Assembly: GCA_038896535.1 (NCBI GenBank)
Contig: JAWACY010000001.1
Coordinates: forward strand, 32,001-96,000
Origin: Candidatus Anstonellales archaeon
GTDB taxonomy: Archaea; Micrarchaeota; Micrarchaeia; Anstonellales; J096
Length of the DNA: 64,000 nucleotides
Direction: 5' to 3'
Shown: positions 1 through 64,000 of the stretch, in pieces
Numbering within the stretch: position 1 is the stretch's first letter
Layout: the number at the start of each line of letters is the position of its first letter
Program-made: the position numbers and the translations under genes
Notes under the pieces: model-generated
Database searches by the model: none
What the model saw: only the letters and a program-made list of their open reading frames with translations
Told to the model about the DNA's origin: nothing

Positions 1-91
1 ACCCCTGCTATATACAAGTATAAACATTTTTGCATTTTTGCAATTCCTAATAAATATATAGTAATAGAATATATAAATATTCTCATAAAAC

Positions 92-1099
92 CTAATAAAA
101 CATCAAAAATGCATTGTCATCATTTGAGAGTTTCCTTATATTCTCAACTGTAGGCTTAAATCCTGCTTCCAATGGGCAGGTTGATATAGAAAATGATGTA
201 TTTATATTATATTCATAAATCCTCAAATCATAGACTTTAATGAGTTTTTGATTTGCCCTTTTACCATTCATTAATTGCATGTTGCTTCCTAATCTTTCAG
301 CCTCATTTCCTATATGCAACGGCATTTTCCCACTATAAACAAACATGTCTCCTGCAATAAATAATGTGGAACATGCTGGTTTTTTTATACCAATTGCAAC
401 ACATGCATGGTTTGGAAATATTTTTTCGCTTTGTTTTTCAATAAAATGCATTATATGATTTTTCTCTGGTTCTTGTTTGAATGTATTTGCAAAATCATTT
501 ATTATGGAATCTGCAATAAGTGTCTTCCCATATCCTTTTGCAATAGCGAATATTAAGGAGCCATGTTTTTTCAATTCTCTCATAAATACTGATACATTTG
601 CCCCTTGCTTTGTTTTTCTTTTTTTCTTAATTCCATATGCGATAAATCCTAAAAAATCATCTGAAATCTTATCATATGTTTTAATATTTTTCCCGTATAT
701 AACAAAATCCTGTATCTCCAATGGCACAATGCCAGAAAGTTTAAACAAATACGGTTGAACTTTAAGCCTGAACTCCTGCCTTAAAAAATGTGATTGCTGA
801 GAATTCCAAACATTATTAACTTGTAGTGATGCTATTTTCATTAGTAGGCTTGTTTCAAATGTTTTTGGATGAGATGAAAAGCTTCTTGCAGCCAAAAGAA
901 TATTCTCCCTATTGATTTGTGACATAGGATTAAGGCCATTCATTAATGCAGTCATAACACACATATGAAAATCAGATAAAATGCTGGAAAAATAAACCTC
1001 TTCCTTGTCTTCTAAAACTGGCTTTTGATCCTTAAATAAATTCTCCTGTTTTTCATAATAATAGATACTGCTGTTAAACTTTGATTTTTGGGGGGACAT
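92..1099 (-). CDS. Hypothetical protein; C-terminal half resembles a degenerate PP2C/PPM phosphatase fold
   Basis: 335-aa ORF; motif order IFAIAKGYG ... IAGDMFVY ... SISTCPL ... DDNAFLM parallels PP2C LFAVADGMG ... AGDSRxY ... LCSDGL ... DDNxT. Confidence 0.4.
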   Translation of the reverse strand: MSPQKSKFNSSIYYYEKQENLFKDQKPVLEDKEEVYFSSILSDFHMCVMTALMNGLNPMSQINRENILLAARSFSSHPKTFETSLLMKIASLQVNNVWNSQQSHFLRQEFRLKVQPYLFKLSGIVPLEIQDFVIYGKNIKTYDKISDDFLGFIAYGIKKKRKTKQGANVSVFMRELKKHGSLIFAIAKGYGKTLIADSIINDFANTFKQEPEKNHIMHFIEKQSEKIFPNHACVAIGIKKPACSTLFIAGDMFVYSGKMPLHIGNEAERLGSNMQLMNGKRANQKLIKVYDLRIYEYNINTSFSISTCPLEAGFKPTVENIRKLSNDDNAFLMFY

Positions 1100-1149
1100 G
1101 TTAAAAATATGAGAGAAAAATTTATAAATGTTTATACATTGTTTTAAAT

Positions 1150-1934
1150 ATGTCTTCTACAGATATTAAAGAAATCATACAAAATAGCTTATTTACTCTC
1201 CTTTATCTTATTTAGTTATTTCAATTATCATTAATATAAGAAATTTCAATGATGCTGTAAAATTAACGAACACTGGTTTTGTATTATATACATTTTCTTG
1301 TTTCATTTCAAGTTATTACGCTTATATTTATAGAAAGACAATGAACGCACTTGATAAACATGCATATTTGTTTTTCAGCATAGGCCTTTTTCTTGTATTC
1401 ATGGCACATGCATTATGGGCTTATTACATTATAATAGGGACAAATCCATCAGGGGTTTCTTATGCTGATTTCTTTTGGCTTGCATCTTATACATTTTTCT
1501 TTACTGGGGCAATAAAACTCATAAGCGCGTATAGTGTAAAGATAAACCAAACAAACATGATTACTATATTATTTATTTTACTTGCTATTTATATTGCTTA
1601 TTCAATTTTAAACAATTTTAGTTTAGGTGACTTTGTAAATGCCATTTATCCTTTATTAAACACTTACTTATTATTCTTGACTTTTAATATCATTTCAACA
1701 TTTAAAAAAATAAATATATTGACAACGCCTTACTTATATTTAAGCGCTGGCCTTGTTTTATTCTCAATGGCATCATTAATACAAGCGCTCCTATTTTTAG
1801 CAAGAAAAGATATTTTACATGGTTATGAAGCAGGCATTGCAAACACAATGTTTGGTATTGGCTATTTAATAACAATGTTTGCGTTTATGAAAATACAAAA
1901 CACTTCAATAAGTATGGGAAAAACAAGAAAGTAA
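1150..1934 (+). pseudogene. Multi-TM membrane protein, paralogue of 1976..2806, apparently frameshifted near the 5' end (ORF track calls only 1341..1934)
   Basis: ATG 1150 reads MSSTDIKEIIQNSLFTLLYLI then TAG at 1213-1215; the frame of the 1341 ORF is open from 1188; joined product ~260 aa; SYADFFWLASY and IYPLLN match TLADLFWLLGS and LYPVFD of the neighbour. Confidence 0.55.
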
Positions 1935-1975
1935 GATTTTTAAATACATAAAAGAAAATAAAAAAGTGATATCTT

Positions 1976-2806
1976 ATGAGAATGAAAGAAAACGGATATC
2001 TCGCTCTTAAGATATTTGGTATAGCCTCATTACTTTTATTTGTTGGCATGATATTAATTCAATATTCTCCCATACAAGATGATTTAAAAAACAAGTTCAG
2101 AAATATCTCTTTTCTTGTTTTTGCATTTTTTGCCTTATATGGAAGTTATATTTTTTATAAATTAAAGGAATCGATAAGTGCAAGAGATAAAATATGCCTT
2201 TATTTCATATTTCTTGGCTTGTTCATGTTTTTTGTTGCTGAATCTATATGGAGTTTTTATGTAGCAATACTAAACATCGACCCCTCGCTAAATCTAACTC
2301 TTGCTGATCTGTTCTGGCTTCTTGGCTCATTGTTGCTGGCATATGGATTTTTTAAAATGCAGATGCTTCATACTATATATTTTAGCGAAAGGATGATTTT
2401 AACAATAACAGCGGCTGCTCTCATCTTGGCATTTATATTAATCTTTGCTTCAAATGAAATAAATGATATACAAACAATGGTAAATTCCTTATATCCCGTA
2501 TTTGATTTCGTTATAGCAATCCAAACAAGCTTGATATTTTATTCTTTCAGAAAGAAAAATATCTTCACATCTCATTATTTAATACTTGCTGCCGGCTTTT
2601 TTATCATGTTTGCATCTGATTTTCTTTATTATATCATATCTTCACAACTGGGAGAAAGCTTAATAACATCAAACATTGCAGTTTTATCTGATTTTCTTTA
2701 TGCTCTTTCATATATTGTTATCGGCTTGGCATTCTTAACTGGTATAGAGTCCCATGAATTTATGAATAAATTTATGGATAAGTTAATAAGTAAGGAACTA
2801 GAATAA
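1976..2806 (+). CDS. Multi-TM membrane protein resembling stand-alone membrane sensor domains
   Basis: 276 aa, about 8 hydrophobic segments, AESIW...PS...ADLFWLLG and YPVFD motifs; no cytoplasmic output domain. Confidence 0.55.
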   Translation: MRMKENGYLALKIFGIASLLLFVGMILIQYSPIQDDLKNKFRNISFLVFAFFALYGSYIFYKLKESISARDKICLYFIFLGLFMFFVAESIWSFYVAILNIDPSLNLTLADLFWLLGSLLLAYGFFKMQMLHTIYFSERMILTITAAALILAFILIFASNEINDIQTMVNSLYPVFDFVIAIQTSLIFYSFRKKNIFTSHYLILAAGFFIMFASDFLYYIISSQLGESLITSNIAVLSDFLYALSYIVIGLAFLTGIESHEFMNKFMDKLISKELE

Positions 2807-2839
2807 GGATTTTAAATTATTTGCTATAATTAATAAAAT

Positions 2840-3217
2840 ATGATACTAAATATCAGTACAAAAGATGGAAAAAGTTATAGAGTAGAAGTACAAAAGCCAG
2901 AAGTTTTATACGGAAAAAAAATAGGAGAAAGTTTTTCTGGTAATATTATTGGCCTAACTGGGTATGAATTTCTTATTACTGGTGGCAGTGATTTAAGCGG
3001 TTTTCCTATGAAGCGGGAAATACAGGGAAACAGAAAACTAAGGATAATGACAAAAAAAAGCGTGGGAGCAAGATTAAAAAAAGGCGAAATGAAAAGAAAG
3101 GTTTTTAGAGGAAACACAATAAATGCTGATATAGTACAAGTTAATGTGGTAGTAACAAAAAACGGCAATGAAGAATTAGAAAAATTTGCAAAAAAAGCAG
3201 AGAAGAAGGCAAAGTGA
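2840..3217 (+). CDS. rps6e: 30S ribosomal protein S6e
   Basis: GKKIGE..G..IGL.GY...ITGGSDLSGFPM, RK..RGNTI..DIVQVN. Confidence 0.95.
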   Translation: MILNISTKDGKSYRVEVQKPEVLYGKKIGESFSGNIIGLTGYEFLITGGSDLSGFPMKREIQGNRKLRIMTKKSVGARLKKGEMKRKVFRGNTINADIVQVNVVVTKNGNEELEKFAKKAEKKAK

Positions 3218-3222
3218 ATTAA

Positions 3223-4395
3223 ATGGAATCTGTAATCATAAATATGCTTGGGCACGTAGATCATGGCAAAACAACACTAACAAAGGCATTAACAGGAAAA
3301 TGGACAGATACATTTAAGGAAGAAGCAATAAGAGGAATAAGCATAAAGCTTGGATATGCTGATATGGGCATTTATGAATTCAAAGATGGTTATTGGAAAG
3401 AAGAAAAAAAAGGGAATGAAAATGGAAAACTCGTTAAAATTGTATCAGTACTTGACAGCCCAGGGCATGAGTCACTGATGGCAACAGCAATATCAGCAAG
3501 TTCAGTAATTGATGGGGCCCTGCTTTTAATTGCCGCTAATGAGCAGTGCCCACAAGAACAAACAAAAGAGCATCTGGCAATACTCGAATTGTTGAAAATA
3601 AATAATGTAATAATAGTACAAACAAAAATAGATGTGGTATCAAAGCAAAGAGCAATTGAAAGTTATAAAGAAATAAAGGCATTTGTTAAAGGCACAATAG
3701 CAGAAAATGCTCCAATAATTCCAGTATCGGCTACATATAATATTAATATTGACAAACTCATAGAAGCAATTGCAAAACACATAAAGCCAAGGCAAAAAGA
3801 AGAATATAAAATAAGTCCTTTATTTTATGCATTGAGAACATTTGACATAAATAAGCCAGGCACACATATAAAGGATCTTGTTGGGGGGGTTTTTGGTGGC
3901 GTTGTTGCATCTGGCTCTTTTAAAGTGAATGACGAAATCATTGTTGCTCCTTTTCCTGAAAAAAAAGACCATATCATTGAAACGTATATAAAAAGCATAA
4001 GGGGTTATGACGGCTATTATGAAGAAGCAAAGCCCGGCATAACATTAGCTATAGCAACTGGCCTTGATCCTGCATTAACAAAGGCTGACAGACTTGCAGG
4101 ATCAATTATAACATTAAAGGAAAATAAAGATAAGATAAAAATCACTGATGAAATATACTTTAATTATGAATTGCTACAAAGGCACGACATTCCAAATGTC
4201 CCAATAAGAGAAAATGAAATCTTGCTTATTAATATAGCACACACAACAAATGCGTGCACTGTTATGAATGTTAAAAAAGGCATAGTCAATGTCAAGCTAA
4301 AAAGGCCTATCGTTTATTTACAAAATCAAAAAATAGCAATACAAAGAAGAATAGGTCAAAGATGGAGGCTTGCTGGAATTGGTAAAGTTATCTAG
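3223..4395 (+). CDS. eif2g: Translation initiation factor 2 gamma subunit (aIF2-gamma)
   Basis: GHVDHGKTTL, RGISIKLGYA, DSPGHE, QTKEH, RTFDINKPG, C-terminal RWRLAGIG; follows rps6e as in other archaea. Confidence 0.95.
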   Translation: MESVIINMLGHVDHGKTTLTKALTGKWTDTFKEEAIRGISIKLGYADMGIYEFKDGYWKEEKKGNENGKLVKIVSVLDSPGHESLMATAISASSVIDGALLLIAANEQCPQEQTKEHLAILELLKINNVIIVQTKIDVVSKQRAIESYKEIKAFVKGTIAENAPIIPVSATYNINIDKLIEAIAKHIKPRQKEEYKISPLFYALRTFDINKPGTHIKDLVGGVFGGVVASGSFKVNDEIIVAPFPEKKDHIIETYIKSIRGYDGYYEEAKPGITLAIATGLDPALTKADRLAGSIITLKENKDKIKITDEIYFNYELLQRHDIPNVPIRENEILLINIAHTTNACTVMNVKKGIVNVKLKRPIVYLQNQKIAIQRRIGQRWRLAGIGKVI

Positions 4396-4717
4396 CCTTT
4401 ATAAAATAACGCTTTTGCTCTTCAATGTTCTTTTTTATCATCCAGCTGAATAATGCTTTTATCATTTTTTCATCTCTTTTTGTTTTTATTATACCTTTTT
4501 TCTTTGATAAAGTCATTGCATTTTTTATAACGTCTTTTTCTCTTTTCCTGTCTCTTATCTGCATTCCAATTTTTATTTTTGCTTTTGCCACCTTTTTTCC
4601 AATATCTATTCTCTTTTTTATTAAATTTATTATGCCATGATCTATTTCGTTTATTGCTCTTCTCAATGCTTTTAATGTTTTTTTATTCATTGCTTTATTT
4701 AACACTTTCATTTTCAA
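4388..4717 (-). CDS. Chorismate mutase (AroQ class), stand-alone
   Basis: LRRAINEIDHGIINLIKKR...VAKAK...IRDRKRE AroQ pattern; overlaps the end of the TyrA-PheA gene. Confidence 0.85.
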   Translation of the reverse strand: MKMKVLNKAMNKKTLKALRRAINEIDHGIINLIKKRIDIGKKVAKAKIKIGMQIRDRKREKDVIKNAMTLSKKKGIIKTKRDEKMIKALFSWMIKKNIEEQKRYFIKAR

Positions 4718-6380
4718 CCTCTACAACAGGATAAGTTCCAAGAAGTTTAAATGATACTTCATTTTTTAATTCATTTTCCATATCATTAAGCATTTTTCCA
4801 TCAATCTTTGCCTCAACATCAATAAAAAATTTATAAACACCAAGTTCTCTTCCAGACGGTCTTGATTCAAGCTTTGACAAATTTATGTTTCTCTTTGCAA
4901 AAACATCCAGCACATCCCTCAAAAGCCCCGGTCTATCTGCTGCTTCTTCTATAACAATGCTCGATTTATATGCTTTTTTATCAACATCTTTTAATTTTAC
5001 ATTACCAATAAGCCAGAATCTTGTCATGTTGTTCCTTTGATTTTCTATGTTTCTTGCTATAATTTCCAGCCCAAGCTTTTTCGCATAATCCTCTCTTATT
5101 ATTGCTGCTGCGTGCTTATTCATATTTTTTATTATGATACTGCCTGCATATGATGTGCTATTTACTTTTATCCATTTCGCATTGGGAAAATGCTCTTTTA
5201 GAAAATTAGAGCATTGTAAAAAAGCTTGCTCGTGCGAATATATAACATTAATAGAACTATGCCCTTTTAATGCTGCCAATGAATGTGATATAGGCAAAAC
5301 AACCTCCATTAAGACTGGCTTGTTAATGTTTTCTATTCCTTCAATTGCTTCTATAATAGTGCCTGTTATTGAGTTTTCTATTGGCAAAAGCATTGCATCG
5401 TAATGGCCATTAATAACATCATATATAGAATTGCATAATACTTTATTTTTTATTCCATCAATGTATGCAAAGGCATGATCACATGCCAAACTTGAGAAAC
5501 TCCCCTCTGGACCAAGTGTCGCTATTTTCAATGAAAGTTCCTCCATTATTAGGCTTGCAGCCCTGTCTGTACGTGATAAAAACAATGCCTTCTTCTTTTC
5601 ATATTCAGCATCATTTAAAAGGCTTTCAAAATGCTTGTCAATGTCTTTTTCAATGTTAGAAATGTGTAATAAAAAGTCTTTTCTTACATTTTTTGCATAA
5701 GGATTAATTTCTTGTAGTTCTGCATAAAGCTTTGGATTTTGCAATGCTATTCTTGAACATATATTCCATAAAAGCTCAAAATTCACTGAACCATATTTTT
5801 CATAATCTATGTGTTGGCGCAAAAATGTATGGCCTGCTAAAGAATAGAAATGCACAAATGCCTGAACATATGAAACAATTTTATCATGTTCATTCTCATC
5901 TCCCAGCTCATAAAACAAGGCTTTTTCATTCAAAAACGCGCTTTTTATTCTCTCATAATAATTACCTTTTTTCAAAGCTATTGAAAGTATTGGAACATTA
6001 TCAAGTTTTTTTATGCTGGGCCCGTGCATCGGATGCATGCTTGCTATCTCATTAACAATGCCTTCTTTCATGAGTTCTCTGAGCACTGGTATAACATGAC
6101 TTTTTACGCTGCAAAAATCAATAACAAGCTGGTTGCTTTTAAAATATGGAAAGCATTGCTTAATGAATGCTGGCATTGCCTTTGCTGATACTGTAAAGAT
6201 ACACACATCAGCTTTTGATATTGCATCTTCAATGCTGGCATAAGAAACAGATAACATATTTGCCTTTTGTTTAGTTTTTTCAATATCCCTCCCTGCTATA
6301 ATGACATCAAAGCCCCTGTCTTTAAAAAATGATGCATAAAAAGAACCAAAATTGCCTGCCCCTATTATTGCAATAAGCAT
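4695..6380 (-). CDS. Fused prephenate dehydrogenase / prephenate dehydratase-ACT (TyrA-PheA)
   Basis: N-terminal IIGAGNFG, DFCSVK, HPMHGP, EHDKIVSYVQ; C-terminal LGPEGSFS, PIENS, SHEQAFLQC, NMTRFW, DRPGLL, SKLESRP; start moved to ATG 6380. Confidence 0.9.
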   Translation of the reverse strand: MLIAIIGAGNFGSFYASFFKDRGFDVIIAGRDIEKTKQKANMLSVSYASIEDAISKADVCIFTVSAKAMPAFIKQCFPYFKSNQLVIDFCSVKSHVIPVLRELMKEGIVNEIASMHPMHGPSIKKLDNVPILSIALKKGNYYERIKSAFLNEKALFYELGDENEHDKIVSYVQAFVHFYSLAGHTFLRQHIDYEKYGSVNFELLWNICSRIALQNPKLYAELQEINPYAKNVRKDFLLHISNIEKDIDKHFESLLNDAEYEKKKALFLSRTDRAASLIMEELSLKIATLGPEGSFSSLACDHAFAYIDGIKNKVLCNSIYDVINGHYDAMLLPIENSITGTIIEAIEGIENINKPVLMEVVLPISHSLAALKGHSSINVIYSHEQAFLQCSNFLKEHFPNAKWIKVNSTSYAGSIIIKNMNKHAAAIIREDYAKKLGLEIIARNIENQRNNMTRFWLIGNVKLKDVDKKAYKSSIVIEEAADRPGLLRDVLDVFAKRNINLSKLESRPSGRELGVYKFFIDVEAKIDGKMLNDMENELKNEVSFKLLGTYPVVEVENESVK

Positions 6381-6403
6381 GATACGATTACAGCTATAAA
6401 ATT

Positions 6404-7222
6404 TTAAATGTTTATTGCAATCCATCCTTTTAGCTTATTGTCATAATGAGAGGGTTTTATACCAGCATTATAGAGCCTTTTTGCTACACTATCCTTTATA
6501 TTTACTCTTCTATTCCTGCCAAAATAACCGGTATAATGAAAAAGCTTTGCTCCTTTTTTCATGTGCCTCTTTAACTTATCATAAAATGCTTGTGAATACA
6601 GTTCCGGGCTGTGACTGAATCTTGGCGGATCATGAATAATATAGTCAAAATCTCCCAAGTCATCTATAAAATGAAAAATATCTCCCTCTATTATTGTTAT
6701 TCTTTTGTTATTAAAAAAATCTTTACTGAATGGGTTTATTCTTGCCAAGCTTATTACCTCTCTGCTTTTCTCAACTGATATAACATTTCCATATTTTGAA
6801 AGCTCAATAGAAACATAACCAAGGCCAGCACAACAATCAAGAATATTTATGTCTCCTTTCCTTATATGCAGTGCTTTTATTATTGCTTTTGCATAATGAA
6901 ATGGCGTTTTCCATTCTTTTATTAAATGCATTCTTAACCCGTCTATTTCCAATATTGGCACTTCATTATATTGCTTTAACGCATAGAGGTGGCCATTTTG
7001 AAATATTCTAAGCGCATAACACATCTCTTGTTTTTTATCATATAGATAGACGTTTTTATCCTTCTTTTTTATTGTGCATTTTTTTGTAATGTTATATAAA
7101 TCTTGGACAAAATGGGCAGTACTCTCATTAAAACGCGTTTTTCCCAAATCTATCGTGTAAATGCCTTTTTTCCAGTAATGCTCTATTACATAATTAGACA
7201 GCAAGATATTTTCTTCCATCAA
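6404..7222 (-). CDS. Archaeal SAM-dependent methyltransferase (COG2521-like)
   Basis: PILEIDGLRMH, LDCCAGLGY, IIHDPPRFS..PELYS..FY, HYTG. Confidence 0.8.
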   Translation of the reverse strand: MMEENILLSNYVIEHYWKKGIYTIDLGKTRFNESTAHFVQDLYNITKKCTIKKKDKNVYLYDKKQEMCYALRIFQNGHLYALKQYNEVPILEIDGLRMHLIKEWKTPFHYAKAIIKALHIRKGDINILDCCAGLGYVSIELSKYGNVISVEKSREVISLARINPFSKDFFNNKRITIIEGDIFHFIDDLGDFDYIIHDPPRFSHSPELYSQAFYDKLKRHMKKGAKLFHYTGYFGRNRRVNIKDSVAKRLYNAGIKPSHYDNKLKGWIAINI

Positions 7223-7267
7223 CTGCAGTTTGGTAAAGGTTTTTAAAAGTTTACATTGAATGCAATC

Positions 7268-7651
7268 ATGGACTTAACAAAAAAACACTGCATTCCCTGT
7301 GAAGGCGGTTTCCCCCCAATGAGCAATAAAGAAGAAAATGAATACATAAAGAAAATAAAGGGATGGACATTAAATAGGAATGGAATACATAAAATAAGTA
7401 AATATTTCGTATTCAAAAATTTTGTTGATGCTATGGCATTTGTAAATAATGTTGCTTTGATTGCTGAACAAGAGGGGCACCATCCTGATATTCATATATC
7501 CTATAATAAAGTATTGATAGAGAGTTATACGCATGCAATAAAGGGGCTGTCTGAAAATGATTTTATACTTGCTGCAAAAATAGATAAAATTGCAGACAAG
7601 AAAAACAAGAATTTGAAAAAAAATAGAAAATTAACAAAAGGGAAAAAATAA
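7268..7651 (+). CDS. phhB: Pterin-4-alpha-carbinolamine dehydratase
   Basis: CIPCEGG, FKNF..AM.FVN.VA.IAE.EGHHPD, THAI.GLSENDFILAAKID. Confidence 0.93.
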   Translation: MDLTKKHCIPCEGGFPPMSNKEENEYIKKIKGWTLNRNGIHKISKYFVFKNFVDAMAFVNNVALIAEQEGHHPDIHISYNKVLIESYTHAIKGLSENDFILAAKIDKIADKKNKNLKKNRKLTKGKK

Positions 7652-7675
7652 AAAATGAAATGCTGATAATAGATT

Positions 7676-9223
7676 ATGAACTACTTATTGGATACATCGA
7701 TTATTATCGACGGAAGGATCATAGAGCTTATTGAAACAAAGGAGATTGAAGGCAACATATACATTACAAAGGCCAGCATAGCCGAGCTAGAACACCAGGC
7801 AAATATGAATAAAGAAACTGGCTTCACTGGTTTTTCTGTAATAGAGAAATTAAAAAGTATGGAAGGTGCCTATAACATAAAAATAGAGATTGTAGGAGAA
7901 AGACCAACAACACAAGATGTCATAAGAGCAAAAGAGACTGGGGCAATAGATGCATCAATAAGAGCAATTGCAAAAAATCTTAATGCTACACTTATAACAG
8001 CAGATAAAGTACAGCATCTTGCAGCCATCGCAGAAGGCATAGCAACAATATATTTAAGATCAAGGGAAAAACCAGAAAAGCCTTTGCTTTTTGAGAAATA
8101 TTTTGATGAACTTACAATGTCTGTTCATATGAAAGAGGACACGCCAATAAAAATTAAGAGGGGCACGCCCGGCAATTGGAAAATGATCGTGCTTGCTGAT
8201 AAACCAACAACACATGAATTAAGAGAGATGTCAGAGCAAATAATAGAGGCAACAAAGAGAAATGTAAATTATTATATAGAAATTGATAAGCCCGGGGCAA
8301 CTGTAATCCAGATGAGAGATTACAGAATTGTAATATCAAAGCCCCCATTTTCTGATGGCTTTGAGATAACGATTGTCAGGCCAATAAAAAAATTAAAACT
8401 TGAAGATTATAAGCTTGACAAATCCCTGCTTGAAAGACTTGATAAAGAAGCAGAAGGTATCATCATTGCTGGCCCGCCAGGCAGCGGCAAAACAACATTC
8501 GCGACAGCACTTGCTGAGTATTATTTAAAAAAGGGGAAGATCGTAAAAACAATGGAAGACCCAAGAGATATGAAAGTATCAGATGAGATAACGCAATATA
8601 CACGGCTTGATGGAACATATGAAAATACAAAAGACATTTTGCTTTTAGTAAGGCCTGATTATGTATTTTTTGATGAAGTGAGAAAAACAGAAGAATTTAA
8701 TGTATACGCAGACCTTAGATTTGCAGGTGTTGGTCTTGTCGGCGTTGTTCATGCAAATAGGGCAATAGATGCAATACAAAGATTCATAAACAGAGTTGAG
8801 CTTGGCGTTATTCCACAAATTGTTGATACAACCATATTTATTTCTGATGGCAAACCAAGTAAAATTTACTTGCTGGAGCACACAATAAAAGTGCCAACAG
8901 GAATGACAGAAAGGGATTTGGCAAGGCCTGTTATAGAAATAAAAGATTTTTACACAAAACAGCTCGAATATGAGATATATAAATTTGGCGAAGAAACAGT
9001 TGTTTTGCCAATAAAGAAATTGCCAAAGATCGACAGGGAAGTAAATAAATTATCTTCATTATTCTCAACATTTTTATCAAGAGATATAAGGGTTGAAAGA
9101 CAAGTGGACAGATTTATTGTTTATTTAACTGCTGATGAGATTAAGAGGTTTTTTAAGAGTTTTAGAAAAAGATTTGAGAGATTAAAAAAGAAATTTGGCG
9201 ACATAGAAATAAGGGAAATGTAA
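7676..9223 (+). CDS. PIN-domain ATPase (PINA family)
   Basis: N-terminal PIN (LDTSIIIDG, AELEHQAN), GPPGSGKTT Walker A, KTMEDPRD, LLLVRPDYVFFDEVR, GVVHA. Confidence 0.92.
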   Translation: MNYLLDTSIIIDGRIIELIETKEIEGNIYITKASIAELEHQANMNKETGFTGFSVIEKLKSMEGAYNIKIEIVGERPTTQDVIRAKETGAIDASIRAIAKNLNATLITADKVQHLAAIAEGIATIYLRSREKPEKPLLFEKYFDELTMSVHMKEDTPIKIKRGTPGNWKMIVLADKPTTHELREMSEQIIEATKRNVNYYIEIDKPGATVIQMRDYRIVISKPPFSDGFEITIVRPIKKLKLEDYKLDKSLLERLDKEAEGIIIAGPPGSGKTTFATALAEYYLKKGKIVKTMEDPRDMKVSDEITQYTRLDGTYENTKDILLLVRPDYVFFDEVRKTEEFNVYADLRFAGVGLVGVVHANRAIDAIQRFINRVELGVIPQIVDTTIFISDGKPSKIYLLEHTIKVPTGMTERDLARPVIEIKDFYTKQLEYEIYKFGEETVVLPIKKLPKIDREVNKLSSLFSTFLSRDIRVERQVDRFIVYLTADEIKRFFKSFRKRFERLKKKFGDIEIREM

Positions 9224-9233
9224 TAGTGGGAAC

Positions 9234-9824
9234 ATGAAAATTTTAAGGTTAAAGGACGAATATGACAAATGCCTAGAAGAAGCAGGAAATGCTTTACTTA
9301 ATAATGAACTCATCGTATACCCAACTGATACTGTTTATGGGCTTGGAGCAATTGCAACACATGAAGAGGCGATAAAAAAAGTCTATGAAGCAAAATCCAG
9401 AGATAAAGAGAAAAAATTAACAGTTATGGTCGGCAATTTACAACAACTTCTGCAGTATTTTTCACCTGAGCCTTTAGAAATAAGATATATTTATAGTTAT
9501 CTTCCAGGCCCTTACACATTCATCATGAAAGCAAAAAAAGAATTAATGCATATTGGGGATGAAGTTGGGGTAAGGGTTATTGATCACTATTTTTGTAGAA
9601 AACTTTGCCTTTATGTGAATGCTCCAATAATAAGCACATCTGCAAATATTAGCGGAAAAGAACCAATAACAATGTTTGAACAGCTTGACAAAGAGCTTGA
9701 GAAATTCGTATCAATAGCAATAGATGGAGGAAAATTAAAATATTCAATGCCATCTACAATAGTGAATATAAGAAAAAAAGAAATTATAAGGCAGGGGGCT
9801 GGCGATTTTAAATGGCTCCATTAG
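9234..9824 (+). CDS. sua5: L-threonylcarbamoyladenylate synthase (short TsaC/YrdC form of Sua5)
   Basis: YPTDTVYGLG, K.R, LPGPYT, STSANISG, PSTIV, IRQGA. Confidence 0.93.
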   Translation: MKILRLKDEYDKCLEEAGNALLNNELIVYPTDTVYGLGAIATHEEAIKKVYEAKSRDKEKKLTVMVGNLQQLLQYFSPEPLEIRYIYSYLPGPYTFIMKAKKELMHIGDEVGVRVIDHYFCRKLCLYVNAPIISTSANISGKEPITMFEQLDKELEKFVSIAIDGGKLKYSMPSTIVNIRKKEIIRQGAGDFKWLH

Positions 9825-9985
9825 TCTTTTTTAGTCTTTTTATTCATCTAAAAGAAGATTGTGTTCAGCTGTGCTTTAATTCTCTATGCAGTAATAAGAT
9901 AAACAAGAGATAAACAAGAATAAGATTAAAGGGCATATATAAAAATGTAGCACCCCCCAAAACCTAATAATACAAGATGAAGATT

Positions 9986-10235
9986 ATAAGAAGGCCTGTG
10001 TATAAGGGTGCGCACCTTCTTACTTCTTATAGGTTATAACATGGGGCTGGAAGATAATAAGAAGGCCTGTGTATAAGGGTGCGCACCTTCTTACTTCTTA
10101 TAGGTTATAACATGGGGCTGGAAGATAATAAGAAGGCCTGTGTATAAGGGTTAGCGCCTTCTACTTCTTATAGGGTATAATAAGGGTTTGGATGATAATA
10201 AGAAGGCCTGTGTAGAAGGGTGAGCGCCTTCTTAT
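9986..10235. repeat. Tandem array 1 of palindromic 70-71 bp repeats (about 3.5 units), abutting the tRNA-Arg(TCG) 3' end
   Basis: ATAAGAAGGC starts at 9986, 10057, 10128, 10198; units 1 and 2 are identical; each unit has the TAAGAAGG...CCTTCT(T)A inverted repeat. Confidence 0.95.
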
Positions 10236-10309
10236 GGGCCAGGAGGGATTTGAACCCTCGACCTGCTGGTCCGAAGCCAGCCGCTCTGTCCAAGCTGAGC
10301 TACAGGCCC
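10235..10309 (-). tRNA. tRNA-Arg(TCG)
   Basis: GGGCCTGTAGCTCAGCTTGGACAGAGCG-GCTGG CT TCG GA CCAGC-AGGTCGAGGGTTCAAATCCCTCCTGGCCCA; CCA not encoded. Confidence 0.95.
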
Positions 10310-10352
10310 AAAAGCAACATGTATTTAAAATGTTTCCTTTTAAAAATATTTA

Positions 10353-10688
10353 ATGAGGGCTCCTTGTTTTAAAGAATGTCCAGAATTAAGCAAAGCATTA
10401 AAACCGCTAAATATAGATTATTATGCTGTTTCATTTATATTAAGAAATTCCACTAAATTATATAACAAGTTTTCACACATAACAGAAAATGAAATGAAAA
10501 AACTTATATTGTATTATGCAAGAAATGGTAAATTACTTGTTATACTTAATGCCATTATATACAATGAACCCAATATCAATTTCTCTAATTTCAAAGAAGT
10601 TGCAGAGAAGAAAGGCCAATTAAAGTTTCCATTTAAAGTCTTTGAACCATTTGAAGAAGAAAAAATGGATAGATTTTTAAATACTTAA
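10353..10688 (+). CDS. Hypothetical protein
   Basis: 111-aa ORF filling the gap between the tRNA and the PRC-barrel gene; no motif recognised. Confidence 0.6.
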   Translation: MRAPCFKECPELSKALKPLNIDYYAVSFILRNSTKLYNKFSHITENEMKKLILYYARNGKLLVILNAIIYNEPNINFSNFKEVAEKKGQLKFPFKVFEPFEEEKMDRFLNT

Positions 10689-10713
10689 TATAAAATAGCA
10701 TAAAGGTGGTATT

Positions 10714-10986
10714 ATGGCAAAATACCTTTTGGCAAAACAGATAACAGGAAGAATGGTAATAACCAACGAGGGAGAAGAATTTGGTAGAGTAGTGGACTTA
10801 AATGTAAATGAACTTACTGGGGATATAGAAGATCTCATAATAGATCCAAATCCTGATAACACGAGCCTCGAGCAGTTAAGGACAGAAGATGATTATGTAT
10901 TGATCCCATTTAACAGTGTGCTAGCTGTTGGAGATTATTTAATAGTAGACAAGAGGCGTCTTTTTGAAAGTAGCAGGAATAGATGA
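10714..10986 (+). CDS. PRC-barrel domain protein (possibly CdpB-like cell division protein)
   Basis: GRMVITNEGEEFGRVVDL.VNELTGDI, IPF..V.AVGDYLIV; AAGGTGG SD-like site upstream. Confidence 0.88.
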   Translation: MAKYLLAKQITGRMVITNEGEEFGRVVDLNVNELTGDIEDLIIDPNPDNTSLEQLRTEDDYVLIPFNSVLAVGDYLIVDKRRLFESSRNR

Positions 10987-11575
10987 AGCTGGAAGAGGCT
11001 CTTTAATAGGGCCTATTGTTATTGCAATATTTATTACCAGTTCCCCAGAGAAGCTTGGGACATTAAAAGATTCAAAGAAGTTAACAAAAAGACAACGAGC
11101 ATTCTTATACAAAAAATTAAAGCATATGGGCGAGTTCGAAGTAATAAAAATATGGCCCACACAGATAGATGAGAGAAATATAAATTTACTTGAACTGGAA
11201 AGTATAAAGGCATTATTAAAAAAACACAAACCAGACAAAGTTTATATAGATGCATTTACAAAAGACAAAAACATTTTTTCATATCCTGGGGTAGATGTTA
11301 TAGCAGAGCATAAAGCAGACGAAAAGTATAGTGTTGTTGCTGCTGCCAGCATTATAGCAAAAGTGATAAGAGATGCTGAAATAAACAAGTTGAAAAGACA
11401 GGTTGGTGATTTTGGTTCCGGTTATCCTTCAGATCAAAAAACAATAGCATTTGTTGAAAAAAACATGGATAAACTTGAAAAAGAAAAAATAATAAGAAAG
11501 AAATGGGAGACATATAAAAGAATAAAGGAACCCAAACAAAAAAAGATAAACTTTGACGAAGTTGATAATAGTTAA
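10964..11575 (+). CDS. rnhB: Ribonuclease HII
   Basis: GIDEAGRG..IGP, KDSKKL, HKADEKY..VAAASIIAKV.RD, FGSGYPSD; TTG start. Confidence 0.95.
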   Translation: MKVAGIDEAGRGSLIGPIVIAIFITSSPEKLGTLKDSKKLTKRQRAFLYKKLKHMGEFEVIKIWPTQIDERNINLLELESIKALLKKHKPDKVYIDAFTKDKNIFSYPGVDVIAEHKADEKYSVVAAASIIAKVIRDAEINKLKRQVGDFGSGYPSDQKTIAFVEKNMDKLEKEKIIRKKWETYKRIKEPKQKKINFDEVDNS

Positions 11576-12123
11576 TACAATTTTATTACAGCAATTTTTT
11601 CGTATTCTGGGCCCTCTCTTTTTAATACACTTTTAAATACAACGATCTCGCTTGCAGTAAAATGCCCAAAATCATGCGTTTTATATCTATTGACTTCTTC
11701 AAAAAACATCTTATCTGGTTTACATTTTATTCTTGCTATTGTTGCATGGCCCTTATCTGTTATGCTCCCAAATCTTACTTTTTCGCGCATTGCATTTATT
11801 ATGCCTTCTATTCCATATATGCCTGCCCATAAGACTCTTGCATAATCTAATGATGGAAAAAATCCAAGGCCCTTTACATATACGTCAGTCTTTTTTATTC
11901 CAATTTCATCTATTGTTTTTGTTATTTTCATTAAATTACTATAATCAACATTGCCGAGAAAATTTAGTGTTATGTGAACATTCTTTTTATCAACAATTTT
12001 TATACATCTAAAATCCCTTATCTTGTTTTGTATTAAAAGAAGCTCCTTTTTTATGTCTTCTGGTATTTCTATAGCGATAAAGGCCCTTATCTTACTATTA
12101 TTTAATTGTCTTTCCTCTTGCAT
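11572..12123 (-). CDS. thpR: RNA 2',3'-cyclic phosphodiesterase (2H family, ThpR/LigT)
   Basis: RAFIAI, two HxT motifs (HITL, HATI), FKSVLKREGPEY. Confidence 0.92.
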   Translation of the reverse strand: MQEERQLNNSKIRAFIAIEIPEDIKKELLLIQNKIRDFRCIKIVDKKNVHITLNFLGNVDYSNLMKITKTIDEIGIKKTDVYVKGLGFFPSLDYARVLWAGIYGIEGIINAMREKVRFGSITDKGHATIARIKCKPDKMFFEEVNRYKTHDFGHFTASEIVVFKSVLKREGPEYEKIAVIKLY

Positions 12124-12128
12124 AAACG

Positions 12129-12860
12129 TTATTTAAACAAAATTTTTAAATCACGAACACTACCAAAATAAAAAATTGAGTCCTCTTCTATTGCATATAT
12201 TTTCATTGCATCAGTATCAATATTTTTCATCTCATCACTTAGCCAATCATTGGCTGATAGCACATTTGTTCCTTTTGTCAGGGGATTAAAAGATGGCAAA
12301 ACAAGTAATTTTTCTTTTTCCGCCCATAAATATGCTCTTAATTTTACTCTTGCCCCAACCTCATCCCTTATTGTTATAGCCGGGTGCTCGTTTCCTATGA
12401 TAAGCGTTTCATTGCCCCTTAAAATTTTTTTATGGCCGTGTGATATGATATAGTTTTCAATTTTGTAAAAATCATGTTCTTTTATATCATCTAAATCTTT
12501 TATTATATTCTTTATGTAAAAATCATGATTTCCTTTTATTAATATAATATCGACTTTTTCTCTTATAAATTCAAAAAACTGTTTTATTTCTTCCCATTCT
12601 TGTATAACGTTTTTACCAAAACCTTGCTTTATATCGCCAGCAATAACAAGCTTTTTTAACTCATATTTCTCTATACAATATAATGTCGTTTTCAGCATCT
12701 CTGCTGTTTGTAATCTTGATGTTAAAAGACTGAGTTCTTCCATTCCAATATGCAAATCAGATATGACCCCTATATTTTTGTTTTTTATTATTGCTATTGC
12801 ATATGGAGTTAATGTTATACCATCAACAACTACAATGTCATCATTTTTCATGTTTATCAT
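12129..12860 (-). CDS. Metallophosphoesterase (Lhr-associated MPE, COG1407-like)
   Basis: SDLHIG, GD, KGNHD, HGH, GNEHPA, LPSFNP; adjacent to Lhr. Confidence 0.88.
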   Translation of the reverse strand: MINMKNDDIVVVDGITLTPYAIAIIKNKNIGVISDLHIGMEELSLLTSRLQTAEMLKTTLYCIEKYELKKLVIAGDIKQGFGKNVIQEWEEIKQFFEFIREKVDIILIKGNHDFYIKNIIKDLDDIKEHDFYKIENYIISHGHKKILRGNETLIIGNEHPAITIRDEVGARVKLRAYLWAEKEKLLVLPSFNPLTKGTNVLSANDWLSDEMKNIDTDAMKIYAIEEDSIFYFGSVRDLKILFK

Positions 12861-15418
12861 TATGCTGCTTTGCTTTTTATTGCCATCATAACCTTTTCAT
12901 GCATCCGTCTTATAAATGCTTTTCTGTCCTCCATCATTATAACATCTCTTCCGCCCATAGCAACTATATTAAAAGCAAATGGTGATGGAACTTTCAGATT
13001 TTTTTCAAAATGCAATATTTTTGTACTAATCTTTTTCAAATAATCCAGTGCCTCATCAGCATGCATTGCTTCATAAAGGCATTCGTTATATGCCTCTTTA
13101 ATCAATATAAACTCCTTATCATACTGATATAAAAGTTTCAGCAACGAATCAGCTGATAACTGCTGTCTTGAAATACTTTTCTCATGTTCACCGTATCTCT
13201 TTAATATCAATAAACCTCTAACTGCAACTTGCCTAAATCTCCTTCTGATGAGCTCGCTCCACTCTATACCTTTTTTCAATGCATCCATAAATGTCTGTTC
13301 ATCACAAAAAAGTAGTTCTTTAATGTCCTCTTCATTTGCCCGTCTCCATCTTGGTAATGAAAGCATAAATCCATAATCATTAATACTTACTTTTATATTG
13401 ACGCCCTTTTTCTGGCCAAGCATGAATGCAAATGCTCTTGCAATTGCTTCATTTGCCTTTCTTCCTGCAAGTGTATGAAATATATAATTTCTAAAATTCT
13501 CATCTTCATATTCTTCAACAAGAAACCTGTGCTTATCAGGCACTATAGAATACGCTTTTTGCTCTTTTATATAGTTAAATAACGCCTCTGCGCTTCTTTT
13601 ATCTATGTTATAGTTGCTTACCAAGTATTGAAGTGCCTCTTTTCTGTCCATCTCTGCTATACGTTCTCTAAAATGCGCTATATCAAGGGCAAGTTCATAT
13701 GATAATGGAAGCATTTCAGAGAACCATGCTGGTATAGTTGGTTTCTTTTCCAGTGCTTGGTCAACATATATCCTGTTTCCTTTTGAATATGCAAATTCAT
13801 ATGTCTTTCCACCTAAAACAAATATGTCACCTTTAACAAGTTTTTCAGCAAACTCCTCTTCAACATTCCCAATATAATCACCATTTCTTAAAAATACTTT
13901 TACGTATGTCTCTTCTGGTATCGTGCCAACATTCATATAATATATTGCTCTTGCCATCTTTCCTCGTCTTCCAAATTCCTTGCCATCATACCATATTTTA
14001 CCATAAACATTCCTTGCTTCTAGCCCTTCGTATGAACCAGATAAAAATTCAAGGGTTTTTTCAAATTCTGAGAATGTTAAGTCCTTGTAAACATAACTTC
14101 TCTTTACAATGTGATAAGCTTCTTTAACATCATATTTTTTCTCTAATGCCATGCCCAATAAATGTTGAATTAAAACATCAAAAGGCTTATGTGGTAATCT
14201 TATACTATCAAACTTTTTCTTCAATGCATTGTGTGCCAATACTGTACATTCCAGTAGGTCATCTCTATCAAGCACAATAATATGGCCTGTACTTTTTTCA
14301 TGTAATTTATGTCCGCTTCTGCCTATTCTTTGCAATGCCCTTGAAACAGATTTAGGCGACCCTATTAAAACAACGGTATCTATGCTCCCAATGTCTATAC
14401 CAAGTTCCAAACTTGTTGAACAAACAACTGCTTTTAATTGCCCTCTTTTCAGTTTTTCCTCAGTTTCTAACCTTATCTTTCTGCTCAAGCTTGAGTGGTG
14501 GGTGGCTATTGAATCAATATATTTATCACCAAACTTTTGCTTCAAATGGAAAACAACGCGCTCTGTTGCACTTCTTGTATTGGTAAATATTAATGTTGTT
14601 TTATTCTTATCTATTATCTTATCTAAAATTTTATACATATTACTGCTTACAACTTCTGAATCTGTATATATAAGATCATCAACTGGACTTAATACGTCTA
14701 TTGAAATTAATTTTAGATAGTTTACATCCACTATAATACAATGCCTATCATTTCCAACAAGATATTTCGCAACCTCTTCCAAAGGGTGGACTGTTGCTGA
14801 AAGACCTATCCTAACGAAATTACACTTTTCATTCAACCTTTCTAATGATAAGCTGAGATGCGCCCCTCTTTTGTTGTCAACAAGGGCATGTATCTCATCT
14901 ACAATAACCCATCTAACATCTTGCATGTAAGAAGAAAACTTTTGAGCATTAAGCATGATGGCAAAGCTTTCTGGTGTCGTTATCAATATATGCGGGGGCT
15001 TTTTCAACATGCTAGCCTTTTCTGCCTGCGTTGTATCGCTTGTTCTAACACCAATTCTTATGCCAATATTATAACCCATTTCAGCAAGCTCTTTTAATGG
15101 ATCAAGGAGGTTTCTTTTTATATCGTTATTAAGTGCTCTTAAGGGGGATATATAAATGCAATATACTTTATCTTCAAGTTCATTGTTCTGCTTTAATGTA
15201 TAAAGTTCATTTATTATGCCCAGAAATGCAGCAAGTGTTTTTCCACTTCCTGTTGGAGAGCTTATCAATACATTTTTTTTATCGCATATCTCTTTAATTG
15301 CAAACCTTTGGGGCGGTGAGAATGTTTTATACTTATTTAAAAACCATGCTTTTATTGGGGGCTGTAATATAGCTAATATCTCATTATCGCTAAGTTCTTT
15401 TTTTGCAAAAGATATCAT
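12860..15418 (-). CDS. lhr: Lhr-family SF2 ATP-dependent helicase
   Basis: SPTGSGKTLAAF, SPLRALNNDI, ITTPES, VDEIH, GLSAT, TSLELGIDIG, QRIGRSGH, GTIP. Confidence 0.95.
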   Translation of the reverse strand: MISFAKKELSDNEILAILQPPIKAWFLNKYKTFSPPQRFAIKEICDKKNVLISSPTGSGKTLAAFLGIINELYTLKQNNELEDKVYCIYISPLRALNNDIKRNLLDPLKELAEMGYNIGIRIGVRTSDTTQAEKASMLKKPPHILITTPESFAIMLNAQKFSSYMQDVRWVIVDEIHALVDNKRGAHLSLSLERLNEKCNFVRIGLSATVHPLEEVAKYLVGNDRHCIIVDVNYLKLISIDVLSPVDDLIYTDSEVVSSNMYKILDKIIDKNKTTLIFTNTRSATERVVFHLKQKFGDKYIDSIATHHSSLSRKIRLETEEKLKRGQLKAVVCSTSLELGIDIGSIDTVVLIGSPKSVSRALQRIGRSGHKLHEKSTGHIIVLDRDDLLECTVLAHNALKKKFDSIRLPHKPFDVLIQHLLGMALEKKYDVKEAYHIVKRSYVYKDLTFSEFEKTLEFLSGSYEGLEARNVYGKIWYDGKEFGRRGKMARAIYYMNVGTIPEETYVKVFLRNGDYIGNVEEEFAEKLVKGDIFVLGGKTYEFAYSKGNRIYVDQALEKKPTIPAWFSEMLPLSYELALDIAHFRERIAEMDRKEALQYLVSNYNIDKRSAEALFNYIKEQKAYSIVPDKHRFLVEEYEDENFRNYIFHTLAGRKANEAIARAFAFMLGQKKGVNIKVSINDYGFMLSLPRWRRANEEDIKELLFCDEQTFMDALKKGIEWSELIRRRFRQVAVRGLLILKRYGEHEKSISRQQLSADSLLKLLYQYDKEFILIKEAYNECLYEAMHADEALDYLKKISTKILHFEKNLKVPSPFAFNIVAMGGRDVIMMEDRKAFIRRMHEKVMMAIKSKAA

Positions 15419-15470
15419 AATAAATATAAATAAGGGTTAGAATTTTTAATACAATAGCATAAATCTATTT

Positions 15471-16610
15471 ATGCTTACTGAAAAGTATAGGCCAAAAATC
15501 CTTAAAGACATTGTTGGAAATGAAGAAGCAAAAAAACAAGCAATTGAATGGATTGAAAAAGTTTTAAAAGGTAAAGAGAAAAAGGCGCTGTTTATATATG
15601 GAAGTACTGGCGTAGGAAAAACTTCTCTTGCTTATGCAATAGCAAAAGAATACAATCTTGAGCCCATATTTTTAACAACATCAGAAAAAAGAAATGATAT
15701 TACAATAAAAAGCATGGAGTTAAGCAATGCGTTTTCTGTTTTTGGAAAGAGGAGGCTTATTATATTTGATGATCTTGAAGGCTTGGCTTCAAAAGATGAC
15801 AGGGGAGCGATAAATGCAATAGTACACATCATAAAAGAAGCAAAAAATCCCATCATTTTAATAGCAAATGACTATTGGAATCAGAAGTTAAAACAGCTTA
15901 GGCCATTTTCAATCCCTGTCCAAATGAAAAAGCTAAATGCAATGCAAATAAAAAAAATACTTGAGTACATAGTCAAAAAAGAGAATATAAAAAATGTAAA
16001 TATAGATGAGATAGCAAAATATGCTGATGGAGATGTAAGAGCAAGCATAAACAATCTTGAAAGCAACATGGCTGCTTATAGAGATAAAAAAAGGGGCGCA
16101 TATGATGTTATTTTATCAATATTAAAGGGGAAAAATATAGATTGGGCAAGGAAAACATTAATGCAAAGCGATGACGATCCTGAGCTGATTATTGCATGGC
16201 TTGATGAGAATATAGCAGTAGAATATAAAACAAAGGAAGAGATAGCAAAAGCATATGATTATTTATCAAAATCTGATTTATTTAGGGCTAGAATCACGAA
16301 AAGGCAATATTGGGGTTTTTTAAGATATGTTACTGTATTCCTTGCTTTTATTGCGCTGGCAAAAAAACATGAAAGCCATGGGCTTACAAGATATGCTTTT
16401 CCATCTTACATAAAAGAGCTCTCTGCAACAATGGAAAAAAGAGCTAAAATAAAGTCAATAGCAGGTAAAATAGCAAAAAAGATACATTCAAATATAAGGT
16501 ATGTTATAAATAATTTCCAGTTTTATAAAATGTTAATATTAAAAAATAAAGAAATGGCAAAAAATTATTTTATGCTTAATGATGATGAAATTGAATTTTT
16601 AGGTGGTTGA
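15471..16610 (+). CDS. rfcL: Replication factor C large subunit
   Basis: EKYRPK, GSTGVGKTS, PIILIAND, GDVRASINNL, WLDENI, RQYWGFLRY. Confidence 0.92.
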   Translation: MLTEKYRPKILKDIVGNEEAKKQAIEWIEKVLKGKEKKALFIYGSTGVGKTSLAYAIAKEYNLEPIFLTTSEKRNDITIKSMELSNAFSVFGKRRLIIFDDLEGLASKDDRGAINAIVHIIKEAKNPIILIANDYWNQKLKQLRPFSIPVQMKKLNAMQIKKILEYIVKKENIKNVNIDEIAKYADGDVRASINNLESNMAAYRDKKRGAYDVILSILKGKNIDWARKTLMQSDDDPELIIAWLDENIAVEYKTKEEIAKAYDYLSKSDLFRARITKRQYWGFLRYVTVFLAFIALAKKHESHGLTRYAFPSYIKELSATMEKRAKIKSIAGKIAKKIHSNIRYVINNFQFYKMLILKNKEMAKNYFMLNDDEIEFLGG

Positions 16611-16815
16611 AGTGGTAAAAATTATATCAATAAGAGATGATGTATATAAAAAATTATTGAATTTCAAGAGGGCCAACAGTACAAGCTTTTCTGATGCAAT
16701 AGATACATTACTTAATTTCTACAAGGCAAAAAAACCAATATCAAAGCAACTTAGCGGAACATTGAAAGAAAGTGATTTATTAAGATCAAGATTAAAGAGG
16801 ATTATGCATGGCTAA
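16603..16815 (+). CDS. Putative VapB-type antitoxin (DUF217-like)
   Basis: KIISIRDDVYKKL..K....SFSDAI..LL pattern; overlaps the downstream PIN gene. Confidence 0.75.
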   Translation: MVEVVKIISIRDDVYKKLLNFKRANSTSFSDAIDTLLNFYKAKKPISKQLSGTLKESDLLRSRLKRIMHG

Positions 16816-17194
16816 AGATAAAATAAAAATTTGCCTTGATTTAGACATTTTGCTTGATTTTCTTCTTGGCGATGAATCTGCAGTTGAAAAGATAGAGATA
16901 TATGTAAAAACAAGAGATACTGAGTTATGCATTTCTACAATAACATTGGCCGAACTTTATATTATAACGAAAAACAGGCAGATTATTGATGAAATTAAAG
17001 AAAGATTTATTATTTTGCCATTCGATGAAAATGCTGCCAAAATTGCTGGTGATGTTTATGATTATCTTGAAGAACAAGTGCCAATATCGCAAAACAGGGT
17101 TTTTGTTGCTGCAACATGCATGGCAAATAATGCTTTTTTATTGACAAAGGATAAGAAGTATTATTCCAACATTCCAAATTTAAGGGTTTTATAA
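16808..17194 (+). CDS. VapC-like PIN domain protein
   Basis: CLDLDILLDFL, ISTITLAELY, ILPFD..AA..AG, VAATC...LLTKD. Confidence 0.85.
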   Translation: MAKDKIKICLDLDILLDFLLGDESAVEKIEIYVKTRDTELCISTITLAELYIITKNRQIIDEIKERFIILPFDENAAKIAGDVYDYLEEQVPISQNRVFVAATCMANNAFLLTKDKKYYSNIPNLRVL

Positions 17195-17871
17195 TGATTA
17201 AAGTAAAAAGAAAATTTTTGGCTTTTGCTACATTGCCATTTTTTATATTCGTAATATTATTTTTTCTGGTTTTTATAAACAGCGTTTACACAAAAAATGA
17301 ATCTTTAATAGATAAAACACAGGTTTTTCAGGCTGCAATAAAAAGAGCAGAACTTGAAGAAACAATAAGAAAAGCTGGTGAAGAAGTTGTTGAAGCATAC
17401 AAAGAAGCAAAGCAGATTAAACAAGAATTAGTTAAAGCTGATGAACTGGCTGGTTGGCCTGTTTTAAAAATCCTTATGGTAGTCAATATAGGCAAAGCAA
17501 TGGATGACTACTTAAAAATAGAATCAAAGATAAACACAACGTGTTTTTGTTCTTTTTATGATTATAACGAGCTTAAACAATCTTCAGATGAATCGAGCAA
17601 TAAATCCATGATTACAATACCAAGAAATGCTAAAGTTGGCATGAACTGCAATGAGTACATTGACATATTTATAACTTCACTTGAAAATATATCAATAGTG
17701 TTAACAAAAAATAACGTAAGATTTTTTTGTATTGCTCAAAACAAAAATAGTGCTTATATTGAAACATTAAGACAGGAGATAACATTAAGGGAGACAATGC
17801 CAAAAAGAAATGACTTATTAAATGTATTATTAAATGAACTTGAAAATAAATATGGCAAAAGCATGCAATAA
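17194..17871 (+). CDS. Hypothetical N-terminally anchored membrane/secreted protein
   Basis: Basic N-terminus followed by one hydrophobic helix; several Cys in the C-terminal region. Confidence 0.6.
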   Translation: MIKVKRKFLAFATLPFFIFVILFFLVFINSVYTKNESLIDKTQVFQAAIKRAELEETIRKAGEEVVEAYKEAKQIKQELVKADELAGWPVLKILMVVNIGKAMDDYLKIESKINTTCFCSFYDYNELKQSSDESSNKSMITIPRNAKVGMNCNEYIDIFITSLENISIVLTKNNVRFFCIAQNKNSAYIETLRQEITLRETMPKRNDLLNVLLNELENKYGKSMQ

Positions 17872-18915
17872 AGCCCATAAGAGAAATACATTAATAACTC
17901 CGATTATGCTTATTACATAAGCTGCTATTAATGAAGATAGGATAGCAAAAACACCAGAAAAGAAATAAAACAGACTTAAATTAAAACTTTCTTTATTGTT
18001 TTTGGTTATATAAGCCCTTGCATTTCCTTCAAACATAGCATAGGAAAGACCCATGAATAAAAAGCCAATGTACGGTTGGCTAAAATAAAAAGAAATAAAT
18101 GAGAGGAAAGAGAAAAAAACAGAAGAAAAAAGTGCTATCTTTATGTTTTTATCGCCAAATTTACCAGAAAATGGGGAGAAAAAAATAAAAAATAAGTTAA
18201 ATATTACATAAAATATTATTGATTCAAGAAATGATTTTGCAAAAAATGCTATTGGTAGCCCAATATTCAATTGCAGAAATGGAATAAATGAAACGATATG
18301 CGCTTTATTAAGTGTTAATTTAATGTTCTTATGGTTTGCTTTTTTATAATCATTTACATTAATTAAGGGCAGGACTGAAAGAAAGCCTGTCAGTGCTGAT
18401 ATAAAAAGCAGTGTTATTCCTCCCAAAAAAGAGAAAATTGCTGCAAATAAACTTCCAAAAAATGCTCCCACAGTATCAAAAGAGCGCTGAATACTAAAAA
18501 ACAAGCTTTTATGTTTGCCTGCAATGGCCCCTATTATCGAATCCCTTATTGGGTCTCTCAATGCTTTTGCCATTCTATCAACAATTATTGATATATAAAC
18601 AATAAATATTGACTTAAAAAAAATCGTGCTCAATAAAAGCAAAAGCCTTCCAAAAGCAGATATGGTATAGCCTGCCATTATAGTCATTTTAGTTGATCTT
18701 ATTGAACGTGTGTAATAATTTATTAAAGGGGCCAAAAGATCGGACAAGCCCTTTCTTATGCCCATTATTATTGTTATGTCTCTTTCATTTCCGCCGATGA
18801 TTTTTATAATAAATGGCAATATTGATGCAAGCATATCACTTGAAAAATCATTAAGCATGCTTGCATAACTAAAGGCATATAATGTATGCTTTGCTTGCTT
18901 ATGATTTTTCTTCAT
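17830..18915 (-). CDS. MFS transporter
   Basis: SMLNDFSSDM..ILP, GY.IS, DRMAKALRDPIRD, QRSFDTVGAFFG; multiple TM segments. Confidence 0.85.
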   Translation of the reverse strand: MKKNHKQAKHTLYAFSYASMLNDFSSDMLASILPFIIKIIGGNERDITIIMGIRKGLSDLLAPLINYYTRSIRSTKMTIMAGYTISAFGRLLLLLSTIFFKSIFIVYISIIVDRMAKALRDPIRDSIIGAIAGKHKSLFFSIQRSFDTVGAFFGSLFAAIFSFLGGITLLFISALTGFLSVLPLINVNDYKKANHKNIKLTLNKAHIVSFIPFLQLNIGLPIAFFAKSFLESIIFYVIFNLFFIFFSPFSGKFGDKNIKIALFSSVFFSFLSFISFYFSQPYIGFLFMGLSYAMFEGNARAYITKNNKESFNLSLFYFFSGVFAILSSLIAAYVISIIGVINVFLLWALLHAFAIFIFKFI

Positions 18916-19873
18916 CTATTTCACGGGTTGCAAAATAAGCAGCGATGGCTCCATCACTTGCAGCATTTATAGCCTGTTTTAATGCACTTCTTCTACAATC
19001 ACCAGCAGCAAAAACATCTTTAACGCTTGTCTTCATCTTTTCGTCTGTTATTATATAACCCTGCTCATCTTTCTTTAAATTGAACTTTTCAGTGTTTGGT
19101 ATCATGCCAATAAATATGAATACTGCATCTATTGGTATTTCAAATGTCTTATTCTCCTTATTATTATAAAGTAAAACTGACTTAACTGTTTCATTCCCTT
19201 TAATCTCTCTTAACTCAGTATTAAACATAATTTTTATTTTTTTGTGGGCCATTGCCCTATCTTGTAATATTTTATCTGCTTTAAATTTATCTCTCCTGTG
19301 AACAATTGTAACTGAATTGGCAAAATTGTCTGCTATAAAAAGTGCCTCGTCTAATGCAGAATTGCCGCCCCCAACTACTATGACATTTTTATTTTTAAAG
19401 AATGGCGCATCACAAACAGCACAATAACTAACACCTCTGCCTCTAAACTCCTTTTCTCCTTTTATTCCAAGTTCATTCCATATTGCGCCCGTTGTTATTA
19501 TAAGTTTTTTATAATAAAATGTCCTTCTCATAATGCCAGACGTTTTTACATATTTTTGTTCGAAGTTTATTTCTTCTACATTCACCCCATAAACAATGTG
19601 CGCTCCGAATTTCTGAGCATGTTTTGCCCATGCTTGGCTTAGCTCAGGCCCTGATATATGCTCTATGCCCGGATAATCTTCAACTATGCCTGTTGTTGCT
19701 ATCTGTCCACCAGGAGCAGAATTTCTTTCCAAAACCAGTGTTTGCTTTTTTCCTCTTGCTGCATACAATGCTGCTGACAAACCAGCTGGTCCGCCACCAA
19801 TAATGATGATGTCCCAGTTATCTTTTAACTCACTAAAAGATTGTATAGAGAAGCCTAAATTGAAATCTGTCAT
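18899..19873 (-). CDS. trxB: Thioredoxin-disulfide reductase
   Basis: GGGPAGLSAALY, GRGVSYCAVCD, GGGNSA, VHRRD, FAAGD. Confidence 0.95.
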   Translation of the reverse strand: MTDFNLGFSIQSFSELKDNWDIIIIGGGPAGLSAALYAARGKKQTLVLERNSAPGGQIATTGIVEDYPGIEHISGPELSQAWAKHAQKFGAHIVYGVNVEEINFEQKYVKTSGIMRRTFYYKKLIITTGAIWNELGIKGEKEFRGRGVSYCAVCDAPFFKNKNVIVVGGGNSALDEALFIADNFANSVTIVHRRDKFKADKILQDRAMAHKKIKIMFNTELREIKGNETVKSVLLYNNKENKTFEIPIDAVFIFIGMIPNTEKFNLKKDEQGYIITDEKMKTSVKDVFAAGDCRRSALKQAINAASDGAIAAYFATREIDEEKS

Positions 19874-19921
19874 AATCTATCACAACAATAATCTTTTAAA
19901 TTGCTTATGCCGATATAATTT

Positions 19922-20257
19922 TTATTTTCCAACTCCTATTATTACATAACCATAAGGTTGATCTGATCTTATAAAGGCCCCGTATTTTATATCACAATTC
20001 TTTATCCTATAATAATTATTCTCAAAATATATGCATAAGCCTATTTCTGCACTGGCATTATTTATAATTGACAGCACTTGATCATAGCTCTGTTCATAAT
20101 AAAGAGTGCCTTTTGTTTCTTTATATAAGTGTATAAATAAATCATTTGCAAGCATGTACTGCTGCTCATAATATGATGTTTCAATAACTGGCATTTGTAT
20201 TGAAGCAATAATAGAAAATGTCGCAAGAGTGATTAATGAAACTTCAAGTAATCTCAT
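19922..20257 (-). CDS. Small pilin-like/secreted protein
   Basis: N-terminal hydrophobic helix with Glu5 (MRLLEVSLITL); third gene of a pilin-like cluster; Cys pair. Confidence 0.45.
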   Translation of the reverse strand: MRLLEVSLITLATFSIIASIQMPVIETSYYEQQYMLANDLFIHLYKETKGTLYYEQSYDQVLSIINNASAEIGLCIYFENNYYRIKNCDIKYGAFIRSDQPYGYVIIGVGK

Positions 20258-20510
20258 AGCAGAACACCTTACTTCCTTGGTAGAATCTTATTACGCACGT
20301 TTGTTTTCCATAAACCTCATCACTTCTTTTATCTCTGGCGATACTCTCATATGATAAGATAAGGGCATTATTCGTTAGTGTTGTTATCCTAACATCATAT
20401 TCATATACTTTATATATTTGAAAGAATATTATCAGATGCCAAAGCAAGAGCATGAGAAATGTAAAACTTAGCATTGCATCAATCAAGAATACTGCTTTTC
20501 TTGCATTCAT
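20244..20510 (-). CDS. Small protein with class III-like signal peptide (minor pilin-like)
   Basis: MNARKA/VFLIDAMLSFTFLMLLL: basic leader, acidic residue at +5, hydrophobic helix; start moved to 20510. Confidence 0.55.
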   Translation of the reverse strand: MNARKAVFLIDAMLSFTFLMLLLWHLIIFFQIYKVYEYDVRITTLTNNALILSYESIARDKRSDEVYGKQTCVIRFYQGSKVFCYEIT

Positions 20511-20922
20511 TTTCTTGCTCTTGCTTAATACCATTTTCACACGCTCCTGCTATACATAAGACGCCTTTACTTGTATGAATAGAAAAAAAATCAAAACAGC
20601 TTGCTGCTTTTGCAATTACTATATCATAATGTTGGTCTATTGTCTTAATTTTTGGTAAAGATGATATAAAGATTGCTGAAGCAAAAATTAAAACTGCAAA
20701 GGATAACAGAAACTCAATACTGAGCTGGGCCCTTCTTTTGCCTATGTGTTTTTTATTCTTTAAGCAATGGTCTTTTAAGAAGGCATCTAATTCATTATAC
20801 ATTAATGCCTTATTGCTCACCCTCCCCTTTTCAGAGAACGCTTTTAATGGCATGTGTACTTTTATGCTTGCTGTCTTACTTATATTTTTTAGGCAATTAT
20901 AAACTTCTTGCAATCTTGACAT
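20479..20922 (-). CDS. Class III signal peptide protein (type IV pilin-like)
   Basis: KRRA/QLSIEFLLSFAVLIF matches the archaeal [KR][GA]Q.S.E pilin cleavage motif; true start uncertain (possibly 20802). Confidence 0.7.
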   Translation of the reverse strand: MSRLQEVYNCLKNISKTASIKVHMPLKAFSEKGRVSNKALMYNELDAFLKDHCLKNKKHIGKRRAQLSIEFLLSFAVLIFASAIFISSLPKIKTIDQHYDIVIAKAASCFDFFSIHTSKGVLCIAGACENGIKQEQENECKKSSILD

Positions 20923-21610
20923 CCAGCTTCCTCAACTTTTCAACTACATAGATTTCTACAACTGGATAGAAGATGAAAAGTGTAAATATATTTATCAATG
21001 GTATAATAAATGTTCCCAAAGCTATTAAATAAAGTATATAGGGCCCTATAAGATAAAATACATTAGTTAGTGCAACAATAATGCTTGCTTTTAAAGCCCT
21101 TAATGCGCCAATATTTTCATATAAAACAATGGCTATAGCAGAGAAATGCAACAAATAATTAATAATAAATAATATTAATGCAATCACAAATGCACCAATA
21201 ATTTGTATTAATGTTTGTTGATTAATAAGTAATATATAAGCACTTACAATTATTGCCACATTAATAAGGACTTTAACAAAATAGATTATGAAAAACTTCA
21301 TGTTATTGCTGCTTGCATAGTTAAAGAACTGCCAGGTATCAAATCTTTCTGATGTTTTATAAGCATATGCAAAGCCCCTTATCATTGCCCCTTTAAAACC
21401 AGAAACAATATACAAACCAATAATTGAAAAAAATGCTAATACGTAATATATGTTTATATTTGCGAGTTCAAAAAATCTTGCTATATTCATATATATGAAA
21501 AGAAGAAATAATAATCCTATAAGAGAAAATGCTAAGAACGCTAGCAATGGATACCAAAAATTCAGGGGTTTTTTTGTATAAACACTATAAACGTCAGATA
21601 ATGATGCCAT
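20897..21610 (-). CDS. Hypothetical integral membrane protein
   Basis: Five to six hydrophobic segments; start moved to ATG 21610. Confidence 0.7.
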   Translation of the reverse strand: MASLSDVYSVYTKKPLNFWYPLLAFLAFSLIGLLFLLFIYMNIARFFELANINIYYVLAFFSIIGLYIVSGFKGAMIRGFAYAYKTSERFDTWQFFNYASSNNMKFFIIYFVKVLINVAIIVSAYILLINQQTLIQIIGAFVIALILFIINYLLHFSAIAIVLYENIGALRALKASIIVALTNVFYLIGPYILYLIALGTFIIPLINIFTLFIFYPVVEIYVVEKLRKLDVKIARSL

Positions 21611-21733
21611 AAATCTTATTGAAAGAAAAAATTTAAAAATAGATGTAAACATGTAAGCATGTAAATATATTAAATGTTTTGATCTAACAATGATTAGGAT
21701 TTTTAATAACTACTATGTAAAGATAATGATATT

Positions 21734-21807
21734 GGGTCCGTAGCTCAGCCTGGCAGAGCGTCCGGCTTTTAACCGGTAGGCCAGGGGTTCAAATCCCCTC
21801 GGACCCG
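21734..21807 (+). tRNA. tRNA-Lys(TTT)
   Basis: GGGTCCG acceptor stem, TCCGG CT TTT AA CCGGT anticodon arm, GGTTCAAATCC T-arm. Confidence 0.95.
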
Positions 21808-21850
21808 ATGATAACATTCATGAAAAAGCCATTTAAGGAGAGTTTTGTAT

Positions 21851-23059
21851 ATGGAGTTCGATGTTTTAATAGCTGGCGCAGGCCCTGCAGGCAGTTCAAG
21901 TGCATTGTTTCTAGCCAAAAAAGGTTATAATGTTGCTGTTTTTGATAAGGCAAAATTCCCGCGGGAGAAAGTTTGTGGCGATGGTTTAAGTGGAAAAACA
22001 TTAAAATTGTTAAAGGAGCTTAATATAAGTGAATTAGATAAAAATATTGCAATGTTTGCAGACGGAGTTATATTTAGTTCCCCTAATAGAGAAATACTTG
22101 AAGTAGAAATACCAAAAGAAAAACTGAATGAAGTACATGGTTATGTATCAAGAAGGGAAGATTTTGATAATGTTTTATTTAATGAAGTGAAGAAACAATG
22201 CACAGCATTTGAAAATGCCAAAGTGCTTGACATAATAAAAGATAAAAATGACCATGTTAAAGGACTAAAGGTTGATATAAACGGACAAATAAAGGAAGTA
22301 AATGCAAATGTTGTTATTGGGGCTGATGGAGCAAACAGCATAGTTGCTACAAAAACAAACGCTGAAAAAATAGTTGATGAACATGTATTTGTTGCTGTGA
22401 GAGCTTATTATGAGAATGTTGATGGCATGAAAAATAAAATTGAACTGCATTTTACAGAAGATGTATTGCCTGGTTATTTCTGGATTTTTCCATTGCCAAA
22501 TAAAAAGGCTAATGTTGGCATCGGCATGCTTTTAAGTGATTTGAAAAAAACAAGAAAAGATCTGAAGGCTTTAATGCAAAATGAGATAAATAGTACATTT
22601 AAACATAGGTTTAGCAATGCAAAACAGATAAGTGAAATAAAAGGTTGGAGCTTACCATTAGGAAGTAAAAGAAGGAAAGGTTATGGGAATGGGTACTTGC
22701 TTGTTGGAGATGCATGTTGTTTGATAGACCCATTCACAGGCGAGGGCATTGGAAATGCATTACTTTCAGGAAAGCTTGCAAGCATAGCAATAGATGAAGC
22801 ATTTAAAAAACAGGATTTTTCAGCCAATACATTAAAACTTTATGATGAGCTTTTAAGAAAGCATTTGGATGATGAGCTAATGACAATGTACAGATTACAA
22901 AAATTAAGCAGGTATAAATGGCTATTTAACACCTTAATAAAAAAAGCTAACAGGAATAAAGAGCTCAAAGAGTTAATAACTTCAACATTAATTGATACAA
23001 AAAATGAAAGGGCCAAACTTCTTAATCCATTCTTTTGGCTAAAAGTCCTTATATCATAA
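21851..23059 (+). CDS. Geranylgeranyl reductase family FAD-dependent oxidoreductase
   Basis: GAGPAGS, FPREKVCGDG, GADGANS, PGYFWIFP, VGDA...IDPFTGEGIGNA. Confidence 0.9.
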   Translation: MEFDVLIAGAGPAGSSSALFLAKKGYNVAVFDKAKFPREKVCGDGLSGKTLKLLKELNISELDKNIAMFADGVIFSSPNREILEVEIPKEKLNEVHGYVSRREDFDNVLFNEVKKQCTAFENAKVLDIIKDKNDHVKGLKVDINGQIKEVNANVVIGADGANSIVATKTNAEKIVDEHVFVAVRAYYENVDGMKNKIELHFTEDVLPGYFWIFPLPNKKANVGIGMLLSDLKKTRKDLKALMQNEINSTFKHRFSNAKQISEIKGWSLPLGSKRRKGYGNGYLLVGDACCLIDPFTGEGIGNALLSGKLASIAIDEAFKKQDFSANTLKLYDELLRKHLDDELMTMYRLQKLSRYKWLFNTLIKKANRNKELKELITSTLIDTKNERAKLLNPFFWLKVLIS

Positions 23060-23095
23060 GGTTATATACATCATAAAATAATATTTATAATATCA

Positions 23096-23713
23096 TCAAC
23101 ATCCAAATTTATTGTTTATTGGGCATGCTGAACTATGTGTGTTATTATTTCCTTTATATGTGCCGGGCTCTTTGCCTTTTGCTATATAGTCTTCAACATT
23201 CGTAATATTCCACTCATGCTCATGATTCCATAAATTCCAGAAATAACGCCATTCATTCCAACCAATGCCAAGATGTTTTACATATATGCCATGTTCTGTC
23301 AGCATTAAGCCAATTTTCCTACCAGTCATGCAAGGCATGCTATAGCAATAAACAATAATGTCTTTTCCTGGATTTTTTGCAATAAGCTCTTTAAATTGAT
23401 TTACAATTCTTTCTCTTGCCCCATAATCAGGTGTATCTTTATCTTTGTATGCTGGTATATTCACTGCTCCAACAATATGCTCTTTATTGTATTCTTCCTC
23501 ACTTCTTAAATCAACAAGCACAAAATTTTTATCTCCCTTTTGTATAGCTTTCCTTAAAGAGTGTGGACTCACATAAACTGCATTTTCAACTTCATAAAAT
23601 TCTTTTATAAGCTGTTCGTTCGATTTTTTATCTAAACTATTAAAAACAAGGCTTCCAATAAAACCTGCAATAAACGCAATTAATGCCACAACAACAAGGT
23701 ATTTTAGATCCAT
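23096..23713 (-). CDS. Membrane-anchored rhodanese-like domain protein
   Basis: N-terminal TM; LVDLRS.EEY.KEHIVGAVNIP; IIVYCYSMPC; GWNEW. Confidence 0.85.
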   Translation of the reverse strand: MDLKYLVVVALIAFIAGFIGSLVFNSLDKKSNEQLIKEFYEVENAVYVSPHSLRKAIQKGDKNFVLVDLRSEEEYNKEHIVGAVNIPAYKDKDTPDYGARERIVNQFKELIAKNPGKDIIVYCYSMPCMTGRKIGLMLTEHGIYVKHLGIGWNEWRYFWNLWNHEHEWNITNVEDYIAKGKEPGTYKGNNNTHSSACPINNKFGC

Positions 23714-23736
23714 ATAGTTTCACCTTTAAGCAAAAA

Positions 23737-23830
23737 TCCCGCCGGGCGGATTTGAACCACCAACCTACCGGTAACTGCTTATAGCAGTATCAAACTACAG
23801 CCGGTCGCTCTACCGTTGAGCTACGGCGGG
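23737..23830 (-). tRNA. tRNA-Tyr(GTA) with a 22-nt intron at position 37/38 (intron 23773..23794)
   Basis: C1-G72 pair; ACCGG CT GTA G [TTTGATACTGCTATAAGCAGTT] A CCGGT; BHB central helix CUGU/GCAG with 3-nt bulges. Confidence 0.93.
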
Positions 23831-23940
23831 TATTTAATATAATGTATTTAATATAACGTATGATAATAATTAAAAACATATATGAAAATGAAAATTAAAA
23901 ATCATAAAATGAACTATTTAAAATGTATTTAATAATAATT

Positions 23941-25110
23941 ATGGCTCCTATTATTGGTCTTGTAGGAAAACCAAGCTCTGGAAAATCAACGTTTTTTTCA
24001 GCTTGTACAATGCAGACAGTTGATATAAGCCCAAGGCCATTTACAACGATAAAGCCAAATGTTGGCATTGCTTATGTAAGAGTTGAAGATATTGGCAATG
24101 AGTTTGGTGTCATCTCACAACCCAGAGAAGGTTTTATAAAAGGCAAATACAGATTTTTGCCATTTCAGCTTATAGATGTTGCTGGCTTAATCCCAGGCGC
24201 ACATGAAGGCAAAGGCCTTGGTAATCAATTTTTAAATGACCTAAATCAAGCAGAAGCTTTGATACATGTCGTTGACTTATCTGGCAGTACAGATGAGCAA
24301 GGAAGGTTTATAGGTTATGGTAAACATGATCCTGAAAAAGACATTCAATTCCTTGAAACAGAACTTGATTATTGGTATAAAGACGTTATAGAGAGAAACT
24401 TAGAGAAGATAAAGCGCCTTATTAGGAGCGGAAAAGACGAACAGGAAGCAATATCTTCAATATTGTCTTCATTCAGAGTAAGTAAAGATATAGCAAATGA
24501 TACAATAAAAAAATTCGGCCATATAGATGAATGGCAATTACTTGAAGTAGCGTCATTTTTAAGAAAAGAAACAAAAAGGATTGTTATTGCAGGAAATAAA
24601 ATTGATCTCCCATATGCCAAAGAAAATTTCGAGCGCTTGAAAAATAAATATGACATTATTCCAGTAAGTGCTGAAATAGAACTTGCATTAAAAAAAGCAG
24701 CAAAAAAAGGACTCATAGAATATATAGAAGGAGAAAATGATTTTGAGATAAGGGCAGATTTAAACGAAGAACAAATACATGCATTAAAAAAAATAAAGGA
24801 AATAATAAAAACATTTGATTCTTCTGGTGTGCAAAAAACACTGGAACATGCAGTATATGATATACTTTCATATATTGCTGTTTTTCCAGCTGGTTCAAAA
24901 TTAATTGATAAACATGGAAGAGTATTGCCAGATTGTTTTTTAATGCCAAAAGGCTCAACTTTGATTGATTTTGCAGAAAAGATACATGGGGATATAGCAA
25001 AAGGTTTGCTTTATGGCATAGATGTAAGAAAAAAAATAAAACTGGCAAAGGATTATGTATTAAAACATAGAGACGCAATAGAACTCGTAAGCACTACAAA
25101 ATTAAGATAA
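23941..25110 (+). CDS. ychF: Obg-family YchF-like GTPase/ATPase (archaeal type, TGS domain)
   Basis: GLVGKPSSGKST, PFTTI.PN.G, DVAGL.PGAHEG.GLGNQFL, NKID, VLPDCFLM, IHGD. Confidence 0.9.
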   Translation: MAPIIGLVGKPSSGKSTFFSACTMQTVDISPRPFTTIKPNVGIAYVRVEDIGNEFGVISQPREGFIKGKYRFLPFQLIDVAGLIPGAHEGKGLGNQFLNDLNQAEALIHVVDLSGSTDEQGRFIGYGKHDPEKDIQFLETELDYWYKDVIERNLEKIKRLIRSGKDEQEAISSILSSFRVSKDIANDTIKKFGHIDEWQLLEVASFLRKETKRIVIAGNKIDLPYAKENFERLKNKYDIIPVSAEIELALKKAAKKGLIEYIEGENDFEIRADLNEEQIHALKKIKEIIKTFDSSGVQKTLEHAVYDILSYIAVFPAGSKLIDKHGRVLPDCFLMPKGSTLIDFAEKIHGDIAKGLLYGIDVRKKIKLAKDYVLKHRDAIELVSTTKLR

Positions 25111-25129
25111 AAAACAAGATATTTATTAC

Positions 25130-25588
25130 TTATTTAACTTCTGATGACTCAACTATTATTAATTTGCTTCCCTGAAGTGATAATGCTCTTGCTTTTTCTT
25201 GGATGTTATAGTTATAGCACTTTCTTATCTCTTCTATAAGTTTTCCTACTTTAAATTTAACGCTGACTGGTTTATCATTTCTAAAAAAGTACACTTGAAT
25301 GTTTTCTTTACTTTCTCTTTTGCCCAATTCATGTAAAATGCTCTCTAATTTTTGGGCATCATTCTCGCATATTCTTTGTATTGCTGCTTCTTTTCTTCTA
25401 TCTTCTCTGATAGCAGTCAATTCCCTGAGCATGAATAGATAACCCCCAGCTAAATAGATGATCAATGCCACTCCAAAAAGAGCTTTCTTATCAAAAAACC
25501 CTTCTAATTCTTTATGCATTGGTTGCTTACTTCTTTGCTCTTTTTCTCTAGAGTGTATCCTTCTAAAAATCCCAAATCCCATAAACAT
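25130..25588 (-). CDS. Single-TM paralogue family, copy A
   Basis: MGFGIFR N-terminus, one TM, EAAIQRICENDA, second Cys, C-terminal EVK. Confidence 0.8.
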   Translation of the reverse strand: MFMGFGIFRRIHSREKEQRSKQPMHKELEGFFDKKALFGVALIIYLAGGYLFMLRELTAIREDRRKEAAIQRICENDAQKLESILHELGKRESKENIQVYFFRNDKPVSVKFKVGKLIEEIRKCYNYNIQEKARALSLQGSKLIIVESSEVK

Positions 25589-25682
25589 AACATATGGTGA
25601 TAATATTTATAAATCTGCGTTTTTCTACTTTTCACCACATGATCTTATCAGTATGTTGTTATAATTAAAAAAGAATAAAAAA
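25562..25682. repeat. 121-bp direct repeat (promoter/5' module), copy 1; partner at 26662..26782
   Basis: One mismatch in 121 bp (25641 g vs 26741 t); includes a TATA-like ATTTATAAAT about 20-25 nt upstream of the start codons. Confidence 0.92.
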
Positions 25683-25705
25683 CATAAGGCTATTTATATT
25701 TAACC

Positions 25706-26119
25706 CTAATGACCAGTTTCTTCATCAAATAAAGCATTGCCCCTTTGTTTAACTTCATAACATTTTGCTATTGCTTCTATGAGTTTTTTTGTAGATTGAA
25801 CCACAACTGGGTTACTACTGTTATTACCATATACTTGAATTGTTTCGCCTTTTTCTGTCACCAATTTATCTAAAATGTTTTTGAGCTCTGCTGCATCATT
25901 CTCGCATATTCTTTGTATTGCTGCTTGTTCCCTTTTATCTGTAGCTGCTTTTATCATTGCGTATCTTATTGATAACACACTTAGTAAAAGTAAAGTTGCA
26001 AAGAAGGAGTCTATTATAACATTTTTATAACTTTCTTTGCTATCCAATTCTTTAGAATGTTGCTTACTCCTTTCTTCTTTTTTTCGTTTTTTAAAAATTT
26101 CAGAAAATTTACTTTCCAT
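25706..26119 (-). CDS. Single-TM paralogue family, copy B
   Basis: QAAIQRICENDA motif, two Cys; start moved to ATG 26119, downstream of the conserved TATA module at about 26139-26182. Confidence 0.8.
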   Translation of the reverse strand: MESKFSEIFKKRKKEERSKQHSKELDSKESYKNVIIDSFFATLLLLSVLSIRYAMIKAATDKREQAAIQRICENDAAELKNILDKLVTEKGETIQVYGNNSSNPVVVQSTKKLIEAIAKCYEVKQRGNALFDEETGH

Positions 26120-26220
26120 AATATAATATTGGGGGATATATTTATAAATCTGCGTTTTTCTACTTTTCACCACATTATCTTACAGCACACATATAAAAAT
26201 GGGGAGAATAAAAAATAGGG

Positions 26221-26688
26221 CTATTTAACCTCTAATGTGCCTGTGTTTTCATCAAATAATAGCTCTTCATTTTGCTTAGCTTTATAACATTCATCTATCC
26301 TTTCTCTAAGTTCTTTTATCTCAAATTCAGCTTCTACTGCTTTGCCATTGTTTGAGTGGTATCTTACCCAGATAGTTTTCTTACTACCCCTCTCTTCTTT
26401 ATATCTTTCTCTTAATCCTTTTAAAATGTTTTTGAGCTTTGCTGCATCATTATTGCATATTCTTTGTATTGCTGCTTCTTTTCTTCTATTTTCTTCTTCT
26501 TTTAGTCCTTTTAAGATTGAATACCCCATAAGGGCTGGAATAATAACTGCGGCCCCTATTAAGGTTGCTAGACGTTCTTGTTTTTTTATTCTATTTAATT
26601 CTTTAAACTGTGGTATTTTACTTTTTTCCTTTCCCTCCGCTTCCTCAGTCTTTTTCCTTTCTCTAAAAATCCCAAATCCCATAAACAT
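26221..26688 (-). CDS. Single-TM paralogue family, copy C
   Basis: MGFGIFR, TM, EAAIQRICNNDA, NNGKAV, LFDENTGTLEVK. Confidence 0.8.
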   Translation of the reverse strand: MFMGFGIFRERKKTEEAEGKEKSKIPQFKELNRIKKQERLATLIGAAVIIPALMGYSILKGLKEEENRRKEAAIQRICNNDAAKLKNILKGLRERYKEERGSKKTIWVRYHSNNGKAVEAEFEIKELRERIDECYKAKQNEELLFDENTGTLEVK

Positions 26689-26782
26689 AACATATGGTGA
26701 TAATATTTATAAATCTGCGTTTTTCTACTTTTCACCACATTATCTTATCAGTATGTTGTTATAATTAAAAAAGAATAAAAAA
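26662..26782. repeat. 121-bp direct repeat (promoter/5' module), copy 2
   Basis: Exactly 1100 bp from 25562..25682, one mismatch. Confidence 0.92.
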
Positions 26783-26794
26783 GTATCTTGTATT

Positions 26795-27235
26795 TTATTT
26801 AACTTCTAATGTGTTGCCATCAAGTGATAACCCTCTTTGTTGAAGTTCATGACAGTTAGCTAGTGCTTTTATAAGCTCTCCAACATTAAATTTAATCTTA
26901 ACTGCTTTGCCATTATTTGTATAGTATATTAATTGAATGTTTTCTTTACTTTCTCTTTTGCCCAATTCATGTAAAATGCTCTCTAATTTTTGGGCATCAT
27001 TCTCGCATATTCTTTGTATTGCTGCTTCTTTTCTTTTATCCTCATCAGCTTTTATGACTACATATACTATAAAACCAGTATAAAAAAATGAAGCCAATGT
27101 CATTGCAAGAAAAGTCTTATCCAGAGACCTTTCCTTTTTTAGTCTATTTAATTCTTCAAAAGGCGACTTTTCTTTTCTTTCTTCTTTTCTTTCTTGTCCA
27201 AGTTCTTTCCCTCTTCTAAAAATCCCAAATCCCAC
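26795..27235 (-). CDS. Single-TM paralogue family, copy D (GTG start)
   Basis: GFGIFRR, TM, EAAIQRICENDA, NNGKAV, TLEVK; 103 bp identical to copy A. Confidence 0.78.
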   Translation of the reverse strand: MGFGIFRRGKELGQERKEERKEKSPFEELNRLKKERSLDKTFLAMTLASFFYTGFIVYVVIKADEDKRKEAAIQRICENDAQKLESILHELGKRESKENIQLIYYTNNGKAVKIKFNVGELIKALANCHELQQRGLSLDGNTLEVK

Positions 27236-27256
27236 AAAAACATATTGTGATATTCT

Positions 27257-28390
27257 TTATAAATGTATCTTTTTTTCCCAACATTGTTTTGCTAACATGC
27301 CATTATACAAATAAAGGTCTAGGTGTTTTTTTACTTCTTGTCTTGCTTTTTGATGCTTGTTCAAAAATTCATTTATTCTTTTTACAGCATATTCTTTAAG
27401 CTCCCCTGTAAGCAGTTCTCCTTTTCTGTATGCTATTTCAATTTCATTAATCTTTTTGTCATCTGGTTCAAAGATGATTTTTAGATACTGAAATGAAACA
27501 TCTACTTCTGGATTTCCACCTTTCTTTTTGTGCTCCTCCACTGTTGGTTGTCCACCAGAGAACGCATATTTCATTATTTTTTTCCTAACTGTTTGTTCAT
27601 CATCAGATAAATAAATGGCGCTTTCTTCTTCACTCGAACTCATTTTTCCTTCCATCCCTAGCAATGGCGGTAAAAATTTACTATGCAAAACTGCAGTCTT
27701 ATAAAAACCAAAACTTTCTGCTATGTCCCTTTGTATACGCCAATATGGGTCTTGATCAATTGCGCATGGTATTAAACATTGTTTCCTTTCAAAAAAAGTT
27801 GGCAATATCTGGTATGCTGGATAAAAAATTGCTCCTATATTTGTTTCATTGGTAAAACCAAATACAGCACGGGCAGTTGAAAACGTTATCTTTTTCGCAA
27901 TCTTTAGTAGGGGTTTATATGCTTTTCCTATGTATTCAGTATCCCTAAATATAAATGTCTTATGGGGTTTAAAACCAAGGGCAGCTATATCCAATATGTC
28001 TTCATAAGCTTGTTTTTCAATGTCGTCGAGTGCAATTTCTCTTTTAAATAAAAATTTTTCATCATCTGTTATTTCAATATAAACATTAACATCAAACATA
28101 TCTTGAAACCATTTTGATATTATAAAAGGTATAAGATGACCTATATGCATTTTTCCGGATGGTCCCCTGCCAGTATAAATAAAAAACCCTTTCCCATTTT
28201 CATAACTTGACAAAGCTTTATCAAGATCCCTATGGCTAAAAAAATGCCCTCTTGATATCATAAAATGTACATTACCAACCAATTTCTTTATTTTTTCTAT
28301 CTCTTTCTCAGTTATTTTGCTAGTTCCAAATTTCTTTATGAGTTTTTCATAATCAACTTTTCCTTTCACTTCCCATGGAGTAATATGCAT
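27257..28390 (-). CDS. trpS: Tryptophanyl-tRNA synthetase (archaeal/eukaryal type)
   Basis: TPWEV, YTGRGPS..MHIGH, AIDQDPYWR, KMSSS, KYAFSGG. Confidence 0.97.
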   Translation of the reverse strand: MHITPWEVKGKVDYEKLIKKFGTSKITEKEIEKIKKLVGNVHFMISRGHFFSHRDLDKALSSYENGKGFFIYTGRGPSGKMHIGHLIPFIISKWFQDMFDVNVYIEITDDEKFLFKREIALDDIEKQAYEDILDIAALGFKPHKTFIFRDTEYIGKAYKPLLKIAKKITFSTARAVFGFTNETNIGAIFYPAYQILPTFFERKQCLIPCAIDQDPYWRIQRDIAESFGFYKTAVLHSKFLPPLLGMEGKMSSSEEESAIYLSDDEQTVRKKIMKYAFSGGQPTVEEHKKKGGNPEVDVSFQYLKIIFEPDDKKINEIEIAYRKGELLTGELKEYAVKRINEFLNKHQKARQEVKKHLDLYLYNGMLAKQCWEKKIHL

Positions 28391-28420
28391 AATAAAAATA
28401 ATGAATAAGCATTTAAAACA

Positions 28421-28780
28421 TTATTTATTTTTCTGAGGGGCCTCATTTATTTTTTGGCCCTTGTGCAATTGCTCTTTGCTCCCAACATCTTTTTTTGATA
28501 AATGTTTATTTGTATGCTCTAAATGTTCATCCAATGATTTTTTCATAAGTTCCATGTTAAATGCGAAAATGCCAAAATCAACATTATTCTTCATGCAAAA
28601 TTCCCTTAACATATTCTCCCTTGTTTTATACGGCTTGGACAAAAAATCCTTGAATTCCATTTTATTTAAATGAAGCCATTGTTTGAATAGCATTATGTAA
28701 TGTCTCGCTTTTTGTTCATCAATTCTGCTGCACAAGATATGGAGTAACATTTCAGTCAATTCTTTATCAGCCAGTCGCAC
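28421..28780 (-). CDS. Hypothetical protein
   Basis: 119-aa ORF filling the gap, GTG start; no motif recognised. Confidence 0.55.
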   Translation of the reverse strand: MRLADKELTEMLLHILCSRIDEQKARHYIMLFKQWLHLNKMEFKDFLSKPYKTRENMLREFCMKNNVDFGIFAFNMELMKKSLDEHLEHTNKHLSKKDVGSKEQLHKGQKINEAPQKNK

Positions 28781-28863
28781 ATTTATTTATGTTTAGTAAA
28801 GTTTTTAATGATGTATGGAATTGTAAGCGCCCTATATAAGCGCATGTTGGTTTAGCCTGTTCT

Positions 28864-29172
28864 TCACCTTGCTTCCTCCTCTATCTCTTTCCTGAATTGC
28901 TCTGCTGTTTTAGGAGTGCATTCGACAACCTTTAAGGTGCCATTATATGCACTACAAAGTTTAACTGCTTCATCATTGCAGTTTTTTATGACATCTTGAG
29001 GGGTTTCTCCACCTATTGAAGAGTTTATTGGCGTGTCTGCAATACCAAAATCTGTCTCACATTGACCGTGGCAGTAGCAAACATATTTTCCTGGTTTAAC
29101 ACTTGGTGAAATGCAGCCAAAAGCAGTAAAAAACATTATGAATAAGAGAACCAAAACCTGTTTTTGGCGCAT
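28864..29172 (-). CDS. Small Cys-rich putative lipoprotein
   Basis: MRQK + hydrophobic stretch + AFGC lipobox-like site; six further Cys; start moved to 29172. Confidence 0.7.
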   Translation of the reverse strand: MRQKQVLVLLFIMFFTAFGCISPSVKPGKYVCYCHGQCETDFGIADTPINSSIGGETPQDVIKNCNDEAVKLCSAYNGTLKVVECTPKTAEQFRKEIEEEAR

Positions 29173-29220
29173 GTGAATTTTATAGAATAACAATTTAAAA
29201 ATATTGCACAAAACCCCTAT

Positions 29221-30240
29221 ATGGATACTACAGAAAAAAGGAAAGAAGAACACATAAAATTGGCTATGTCTGAAAACGCACTCTATGCTAGCGGAAACGG
29301 CTTTGATTTTATTGAACCGCTACATAATTCATTGCCTGAGCTTGATTTTTATAAAATTGATACAAGGATAAGATGTTTTAATAAACTCTTCTCAATCCCA
29401 CTTGTAATAACTGGCATGACAGGAGGGTTCAGCAAAGCAAAAGAAATAAATATAAAATTAGCACTTGCGGCAGAAAAATATGGCATATTATTTGGACTTG
29501 GAAGTCAAAGGGCTATGCTTGAAAACAAAAAACTAAAGGATACATATGCAGTCAAAAAATATGCTAAAGGGGTATTTCTTATAGGGAATATTGGAGGTTA
29601 TCAGCTCAAGACATATAATATAAAGAGAATAGAAGAAATGGCAAATGACATTGAGCTAGATGCTCTTGCAGTGCATTTAAATCCATTGCAAGAGTTAATA
29701 CAAAAAGAAGGGGACAAAAACTGGGAACATGTAGAACAAAAAATAGCAGAACTTGCAGAGGCTTTGCGTATTCCAATAATAATAAAAGAAACTGGGGCAG
29801 GGATAAATGATAACATCATAAAAAGATTAAAGAAATATAACATTCATTGGTTTGACATATCTGGAAAGGGCGGGACAAGTTGGAGCAAAATAGAATACAT
29901 GAGGTCAAGCTTTGTTAAAGGTTTTGAAGAGTGGGGAAATCAAACTGCATTATGCCTTGCATTGTGCGCTGGAAAAGCGAATATTATAGCAAGTGGTGGT
30001 ATAAGAAATGGCATTGATGGGGCAAAGGCATTAATGCTTGGGGCAAACTTATTTGGAGCAGCAAGACCTTTTTTAATTGAGGCAATGAATGGTAATCTTG
30101 ATGGCTTAATAAATGAATGGCATGTTCAATTAAAATCATTTATGTTTTTAACTGGCAGCAAAAATATAAGTGCATTAAAAAAGGCGAGATACATAGTAAA
30201 GAGCTGTTGGCTTTCGAGATATTTAAAAGATAGATTATAA
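29221..30240 (+). CDS. fni: Type 2 isopentenyl-diphosphate isomerase (FMN-dependent IDI-2)
   Basis: RKEEHI, TGMTGG, GSQRA, HLNPLQE..Q.EGD, KETGAG, GGTSW, ASGGIR. Confidence 0.95.
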   Translation: MDTTEKRKEEHIKLAMSENALYASGNGFDFIEPLHNSLPELDFYKIDTRIRCFNKLFSIPLVITGMTGGFSKAKEINIKLALAAEKYGILFGLGSQRAMLENKKLKDTYAVKKYAKGVFLIGNIGGYQLKTYNIKRIEEMANDIELDALAVHLNPLQELIQKEGDKNWEHVEQKIAELAEALRIPIIIKETGAGINDNIIKRLKKYNIHWFDISGKGGTSWSKIEYMRSSFVKGFEEWGNQTALCLALCAGKANIIASGGIRNGIDGAKALMLGANLFGAARPFLIEAMNGNLDGLINEWHVQLKSFMFLTGSKNISALKKARYIVKSCWLSRYLKDRL

Positions 30241-30253
30241 ACCCATCACAAGA

Positions 30254-31423
30254 TTATATTACAAAACGCATTATTCTTATTACTGGTTTATTGCTGTCAG
30301 GCATTTTATTAAAACCAAGCAATTTTGCATGTGTTTCTGATACATGATATTTGCAAGCCCCCTCTTCTTTAAATACCACCTTTGTTTCAGTTATTTTATT
30401 AAAGTGTTCATCATATATAAAACCAATGGGCAGTAGGCTGTGACCATATTTAATAAATGCATTCAAACTTGGGCTTTTTGTTATTCTCATGATCTTCTCA
30501 GCTTTGCTCTTATCTATAATGATTGGACTTGCAATGTAAATTTTCCCATTGACATTAAAGATTGAATACATCGAAATGCCGTGTTTTTTTAATATATTTT
30601 TTATTCTCTGTAGCTTCGTTCCTTGTTGCATTATCAGAATGTGTTTCCCTTTACCAGCTATTTGTGAAGACAATGCATGAACAAAATACGTGCCAGAAGG
30701 AAGGCCAGCGCTTCCTTCTTGGCCTGTTTTTCTCGGCATGTTGCGAAGCAACGTCATTGCTATGCTGCTCTTTGCTGGCAATTTCATTTTCGGAATATAT
30801 TTTAATAAATCTTTTGCTTTAATTTCTAGCTCGTATGGTCTTAAAGGAACGCACATATAACCGCTTTTAAAATTATAAGTAAATGGTAATCTAACAATCC
30901 TTCTTGTATCAATAAAAACGCCTTTATCAATATTGAAACGTTCAAATTCTTTGTAAAGTTCTTTTCTGTTATTTAAAACAGCCTCTTCCCTTTTTCTCGG
31001 ATTTTGTTCTTTAAATTCTTGCTCATCTAAACAGCTTATATGGAACCCTTTTGAACCAGAGAATGCTATATAATTTATTTTATAATCGTGCTGTATTAAA
31101 TAGTCATAAAGTTGTAATGCCCTTTCTCTTGCTATATCAATATTTTCAATTAAACTACCTTTACTTACATCAATATCAAAAAATATATCAGATTTAAGAA
31201 AAACTGTATCATACTCTTTTTCTTTTTCCCTCTTTCCCAGTAATTTTGGGTTTAACCAATAAGAAATAGAATAATAGCTATCGTATGCTTTATTCTCTTT
31301 CAAGAATTCTAACAATGATTTGTAATGAAAAAATTTCTTTGTTGCTTTCTTGAACAGCCCAAATTTATTTACAAACCTGATATGCCTAAACTTTAATAAT
31401 GGTATTATTTCAGCAAAAAAGGG
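30254..31423 (-). CDS. PriS-like archaeo-eukaryotic primase; frame open to 31423, with no ATG/GTG/TTG upstream of 31315
   Basis: YYSISYW, FFDID, FSGSKGFH, DTRRIVRLP; 36 more open codons upstream of the called TTG encode FRHIRF, similar to the PriS REFGF strand. Confidence 0.8.
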   Translation of the reverse strand, partial: PFFAEIIPLLKFRHIRFVNKFGLFKKATKKFFHYKSLLEFLKENKAYDSYYSISYWLNPKLLGKREKEKEYDTVFLKSDIFFDIDVSKGSLIENIDIARERALQLYDYLIQHDYKINYIAFSGSKGFHISCLDEQEFKEQNPRKREEAVLNNRKELYKEFERFNIDKGVFIDTRRIVRLPFTYNFKSGYMCVPLRPYELEIKAKDLLKYIPKMKLPAKSSIAMTLLRNMPRKTGQEGSAGLPSGTYFVHALSSQIAGKGKHILIMQQGTKLQRIKNILKKHGISMYSIFNVNGKIYIASPIIIDKSKAEKIMRITKSPSLNAFIKYGHSLLPIGFIYDEHFNKITETKVVFKEEGACKYHVSETHAKLLGFNKMPDSNKPVIRIMRFVI

Positions 31424-31689
31424 CTATCCCTATATGCCCTCTTCTTTATGTAATTCCTCAATGCTTTTGCCATTCTCTTGTCTTTTTTACTTAACTGCCT
31501 TACCAATTTATCAAATTGACTCTTTAATTCATCTTCGTCAGATGTTGGTTTTATTTTGGATGAAAGCCAACTTTCAAGTCTATGATAAGTTGGCGTTAAT
31601 CTTCTTGCCTTCTTTATTCCTTGTGGTTTTGCTTGTTGTTTCTCTTCTTTGCCAAAAAGAATACTTTTAAGCCAATCTAAAAATGCCAT
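31405..31689 (-). CDS. Basic hypothetical ORF; probable N-terminal part of the primase via a -1 frameshift
   Basis: MAFLDWLKSILFG amphipathic start; ends AGC CCT TTT TTG CTG AAA TAA, overlapping the primase frame. Confidence 0.6.
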   Translation of the reverse strand: MAFLDWLKSILFGKEEKQQAKPQGIKKARRLTPTYHRLESWLSSKIKPTSDEDELKSQFDKLVRQLSKKDKRMAKALRNYIKKRAYRDSPFLLK

Positions 31690-31747
31690 AAATAATAATC
31701 TCATGTATTTTTAAATATTCTGCTTTTGTACTGCCTTACTTAAAAAG

Positions 31748-31819
31748 CGCCTCGGCCGGGATTCGAACCCGGATCGCCGGCGTGACAGGCCGACATGCTT
31801 GCCATTACACCACCGAGGC
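31748..31819 (-). tRNA. tRNA-Asp(GTC)
   Basis: GCCTCGG acceptor stem, TCGGC CT GTC AC GCCGG, GGTTCGAATCC. Confidence 0.95.
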
Positions 31820-31949
31820 TTAACAATTATATGCTAACAACATAAGAACATACCAACATATACAAACGCATCAATGCCAATGTTCTTATATAATTAGTAA
31901 TAAAATTTATAAATCACTATTTTTTGTTTTGAAGTGTTTATTTTATTTT

Positions 31950-32258
31950 CCTTCTTATATAAGAAGGCCCGTGTAATAGGGTTAGCGCCTTCTTACTTCT
32001 TATAGGTTATAATAAGGGGCTGGAAGATTATAAGAAGGCGCCAATAAAAGGGTTAGCGCCTTCTTATAGTGAGTAAAAAGCGTCTGGAAGATGATAAGAA
32101 GGCCACCATAAAAGGGTTAGCGCCTTCTTATGGGAGACTATAAGGGTCAGGAAGATGATAAGAAGGCCCCCATAATAGGGTTAGCGCCTTCTTATAGTGA
32201 GTAAAGGGGTTTGGAAGATGATAAGAAGGCGCCAATAAAAGGGTTCGCGCCTTCTTAT
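31950..32258. repeat. Tandem array 2 of palindromic 63-71 bp repeats (5 hairpin units), abutting the tRNA-Arg(CCT) 3' end
   Basis: ATAAGAAGGC starts at 31959, 32030, 32094, 32158, 32221; core ATAAGAAGGC-N9-AGGGTT(A/C)GCGCCTTCTTA; same family as array 1. Confidence 0.95.
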
Positions 32259-32260
32259 AA

Positions 32261-32335
32261 CGGGCTCGGAGGGATTTGAACCCTCGACCTACGCCTTAGG
32301 AGAGCGCCGCTCTATCCAAGCTGAGCTACGAGCCC
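32261..32335 (-). tRNA. tRNA-Arg(CCT)
   Basis: GGGCTCG acceptor stem, GCGCT CT CCT AA GGCGT, GGTTCAAATCC. Confidence 0.95.
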
Positions 32336-32399
32336 TTAATTTAATCATTTATTAATAAATGAATAAAGTTATAAAAAGCATTACTAAAATTTAAATAGT

Positions 32400-33500
32400 A
32401 TGGACAAATTGGATGAAAAAATAAAGCAGATAGAGGAAGAGCTCAAAAGAACTGAAAGAAATAAAGCAACTGAACACCATATCGGCTTTTTATTGGCAAA
32501 ACTGGCAAAACTGAAAAAAGAAAAAGAACAAAGAGAACAAAGAAAGGCAGGGAGTAAGGTCGGTTTTGCTATAAAAAAACAGGGGGACGCAACAGCTTTT
32601 CTTATAGGTTTTCCATCAGTTGGAAAGAGCACACTCATAAATAAGCTGACTGGAACCAAAAGTAAAGTGGCTGCTTATGAATTTACAACTCTTGAAGCTA
32701 TTCCAGGCATTTTAAAACACAGGGGGTTTGAAATACAATTGATAGATGCTCCAGGCATAATAAAGGGGGCAAGCTGGGGTAAGGGAAGAGGAAAAGAGGT
32801 TATATCTGCATTGAGGGCGGCCGACTTATTAATAATAGTACTAGAGCCAGATAATATAAAAGAAAAATTAGACATAATTAAAGAAGAACTCTATAATGCT
32901 GGCATAAGGATAAATGAAAAAAAACCAGATATAAAAATAGAAAAAACTGATAGAGGCGGGATAAACATAACAAAAAAATCAAGCATTTCAATAAGCGAAG
33001 AGGTAATAAAGAAAATATTAATGGAATTCAATTATCACAATGCCAACATCACACTAAATGAGGATATTACAGTAGAAAGATTAATTGATGCGATAGCTGG
33101 AAACAGATTTTATGTGAAGGCAATATTTATTGTAAATAAATCTGATAAGTTAAGTAATAAACAGCAAGAAGAAATAAAAAAAGTAATAAAAGAGCCATTA
33201 ATATTCTTATCTGCAGAGAGAGGAACAAATATTGAAGAATTAAAAGATAAAATAACAGAAAATATTGGATTAATAAAAATCTATACAATGGATAAATTCG
33301 GAAAAATAGATCATGAAAGGCCCTTAGTTTTAAAAGAAAATTCAACAGTTGCAGATGCTTGTAAAAAAATCCATAGGGATCTGTTGAAAAATTTCAATTA
33401 TGCGAAAATATGGGGAAAATCAGCAAAATTCAATGGTCAAAAAGTTGGGTTAGAACATATATTGATGGATGGCGATGTCATTTTTATAAAAACAAAGTAA
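32400..33500 (+). CDS. DRG-family GTP-binding protein (TGS domain)
   Basis: NKATEHHIG.L.AKLA.L, GFPSVGKSTL, YEFTTL, GKGRGKEVIS, WGKSAKF.GQKVGL.H.L.DGDV. Confidence 0.93.
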   Translation: MDKLDEKIKQIEEELKRTERNKATEHHIGFLLAKLAKLKKEKEQREQRKAGSKVGFAIKKQGDATAFLIGFPSVGKSTLINKLTGTKSKVAAYEFTTLEAIPGILKHRGFEIQLIDAPGIIKGASWGKGRGKEVISALRAADLLIIVLEPDNIKEKLDIIKEELYNAGIRINEKKPDIKIEKTDRGGINITKKSSISISEEVIKKILMEFNYHNANITLNEDITVERLIDAIAGNRFYVKAIFIVNKSDKLSNKQQEEIKKVIKEPLIFLSAERGTNIEELKDKITENIGLIKIYTMDKFGKIDHERPLVLKENSTVADACKKIHRDLLKNFNYAKIWGKSAKFNGQKVGLEHILMDGDVIFIKTK

Positions 33501-33546
33501 ATCATAGTGAGTTTTAAATATTTTTATGTATAAAAATTAACACTAA

Positions 33547-33618
33547 GGGCTCTTAGCTCAGAGGTAGAGCGCCCGCCTTGCACGCGGGAGGCCGGGGGTT
33601 CAAATCCCCCAGAGTCCA
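33547..33618 (+). tRNA. tRNA-Ala(TGC)
   Basis: G3:U70 pair; CCCGC CT TGC AC GCGGG; GGTTCAAATCC. Confidence 0.95.
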
Positions 33619-33665
33619 TGCATTTTTCCTTTAATGTTTATTTATCACTAGCTTCAAAAATTTAG

Positions 33666-34670
33666 TTAGTCTATTCTTTGTGCTATTATTGTTCTGCTCC
33701 TTAATTTTACTGATTTGCTTAAATTTGCTATTAATGATGATATCTCATTTATTTCCATAATTTTGCCATTTCTCAACTTAATTAAAACTGGGTCTTCTTT
33801 TTTTAATACCCTGCCGGGTTTTATTATCATATATTCATTTTTGTTCATTTTATTTATTGTATTTTTGTCAACTTCTTTATATAATTTTCTTAAAAGTAAA
33901 TTGTTTGCTGTACTTATGTGTTTTGCCATTTTATTAAGACAAAAATTATCACCTTTCCATATCAAATCATCAATTGATATTATGCCTTTTTTCAACGCTT
34001 CCATTAATGCTCTTTTTAACATGGCATCTGCTATTCTCACAGTGCGATGCAAATAAACAGTAAAAAACATTAAATAACGGGCAATGAAAAGCATTTCAAC
34101 ATTTGAAAGGCCGCTTTCTCTTACTAATATTGTGCCATTTTTATATTCAAGATTAGTTAATAAATGCTCGTAATCGACATAACCAAAGTATACTCCACAA
34201 TAATAAGCATCTCTCCTTAAATAATCAAGCCTATCACTCCCAAGAGAAAATGATATGATCTTTTTTTCTTTTGCTCTTTCGATCTCTTTTCTTGTAAAGC
34301 TTGTTCCTTTTAAAGCTTCATCAACAAATGCTTCCCCGAATTCCTCGTGGTTTTTACTTATGCCAAGCTTGTTTAAAACCTCTTCCCCAGAATGAGAAAA
34401 TGCAACATGCCCAATATCATGCAAAAGTCCATATACTCTGGCTTTTTCAACGTCCATGCCAAGTTTTTCTGCAATTGCGCCAGAAATATAAGCTGTGCCA
34501 ATACTATGTTCAAATCTTGTGTGGTTTGCTCCCGGATAAACCAAATATGCCATTGACAGCTGTTTTATTAATCTCAACCTTTGGAATATTGGCTTATCTA
34601 TTATTTCCTTTTCTTCCTTTGTTAATTTTATGAGCCCCAATAAAGGGTCTCTTACCTCAATTCCATCCAT
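33666..34670 (-). CDS. HD-domain phosphohydrolase (SAMHD1/dNTPase-like)
   Basis: FQRLR.IKQL..AYLVYPGANHTRFEHSIG, LLHDIGH, DRLDYLRRD, VYLHRTVR. Confidence 0.9.
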   Translation of the reverse strand: MDGIEVRDPLLGLIKLTKEEKEIIDKPIFQRLRLIKQLSMAYLVYPGANHTRFEHSIGTAYISGAIAEKLGMDVEKARVYGLLHDIGHVAFSHSGEEVLNKLGISKNHEEFGEAFVDEALKGTSFTRKEIERAKEKKIISFSLGSDRLDYLRRDAYYCGVYFGYVDYEHLLTNLEYKNGTILVRESGLSNVEMLFIARYLMFFTVYLHRTVRIADAMLKRALMEALKKGIISIDDLIWKGDNFCLNKMAKHISTANNLLLRKLYKEVDKNTINKMNKNEYMIIKPGRVLKKEDPVLIKLRNGKIMEINEISSLIANLSKSVKLRSRTIIAQRID

Positions 34671-35881
34671 TACTTAAACCTCATTCCATCTTTGTTTATG
34701 TCTTCTATTTTTTCAATATCGAACTCAATTTTTTTTCCGAAATTATCTTTTATTACAATTGTATGCCCTTCTATTTTTTGGACAGCTCCAATAACATCAC
34801 CAAACGCATTATAAGCATTCATCCCTGAGACATCTAAATTATTAATGAAGTTCTTTTTTAATGAATCAAGATACGTATAAATTATATAAGATGAAGCCAA
34901 TATAACAAAGCCGTATTTAATAACGTCTGCAAATGAAAAGAATGGCTGAGAATCATTTATTATCCACCTGATGAGTATTTTAACAAATAGAAAAATTGCT
35001 ATGAGTGATATTAATAAGGCTGAACTTGTCAAAAGCCTGAATGCATTACTTTCGTAATAAGATAATAATGTCTTCCATATCGCCAGCATAAATGCTATAA
35101 AAAAAATAAATGTTATCAATATATCAAAAGAACTTGCATAAGCAATCAAAACTCCCTCTTTAAGCTTTGACTCATAATTAGAGACAGTAACAACAAAGGC
35201 AACAATAATGAATAAAGTAAGTATAACTGTAACAAGTGCTTTTAAATTGCCTTCAATGTTTATGTTGAATGCCTCAATGACCTTATTATCTATACTAAAA
35301 CCTCTCGCTAATAAATAAGCTCCAAAGATAAATGTAACATACTGCCATGGGATATTAAAGAGCTGTATTAAAGAAGCGAATATCAATATCAATGCTGGTA
35401 AGCCAAATACGATTTTTGCATAATATGGGTCTTTTAATTTTTCTATCAGTAAAAAATAGGCTTTTTCAAGTTCTTTTGCTTGCTTTACATACAACACATC
35501 TGTTGCCTCTATTTTTACTCTTGAGTCAATGACCGGCACTATAGATTCATCACTCACACCATCAGTTACCAATATGGCTGAATCTGCATGAATAGATTTT
35601 AATATTGTATCAAGCTGGTTTGATATTCTTTTTGTTGCTTTAATACCAAGGTCTTTATGGCCAGCCAATAGAACTATTTCAACATCGCTTGATTTTTTCT
35701 TTAATGACCTATAAATTTTTATTGCTTTGAATATAACATTTGCATCCGGATCCTCTGGGTCTGCAACAGCAAGTCTTGTTGCTGCTTCTAAACATGCTTG
35801 CTCACCAATAACAGGAGCAGATAAATGCGCTTTTCTTCCTAGGTCATCATCTATATCTACAGCGATCACAAGCTTTGTCAT
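34670..35881 (-). CDS. DUF373 family membrane protein
   Basis: VIAVDIDDDLG.KA...PVIG, DPED.DAN, VTDGVSDE, VKQA..LE..Y; C-terminal TM region. Confidence 0.85.
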   Translation of the reverse strand: MTKLVIAVDIDDDLGRKAHLSAPVIGEQACLEAATRLAVADPEDPDANVIFKAIKIYRSLKKKSSDVEIVLLAGHKDLGIKATKRISNQLDTILKSIHADSAILVTDGVSDESIVPVIDSRVKIEATDVLYVKQAKELEKAYFLLIEKLKDPYYAKIVFGLPALILIFASLIQLFNIPWQYVTFIFGAYLLARGFSIDNKVIEAFNINIEGNLKALVTVILTLFIIVAFVVTVSNYESKLKEGVLIAYASSFDILITFIFFIAFMLAIWKTLLSYYESNAFRLLTSSALLISLIAIFLFVKILIRWIINDSQPFFSFADVIKYGFVILASSYIIYTYLDSLKKNFINNLDVSGMNAYNAFGDVIGAVQKIEGHTIVIKDNFGKKIEFDIEKIEDINKDGMRFK

Positions 35882-35926
35882 ATGTATTTTTAATACCATT
35901 GCTTTAAAATTATTATAGGTGGCGCT

Positions 35927-36187
35927 ATGAAGTTTACTTTATTAAAAGTTGGTAAAGAAGAACTTGAACTTGAATTAGATGAAGCAGACCCTACTTTAAC
36001 AGAATTATTAGCAGAAAAGTTGAATGAATATGATAATGTAGAATTTGCAGCATCAAGGTGGGACCACCCCTTAGTTGAAAAACCAAGGCTTTATTTAAAA
36101 GTAAATAAAGGCGAAGCAATGAAAACACTAAAAAAAGCAATTGAAGATTTAAAAAAAGATATAAAGAAAATAGAAAATGGACTTTAA
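35927..36187 (+). CDS. rpoL: RNA polymerase subunit L (Rpo11)
   Basis: 86 aa; T...LL...L....VEFAA...DHPL...P.L.L; AGGTGG SD-like site. Confidence 0.88.
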   Translation: MKFTLLKVGKEELELELDEADPTLTELLAEKLNEYDNVEFAASRWDHPLVEKPRLYLKVNKGEAMKTLKKAIEDLKKDIKKIENGL

Positions 36188-37118
36188 AAGCATATTTATT
36201 GATCCGAAATTACAAATCATCATACTTATACTACTGCTTTTATCTTATATCATAATGCCATTAAATATAAAATCATACATTGGCATTATTGCAGGTTTAT
36301 ACATAATATCTGCTTTTATCATGCAAACAAAAGAGTCAATAAAAGAGCACGGCATTATAAATGAATTAAAAGAGTTATTAATGATAATAATATTGATAGT
36401 TGGTATTTTGATGTTTCTAAAATTCTGGTTTAAAACAGATGCTCCAATAAGTGCTATAGCAAGCTGTTCAATGGCAAAAAACATTAACAGAGGAGATTTA
36501 ATATTTTTAAGTAATAGAGATAACATTAATGCTGAAATAAAAATTAACGCTAGTATAGATGATTTATTTAATCTTAAAACATCTATAATATTTAATAACT
36601 CCGAAATAGCAACTCTAAACGGCTCTTTGTTTATTTATTGTAGAGATAAACAAAATGACATATGCAGGATATTCAATTTAAATCCAGATATGTTTGCTGA
36701 AAAAAGAGGGCCATATTTATTTTATTATGGACAATGCTATAGGAATAATAAAATGGAGCCTTGTATAACAGATATTGGTTTTGGAGATAAAAGATATAAA
36801 ATAAGATTTACTGGTGATGTAATAGCTTATAGGCCAGCTAACGGAACATTATTTTCATTTACAGGGGATATTGTACATCGTGCCATCATTGAAATCAATG
36901 ATAACGGAAACGTCTTTTACATAACAAAAGGGGATAATAATAATATTTTTGATATACAAATTTATAACGCTGGTTTATATAACACACCTGTAAGTAAAAA
37001 TCAAGTCATAGGAAAAGTTATTTACTCTCTGCCATATCTTGGTTATTACAAACTCTTTATAAGTCCATATGTTGCTGAGGATTATAGTTGTATAAACACG
37101 CTCCTGCCACCATCTTAA
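36177..37118 (+). CDS. Signal peptidase I (S26/Sec11-like) with a large Cys-rich insertion
   Basis: SCSM catalytic Ser box, RGDLIF, IVHR, ITKGDNN, VIGKV..SLPYLGY. Confidence 0.8.
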   Translation: MDFKSIFIDPKLQIIILILLLLSYIIMPLNIKSYIGIIAGLYIISAFIMQTKESIKEHGIINELKELLMIIILIVGILMFLKFWFKTDAPISAIASCSMAKNINRGDLIFLSNRDNINAEIKINASIDDLFNLKTSIIFNNSEIATLNGSLFIYCRDKQNDICRIFNLNPDMFAEKRGPYLFYYGQCYRNNKMEPCITDIGFGDKRYKIRFTGDVIAYRPANGTLFSFTGDIVHRAIIEINDNGNVFYITKGDNNNIFDIQIYNAGLYNTPVSKNQVIGKVIYSLPYLGYYKLFISPYVAEDYSCINTLLPPS

Positions 37119-37177
37119 ACAGCTTATTAAAAATAAAAAGATAGCATAAATTTATAATCATAATTTAAAATATAAGT

Positions 37178-39574
37178 ATGCAAGCGGACTATAGGGACAA
37201 AGCACATAAAAACAAATTAAAAAAGGCTATATTGTTAGATGTTGATTACGTATATAACAAAAAATTTGATGCTGGTTTTATAAGTCTGCTATTAAAAACG
37301 CAGAACGGCATAATAAGAAGATTTTATAAGTTTGACCCATATTTTCTAGTTGATACAAAAGAAATCGAGCGGGGATTAAGATTGCTTAAAAGCCAAAATA
37401 TAGATGCAAGTGCTGAAAAAACAGAGAGAATAATAAATAATGAGAAAAAACAGTTATGGAAAATAATAACAAAAAAGCCGAGCCTTATACCAAAAGCAAA
37501 AAAAATATTGGAAGCTGGCCTTGAAAATGCATCATTTTATGAATATGACATACCTATAAAAAAACGTTTTATGATTGACTATGGGATAGAACCATTCAAT
37601 GAGATATACTATAAATTAAAAGACAAAAGATTAATAGAAGAAATAAAAAATCAAAAGGAGGCTAAGCCCCATTTCAAATTAATGAGTTTCGATATTGAAG
37701 TTTATAACCCACAAGGTGTACCAAATCCTGATAAAGATAATATAATAATTATATCATATAAAAAAGATGATAAAGCATCAGCTATTTCTACTTCACATGC
37801 AAAAAATTCAGCCTTTGCAAAAGATGAGAAAGAACTCTTATTAAAGTTTGATGAACTCATAAAAGAAGAAAAGCCAGACATTATATTTGGCTATAACTCT
37901 TCCTTATTTGACTTTCCATACATAGAAAAAAGGGCAAAGAAACTAAAAATAAAATTGCAGTTGCTGAAAAAATCAAAGAGAATAAGCAAGGGCCTAATAA
38001 AAGGATATAAACTCAGAAGACATATACATCTTGACCTATATCATATAGCAAGATTGCTAAACATTATGGGTATTATTGAAGCTGAAAGACTAACATTGGC
38101 AGATTTGTACAAATCTTTATTCGCAAAAGATAAGTATATGCTTAATAGGCTTGAAATATGGAAATACTGGGACAAAGGGGATAAAGAAGACACTATTAAA
38201 TATGCAATAGGAGATGCTGAAGCAACATTTGAAATAGCAAAAGAGTTTCTTCCTTTAGAAGTTGAACTTGCAAAAACAGCAAAAACAACACTCTTTGATG
38301 TCTCTTTATCAACTGCTGGCCAATTAGTTGAAAGTATGCTTATGTTCTATGCTGCAAAAGAACGCCAACTCATTCCAAAAAAGCCAAACGAGAATGAAAT
38401 AGCAAAAAGGCTTTTGATGCCAATAAAAGGGGGTTTTGTAAAACTACCGATGCCAGGCATTTATGACAATTTAGCTGTTCTTGATTTTAGGGGGTTGTAC
38501 CCTTCAATAATAGTGTCTTATAATGTTGATCCATCAACAATAGCAAATGGAAATGAAGAAGATGTTTTTATTTCACCAACCGGGATAAAATTTAAAAAAA
38601 GGCCCATTGGTTTAATACCAAAAGTACTTGATGAAATAATAGAAAAAAGAAAGGAAATAAAAAAGGTAGTAAAAAAGAGCAATGACCCCTATTTAAAAGC
38701 AAGAAGTCAGGCATTAAAAATATTGGCAAATTCATTTTACGGTTATCTGGGCTATGCTAGAAGTAGGTGGTATAACAGGGATTGCGCTGAAAGCATAACT
38801 GCATGGGGGAGGGAGCACATAAAAAAGGCTGAAGAAGAAGCTGAAAAAAGAGGCTTTGAGGTTCTTTATATAGATACAGATTCATTATTTTTACTAATGA
38901 AAAATAAAACAAAAGAAAGTGTTTTGGAATTTATAAAGGAATTCAACAAAAAATTGCCAGAAAAAATGGAATTAGAGCTTGAAAGTTTTTATAAAAGAGC
39001 ACTATTTGTAAGCAAAAAAGCAGAAGAAAAAGGGGCAAAAAAGAAATATGCTATGCTTGCGGAAGACGGGACAATAAAAATAAGGGGGTTCGAGCTTGTT
39101 AGGAGGGATTGGAGCGATATAGCACGAGAAACGCAAAGGGCTGTACTTGAAACTATATTAAAAGAAGAAAATAAGGAAAATGCATTGAAACATGCGATAT
39201 CAATAGTAAGAGATGTAATAGAAAAAATAAGGAATGGGCAGTTGCCAATAGAAAAATTTATAATAAAAACACAGATAAATAAAGGACTTGATGAATATGA
39301 AGCAACAAGCCCAGAACTCATTGCTGCAAAAAGATTAAAGTCAATTGGAAGAGACGTTGGAAGGGGAAGTGTCATAAGTTATGTTATAACAAAAAAAGGA
39401 AATAGTATATCTGAAAAATCTTATCCATATGAGCTTGCTGATAGTTATGATCCAGAATATTATATAAAAAATCAAATACTGCCTGCTGTTATGAAATTAT
39501 TAAAAGAACTTGGCATAAAAGAAGAAGAATTAACAAACAGTTTAGACCAAAAATCTTTGAAGCACTATTTTTAA
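37178..39574 (+). CDS. polB: Family B DNA polymerase (PolB3 type)
   Basis: FDIEVY exonuclease I motif, GYNS..FD, DFRGLYPSII, KILANSFYGYLG, YIDTDS, KKKYA, RGFELVRRDWS; no intein apparent. Confidence 0.96.
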   Translation: MQADYRDKAHKNKLKKAILLDVDYVYNKKFDAGFISLLLKTQNGIIRRFYKFDPYFLVDTKEIERGLRLLKSQNIDASAEKTERIINNEKKQLWKIITKKPSLIPKAKKILEAGLENASFYEYDIPIKKRFMIDYGIEPFNEIYYKLKDKRLIEEIKNQKEAKPHFKLMSFDIEVYNPQGVPNPDKDNIIIISYKKDDKASAISTSHAKNSAFAKDEKELLLKFDELIKEEKPDIIFGYNSSLFDFPYIEKRAKKLKIKLQLLKKSKRISKGLIKGYKLRRHIHLDLYHIARLLNIMGIIEAERLTLADLYKSLFAKDKYMLNRLEIWKYWDKGDKEDTIKYAIGDAEATFEIAKEFLPLEVELAKTAKTTLFDVSLSTAGQLVESMLMFYAAKERQLIPKKPNENEIAKRLLMPIKGGFVKLPMPGIYDNLAVLDFRGLYPSIIVSYNVDPSTIANGNEEDVFISPTGIKFKKRPIGLIPKVLDEIIEKRKEIKKVVKKSNDPYLKARSQALKILANSFYGYLGYARSRWYNRDCAESITAWGREHIKKAEEEAEKRGFEVLYIDTDSLFLLMKNKTKESVLEFIKEFNKKLPEKMELELESFYKRALFVSKKAEEKGAKKKYAMLAEDGTIKIRGFELVRRDWSDIARETQRAVLETILKEENKENALKHAISIVRDVIEKIRNGQLPIEKFIIKTQINKGLDEYEATSPELIAAKRLKSIGRDVGRGSVISYVITKKGNSISEKSYPYELADSYDPEYYIKNQILPAVMKLLKELGIKEEELTNSLDQKSLKHYF

Positions 39575-39599
39575 ATTTTTGCCCACATTATTTATTAAT

Positions 39600-40559
39600 A
39601 TGGATAGAAAACTATTTGAAAAAATTATTGATATTGTAGAAAGACATAAGAATGATATAGAAGAAAGTGCTTCAATAACAAAGGCACCATTAAAATTATT
39701 TTCATATCAGCTAAAAAAAGACCCAATGGGTTTTTTAGAGTGGCCAATATATTTTATACTAAAACCATTATCAATAAGGGTGAATTTAAATAATTATTTT
39801 CAGGTTTCTAAATTTATATATAAAAGGCGTTTGCTAAGAGCTCAGTATATACTATCAAAATTTTCCGAACAGGAAAATAAAATACTTGAAAATGTATTAA
39901 AGAATTTAGATCCACTGCAAAAAACAACATTCCTTGATTTTTTTAATGGTATAGTAGTAAAAGACCAATATCATGCAAGGGAATTTATCAAAGACGGCCA
40001 AACAATCATTGATTGCGGGGCCAATATCGGCATTTTTTCTATTTTTGCTTCTTATTTAAATGAAAATGGAAAGATATATGCAATAGAGCCAGTTCGTGAA
40101 ACAACAGAAGTAATTAAAAAATTTTTAGGGGCGTTTAAAGTAAAAAATGTTAAGATCATAAGAAATGCCGTTGGTAATAAAAAAGAGAAAAAATCAATGT
40201 ATTTAGAAAGTGGTATTAAGACTAGTGGTAGTAATTCTCTTATTCAAGGATGGGTAAACTATGACACAATTATTAATGTTGAAGTAAATACAATAGACAA
40301 CATCGTTAGAGAAAACAATATGAAAAGTGTTGATTTCATAAAAATGGATATAGAGGGTTATGAAAAAGAGGCATTAACTGGGGCACTTAAAACAATAAGA
40401 AAATTTAAGCCAGTTATAGCAGTTAGTGCATATCACCATAGAGATGATAAAATTTTATTACCAAAAATCATAAAAATGGCTGGCGTTCATTATGGAGTAA
40501 AGTTTGTTAAAGAAGCGGAGGAAGATTTTATTTTTTATCCGAGTGAATCCTATGCATAA
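39600..40559 (+). CDS. FkbM-family methyltransferase
   Basis: IIDCGANIG, YAIEP, VDFIKMDIEGYE, SAYH. Confidence 0.9.
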   Translation: MDRKLFEKIIDIVERHKNDIEESASITKAPLKLFSYQLKKDPMGFLEWPIYFILKPLSIRVNLNNYFQVSKFIYKRRLLRAQYILSKFSEQENKILENVLKNLDPLQKTTFLDFFNGIVVKDQYHAREFIKDGQTIIDCGANIGIFSIFASYLNENGKIYAIEPVRETTEVIKKFLGAFKVKNVKIIRNAVGNKKEKKSMYLESGIKTSGSNSLIQGWVNYDTIINVEVNTIDNIVRENNMKSVDFIKMDIEGYEKEALTGALKTIRKFKPVIAVSAYHHRDDKILLPKIIKMAGVHYGVKFVKEAEEDFIFYPSESYA

Positions 40560-41649
40560 AATCGCTATTTCTGTGGGCACTATAGCAGAACTTATAAAAA
40601 TGAGCCCAGTTATGAGACTTTTGGAAAAAAATGGCATAGATTACACTTTTATTCATACAGGCCAACATGATTTTAATAAAGATTTACTCATTGATCTGGA
40701 AGTAAAAAAACCAGATTTTTCTGTTCAGGTTTTTAATAATGCGCCTATTAGGGGTAGAATATCAAGTATTACTAATCTAACAAATTTTTTTTTTAATACA
40801 ACATTTAAAATAAACAATTATCTAAAGAAAAAAAATATATCATTAAATATGGTACATGGTGATACCTTATCTACACTTGTCTGTAGTCTTGCTACAAAAA
40901 TAATGACAAACACTAAATTGGCGCATATTGAAGCTGGACTTAGAAGCTTTGATTTTTTTGAACCTTTCCCTGAGGAGATCATAAGATTTAGTGTTGATCA
41001 AATGTGCGATATAGCATTTTGTCCAACTAAAAAGGCTTTATATAATATAAAAAATAAAAAAAATGCGTTTGTAACAGGTAACACAGTTATCGATGCTCTA
41101 ATATTCAACTTAAAAAAGCATAAAATAAAAGTAAAGGATAATGATTACATTATAGCAAAAATACATAGAGTAGAAAATTTGAATAATAAATTCAGAATTA
41201 AAGAAATTTATAAAGTCTTGAAATCAATGAATTATAAAACAATATTTATAATGTTTCCGAATACAAAAAATGTTTTTGAGTCTTTAGGGTTGCTTGATGA
41301 ATTAAAAAAGAATAAAAACATAATAATATATGATTTTTTATTATATAAAGATTTTTTAAAGCTCTTTGCAAATTGCAAGCTTATTATAACTGATAGTGGA
41401 GGAGAAGTAGAAGAAGCAACATATCTAAAAAAACCAGTAATATCGTTTAGAAAAAAGTCAGAAAGACTAGAAGCTGAAGAAGTTGGTATAGCTAGAAGAT
41501 CAATTAATAGTCAAGAAATACTGAAATTAGTTGACGAAATATTTAATCATGGAGAAATATACAAAAAAGCAAAAAAAGCTAAATGCCCCTATGGAGAAGG
41601 AAAAGCAGCATTTAAAATAATTTCACATATAAAGGATATTTATGAATAA
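40552..41649 (+). CDS. wecB: UDP-N-acetylglucosamine 2-epimerase (non-hydrolysing)
   Basis: GT.AELIKMSP, HTGQH, VHGDT, AHIEAGLRS, FPEE, TGNTVID, TDSGG, PYGEG.A. Confidence 0.92.
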   Translation: MHKIAISVGTIAELIKMSPVMRLLEKNGIDYTFIHTGQHDFNKDLLIDLEVKKPDFSVQVFNNAPIRGRISSITNLTNFFFNTTFKINNYLKKKNISLNMVHGDTLSTLVCSLATKIMTNTKLAHIEAGLRSFDFFEPFPEEIIRFSVDQMCDIAFCPTKKALYNIKNKKNAFVTGNTVIDALIFNLKKHKIKVKDNDYIIAKIHRVENLNNKFRIKEIYKVLKSMNYKTIFIMFPNTKNVFESLGLLDELKKNKNIIIYDFLLYKDFLKLFANCKLIITDSGGEVEEATYLKKPVISFRKKSERLEAEEVGIARRSINSQEILKLVDEIFNHGEIYKKAKKAKCPYGEGKAAFKIISHIKDIYE

Positions 41650-42700
41650 CATTAAAGTTTTTTGCTATAAAAATACTAATAGCCCTTCTCCACATTATTA
41701 TTCTCTTTATTCATTCCCTCCAAAAAATATTGTTTATATGAACACTATAACAAAATCTGGAACTCCAAACTCATATATTACTTTATTAAAGAATAATATT
41801 ATCAAAGCAATGGAATATTTAGGCCTATGTTTGCCAAACATAAGACCAATAAATAAAAACATTGAAGCAGACATAATTCATTCATTTAATTGTTTGGCCT
41901 TTCATAAAGAAAAACCTATTATCGCTGATTTGGAGATGCCAAGAAATGTTATTCTTGGGGCGCCTAAACAATATTGCGTTTCAAGAGTTAAAAGTATAGT
42001 TTCACATAAAAACTACAAAAAGATTTTAACCTGGACAGACAAGACAAAAAATGAGATATTAAAAATGCTTGATGTTAAAAATGATTTAAAAGATAAATTT
42101 TTAACGCTCTATCCAACAATACCGCCTATAAAAATTAAACAAAAAAGAAACAAGAAAAAACATGTATTACTTTTTACGGCACGCTATTTCAAAGATAAGG
42201 GCGGTATGATAGTATTGGATGTTTTTAAAGAAATGAAAATGAAGTATGATGACATCGAATGTATTATTGTATCAAATACCCCATCAAATTATAAAGAATA
42301 TTACTCTAAGTACGGAATAAAATTTTTTGATTTAATGGATAGGCACATGTTGTTCAAAAAAATCTTTTCAATTTCTACAATTTATATCTACCCCGGCCTA
42401 AGCGATAGTTATGGATTTACCTTTTTAGAAGCGATGAGTTTTGGCTTGCCTATAGTAACACAAGAAGGTTACGCGAGGGATGAAATGGTTAAAAATAACA
42501 AAGAAGGTTTTGTTATAAAAAACACTGGCAAAGACTTAATAAATGAATATGTTGAAAAAATAGAAGAACTCATAAACAATAAAAAATTATATAATGAAAT
42601 GTCAAGAAATTGTATTAAAACAATAAATGAAGGAAGGTTTTGCGCACAAAAAAGAAATGAAAAATTAAGAGCAATTTACGAAGAAGCAATTAGAAAATAA
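41642..42700 (+). CDS. Glycosyltransferase family 4
   Basis: ARYF..KGG, DSYGFTFLEAMSFGLPIV. Confidence 0.88.
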   Translation: MNNIKVFCYKNTNSPSPHYYSLYSFPPKNIVYMNTITKSGTPNSYITLLKNNIIKAMEYLGLCLPNIRPINKNIEADIIHSFNCLAFHKEKPIIADLEMPRNVILGAPKQYCVSRVKSIVSHKNYKKILTWTDKTKNEILKMLDVKNDLKDKFLTLYPTIPPIKIKQKRNKKKHVLLFTARYFKDKGGMIVLDVFKEMKMKYDDIECIIVSNTPSNYKEYYSKYGIKFFDLMDRHMLFKKIFSISTIYIYPGLSDSYGFTFLEAMSFGLPIVTQEGYARDEMVKNNKEGFVIKNTGKDLINEYVEKIEELINNKKLYNEMSRNCIKTINEGRFCAQKRNEKLRAIYEEAIRK

Positions 42701-42708
42701 TGCTTCTT

Positions 42709-45639
42709 TCACTTTAATCTTTTGTATATCTTCACATATCCATTATCAAAAATTTTCTCCCAACCAGGCAATTCATTCAACATAAATGCCATATATAATG
42801 GGCTCTCATAAAATCTTCCTTTTCTGTCATCATAGCCATCTACAACAGAGCCATTAACAATCCATATTTTATCCTTTGTATAAGCTAAATAGAAAATCCC
42901 GTCTGAATATGGCAATAGCAAAGCTTTGTTCAATTGTAACTCATCATTTTCATTTTTCTTATCAAGATAATAAGTTGCAATAATCTCTTTTCCGTCTACA
43001 ATTTTTGCAGTTGATAAACAATAAGCCCTCTTTAATCTGCTTATATCTTGTTTTCCAGCTATGCCCAATTGTGTTGAATAAGCCACATAACCAGTTTTAT
43101 TAGTTATCTTGCTCACTATACAAGTTTCATTTGTGACATATATAGTTTCCCATGCGTTTTCAAATTCACATTCACTAGTAAGTTGTTCTTTTGATGCATC
43201 TGTTAAATTGTTTCTCGCACAAGCCAAATAATTTAAGGCATAAAATTTACCGCCAAACGCATCGCCAGCAAATAATATTTCTCTATCAAAAAGTGCGTAA
43301 TCACTACCATAATATTTTGTTATTTTGTTAAAATCAGTCATATTTGCCATTATATAAGCATGCGCTATGTCCCCTATCATATCCAAGGAAATATGGTCAT
43401 TTCTTATTACTGCATTTCTCTGGCCAAAATAATTAATCCAATGCCCATAATCCCACCAGCTTGTTATTTTTGCATCTTTTGGCAGTGTATTTATAAATTC
43501 CATTGCTTCAAGCCATTCTTTTGGCAGACTAGAAGGGCAGGCATTATATACATATTTGATATTCTTTTCATTTATATTATAAGATAAAACAAAATACATA
43601 ACACAATTAGATTGAGAGAACATATCCCATATTTTAGCATTGCCGTTTGCTAAATTACATAAATACTGTTTATCACTGCTACAAAATGAAAGTACACTTG
43701 TCTCTGGTTTATATAATTTGCATAAATATGATAGTCCAGTATCTTTTAAGCATAATTGCCCTATTGTTAGATTGAAATTCTCAAATGAACATATATTATC
43801 ATCGCATATGTTCGGCATCGCATTTTTATATAAATTATTAAATCCTGGTTTTTCAGCAGCAGCAAATGGAATATAAGCTATTCCGCCTATGTTTAATTGC
43901 AAAACAATGAATGACATTAATAAAAGGAGCAATAATGAAGCAAAATATTGATAATTAACATTTATGAAAAACTTTTTTATTAAAGACTCAACAAAAACAA
44001 AAGCATATGAAAAAGCAAATGCTCCTGCTAAGCCAGATGCAAGAGCCAGCTGGATTGCAAATTTTGCTTTTAAAATTCCAAGAAAAGCTATTGGCAAGAA
44101 AAATGCATAAATTAAAAATAATGGGTAATCAAGGCTTTGCTTTTTCTTCAAAAAATCATAAATATTTTTTATGAATAATGCAGTAAGGAATAATAAAATA
44201 ATAAAAATAAGATTAGGTATTTTATCAATATATATAATATTATAACCAAAAACTGTTTCAGCAATTTTATAAAGGCTAGAGAATATAAGCTCTACTAATT
44301 CAGCAAGTGGTGCAAAAAGTTGCATTACTCCTTCTTTAAATTCAACCCCAACAATGCCAAGTAAAGGCCCAAGACTTTCTCCTGCTGGGTTTTGTTCTGC
44401 TATTGTTCTAACTAATGGCACAGAATATGTTGCTATGCCAACAAATAAATCATTAAGCAGTATGAAAGCCGGATAAATCGCTAATAGAGCAATAAATGCA
44501 ATGATAAATTTAAACTGTGCATTAATTTTTTTATCTTGAATTATGCCCTTTATTCTATCTTTAAAGAGAAGGGATAGCAATAATATGATAGGCAATGCGA
44601 CATATATGACCATATATTTTAATGATAGAGAAGCAATATTAAATATAGCAAACAATAAATTGGATATTGCATAACCAATATAAATTAGGAAAAATTCTCT
44701 TTCATTTTTCTCAAAATATAAGAATAATGTAAGTATTATAATATAAAATACAGATACTTGTACTTGTGTATTAGCTAATGGCATATAGCCAATAAAAGAT
44801 AGAAATAGTAATGGTAAATACTGCCTATCTACAATTGATAAGTATATCAAAGAAAGAGCCACAATATGAAATAAAAATCCGTTTGGCTGTGCTTCAAAAA
44901 GTCCCGCTTGAGTTTTTGCAACAATTCCAGGCGTTGTTATAAAAATAAGAGAAGCCAATAAAGAAGAAAAAGTTGAAAACCTTGTTTTAAATGCCAAATA
45001 AATAAAAAAGCCCATAAATACAGATATTAAAGGGGGGTAAAAACTTGCATAAAAAGGAAGCTTATAAACATCTACTGTTGTTTTTCCTTCATTAATTACA
45101 TAAACCAAAGCTTGATAAAAACCCAAGCCAGGAATTGTTCTATGGCTTACATTAACAACTGGCCACCATGCAGTTTGATCGTTTAATGGTAAATTACCAT
45201 AATTAAGTATTTGAACAGTAACATATAGATAATAATATGGGTCAAGTTCATAGAATATTGGTGTCAAAGATGTAAGTCTTATTATAAAACCAATATATAA
45301 AATTGCAATGATAATAACTGAAATAACAATCTCCTGTTTTTCTTTTTCTATATTAATAAGATCATTTATGCTGGCCTTGTACTTTAATGCAATAAAGATT
45401 GCTATTATATATGTAAATATTAAAACTGCATATGCAGTAACCATATTAAAATTTATACCAAAAAACAGCAACAAAAAGCCCAAAAAAGATATAAAAACAT
45501 ATGAAGAAAATGCTCCTATCAATAACCTTTCAACAATAGTATTTTTCCTAAAATAAAAAAATGCCGCAATAATGCCTGGAAATAAAATAAATAAAATTGA
45601 TATAATTGTTAATGTTATGTTATACATATCATCACGCAT
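42709..45639 (-). CDS. aglB: Oligosaccharyltransferase AglB (STT3 family)
   Basis: ELDPYY, RTIAEQ (TIxE), WLEAM, SWWDYGHWI; many TM helices. Confidence 0.92.
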   Translation of the reverse strand: MRDDMYNITLTIISILFILFPGIIAAFFYFRKNTIVERLLIGAFSSYVFISFLGFLLLFFGINFNMVTAYAVLIFTYIIAIFIALKYKASINDLINIEKEKQEIVISVIIIAILYIGFIIRLTSLTPIFYELDPYYYLYVTVQILNYGNLPLNDQTAWWPVVNVSHRTIPGLGFYQALVYVINEGKTTVDVYKLPFYASFYPPLISVFMGFFIYLAFKTRFSTFSSLLASLIFITTPGIVAKTQAGLFEAQPNGFLFHIVALSLIYLSIVDRQYLPLLFLSFIGYMPLANTQVQVSVFYIIILTLFLYFEKNEREFFLIYIGYAISNLLFAIFNIASLSLKYMVIYVALPIILLLSLLFKDRIKGIIQDKKINAQFKFIIAFIALLAIYPAFILLNDLFVGIATYSVPLVRTIAEQNPAGESLGPLLGIVGVEFKEGVMQLFAPLAELVELIFSSLYKIAETVFGYNIIYIDKIPNLIFIILLFLTALFIKNIYDFLKKKQSLDYPLFLIYAFFLPIAFLGILKAKFAIQLALASGLAGAFAFSYAFVFVESLIKKFFINVNYQYFASLLLLLLMSFIVLQLNIGGIAYIPFAAAEKPGFNNLYKNAMPNICDDNICSFENFNLTIGQLCLKDTGLSYLCKLYKPETSVLSFCSSDKQYLCNLANGNAKIWDMFSQSNCVMYFVLSYNINEKNIKYVYNACPSSLPKEWLEAMEFINTLPKDAKITSWWDYGHWINYFGQRNAVIRNDHISLDMIGDIAHAYIMANMTDFNKITKYYGSDYALFDREILFAGDAFGGKFYALNYLACARNNLTDASKEQLTSECEFENAWETIYVTNETCIVSKITNKTGYVAYSTQLGIAGKQDISRLKRAYCLSTAKIVDGKEIIATYYLDKKNENDELQLNKALLLPYSDGIFYLAYTKDKIWIVNGSVVDGYDDRKGRFYESPLYMAFMLNELPGWEKIFDNGYVKIYKRLK

Positions 45640-46633
45640 TATTTATTTCATTCATTTTCTCTTTTAGCACATAAAGTATTTTAATCTGCTCTTTTGCTGG
45701 TTTTCTTGCCATTGTAGGCAAAAATGCCTTATTCTCTATAGCAAATTTTATTGTTTGATATAAAAATTGCAATGCATTTTTTCTTATGTAGCTATAAAAA
45801 TATTTCCTTCTCTCAATGAGTTTATCAAGAATATATTTTTTTGTTGAAAAAACAAAACCATCAAAATCAGCAAATCCTTTTGCATGTAATGCTTGTTTAA
45901 CATAATCAAATCCTTCATACGTATCAAGCCTAGAATATGGGGTTATTGAAAAACTTATCAATATTTTATTATAATCAATCATTTCTGCATCTTGTTCTTT
46001 AAAATTAGAAATAAGATTTTTATAACCATAATTAACTGCTGCAGAGCATAATATTTTCCTAACAAAAGAACTTCTTATTATTGGTTTTATAATAACCCTT
46101 TTTTGCCTTTTTATTTCATTCAATCCTTGTGCCAAAGCATATGCTGTAGGCATTTCATAAGTAAACCCTTGCTCTTCTATTATTGACATTTCCTTTTCCT
46201 TTTCAATGCCATGTGAAGAAAGCAGATCATACAGCTCCTTAAAGATGATAGCTGAGCCATATTTAAGTTTAAAAAGCATTGTCATATAATCTCCAAAGTC
46301 TGGTAAAAATGAGCGCATATCTTCTTTAATCTTTTTTCTGATTTTCATCCAATATAAACAAAATGAAACCTGCCTCAAACTTAATTTTTTTAATAATGCA
46401 ATCTGCCTGAAATAACGCAATTGTTTTTTTATATCTTCCATCTCTTTCTCGTCTTTATCTTCAATTTCCTTTGCTGCTAATGATATTAGAAATTGCATAG
46501 GCATATGAAAATTTCTTCTTAACATCTCTTTTTTTAATACTGCAAGTGTCATCTCATCTAAACCTTTATAGTTATCAATGGCATATTTTGCAATTGCAAT
46601 GCTTGGCATGCTTATTAAATTATTTACATTCAT
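45632..46633 (-). CDS. Hypothetical protein, possibly DUF530-like
   Basis: EM.RRNF..P, DIKKQLRYFRQIA.LKK resemble my recollection of DUF530; overlaps both top6A and aglB. Confidence 0.4.
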   Translation of the reverse strand: MNVNNLISMPSIAIAKYAIDNYKGLDEMTLAVLKKEMLRRNFHMPMQFLISLAAKEIEDKDEKEMEDIKKQLRYFRQIALLKKLSLRQVSFCLYWMKIRKKIKEDMRSFLPDFGDYMTMLFKLKYGSAIIFKELYDLLSSHGIEKEKEMSIIEEQGFTYEMPTAYALAQGLNEIKRQKRVIIKPIIRSSFVRKILCSAAVNYGYKNLISNFKEQDAEMIDYNKILISFSITPYSRLDTYEGFDYVKQALHAKGFADFDGFVFSTKKYILDKLIERRKYFYSYIRKNALQFLYQTIKFAIENKAFLPTMARKPAKEQIKILYVLKEKMNEINNA

Positions 46634-47757
46634 GGCAAAAATTCCTCCTTTTTTATTTTTTCTCTTAAATAATCTCCTACAAATGTAAGCCTTTGCCCTT
46701 GTAATGCATCCTGCTCAAGTTTCTTCTTTGTTTTTAAAACCAGCTCAAGTTCATCAACCCATGCTTTGTGTTTTTTTATCCATGGATATGATATAAGTTC
46801 TTCGGCCCTTTTTATGTCTACTTCTTTTGCATTTATTGTAAGCTTTTCAAGAAACGGATACTTTTTTATATCACTCATAGCAACGCCAACAAACTTAGCC
46901 TCTGGAACACTAAAATCTTTTCCCAAATATGCCAAATTAATGGATCCAGTTTTTATTGTCCAATATATATACCAACCCCAAGCATCACAGTCCATAAAGC
47001 ATATTATTGGTAATTTCATATCTGCTAACTTCCTTATAAGCCTTCTAGTGCCTCTTGAACTCTGCCCTTTTGGCGTTATCAAAATACAATTTTCCTTTTG
47101 CCAAAATTTATCCTCATTTAATCTTTGCCATAATGCATCTTTCTCGACTACTAAAACATAATCAGCTTTGATTTCAACTATTTCCATATCATTATCAACA
47201 TCTGATGGAATTGTCCACCCGCTCCTTCCTTGTTTTGTGCCATCAATGATTATTTCTTCTCCTGCAAATCTATCAAGAATCTTTATATTCCCTGCAAGAA
47301 CGCCTTTTCTATCAGTCGTTAAATGTAAATCCTCTCTCTTTACTCCTAAAGCAACTTCTAAATCTTCTATTAATGCATTACTCTCGCTCTGCTCTTCAAA
47401 TAAATTCTCGTCCAAATCTTCGCCAAGTGTAAATTTCAGCTGGTAATAAAGCCCTCTTATACTCGTATGCAATCCTTGCTCTATAAATGTTTTTGTCTTA
47501 CTTGCGACAGCTATTGTTTGCATAAAAGTTCTTGATTGGCTGAGATTGAGGAATTTTCTCTGTTCTTGTTTATCACCCAGTTTTAGAAAACCCTCCTGCT
47601 CATTGAATATGACATTGCTCTTACTCCTTAAATAAGTAGAGAAATATGGGCTTTTATTTTGCTCAATTGCTGAAACCATATCTTTGCCCATTTTAACAAG
47701 CTTTTCATAAGCTAACCAATCGTTTGTCTTTTTTTCCTTTTTGTTTTTATCTGCCAT
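46630..47757 (-). CDS. top6A: DNA topoisomerase VI subunit A
   Basis: SIRGLYY catalytic Tyr, QSES..LIEDLE, VVEKDA, KGQ..R.TR, DCDAWG.YIY, KLEQ. Confidence 0.95.
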   Translation of the reverse strand: MADKNKKEKKTNDWLAYEKLVKMGKDMVSAIEQNKSPYFSTYLRSKSNVIFNEQEGFLKLGDKQEQRKFLNLSQSRTFMQTIAVASKTKTFIEQGLHTSIRGLYYQLKFTLGEDLDENLFEEQSESNALIEDLEVALGVKREDLHLTTDRKGVLAGNIKILDRFAGEEIIIDGTKQGRSGWTIPSDVDNDMEIVEIKADYVLVVEKDALWQRLNEDKFWQKENCILITPKGQSSRGTRRLIRKLADMKLPIICFMDCDAWGWYIYWTIKTGSINLAYLGKDFSVPEAKFVGVAMSDIKKYPFLEKLTINAKEVDIKRAEELISYPWIKKHKAWVDELELVLKTKKKLEQDALQGQRLTFVGDYLREKIKKEEFLP

Positions 47758-47763
47758 TGCTAT

Positions 47764-49302
47764 CTACCCCTCTACCTCATTGTTTTTTTCTATCATTGCC
47801 AAGAGCTTTTGCTCTATTTTGCTCTTATCATAACCAGACAAAATAGAAAGGTCAGATGAGAGCTGCTTTACATACCTTAAAAATGCCTTTTTCCTTTTTT
47901 CATGTTCTGCAATCTTCTTTTTATCAGTTATGTGTTGTTTAACATTCCTTGCTGCTTCATAAATTGCATTCTTTATTTCATCAACTATCTCTTCCTCAGC
48001 AGATATTGCCTGCTTACCAGCAGATGTATATGGAACGTGCGTGCTAACAATTGATATAAGCAAATTTATCGGGCTTTGTTCGAAATTATCTATACCATAT
48101 CTTTTCCAATCAACATTTTTCAATGCCTGTGTAATGGCACATGCGCCAGCATCGAACAATAATGGCACTTTATTAGCATATCTCATTACTTGATTGTCTT
48201 TTATTTCTCCACCATAGGCTATTGCCACTTCAACTTTATAGGGAATGCCACCATATAGAATTTTTACAGGCCTTTCAACAACAGCGAATAGCTCAGGCTT
48301 TAATATCTTTTTCAGGCTTGCTTCAAGTTGTTCTCTGCCTATACTTGATAAAACATCCTGCTGTGGGGCTATCCATTTCATTTTCTTGAATGCTTTTATT
48401 ATTTCTTCTGCTTCTTCTCTTGAAAGCGTTGAAGGCTTTTTACTCATATCAATGCCAGTTATTGAGTGCAATTCTTTAACTTTATCGTTAGAGAATCTAG
48501 AAAACTCATTAGTGAAAAATGAACTCAATTTTGTTGCTTGTGTAATTGCAGCCATATCAATTAAATCCTGTACTGCTATGCCCAAAGGATGGGGCTTTAC
48601 TTCTTTTGGTATTGCTGGCAAACTATCGCTTGTTCTTGAAAAAACAACCTGCTGGCCATCAGGACCTTTAAAAATAAATGATGCATGTGGGTTTGCAATT
48701 GCGCTCCTTCTTATATATTCAAATGGCCCATATGCGCTTTTATCATATTTAACTTCTTTAAATTCTGCTTCAACTATAAGACCCTTAAAAGTTCCGCTTT
48801 CTTTCTTTAAATTTGATATGATTGGCTTATTCGATTTTATGTCAATAGATAAATCACATGATATTGTTGTTTCTCCATTGCCAGATATAACATGTGTTTG
48901 TTTTCCTGTTGTTAATAATGAAAGCATTGTACACCCAGCAGCTCCTATGCCTTGCTGCCCTCTTTGTTGAATGTGCCTATGAAACTTCGTTCCAGCAAGC
49001 ATTTGACCAAGAGCCTTCCCTATCAAATGCTCTGGAATGCCTGGGCCATTATCTGATACAACAACTTTATAATGCTCTTCCCCAAGCTCTTTTATTTCGA
49101 CTTTTATGCTTGGTAATATGCCATGCTCTTCACAAGCATCAAGGCTGTTTGTTACATATTCATGAACAATTGTAGTCAATGTCCTTACTTTCCCTGTTAA
49201 TCCAAGCATCTGTCTGTTTTTCCTAAAAAACTCAGTTACTGCATACTCTCTAAAATGCTGCTCAATTTTATTATCAATTTTATTATTAACATTACTAGTC
49301 AT
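47764..49302 (-). CDS. top6B: DNA topoisomerase VI subunit B
   Basis: EFF.KNRQMLG, HEYVTNSLDACE, DNGPG, RGQQGIG, RYANKVPL, VPYTSAGKQ. Confidence 0.96.
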   Translation of the reverse strand: MTSNVNNKIDNKIEQHFREYAVTEFFRKNRQMLGLTGKVRTLTTIVHEYVTNSLDACEEHGILPSIKVEIKELGEEHYKVVVSDNGPGIPEHLIGKALGQMLAGTKFHRHIQQRGQQGIGAAGCTMLSLLTTGKQTHVISGNGETTISCDLSIDIKSNKPIISNLKKESGTFKGLIVEAEFKEVKYDKSAYGPFEYIRRSAIANPHASFIFKGPDGQQVVFSRTSDSLPAIPKEVKPHPLGIAVQDLIDMAAITQATKLSSFFTNEFSRFSNDKVKELHSITGIDMSKKPSTLSREEAEEIIKAFKKMKWIAPQQDVLSSIGREQLEASLKKILKPELFAVVERPVKILYGGIPYKVEVAIAYGGEIKDNQVMRYANKVPLLFDAGACAITQALKNVDWKRYGIDNFEQSPINLLISIVSTHVPYTSAGKQAISAEEEIVDEIKNAIYEAARNVKQHITDKKKIAEHEKRKKAFLRYVKQLSSDLSILSGYDKSKIEQKLLAMIEKNNEVEG

Positions 49303-49352
49303 ATAATTATATTTCTGGTTAAATCTTAAAAAACTATTCTATATTACATATC

Positions 49353-50783
49353 ATGCTAAATGAAAGCATATTTAGAGAATATGATTTAAGGGGCATAATA
49401 GGCAAGGATATAGATGAAAATGGTTTTAACACAATTGCATTAGCATTTGCAAATATATTAAAAAAGAGAAAATTAAAAACTTGCTTGATAGGCCATGATT
49501 ACAGAGAAAAAAGCGAGTTATTCAGGCAATATTTTGTTAAGGGCTTAATAGATAATGGGATTAATGTCATAGACATAGGCATGAGCTTAACCCCAATCTT
49601 ACATCATGCGCAGTTTTTCTATAAATGCAAAGCATGTGCAGCAATAACAGCAAGCCACAATCCAAAAGAATGGACTGGTTTAAAGTTATCTTATGACATA
49701 AAAAGGACATTCTTGCCCGATGATATAAAAGAACTTAAAAAAGAAGTTGAAATAGTGAATAAAAGAATGAAAGGGCAGGGAAAAAGTAAAAATACAAAGA
49801 GCCTTGGCAATTATAAAAGAGGGCATTATTTCCATATTTATACAGAAGATTTGAAAAGAATAATTGGTGAAATAAAACAAGCAAAAAAAATAAAGGCAGT
49901 GGTCAATCCTGGAAATGGTACTGCATGTGCTTTTGCTGGGCCATTATTAAGGGCTTTTAATATAAAGACATATGAAATAAATAACAACCTTGATTGGACT
50001 TTTCCGAAATATTACCCAAACCCAAGCCTTGAGGAAATGATGAAAGAGACAGCGAATAAAACAAAGCAAGAAAAAGCAGATATTGGTTTTGCATTTGATG
50101 GTGATGGAGACAGGCTTGGGGTAGTTGATGAAAAAGGAAATATCATATATGCAGATTATTACATTGCAGCATTGCTTGACTATATAGCAAGCAAATTACC
50201 AGAAGAGGAAAAAAGAAAAAGGGCTGTAATATATAATGTTGCAACATCAAAAGTTATTGCTGACATAGCAAAAAAACATGGTATAAAAGCAGTTATGTGC
50301 AAAACTGGGCATTCTTATATAAGAGATGAAATGCAAAAAAGAAATGCAATATTGGCTGGGGAATCAAGCGGGCATGTGTTCATAAATAGGCCTTTCTATT
50401 ATGGCTTTGATGATGCTTGTTATGCTGCTTTATTAATAGTAAAAATGATCACTGAGAAAGGAAGGCTAAGTAAGTGCATAGAAAAACTCCCAAAGTATAT
50501 AACAAGCCCAACATATCAGATATTTTGTCCGGATAAAGAAAAATACAGAAAAATTGAAGAAATAACGAATTTATTAATAAAAAATGGCCTTAACCCAATA
50601 ACAATAAATGGAGCCAGAGTTGAATTTGAAGATGCTTGGTTTGTCATAAGGGCTTCATCAAACATGCCAAGCATTGTTGTCAGAATAGAAGCGAGAAAAG
50701 AGAAAAGGCTTGAAGAAATTAAAGAGTTTGTCAAGTTAATTTTAAATAAGGTTGGTATAAATAGTGCTTGGAAAACTGGATAA
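49353..50783 (+). CDS. Phosphomannomutase/phosphoglucomutase
   Basis: IFREYDLRG, TASHNP, FDGDGDR, GESSGH, RASSN. Confidence 0.94.
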   Translation: MLNESIFREYDLRGIIGKDIDENGFNTIALAFANILKKRKLKTCLIGHDYREKSELFRQYFVKGLIDNGINVIDIGMSLTPILHHAQFFYKCKACAAITASHNPKEWTGLKLSYDIKRTFLPDDIKELKKEVEIVNKRMKGQGKSKNTKSLGNYKRGHYFHIYTEDLKRIIGEIKQAKKIKAVVNPGNGTACAFAGPLLRAFNIKTYEINNNLDWTFPKYYPNPSLEEMMKETANKTKQEKADIGFAFDGDGDRLGVVDEKGNIIYADYYIAALLDYIASKLPEEEKRKRAVIYNVATSKVIADIAKKHGIKAVMCKTGHSYIRDEMQKRNAILAGESSGHVFINRPFYYGFDDACYAALLIVKMITEKGRLSKCIEKLPKYITSPTYQIFCPDKEKYRKIEEITNLLIKNGLNPITINGARVEFEDAWFVIRASSNMPSIVVRIEARKEKRLEEIKEFVKLILNKVGINSAWKTG

Positions 50784-50805
50784 TTAAATATTGCTTGTGA
50801 TTGTT

Positions 50806-53313
50806 ATGGACTTAATAATTGCATCTCAAATGAGTAGAAAAGAGATAGAATCAAGGCTCAGCACTAACTTGGAAAATGGACTTAGCAGTGAGGAGGCAAA
50901 AAAAAGGCTTGAGCAGTATGGCTACAATATTATAGAAGAGAAAAAGAAAAAAACTTTGATTGATATCGTATCAGCACAATTCAGAAATCATATTTTATGG
51001 TTATTATTGATAGCTGCAATAATAAGTTTATATATAAATCAATATGAGGAGGCAATAGCAATAATAATAGCAATATTGATCTCAATTGCATTTGGTACTT
51101 ATCTAGAATACAAGGCAAATGAAAGCATAGAGCAGTTAAGCAAATATCTTGAGGAGATGTCACTTGTAATAAGGGATAAGAAAATCTATATAATTCCAAA
51201 TTCAGAACTTGTGCCTGGAGATGTGATAATAATAAATGCAGGCCAAAAGGTGCCTGCTGATTGTTATATATTTGAAAGCTCTGACCTTGAATTGAATGAA
51301 GCAGTATTTACTGGCGAATCAAAAGCGATAAAAAAATCGGCCCAAGTATTGAAAGAGCCGGTCCAGATATATAAACTTAAGAACATTTTATTTGCAAATA
51401 CAGAAGTATTGAGAGGAACAGCAAAGGCAGTTGTAATAAAAACAGGGCATGAAACAGAGATTGGTAAAATAGCTGAGAAGTTAAAAGAGATCGAGCAAGA
51501 GACAACCGGCCTTTACAAAGACATGGAAAAGATATCAAAAAATATATCTATTATTGGCGCAATTCTGGTCATTTTAATATTAACAATGGGCTTCATAAAG
51601 GGCCTTGATATAAATACAATATTTATATTTGCACTAACCCTTGCTGTGGCAGTTGTGCCAGAAGGGCTAACTACTGTATTAACCATCATACTTGGACTTA
51701 ATGTAAAGAAAATGGGTGAAAACAATGCACTGATAAGAAGGCTTTCTGCAATTGACAATATAGGGAGGATAAATGTAATAGCTACAGACAAAACAGGAAC
51801 ATTGACAAGGGGCAAGATGACTCTCATGCATATCTATTATGATAATGTACTTTATGATAGCATAGAAAAAAACAAAGAAAAGCTAAAAGAATTTTTACAA
51901 CTTGCTTATAATGCAACAGAAAGCAAGATAACTGACAAGGGTATTGTTGGGGATGAAATAGATACTGCAATAACTGAGGTTGCTGTTGCTCTTCAAATAA
52001 AAAGGCAAAAACCAGACAGCTTATCCCCTTTTTCTTCTGAAAAAAAGTATATGAGCGTGAAAATAGGTAATAAAGAAATCATAAAAGGAGCATCTGATGT
52101 TGTTATGAAAATGGCGTCACATATATTGATAAATGGGAAAACAGAAAGGATTAATAGAAAAATAAAGGAGCAAATAAAGGAAATAATAATAAATGAAGAA
52201 AAAAATGCCATGAAAACCATAGCTCTTGCAAAAAGAGAAAATGGCATAACTTCAATTATTGGCTTCATGTTTTTTTCTGACCCCCCAAAAGAAGAAGCAA
52301 AAAAAACAGTTGAATGGTTAAAAAATAATAATATAAGGGTTGTAATGCTTACAGGGGATGATATACAAACAGCAGAGGCCATAGCAAGGCAGATAGGTAT
52401 AGATGGAAAAGCTGTTTTATGGCAAAACATTGAAAGCTTAGATGAAAATGAGTTGTTATCTATTTTGAATGAATACACAATAATAGCAAGAAGCACGCCA
52501 ACAGCAAAACTAAAAATTGTCGAAGCGCTTATTAAAAAGAATGTTGTTTGTACAATAGGCGATGGCATTAATGATGCCCTTGCATTAAAAAAATCTCATA
52601 TTAGCGTTGTCATGGGAAAAATGGGCGCAACAGTTAGCAAAGAAATTGCAGATATTGTACTAATAGATGATAATATAGAAACACTCACAAAGGCAATAAA
52701 CCTTGGCAAGAATACAATAGTAAATATAAATAACTTCTTAAGGTTTCAATTAACAGCAAATGGCACAGCAATAGTGATGACAATACTGAATTTCCTCATA
52801 AACCCAATAAAATCTTTAATACTTACCCCATTACAAATATTATGGATAAATATCATTCTTGATGGGCCACCAGCTTTAGCCCAAGGGTTTGAAGAAAAAA
52901 GAGACATTAAAAGTATTGGCATATTAGATAAAAATACTATAAATATCATTTTTGCAAATGCATTATTTATGGGTATTTTGTGCTTCATTGTTTTTATGCT
53001 TAACCAGAATGATTATACAAAAGCATTAACATATGCATTTACATTATTTGTATTTTTTCAGATATGGAATGCACTAAATTCCAGATCAATTGACAGGCCT
53101 TTTTATGAAGGTGTTGCTAAAAATAAAGTTATGCTCCTGTCTCTAACATTCATTGTCATAATGCAAAGCTTTCTATTAAGCAATGAGACAACTTTAAAAC
53201 TCTTTGATATTGAGCCATTAAACATAAGTGAATTAGGCTTTCTATTTTTATTATCTTTTTCTATAGTGATATTTGAAGAAACAAGAAAAAGGTTGGGCAT
53301 ATGGACTGGCTAG
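50806..53313 (+). CDS. Cation-transporting P-type ATPase (type IIA/Ca2+-like)
   Basis: TGES, VPEGL, DKTGTLT, TGDD, GDGINDA, QILWINIILDGPPA. Confidence 0.93.
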   Translation: MDLIIASQMSRKEIESRLSTNLENGLSSEEAKKRLEQYGYNIIEEKKKKTLIDIVSAQFRNHILWLLLIAAIISLYINQYEEAIAIIIAILISIAFGTYLEYKANESIEQLSKYLEEMSLVIRDKKIYIIPNSELVPGDVIIINAGQKVPADCYIFESSDLELNEAVFTGESKAIKKSAQVLKEPVQIYKLKNILFANTEVLRGTAKAVVIKTGHETEIGKIAEKLKEIEQETTGLYKDMEKISKNISIIGAILVILILTMGFIKGLDINTIFIFALTLAVAVVPEGLTTVLTIILGLNVKKMGENNALIRRLSAIDNIGRINVIATDKTGTLTRGKMTLMHIYYDNVLYDSIEKNKEKLKEFLQLAYNATESKITDKGIVGDEIDTAITEVAVALQIKRQKPDSLSPFSSEKKYMSVKIGNKEIIKGASDVVMKMASHILINGKTERINRKIKEQIKEIIINEEKNAMKTIALAKRENGITSIIGFMFFSDPPKEEAKKTVEWLKNNNIRVVMLTGDDIQTAEAIARQIGIDGKAVLWQNIESLDENELLSILNEYTIIARSTPTAKLKIVEALIKKNVVCTIGDGINDALALKKSHISVVMGKMGATVSKEIADIVLIDDNIETLTKAINLGKNTIVNINNFLRFQLTANGTAIVMTILNFLINPIKSLILTPLQILWINIILDGPPALAQGFEEKRDIKSIGILDKNTINIIFANALFMGILCFIVFMLNQNDYTKALTYAFTLFVFFQIWNALNSRSIDRPFYEGVAKNKVMLLSLTFIVIMQSFLLSNETTLKLFDIEPLNISELGFLFLLSFSIVIFEETRKRLGIWTG

Positions 53314-53840
53314 TTTTTCCAAACGTTTATCCGCCATCAGAGGATACATTCATGTTATATGAAGAGCTTAAAAAAGAAAGAGGAAAAATGCTTGAAATTG
53401 GTACTGGTTCTGGTTATATAGCAATAAACTACGCAAAAAAAGGCTATGCAGTGGATGCTTGCGACATAGATAAAATAGCGATAGAAAATGCAAAGAAAAA
53501 TGCAGAAATGAATAATGTTAAAAATGTTCATTTTTTTATCTCTAATGTTTTCTCAAATGTTAATGATAAATATGATATAATTGCTTTTAATCCGCCATAT
53601 TTAGAAAAAGAATTGAATAATAGCTGGATTAGTGTAGAGGATAATGGAGCAATAGAAGAATTTATTAACAACGTTAGGAGTTATCTTAATAAGGGGGGGA
53701 GAGCTTATATAATATTATCGACTGAGAACAATAAGTTTGAGTATTATAAAAAAATGCTTTTAGATTGGGAGGTTATAAATAAAAAAACTTTTTTCTTTGA
53801 AGATATTTTTCTTTACAGGTTAAAAAAGCAAAATTTTTAA
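53301..53840 (+). CDS. HemK2/PrmC-like methyltransferase
   Basis: VYPPSEDT, LEIGTGSG, FNPPY. Confidence 0.9.
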   Translation: MDWLVFPNVYPPSEDTFMLYEELKKERGKMLEIGTGSGYIAINYAKKGYAVDACDIDKIAIENAKKNAEMNNVKNVHFFISNVFSNVNDKYDIIAFNPPYLEKELNNSWISVEDNGAIEEFINNVRSYLNKGGRAYIILSTENNKFEYYKKMLLDWEVINKKTFFFEDIFLYRLKKQNF

Positions 53841-53879
53841 ATAGATTGATTTAAATAACATAAAAAAAGAGGTGTAAAT

Positions 53880-54245
53880 ATGGGCATACTAGATAAAATT
53901 TTTGGAGGCCAACCAAAAGTTGAAGCCTTGGAAAATATAGATGAAGTTATAGAGGAAGAAGAAGTAGATGCAGTAACGCCACCAGCAAAGATGTATGTAA
54001 AGAAAATTCCTTTAAGGAATGAAGGCGATGCAGACCTTGCTGTGAAAGAACTGGGGGCAGGAAATATAGTGATAATAGATACAACCCCAATAATAAAACA
54101 ACCAAACAGATTAAAAACACTTATAGACAAAATAAAAACAAATGCACAAAAGAATAATGGGGATGTTGCTGCACTTGTACCCTCGCATGAATTAATACTT
54201 GTAACGCCTTCTGGAGTAAGAATAGTTAAGGCAAAGAAAGGTTAA
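53880..54245 (+). CDS. sepF: Cell division protein SepF (archaeal)
   Basis: Amphipathic MGILDKIFGG, acidic linker, GNIVIID, GDVA, LVTPSGVRI. Confidence 0.88.
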   Translation: MGILDKIFGGQPKVEALENIDEVIEEEEVDAVTPPAKMYVKKIPLRNEGDADLAVKELGAGNIVIIDTTPIIKQPNRLKTLIDKIKTNAQKNNGDVAALVPSHELILVTPSGVRIVKAKKG

Positions 54246-54247
54246 TT

Positions 54248-54415
54248 ATGGGGCTTCAAAAGAAGATTTCTTTACCGACCCCACAGGCAGGCATACTCGG
54301 TATAAGCCAAAAACAGGAAGAAGAAAGTATATTTCTTATAGACCCGAAGGCATTTGTTATTGCCTGCCTTGTTTTGGTATTAATAATAAAAGCTTTGCAT
54401 TTGGTGTTGGGCTAG
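54248..54415 (+). CDS. secG: Preprotein translocase subunit Sec61-beta (not in ORF track)
   Basis: MGLQKKISLPTPQAGILGISQKQEEESIFLIDPKAFVIACLVLVLIIKALHLVLG: AGI...IDP + C-terminal TM pattern; its stop overlaps the tatD GTG. Confidence 0.8.
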   Translation: MGLQKKISLPTPQAGILGISQKQEEESIFLIDPKAFVIACLVLVLIIKALHLVLG

Positions 54416-55155
54416 TGGCAGTTGATGTACATTGTCATCTGCAAGACCTTGATGAAAGTTATGTGGAGCGGTTATCAAGGCAAAGGACAGTGTTCCCCAT
54501 AATTGCTGGTTATTCGGAATCATCTAACAAAAAGGCTTTTGAGCTCAGTAAAAAATATGGGTTTCCTTTCTATGCCGGCATTGCCCCGCAAGTTGCTATA
54601 AAAGAAACTTTCTCAATGGCAAAGATAAAAAAGCTCCTTGAGTATGCTGTTGCATTGGGCGAGATAGGGCTTGATTACAAGTGGGCAAAGAATGAGCAAG
54701 ACAAAAAAAGGCAGAAGGATGTTTTCATAAAACTTCTTGACCTCGCCCATACCCTTGATCTGCCGGTAGTGATACACTGCAGAAATGCATATAATGAACT
54801 GATAGATTTATTAAAAGAATATGGCAACAAGATGCCTCTGATGATGCACTCTTTTTTTGGCACTACATTACATGCAACATTGCTGCTTGAATGGAATGTT
54901 TTGTTTTCCATAAATACTGTGAAAACAAAGGATAAAAAATCTGTTATAGCAAGATTGCCAATGAAATTTTTTGTAACTGAAACGGATTGCCCATACATAG
55001 ATAAAAATCCAGAAATGATTTACAAATCATTAAGCCTTATATCAGAAACAAAAGGATTAAAAGATTTGGAAGTAGAAAAAGAAACAACAAAAAATGCAAT
55101 TTCATTTTTTAATCTAAAAAATAATGATATATACAAATACAGGATAAGTCTTTAA
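54415..55155 (+). CDS. tatD: TatD family hydrolase/DNase
   Basis: DVHCHL, GEIGLDY, PVVIHCRNA, HSF, TETDCPY. Confidence 0.92.
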   Translation: MAVDVHCHLQDLDESYVERLSRQRTVFPIIAGYSESSNKKAFELSKKYGFPFYAGIAPQVAIKETFSMAKIKKLLEYAVALGEIGLDYKWAKNEQDKKRQKDVFIKLLDLAHTLDLPVVIHCRNAYNELIDLLKEYGNKMPLMMHSFFGTTLHATLLLEWNVLFSINTVKTKDKKSVIARLPMKFFVTETDCPYIDKNPEMIYKSLSLISETKGLKDLEVEKETTKNAISFFNLKNNDIYKYRISL

Positions 55156-55255
55156 TATAAATTTTGACTAAATACATTAAATTCTTAATATATTGCTCTT
55201 AATAGATTAAATCATTAATAGATTAAATTTTAAATTGTTTTTATTTATTGTTTTT

Positions 55256-55783
55256 ATGCAAAAACAAGAACTGTCAAACATAAGAAAAGCATTTGAAAAT
55301 GGTGATTTCAGAAAACTCAAAAAATTTCATGATGACCTTGTGAATGAGATAATGCTTAATCCGGATAAAAGCATCGTTGATTTTGCAGTTTATATATACG
55401 CATTAAGCAAACTATTGACAAAGCTGAGATACCAGAAGGAACAGGGGCAAAAGGCAATGAAAATTATAGAATCTGTTTTATTAAAAATAGAGAATGAAGG
55501 AATAAATGAAAAAAATCTTAGAGAACTTGAAGAAAGCATAAAAAACACAGAGTTGCAAGATAAGAGGTTTATTCTTGATATGATACTAAAAGGGAGATTG
55601 AAAACTGCTGCATTATTATATGCTAAAGGCCTTTCATTATCAACAGCTTCTGGCATTACTGGTATAATAAAAGAGGAAATATTATCATATGCTGGAAAAA
55701 CAATGATGTTTGAAAGAATAAAGGATGAGGTAAAGGTGAAAAAAAGGCTTGAAAATGCTAGAAAACTGCTTGGCGGTGGATAG
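55256..55783 (+). CDS. Hypothetical protein with a C-terminal HTH-like segment
   Basis: K.A..LYAKGLSLSTAS.ITG....EILSY.GKT; abuts the downstream PIN-like gene. Confidence 0.6.
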   Translation: MQKQELSNIRKAFENGDFRKLKKFHDDLVNEIMLNPDKSIVDFAVYIYALSKLLTKLRYQKEQGQKAMKIIESVLLKIENEGINEKNLRELEESIKNTELQDKRFILDMILKGRLKTAALLYAKGLSLSTASGITGIIKEEILSYAGKTMMFERIKDEVKVKKRLENARKLLGGG

Positions 55784-56467
55784 ATGGAAAGGGCAATTTT
55801 TTGTGATTCCTCATCATTAATATCAATTGGTGAAGCTTGTATGCTAGATGTATTTGAATTTTTTTCATCAAGGGATATTAATTTCCTTATTACAGATATA
55901 ATAGAGAATGAAATAGTAAAAAAACCGCTAAGCATAGAAATGAAGGGTTATCAGCTTTCCGCTCTAAGATTGAAAAGGCTTATAGATAAAAAAATCATAA
56001 ATGTAATAAAAACTGACCAGAAAGAAACAGAAGAATTCCTTTCAATAGTTAATAACATATTTTTTGCTGACGGAAGGGCTATAAGGCTCGTAGATGCCGG
56101 AGAAGCAAACATAATACTAAAAGCAGAAGAGCTCGGTATAAATAATATATTAATGGATGAGAGGACTACAAGGCTTATGATAGAAGCGCCTTTCAAAATA
56201 AGCGAGCATTTCGAGCAAGAATTAAACAAAGAAGTAAAAATAAATGAGAAAAATTTAAAACAGGCCATAAGGGTATTGAATAAATTCAACGTGATAAGAA
56301 GTTGCGAGTTTATATCAATTGCTTATGAAAATGGCTTTTTTTCTAAGTATGGAAAAGATGCAAGAAATTTTTTTGAAGCTGCTTTATATAAATTAAAATA
56401 TAATGGGTGTGCGATAAGTTTTGACGATATAAGTGATATATTAAAGGAGGTAGCAATAAAAGTATGA
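55784..56467 (+). CDS. PIN-like domain protein
   Basis: IFCDSSSLIS, E, VDAGEA, ILMDERTTR acidic PIN pattern. Confidence 0.65.
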   Translation: MERAIFCDSSSLISIGEACMLDVFEFFSSRDINFLITDIIENEIVKKPLSIEMKGYQLSALRLKRLIDKKIINVIKTDQKETEEFLSIVNNIFFADGRAIRLVDAGEANIILKAEELGINNILMDERTTRLMIEAPFKISEHFEQELNKEVKINEKNLKQAIRVLNKFNVIRSCEFISIAYENGFFSKYGKDARNFFEAALYKLKYNGCAISFDDISDILKEVAIKV

Positions 56468-57090
56468 ATAAGCAAATGTTATTAATAAATGCCATTATTG
56501 TTGATGCAAGAGAACCAGATTATATAATAAATGAGTTGAAAAAAAAGGCAGATATAGAAATTAAACAAATTCCTCTTGCTGATTATGTTATTAGCAATAC
56601 AGCAATAGAAAGAAAGAGCGCAGAAGATTTTGAAAACTCAATAATTGATGGAAGGCTTTTTAGACAATGCAAAGAATTGAAAGAACATTTTGATAATGTA
56701 ATATTGATATTAGAGGGCTCACAAATAAGGCTTGATAAAAAAATATGGAATGCTGCTATTGCATCAATTGCTATATCTGGCATTACAATAATAAGAGTCA
56801 ATGACTGGCTTGACACAGTCGATATTATAGTTAATATAAAACAAAAACTTGAAAAAGAGGGAGAAGATTTTGTTTATATAGTAAAAGATAAAAAGCCTTT
56901 ATCATTAGATGAACAAAAAATTTTTTTATTGAGTTCAATAAAAGGGATAGGGAAAAAAAGAGCTAAGGCCATAATAGAGAATTTTAAAACACTTAAAAGG
57001 TTAGCAAATGCGGATAAGGAGGAAATAGAGAAATTGCCAGGATTTGGAAGTAAAAGAGCAAAAATACTATTTGATATATTTAATATGTGA
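56464..57090 (+). CDS. Short XPF/ERCC4 endonuclease with HhH motifs
   Basis: IVDARE, ADY, IERKS..DF..SIIDGRL..Q, IKGIG.KRA, LPGFG.KRA. Confidence 0.9.
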   Translation: MNKQMLLINAIIVDAREPDYIINELKKKADIEIKQIPLADYVISNTAIERKSAEDFENSIIDGRLFRQCKELKEHFDNVILILEGSQIRLDKKIWNAAIASIAISGITIIRVNDWLDTVDIIVNIKQKLEKEGEDFVYIVKDKKPLSLDEQKIFLLSSIKGIGKKRAKAIIENFKTLKRLANADKEEIEKLPGFGSKRAKILFDIFNM

Positions 57091-57094
57091 TTAA

Positions 57095-58525
57095 ATGGTA
57101 TACAAAGAAGCAAGTGTTAATACAATAAGGACAGTAATAACAATATTGTCATCTTTATTATTTGCTATTATCATATTTAGAACTTTTCAAGCTGAAGAAG
57201 TTGGGACATATTATTTTTGGTTATCAATTACTATTATTGTCTCAATCATATTTAATATTCCATATTCAACATTGCTTTATTTAATACCAAAGGATTTAGA
57301 AAAAAGCAAAAAAATTCTAACAAGCACTGTTATAGTTACTTTTCTATTATCATTTCTTGTTCTGATTTTTATATTTAAAACCCTTGGATTTGAAGATTAT
57401 ATCATATTATCCTTTTTAGGGAGCTTTATTGTTATAACTCAATTAGGTCATGAAATCGTTTTTTCTGCAAAGATGTTAAAGGATTCACTATTATTTACAG
57501 TTATTTCAAACCTATTAAAACTTTTATCATTGCTGCTATTTATTTTCTTCGATATAAAAACTGCGCTCTCATTATTTTTTGCTACTTTTATTTCCGCAGT
57601 CTGCTGGCTAATACCAATAAGAAAAATAATGAAATTAAATGAAATAAATTTTCATTCATTATCTCATGTAATTGAGTTGATCAAAAATAGTAAAGAGGGA
57701 TTTTACTTATATCTAGTTAATATATTGACTTACATTAACATATCTGTTGACACAATATTAGCAGGAATATTTTTAACTGCCTTTGATGTTGGTATATATA
57801 ATATAGCCGGCAATATAATGAGATATGTTATAAATAACATACCATCAAGCATATCATTTTTTATATTTCCCATTCTTTTAAGAAGTAATAAAAAGGGCTT
57901 ACTTGGATTGTCTCTAATAATAGTAAATGTCTTTGTTTTGCCTTTTGTTATTGCAAGCATATACCCATATCCATTTGTAAAATTAATATCTGGAGGATAT
58001 GAAAATCATGCAATGTTATTATTTTATTTCCTTCCTGCAGTAATATGCGCTCCAATATTATACACTCTAATAAGATATGCCCTATCACAAAAAGACTTTT
58101 TTTTTGTTAAATATTTGGCACTTACTGGTATATTAAACATATTACTTAATTACATCGCAATATTGTATGGCTTTGGGATAAATGGACTTGCAATGGCAAC
58201 ATCTATAAGCATAGTTGTTTTTTCTTTTATTTTGGCTTATAAAATGAGGTCAGTTTTGGCTATATCATACAGCATAAAGACCATAATTGCTGGAATAGCA
58301 CTCACATTATTATGCTATATCTTAAGTATTGATATGCCAAAATCTTTTGAAAACGATGCAAAGGCTTTGTTATATGCAGTATTCTTTATTGCTTTGTCCT
58401 TTTTTGTTAATGCCATATTAATCTATATCTTATTTATAAATGAATCAAAGGCATTATTGAGAAACATTTTTATACTTCTTAATAAAATAAAGGATTATGC
58501 AATGCGCAGATTTAGCATTACATGA
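57095..58525 (+). CDS. Oligosaccharide flippase (Wzx/MOP superfamily)
   Basis: Many TM segments; D..L.G.FL..FDVG.Y.IA; LNILLNY....GING.A.ATS. Confidence 0.8.
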   Translation: MVYKEASVNTIRTVITILSSLLFAIIIFRTFQAEEVGTYYFWLSITIIVSIIFNIPYSTLLYLIPKDLEKSKKILTSTVIVTFLLSFLVLIFIFKTLGFEDYIILSFLGSFIVITQLGHEIVFSAKMLKDSLLFTVISNLLKLLSLLLFIFFDIKTALSLFFATFISAVCWLIPIRKIMKLNEINFHSLSHVIELIKNSKEGFYLYLVNILTYINISVDTILAGIFLTAFDVGIYNIAGNIMRYVINNIPSSISFFIFPILLRSNKKGLLGLSLIIVNVFVLPFVIASIYPYPFVKLISGGYENHAMLLFYFLPAVICAPILYTLIRYALSQKDFFFVKYLALTGILNILLNYIAILYGFGINGLAMATSISIVVFSFILAYKMRSVLAISYSIKTIIAGIALTLLCYILSIDMPKSFENDAKALLYAVFFIALSFFVNAILIYILFINESKALLRNIFILLNKIKDYAMRRFSIT

Positions 58526-59549
58526 TGGAAAAGCACCAAAATGGCTTTTTTTGAGAATGAAAGAACTTGCTGGGGCAATAGCAGAGCTTATAATAGATGA
58601 TTATGGGCCTGGTGAGTTTATAAAAAGGCTTAGCTCACCTTTTTGGTTCCAAGCTTTTGCTTGTTGTTTAGGTTTTGATTGGCATAGCTCTGGCACTACA
58701 ACAACTGCTGTTGCTGCTTTAAGAGAAGGTTACAAAGGGAATGAAATAAAAGTATTTGGTGGGAAGGGAAAAAAGGCAAATGAAATAGAAAGTTTTGGCA
58801 AAGAATATTTTTATAATGACTATAAAAAAATATGCTGCTTAATGCACAAAGGCTTAATAGATGGATACAACATATATTTTTCTTCTATTATAACAACTAG
58901 CGAAGAAACTGGCAAAGAATTTGTAATAATAAACCAAGGAATGAATGATCATTTATTATATGCAAGGAGATATCATTTCCATAGTTCATTTAGATTTTAT
59001 GAAGATCAAGAAAATATAGCTGGGTATGAAGGAAAGGCATTAAATACTATAAGTAGAAAGTCCAATGAATTGAGAAAAACAATGGTTGATATTGTCAATG
59101 ACGGCTTATTACCAAGAATGTTTAAAAAACAATGCAAAATAACAGATTTCTCTGATAAAGGAGAAATTTTAATAATGCCAAAAAGGCATTACATAACAAA
59201 TATCGATTTGAGTGAGAGGGATATTAGAATATTTGAAAAAATAATGGATTACAAGCCAAAAAGTTATGAAGAAATGCTTTTATTTAATGGCATGGGAAGA
59301 AAAAAAATAAGAGCATTGGCATTAATAGCAAACCTTATATATGGAGAAGAAATAGACTGGAAAGATCCTGTAAAATATAGCTTTGCTCATGGAGGAAAGG
59401 ATGGCATTCCATTCCCTGTTGATAAAATGATTTATGACGAGAATATAGAAATCCTTAAAGAGGCAGTAGAAGAAGCAAAGATAAAAGAGGGTATAAAAAT
59501 AAAAGCTCTAAAAAGCCTTGCAAAATTCATTAGTGATGAGCAATGTTAA
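58497..59549 (+). CDS. DUF763 family protein
   Basis: ADL.LH.GKAP.WLF.RM, PFWFQ...LGFDWHSSGTTT, ARRYH, DP.KYSFAHGGKDG.PFPVD. Confidence 0.9.
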   Translation: MQCADLALHDGKAPKWLFLRMKELAGAIAELIIDDYGPGEFIKRLSSPFWFQAFACCLGFDWHSSGTTTTAVAALREGYKGNEIKVFGGKGKKANEIESFGKEYFYNDYKKICCLMHKGLIDGYNIYFSSIITTSEETGKEFVIINQGMNDHLLYARRYHFHSSFRFYEDQENIAGYEGKALNTISRKSNELRKTMVDIVNDGLLPRMFKKQCKITDFSDKGEILIMPKRHYITNIDLSERDIRIFEKIMDYKPKSYEEMLLFNGMGRKKIRALALIANLIYGEEIDWKDPVKYSFAHGGKDGIPFPVDKMIYDENIEILKEAVEEAKIKEGIKIKALKSLAKFISDEQC

Positions 59550-60602
59550 TTATCTAGTGATTCTTGCTTGCTCCATCTCTTTTAAGTAATGCTCGTGTTT
59601 CTCAAAATATTTTCTTACTGGTTCTAAGTTCTCTATGAGCCAATCAGCAACATTTGATTTTAGGTCATTTGGATGGATGCTGCCCTTTTCATAAAGCGAC
59701 CTTAATTCTTTTATATTTCCAGTTACATCTCCCCCATATTTTTGTTCTCTTTTAATAGTAAATTCCTGTTCATCGCTTCTTAATATGATCCACTCCAATA
59801 TTTGCCATACTGGATTTTCTTCTGTATTTTTCTCTGGGCAATATGCTTTTGATATTTTTTGCCTTATTACTTCCGGGCTTTCATGGACAAAAAGTGCTGT
59901 TTCTGGCTTACTTTTGCTCATTTTCGTATCCTCTGGGTTCATTCTGTCAAAGCCTTGTAATGAGGGGATTAAATGCGTATGCAAAGCAATGAATGGCCTT
60001 TTATTAATCTTGCTTGCAACATCAAGAGCAAGCATATGTGCTTTTCTCTGATCCATGCCAGCATGTGCTATATCAATATCAAGCTTAAAAATATCAGCTG
60101 CTTGCATTATTGGATATATGACAAAGCTTGATGGCATAACATCGCTCTCTTTCCTGCCCATTATTGTTGTAGCTCTTAAAACTCTTGACAATGTTGCATT
60201 ATTAGCTATTTCCAGGCATGTTTTCCAGTAATCATTATCATATATATCACTTGCTAATATATAGGAAACGCTTTCCTCATCAAGGCCAAGAGATATAAAA
60301 ACATGCTTAAAATAACCCTTGGCAATTTTCCTTATTAAATCTAAATCACCGCCCAGTTTCTTATTTATCCAGCTATGGTAATCTGCTAAAAATATGCATG
60401 GTTTTATGCCTGCTTGCATTAAATCCTTTATTTTCACTGCTGTTGCAAGGCCTGTCCCAATATGAGCAAAGCCAGATATCTCGAAGCCTATATAATGCTT
60501 AATGTTGCTTTTTGTTTCTATTAATTCCCTTAACCTGTGCTCACTAACAATCTCTTCTGTTGGCCTCTTTTTTATCAATTCTATTTTTTCATCAACATCC
60601 AT
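59550..60602 (-). CDS. tyrS: Tyrosyl-tRNA synthetase
   Basis: HYIGFEISG..HIG, AD.HSWIN.KLGGD, YP.MQAADI, GMDQRKAH, KMSKS. Confidence 0.96.
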   Translation of the reverse strand: MDVDEKIELIKKRPTEEIVSEHRLRELIETKSNIKHYIGFEISGFAHIGTGLATAVKIKDLMQAGIKPCIFLADYHSWINKKLGGDLDLIRKIAKGYFKHVFISLGLDEESVSYILASDIYDNDYWKTCLEIANNATLSRVLRATTIMGRKESDVMPSSFVIYPIMQAADIFKLDIDIAHAGMDQRKAHMLALDVASKINKRPFIALHTHLIPSLQGFDRMNPEDTKMSKSKPETALFVHESPEVIRQKISKAYCPEKNTEENPVWQILEWIILRSDEQEFTIKREQKYGGDVTGNIKELRSLYEKGSIHPNDLKSNVADWLIENLEPVRKYFEKHEHYLKEMEQARITR

Positions 60603-60636
60603 AATAATATTTTATAAAGCATTTTTAAAATTATAC

Positions 60637-61395
60637 ATGAAGACAGATAAAAAACCAAATAAAAAACTTGGGCAACATTTTTTGATTGATAAAAAAGTAA
60701 TTTCCTCAATAGCAAATGAAATAAAAGGAGATATTGCTCTTGAAATTGGCGGCGGGACTGGAAATTTAAGCGCAGAGGTAATAAAAAATGTAAATGTCTT
60801 ATATATCATAGAAAAGGACAAAAAATTAGCCGATTATTTAAAATCAAAAATTCCAAATGCTATTATAATAAATGAGGATTTTTTAAAAATAAAGCCATTT
60901 AACGTTGATGTAATATTTGGTAACCTGCCTTATTATATATCTTCAAAAATTCTGTTTCGATTGTATGATTGGAATTTCTCTTATGCTATATTAATGTTTC
61001 AAAAAGAATTCGTTGAAAAAATGCTTGCAAAGCCAGGCAATAAAAATTTTGGAAGGTTAAGTTTTAATGCACAAAACTGCTATGAGATAGAAAAATTATT
61101 CTGCATAAAGAATACTGCTTTTAGGCCAGTGCCTAAAGTAATGAGTTGCGTAGTAAAAATAAAAAAGATAGAAAAAAGGGTAAAGTGCGATGATAAAATT
61201 ATAATAAGACTTTTCTCGCAAAAAAACAAAAAAATAAAAAATATATTCAAAAATGTTAAATTCGATTCTGATAATGTTAGCAATTTCCTTTCATCAATAG
61301 CAGAGAAAAGGCCATGGCAATTAAGCTTTGAAGAAATAAAAGTTTTGACTGAATATTTAGAAAATTTAGAAAAAAATGGAAAGGCAATTAATTAA
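60637..61395 (+). CDS. rsmA: 16S rRNA adenine dimethyltransferase (KsgA/Dim1)
   Basis: KKLGQHFL, LEIGGG.G, IEKD, GNLPYYISS, MFQKEF, F.P.PKV.S; start moved to 60637. Confidence 0.93.
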   Translation: MKTDKKPNKKLGQHFLIDKKVISSIANEIKGDIALEIGGGTGNLSAEVIKNVNVLYIIEKDKKLADYLKSKIPNAIIINEDFLKIKPFNVDVIFGNLPYYISSKILFRLYDWNFSYAILMFQKEFVEKMLAKPGNKNFGRLSFNAQNCYEIEKLFCIKNTAFRPVPKVMSCVVKIKKIEKRVKCDDKIIIRLFSQKNKKIKNIFKNVKFDSDNVSNFLSSIAEKRPWQLSFEEIKVLTEYLENLEKNGKAIN

Positions 61396-62029
61396 TTTTT
61401 TCCTGCGTTTTTTTATTTTCTTTATTTTGTTTAAGCTTTATAATAAATAAAAGTTGAATAAATGCTATGATTGAAAGAAATGCAAAAAACCATGTTATGT
61501 AGGGCCAATAAAAATCAAATATTAAGGATATGGCAATTAATAATATAGCAAAAACTCTTATTTTTCTTGGCATTATGCTCTCTATTTTTGCAGCTTCTTT
61601 TACTGATAGGACATTTCTGTGGCTGGCGTATGCTTTTGCAAAACTATGTAAAAAAGTGCCAAAAGAAAGAAATATGACAAGTATGTTTGTTGCATATGGA
61701 AATTTCAACATTAGAGTAAATATAAACATGAACTCAACAATCCTGTCTGCTATTCCATCTATAAATGCACCCCAGGAAGTAGTGATGTTCTTTGCTCTGG
61801 CAACATATCCATCAACAGCATCTAGAAGGAATGATATGCATATCAAAAAAATTGATATTAAATATTGGGAGTAATAAAAAAATAAAGAACCAAAAAAAGC
61901 AAATATTAAAGATGAATAAGTCAAATGGTCTGGATGAAAAGACATGAATGGCTTAGATAATAAGCTTCTTATGTTTTCTATTTTATCAGCATCGATTTTT
62001 TCTTCTTTGCCATTTTTCTTATTTCTCAT
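61388..62029 (-). CDS. CDP-alcohol phosphatidyltransferase
   Basis: HPD.LT, DAVDGYVAR......WGAFIDG.ADR signature. Confidence 0.9.
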   Translation of the reverse strand: MRNKKNGKEEKIDADKIENIRSLLSKPFMSFHPDHLTYSSLIFAFFGSLFFYYSQYLISIFLICISFLLDAVDGYVARAKNITTSWGAFIDGIADRIVEFMFIFTLMLKFPYATNILVIFLSFGTFLHSFAKAYASHRNVLSVKEAAKIESIMPRKIRVFAILLIAISLIFDFYWPYITWFFAFLSIIAFIQLLFIIKLKQNKENKKTQEKIN

Positions 62030-62044
62030 ATGACCACTATAATA

Positions 62045-63316
62045 TCAGCCAAACTTAAACCCAGGAAACATCTTTTGTATTTTTTTTATCATTCCCTTAT
62101 CAGAGGCCAATTTTTTAACAATCTTTTCTGTTTTAAAGTATTCATTCAACAAATTTATTACTTCTTGTTCAGATAGGCCTGAGCCTTTGGCTATTCTTCT
62201 TATTCTCGACTCGCTTTTTTTAACAATTTCTGGATTCCTTCTTTCTTCTTTGGTCATAGAATTTATCATTGCTTCATATTTACTTATCTTCTGTTCACCC
62301 TGTAATAAGGCTTGTTTTGGAATGTCATAAAGGCCTACCATAGATGCAATGTCTTGCAAAGGATTGGATTTAAATGCCTTAAGTTGATTATAAAAAGTTT
62401 CAAGATTAAATTCTCCCTCCTTTATCTCCTCTTCTTTTAATGCCTCAAACTTTTTTATAAGTGCATCTATATCAGGCATGCCGAGTATTTTTGCAATAAT
62501 GCTCTTTGAGCTGTATTGCTGTAATGCATCCATTTTTTCTCCTGTGCCAATAAATGCTATTGGCACTTTCAATCTTGCTAGTGCTGATAAAGCGCCACCT
62601 GCTTTACCTGATCCATCGAACTTTGTTATTATTGCTGCGGTTATTGGCATTGCTCTATTGAATGCTGCTGCTTGTTCTATAGCAACTTTCCCAATATCAG
62701 CAGATATAACAAGAAATACTGTATCTGGCTTTATTTTTTCATATTCATCTTTAAGAGTTCTTAAAAGTTCTTCATCTAAAGCATTTTTGCCGGCAGTATC
62801 TATTATCAATATGTCTTCTTTTCTTGATTTAATCAATTGGTCTAATTTATCAATGCTGTAGAAGTTTGCTGAAACCTGCTTAGCTATTTGTTCAAGCTGC
62901 TCTTGTGCTGCCTGCCTCTCTTTATCTGTGCTCAACATGGCAATAGATAATCCTTTCTTTTTGAAGAACATTGCAATCTTGCCTGCTGTTGTTGTTTTTC
63001 CAGAGCCATAAAGCCCTATCAAAGCAATAACCTGCCTTTTTATCTCTACATTATAAGATATGCCAAACATTGATTCAAGCTCTTCATATAATGCTTTTAT
63101 TGCTTTTTGTTTTAATGTGAATCCATCTGATTTATCGCTTAAAATTCTTTGCTTTAACTTGTTTGTTATCTCAAATGTAAGTTTTATATCAACATCAGAT
63201 GAAATAAGAGCTTTCTGCAATTCTTTCAGCATTTCATTTATGTCATTTTCATTTATAGCAATTTTTGACATAAAATCCTTGAATGCCTGCCTAAATCTTG
63301 AAAAAACATCATTCAT
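62045..63316 (-). CDS. srp54: Signal recognition particle protein SRP54
   Basis: GLYGSGKTTT, DTAG, TKFDG..K.GGALS, GTGE, M-domain SMT.EER.NP..SRIRRIA.GSG. Confidence 0.94.
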   Translation of the reverse strand: MNDVFSRFRQAFKDFMSKIAINENDINEMLKELQKALISSDVDIKLTFEITNKLKQRILSDKSDGFTLKQKAIKALYEELESMFGISYNVEIKRQVIALIGLYGSGKTTTAGKIAMFFKKKGLSIAMLSTDKERQAAQEQLEQIAKQVSANFYSIDKLDQLIKSRKEDILIIDTAGKNALDEELLRTLKDEYEKIKPDTVFLVISADIGKVAIEQAAAFNRAMPITAAIITKFDGSGKAGGALSALARLKVPIAFIGTGEKMDALQQYSSKSIIAKILGMPDIDALIKKFEALKEEEIKEGEFNLETFYNQLKAFKSNPLQDIASMVGLYDIPKQALLQGEQKISKYEAMINSMTKEERRNPEIVKKSESRIRRIAKGSGLSEQEVINLLNEYFKTEKIVKKLASDKGMIKKIQKMFPGFKFG

Positions 63317-64000
63317 TTATATCATCACTCTCTTTCAAATATATTTCTGCAATCTGTTCTGCATTATAATCATATAACATCTTCAATTTTTGCTCTGGTT
63401 TTTCCACTTTTCCTTCCAGTATTTTTATCAACGCATTATCATCATCCATCTTTAATTTTGCTTCTTGGTACTGCTCTTTCCATAAAGAAACTGCCTCTTT
63501 TAAATCTGCTTTCTTTATGTCCATATCTAAAAAAAGGTCTTTGAAAGACATAATATTGAAGAAATCTACTATTGCATTTTTTGTACTGCCTTTTAATATT
63601 AATTTTATTATTGCCCCTTCATTTTTTTGCTTTTCTTCTTTATATATCTCTTTTATTGTATTAATAATCTCTTCCTTTGTTGCATCATTGAAATGCACTT
63701 GTTTTATTACGATTGGCCTTTGCTCAATTTCTATAAATTTTGGTATACAATTATTTGTATCAATTACAGTAACGCCTCTTGGCTTTGCTTCATCTTCATT
63801 TATTGATGTAGCAAGTAAAGATCCGGGCAATATAACTGGCCAGTCATATATTCTTTTATGGATATGGCCATTAACAATAAGAAAAAAACCTAAAGATTTA
63901 AGATATTTAAGCTCTATTCCATCTCCTGGGCTATAGTCTTTTATATTCTGATGTATCATAAGCACTTTTTTCTCTCTCATCTCTGGGAGCCTTTGCTTTA
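63309..64000 (-). CDS. mre11: Mre11-like metallophosphoesterase, C-terminal part (5' end outside the window)
   Basis: VLMIHQ, VNGHIH, PGS, capping-domain-like region; frame open to the window edge. Confidence 0.75.
   Translation of the reverse strand, partial: KQRLPEMREKKVLMIHQNIKDYSPGDGIELKYLKSLGFFLIVNGHIHKRIYDWPVILPGSLLATSINEDEAKPRGVTVIDTNNCIPKFIEIEQRPIVIKQVHFNDATKEEIINTIKEIYKEEKQKNEGAIIKLILKGSTKNAIVDFFNIMSFKDLFLDMDIKKADLKEAVSLWKEQYQEAKLKMDDDNALIKILEGKVEKPEQKLKMLYDYNAEQIAEIYLKESDDINE

Follow-up and report, generated by a model that had tools for sequence, protein, structure and literature searches.

A 64,000-nucleotide stretch of a Micrarchaeota genome (hereafter the window) carries two tandem arrays of hairpins, each directly behind a tRNA-Arg gene, raising the question of whether the arrays are tied to tRNA-Arg, one of the possibilities raised in the first-pass annotation, or represent a more general repeat carried in tRNA 3' trailers. 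The host is a tiny symbiotic archaeon with a 752-kb genome, and its assembly (G000) is 91% complete.

Results

Two hairpin arrays behind tRNA-Arg genes

Tandem Repeats Finder, ARAGORN and Rfam placed both arrays where the first-pass annotation had put them, 3' of tRNA-Arg(TCG) and tRNA-Arg(CCT) and in the orientation of the tRNA (Table 1; a window position equals the position on contig C1 minus 32000). The junctions confirmed that the arrays start at or near the discriminator base. In tRNA-Arg(TCG), CCA is not encoded and the first unit adjoins discriminator A (0 nt), and behind tRNA-Arg(CCT) the first unit begins 3 nt past discriminator G. On the tRNA strand, array 1 is built of four units in head-to-tail order (10165-10234, 10094-10164, 10023-10093 and a last hairpin at ~9987-10022), each made up of a 9-bp stem (TAAGAAGGC / GCCTTCTTA), a loop of 18 nt and a linker, the latter degenerate in the last unit; the covariance-model matches lie at C1:42168-42234, 42098-42164, 42027-42093 and 41958-42022, with E values of 2e-14 to 4e-9. 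Array 2 has five hairpin units (32195-32257, 32131-32194, 32067-32130, 31996-32066 and a hairpin at 31960-31995; E values of 5e-15 to 5e-7) and ends distally in a solitary truncated 5' arm at 31950-31957. The flanks of the four other window tRNAs (Lys-TTT, Tyr, Asp and Ala-TGC) contain no unit, in agreement with the first reading. tRNA-Leu(GAG), of which the 5' end reaches into the window, has its own four-unit array just beyond it (C1:31704-31918), of the same subfamily as the window arrays.

Table 1. Features of the two array loci, in window coordinates
Feature	Position	Strand	Basis
tRNA-Leu(GAG), 5' end	1..8	-	whole gene G000:C1:31923-32008
Candidate oligo-T terminator, array 1	9941..9945	-	inferred; first five-T run past array 1
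Array 1	9979..10234	-	Tandem Repeats Finder: period 71, 3.6 copies, score 414
tRNA-Arg(TCG)	10234..10310	-	ARAGORN; Rfam RF00005, 67.1 bits
Candidate oligo-T terminator, array 2	31902..31905	-	inferred; first T4 run past array 2
Array 2	31950..32259	-	Tandem Repeats Finder 31996-32259: period 64, 4.1 copies, score 356
tRNA-Arg(CCT)	32261..32335	-	ARAGORN; Rfam 66.2 bits

The hairpin core AAGAAGG-N20-CCTTCTT, with at most one mismatch, occurs nine times in the window (4 + 5), always within the two arrays, versus 0.04 expected by chance (100 shuffles). Contig C2 ends and contig C4 begins inside an array, which shows that the repeats interrupt this assembly, as an assembly artefact might lead one to expect. 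However, in Logan contigs from three further samples, drawn from two studies, array 2 recurs with 0 differences (X2, 30793-33126; X3, 31240-32289; X5, 31722-32289), and because independent contigs span it without a difference, array 2 is no assembly artefact. With this excess of hairpins over chance and the same architecture at sixteen loci, we regard artefact or chance similarity as extremely improbable.

An invariant stem with variable loops

Across the family, the unit comprises the same 9-bp stem, which is invariant, a variable loop of 16-18 nt and a C-rich, G-poor linker of ~12 or 30 nt, giving a length of 48-71 nt (mostly 48 or ~66). The loops of 65 hairpins fall into 42 distinct types, and a handful of loop and linker positions do not vary; loop C17, T18, T21 and A22 are fixed amid hypervariable neighbours. 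We found no compensatory change in the stem among family units, and a single additional pair in which both sides vary did no better than shuffles, so the covariation proposed as a check on the family did not appear. The combination of an invariant stem and varied loops suggests a factor that reads the sequence itself, since such invariance would not be needed by a purely passive repeat. For a trailer repeat, a stem held constant in sequence without compensatory change is an awkward feature, given 42 loop types.

RNA folding was much more stable than in shuffles for both array 2 (z = -8.3) and array 1 (z = -4.2). A search for trans targets of the loops gave nothing longer than 14 nt. The units of arrays 1 and 2 and of the tRNA-Leu(GAG) array, which lie within 33 kb, form a window subfamily distinct from the main family; their loops contain TTTT, while main-family units have no T-run of four or more. 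Rfam returned only tRNA matches, both in the window (gathering score) and in 8 array loci (E <= 0.1), and reading the units by eye, rather than by motif scan, showed no C or D boxes on either strand.

Arrays adjoin a subset of tRNA genes

A covariance model revealed 68 units in 16 arrays genome-wide (same-strand matches at E <= 1e-4, all inside arrays), all of them intergenic, and beyond the arrays BLAST yielded just a weak match and a decayed solo relic. Arrays were also located by a strict pattern and ARAGORN, and the tRNA set was the Infernal list of 43 genes. Thirteen of the 16 arrays adjoin a tRNA 3' end (binomial P ~1e-14 for position); all 13 have the orientation of the tRNA (binomial P 1.2e-4), and 12 of them start 0-5 nt past its end. 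The suggestion that tRNA-Arg is targeted proved wrong: the 13 carriers (30% of tRNAs) comprise Leu 5/5, Arg 3/4, Ile 2/2, Thr 2/3 and Lys 1/2, with tRNA-Arg(GCG) a non-carrier and no carrier among the tRNAs for the 15 other amino acids (P = 3e-5 for 13 random tRNAs confined to at most five amino acids). A position 3' of a tRNA, the check proposed for the family, thus holds for these 13 arrays and fails for three arrays and the relic. Two of the orphan arrays have TATA-like AT-rich boxes ~7-20 nt ahead of their start, and one lies within a co-directional gene pair; therefore, all could be transcribed.

Loci hold 1 to 8 units, all direct and on the tRNA strand, the opposite-strand matches being only weak palindrome echoes. 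The genes around the arrays are housekeeping genes, and the downstream gene is convergent with the array in 9 of 15 cases and co-directional in 6. The repeats add up to ~3.9 kb in a streamlined 0.75-Mb genome, an amount that would be unexpected for junk and in this respect speaks against a trailer repeat.

Array polarity, growth and proposed spread

The arrays are polar, with intact tRNA-proximal units and decayed distal ones. Both ends are assembled in 15 arrays, of which 13 open with a perfect unit and 11 close with a degenerate one; by stem mismatches alone, 1 first unit and 8 last units are affected. Identical whole units occur only within one array (3 cases), and higher-order repeats of 114-117 nt are present. 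This shows that arrays expand in situ, with blocks of one or two units duplicated in tandem, local duplication being indicated by the identity of neighbouring units.

Carriers group by isoacceptor family, chromosomal neighbourhood and shared T-arm, and isoacceptors have junction types and first-unit types in common. The T-arm motif GGGTTCAAATCCC is present in 13/13 carriers vs 11/30 non-carriers (Fisher P = 7e-5, post hoc). Copying from tRNA gene to tRNA gene would have proceeded through homologous recombination or gene conversion that started in this motif, and the spread would then need no enzyme of the family's own. The 11 array-free tRNAs with the motif include tRNA-Thr(GGT), which in its 3' half hardly differs from a carrier; these tRNAs, and the three arrays and relic away from any tRNA, do not fit a trailer repeat easily. 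Comparison of the last 28 nt of each tRNA with the 600 nt downstream gave no own 3'-end copy of at least 12 nt in the 13 carriers (longest matches, 10 and 8 nt); tRNA-Leu(TAA), with T-arm fragments fused to its array, one of them 10 nt, is a partial exception. Linker-tRNA similarity was not above controls (mean best score 16.3 vs 16.8 reversed and 15.9 reverse-complement).

Most arrays precede the first oligo-T run

The first T4 run follows at a median of 17 nt past the 30 array-free tRNAs; for the 13 carriers the median is 269 nt, usually on the far side of the array, which places most arrays within the stretch from the tRNA end to the first T-run. Behind array 1 the first T4 run comes 25 nt past the last hairpin on the tRNA strand. 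The genome also contains a full-length RNase Z gene (266 bits). The anatomy therefore fits a multi-hairpin 3' trailer, one of the options first envisaged. Situated upstream of the first usable oligo-T terminator, the arrays would be transcribed from the tRNA promoter as part of the pre-tRNA, and RNase Z would then cleave them off. With TTTT in their loops, transcripts of the window subfamily may stop early, an observation that counts against a trailer repeat.

Mobilising genes, CRISPR and relatives

The absence of integrases and transposases, noted first for the surroundings of the arrays, extends to the whole assembly, and the RAYT/HUH nuclease or tyrosine recombinase suggested as a possible partner was not encountered there. 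The 91%-complete G000 assembly lacks integrase PF00589, has no match to RAYT / Y1 transposase PF01797 at E <= 0.01, and yielded neither TnpB PF07282 nor reverse transcriptase PF00078. PF00589, which set the scope of the recombinase search to tyrosine recombinases, was not found in the array-bearing relatives G001-G004 and G006 either, and no viral contig had an array. The completeness of 91%, and the fact that extrachromosomal elements would escape the bin, are further points against the trailer reading.

The arrays resemble CRISPR in having a palindromic ~36-nt repeat in direct tandem, with a degenerate distal end and an intact end beside a 'leader' (here the tRNA). We rejected this identity on the grounds that the linkers are conserved (~12 / 30 nt classes) without unique spacers and that the cas-linked repeat of this genome is different: the type III CRISPR-Cas locus (Cas1/Cas2/Cas10) lies on contig C2, with 7 repeats of a 37-nt, non-palindromic sequence unrelated to the hairpin family. 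Nor do the arrays show the marks of attL/attR scars of tRNA-targeting elements, with no bounding tRNA 3' copy (0/13) and no PF00589 in the assembly.

The family sequence was detected in 0/60 relatives, and no homologues were found in the metagenome and viral collections searched. This non-conservation tells in part against the proposal of the first-pass annotation; the tie to tRNA 3' ends is very strong. Several relatives have different repeat families in the same position behind tRNAs, and the set of carrier tRNAs varies from relative to relative. Relatives G003, G004, G005 and G006 have tRNAs followed by units of ~80-195 nt whose last 17-25 nt copy that tRNA's own 3' terminus exactly; such copies were seen at 7/31 sampled tRNAs, with none in the 5' flank except a neighbouring tRNA's T-arm. 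Relatives of the same genus have, as their first module 3' of the tRNA, a palindrome with internal T5-6/A5-6, which looks like a bidirectional oligo-T terminator.

Discussion

Comparison with known systems

In Nanoarchaeum equitans, tRNA genes reportedly form dicistrons with C/D box sRNA genes. Likewise here, a DPANN tRNA gene would supply the promoter and processing site for a downstream non-coding RNA; unlike those dicistrons, the units are repeated rather than single guide RNAs, and no C/D boxes were seen by eye. The REP, BIME and REPIN elements of bacteria are mobilised by RAYT (Y1) transposases. The present family shares with them a species-specific, short intergenic palindrome, clustered and in many copies with a conserved stem, and a location in 3' untranslated or transcribed regions (here putative). 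It differs in the lack of a RAYT in the assembly, in units that are direct and never in inverted pairs, in the position of 13/16 arrays beside tRNAs instead of protein-coding genes, and in its big loop (16-18 nt) and polarity.

The resemblance to enterobacterial tRNA-linked repeats (TLRs) suggested at the outset holds for the layout. According to PMC8144298, E. coli has 22 TLRs (tyrT/RtT; rrA, rrB, rrF) at ten loci, one to five each, the final 18-19 bp of which duplicate the 3' end of the preceding tRNA or rRNA and whose processed sRNAs bind Hfq and CsrA in vitro. Both families are non-coding repeats directly behind tRNA (for TLRs, or rRNA), co-oriented, one to several at many loci, within the transcription unit ahead of the terminator (presumptively so here) and largely obscure in function. 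Unlike the TLRs (~100-180 nt), our units measure 48-71 nt and lack the tRNA 3'-end copy that is present in G003-G006; moreover, one invariant hairpin is common to all loci, and neither the window nor the 8 array loci match a curated Rfam family such as RtT. In Methanopyrus kandleri, about half of all tRNA genes are followed at ~10 bp by a CGTTA-N9-TAACG palindrome that has not turned up in other genomes, and the authors speculate on a role in 3' maturation (PMC5217627). Both are archaeal, species-specific palindromes just behind a large share of tRNA genes; M. kandleri has a single short palindrome per tRNA, whereas here as many as 8 units, separated by linkers, are stacked in tandem, and orphan arrays occur as well.

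Weighing the explanations

We put the probability that the family is a tRNA-trailer repeat, probably co-transcribed and spread by recombination among tRNA genes, at roughly 0.45. The arrays might instead be genes for small, protein-bound hairpin RNAs or an RNA sponge, with the tRNA promoter driving transcription, RNase Z setting the 5' end and cuts between units releasing ~36-nt hairpins or 48-66-nt units. The Nanoarchaeum tRNA-sRNA dicistrons would reportedly be one precedent for this, and the strict orientation, the 0-5-nt adjacency, the uncompensated stem, the fixed loop positions, the intact proximal units and the promoter-like boxes and gene pair at orphans all agree with it. The E. coli TLR sRNAs (PMC8144298) are another precedent. 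However, neither an Rfam match nor covariation was found, homologues are missing from the 60 relatives and from the metagenome and viral collections, carrier tRNAs differ among relatives, the loops lack a trans target above 14 nt, and 1-8 copies per locus with decayed ends are what unselected amplification predicts; we consider a small-RNA role possible but improbable. A role at the level of DNA or transcription, as sites for a dimeric protein or as stacked weak terminators or roadblocks that insulate neighbours from strong tRNA transcription, appears unlikely. It would suit the operator-like inverted 9-bp arms, invariant in sequence and 16-18 bp apart, the 9/15 convergent downstream genes, the terminator-like first module of same-genus relatives and the precedent of the single M. 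kandleri palindrome (PMC5217627), but main-family units have no T-run of at least four, 6/15 downstream genes are co-directional, a single hairpin would suffice where 1 to 8 occur, no candidate binding protein was identified, and a palindromic DNA site would not need one strict orientation.

About equally unlikely, if not slightly more so, is that a virus or plasmid integrating at tRNA 3' ends via the T-arm left the units behind as scars or miniature derivatives, each insertion abutting an intact tRNA and displacing older copies outward, with the recombinase encoded off-chromosome. The newest-looking unit does lie beside the tRNA, all 13 carriers share the T-arm core, T-arm fragments are fused to the tRNA-Leu(TAA) array, and the G003-G006 units end in tRNA 3' copies. 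Against this, no G000 carrier has an own 3'-end copy of at least 12 nt downstream, linker-tRNA scores are at control level, tyrosine recombinases were not found in G000 or five array-bearing relatives, nor Y1 transposase, TnpB or reverse transcriptase in G000, viral contigs have no array, and identical neighbouring units reflect local duplication.

On a broader scale, the observations could point to an undescribed tRNA-directed system, in principle common to ultrasmall archaea and perhaps CPR bacteria, although we think this improbable. Units would be added beside the tRNA end, which would account for the polarity, with targeting through the T-arm motif GGGTTCAAATCCC, the tRNA promoter and RNase Z yielding hairpin RNAs, a stem-specific factor, and no known integrase or transposase family. 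The best reading is that this is a species-specific non-coding hairpin family, an archaeal counterpart of tRNA-linked or REP-like repeats and not a tRNA-Arg system, and as a trailer repeat any benefit to the cell would be generic, that of a structured 3' barrier or read-through buffer, rather than sequence-specific.

Hairpin arrays behind tRNA genes

All nine copies of the hairpin core found in the window (0.04 in shuffles) lie within two arrays that adjoin the 3′ ends of the tRNA-Arg genes, confirming that the arrays reported in the first-pass annotation are real. On the tRNA strand, array 1 follows the discriminator base of tRNA-Arg(TCG) directly, and array 2 begins 3 nt past that of tRNA-Arg(CCT). 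Array 2 showed 0 differences in independently assembled contigs of three further samples, drawn from two studies, a comparison that excluded the likely source run, and contigs of four other runs revealed no copy-number polymorphism over it, although contigs drop rare variants. An artefact is, for all practical purposes, excluded. RNA folding compared with shuffles gave z = -8.3 for array 2 and z = -4.2 for array 1.

The genome under study (751,790 bp in five contigs, 32% G+C, 91% completeness) was surveyed by three concordant routes: a strict pattern search, a covariance model trained on 35 different long units, and BLAST. Within this assembly the window corresponds to G000:C1:32001-96000. The survey yielded 68 units at E ≤ 1e-4, every one inside one of 16 arrays of 1-8 units, which total ~3.9 kb, or 0.5% of the assembly. 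A solo decayed relic, intergenic and 1.3 kb from the first orphan array (89% identity over 38 nt), was the only copy detected outside arrays. Contig C2 terminates in an array and contig C4 opens in one, both within units of the same subtype; the contigs probably adjoin each other in the genome, the repeat having broken the assembly.

Infernal identified 43 tRNA genes, 13 of which carry an array on their 3′ side in the same orientation as the tRNA (13/16 arrays in tRNA 3′ flanks, P about 1e-14). The array starts 0-5 nt past the tRNA in 12 of the 13 carriers and 86 nt past it in tRNA-Leu(TAA). The suggested restriction to tRNA-Arg did not survive this survey: arrays follow all five Leu genes, three of the four Arg genes (not GCG), both Ile genes, two of three Thr genes and one of two Lys genes, and none follows a tRNA gene of the 15 other amino acids (P = 3e-5 for confinement to five amino acids, permutation). 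The T-arm core GGGTTCAAATCCC is present in 13/13 carriers versus 11/30 non-carriers (P = 7e-5, post hoc), and isoacceptors have junction types and first-unit types in common. Three orphan arrays have no tRNA upstream. One starts 9 nt downstream of a polyprenyl synthetase gene's stop codon, and the other two start 24-48 nt from divergent gene starts (MFS transporter and PCNA) and are preceded by AT-rich TATA-like boxes.

In the spacer behind tRNA-Leu(TAA), an inverted T-arm-like piece comes first and then a direct T-arm fragment of 10 nt, which is fused to the first hairpin of the array. Separately, the Tyr, Leu-CAA and Ile-TAT tRNA genes and one Met/CAT gene are 94-152 nt long and, given this length, probably contain introns; ARAGORN without intron mode missed or mislabelled some long tRNA genes.

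Coordinates of the features in the window and in the rest of the genome under study (G000; C1, C2 and C4 are its contigs, L211 and L236 pieces of C1 and C2)
Feature	Location	Strand	Details
tRNA-Arg(TCG)	window 10234-10310	minus	ARAGORN + Rfam
tRNA-Arg(CCT)	window 32261-32335	minus	ARAGORN + Rfam
Array 1	window 9979-10234	minus	period 71, 3.6 copies, Tandem Repeats Finder
Array 2	window 31996-32259	minus	period 64, 4.1 copies, Tandem Repeats Finder
Window subfamily, loops with less regular alternation	window 9987-10234; 31960-32257		
Sua5/YrdC gene	window 9234-9824	plus	
Long tRNA genes (Tyr, Leu-CAA, Ile-TAT, one Met/CAT)	window 23737-23830 (-); G000:C1:180178-180287; C2:208747-208845; C2:154172-154323		
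Spacer behind tRNA-Leu(TAA)	G000:C1:207430-207514		on L211
Solo decayed relic	C1:168270-168320		
C2 terminal array	C2:240146-240444		
C4 initial array	C4:1-122		
Type III CRISPR-Cas locus	G000:C2:37560-45080		L236:2562-10080
Type III CRISPR array	L236:8219-8704		

Unit structure and array polarity

Each unit has an invariant 9-bp stem (TAAGAAGGC / GCCTTCTTA on the tRNA strand), a loop of 16-18 nt and a C-rich, nearly G-free linker, whose short form gives a unit of 48 nt and whose long form gives one of about 66 nt. RNAalifold returned the stem as the sole structure, with the linker unstructured. The covariation check proposed earlier demonstrated none in the stem, with measures no better than those of shuffles; since the stem never varies, covariation argues neither for nor against an RNA structure. 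The loops are hypervariable (42 distinct among 65 hairpins) and resemble mosaics put together from a few left halves and a few right halves, with four invariant positions in the loop and several in the linker. The 3′ half of the loop consists, in most main-family units, of 8-12 nt in which purines and pyrimidines alternate; this pattern is preserved despite differing bases and is less regular in the window subfamily. This subfamily consists of the Leu-GAG, Arg-TCG and Arg-CCT arrays, all within 33 kb in or beside the window, and is marked by A/T closing pairs and an ATCTTCC linker; the two arrays first noticed are so alike because both belong to it.

Among the 15 arrays with both ends assembled, the first (tRNA-proximal) unit was perfect in stem plus linker core in 13, and the last (distal) unit was degenerate in 11; the stem by itself was mismatched in one first unit and in eight last units. 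Identical whole units occurred within arrays only (three cases), tRNA-Leu(CAG) being followed by three identical 66-nt neighbouring units, and higher-order repeats of 114-117 nt were also present, indicating that the arrays expand in place by tandem duplication. Between loci, hairpins are identical and whole units are not, with five hairpin types common to 2-4 loci.

The idea that the linker descends from a tRNA 3′ end found no support in this genome. Some linkers contain a 10-nt match, ATCCCACCCC, to tRNA-Leu at the homologous position; linker-tRNA scores overall equalled those of reversed and reverse-complement controls, and no tRNA 3′-end copy of ≥12 nt was found behind the carriers. Peptide coding, reportedly proposed for tyrT, was likewise rejected, as no ORF covers more than about two units. 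The longest ORFs overlapping arrays encode 29-50 aa, three of them extending into the tRNA, and an ORF of 35 aa is contained in array 2.

Transcription context and neighbouring genes

The first T4 run lies a median of 17 nt downstream of tRNAs without an array and a median of 269 nt downstream of carriers, mostly 16-172 nt past the array; the window subfamily has TTTT within its loops. A promoter and terminator scan, which models bacterial-type and not archaeal signals, gave nothing above shuffles. The assembly encodes a full-length RNase Z. The 15 downstream genes called were convergent with the array in nine cases and co-directional in six, and the annotated neighbours are housekeeping genes (Sua5/YrdC, DRG-type GTPase, polyprenyl synthetase, MFS, PCNA and Tyw1). 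The Sua5/YrdC gene (t6A synthesis) is convergent with array 1 and ends ~160 nt from it.

The absence of an integrase or transposase near the arrays, noted in the first-pass annotation, extends to the whole assembly, in which we found no tyrosine recombinase, Y1/RAYT transposase, TnpB or reverse transcriptase. Beyond the window, contig C2 carries a type III CRISPR-Cas locus with Cas1 (134 bits), Cas2, Cas10/Csm1 with an HD domain and RAMP proteins. Its CRISPR array has seven repeats of 37 nt at a spacing of 73-76, and these show no relation to the hairpin family. We therefore rejected a link between this Cas1 and the hairpin arrays.

Relatives and public collections

Sequence conservation in relatives was lacking. 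In 60 relatives (three congeneric, 15 from the same family, the remainder from the same order) the exact stem pattern had no match, and the covariance model, with 85 of ~900 first-look candidates scored per genome, gave six marginal matches (E 0.01-0.09) that we took as noise. The same-genus relatives are themselves distant, since only one of ~35 flanking ORFs had a match in them (46% identity) and an empty-site comparison showed that gene order is not conserved; missing sequence conservation is therefore weak evidence against function. In public collections, whose scans may exclude the source genome's own records, at least 112 loci were matched in genome contigs, all but one of those listed being single hairpins and none of the listed matches coming from a Micrarchaeota genome. 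A metagenome collection gave 16 loci, none of them a tandem array: all were single hairpins, one matched twice with overlap. A viral collection gave seven single hairpins only. These matches are isolated chance hairpins.

In each of eight relatives, we further examined the 6-10 best-scoring tRNA genes for 3′ flanks that were internally repeated or shared with the 3′ flank of another tRNA. Such flanks were found in 2/10 tRNAs of G001, 4/10 of G002, 7/10 of G003, 4/9 of G004 and 2/6 of G006, and in 0/6 of G005, 0/6 of G008 and 0/7 of G009, the 5′-flank control not being clean in G001 and G004, partly through adjacent tRNAs. Behind Ala, Val and Ile tRNAs, G001 and G002 have arrays of near-perfect palindromes whose loops measure 3 nt. 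Between tRNA-Ile(GAT) and a putative EF-2 gene, so named by eye from its translated N-terminus, G001 has an empty interval and G002 has ~190 nt of hairpins. In G003-G006, which represent other genera of the same family, units of ~80-195 nt terminate in copies of the 3′ end of the very tRNA that lies upstream, exact over 17-25 nt (loci L188, L178 and L162 in G006, L169 in G004, L160 in G005, L150 and L156 in G003). Up to three such copies lie behind tRNA-Ala(CGC) of G006, and in the unit behind tRNA-Ala(GGC) of the same genome, the copied 3′ end is that of the CGC isoacceptor. In G003, G005 and G006 the tRNA 3′ copies are preceded by paired T-arm pieces, one inverted and one direct, similar to those in the tRNA-Leu(TAA) spacer. 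In G004 (L179, L184), two-hairpin modules fill the entire spacers from Lys-TTT to Ala-TGC and from Lys-CTT to Leu-TAA; between co-oriented tRNAs, they would lie inside polycistronic tRNA transcripts.

Comparison with known systems

Among known systems, the tRNA-linked repeats of E. coli (TLR/RtT) come closest in layout. Their hallmark, as described in PMC8144298, is an exact copy of the upstream tRNA 3′ end at the unit end, which is absent behind all carriers here (0/13), so the family does not belong to them, whereas the units of G003, G004, G005 and G006 do have this hallmark. The nearest archaeal precedent found is Methanopyrus kandleri, in which, according to PMC5217627, a single palindrome lies behind half of the tRNA genes; in the literature outside subscription journals we found no tandem tRNA-linked hairpin arrays in archaea. 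The family resembles REP/BIME elements as a species-specific intergenic palindrome, but differs from them in lacking a RAYT gene and in orientation and location.

Origin of the arrays

The data establish where the arrays lie and which way they face, their polarity and local duplication, that they cluster by isoacceptor and by neighbourhood, and that no mobilising gene is recognisable. We favour, at a probability of roughly 45%, a passive repeat of tRNA trailers. The array would be transcribed as part of the pre-tRNA and removed by RNase Z, unequal exchange would amplify the units, and recombination seeded in the shared T-arm may copy the repeat between tRNA genes. Three features tell against a purely passive element and keep three rivals alive: an invariant stem beside hypervariable loops, intact proximal units, and persistence of the repeat in a streamlined genome.

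A processed hairpin RNA or a protein sponge, which these features would suit, is possible on balance but unlikely; a search for trans targets of the loops gave 12-14-nt matches only, sense as many as antisense. The same features leave room for barriers stacked at the DNA or transcription level, an explanation we hold to be rather improbable. Scars of an off-chromosome integrative element, also kept alive by these features, receive slightly less credence still, and no XerA-type enzyme was detected, there being no PF00589 tyrosine recombinase match in G000, G001-G004 or G006 (six genomes, 84-93% completeness).

Ultrasmall DPANN genomes are thought to lose non-essential DNA, and here one of them keeps ~3.9 kb of a single hairpin repeat, nearly all of it on tRNA 3′ ends. 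Related genera have different repeat families in the same position, some with exact tRNA 3′-end copies like those of E. coli. This recurrence indicates a general, undescribed process, which could be tRNA-gene-directed recombination or insertion, or the use of tRNA transcription units for small structured RNAs. In practice, such repeats break assemblies and could be mistaken for CRISPR-like arrays. The hairpin family is moderately interesting alone, and more so as one case of an undescribed feature that recurs among ultrasmall genomes.
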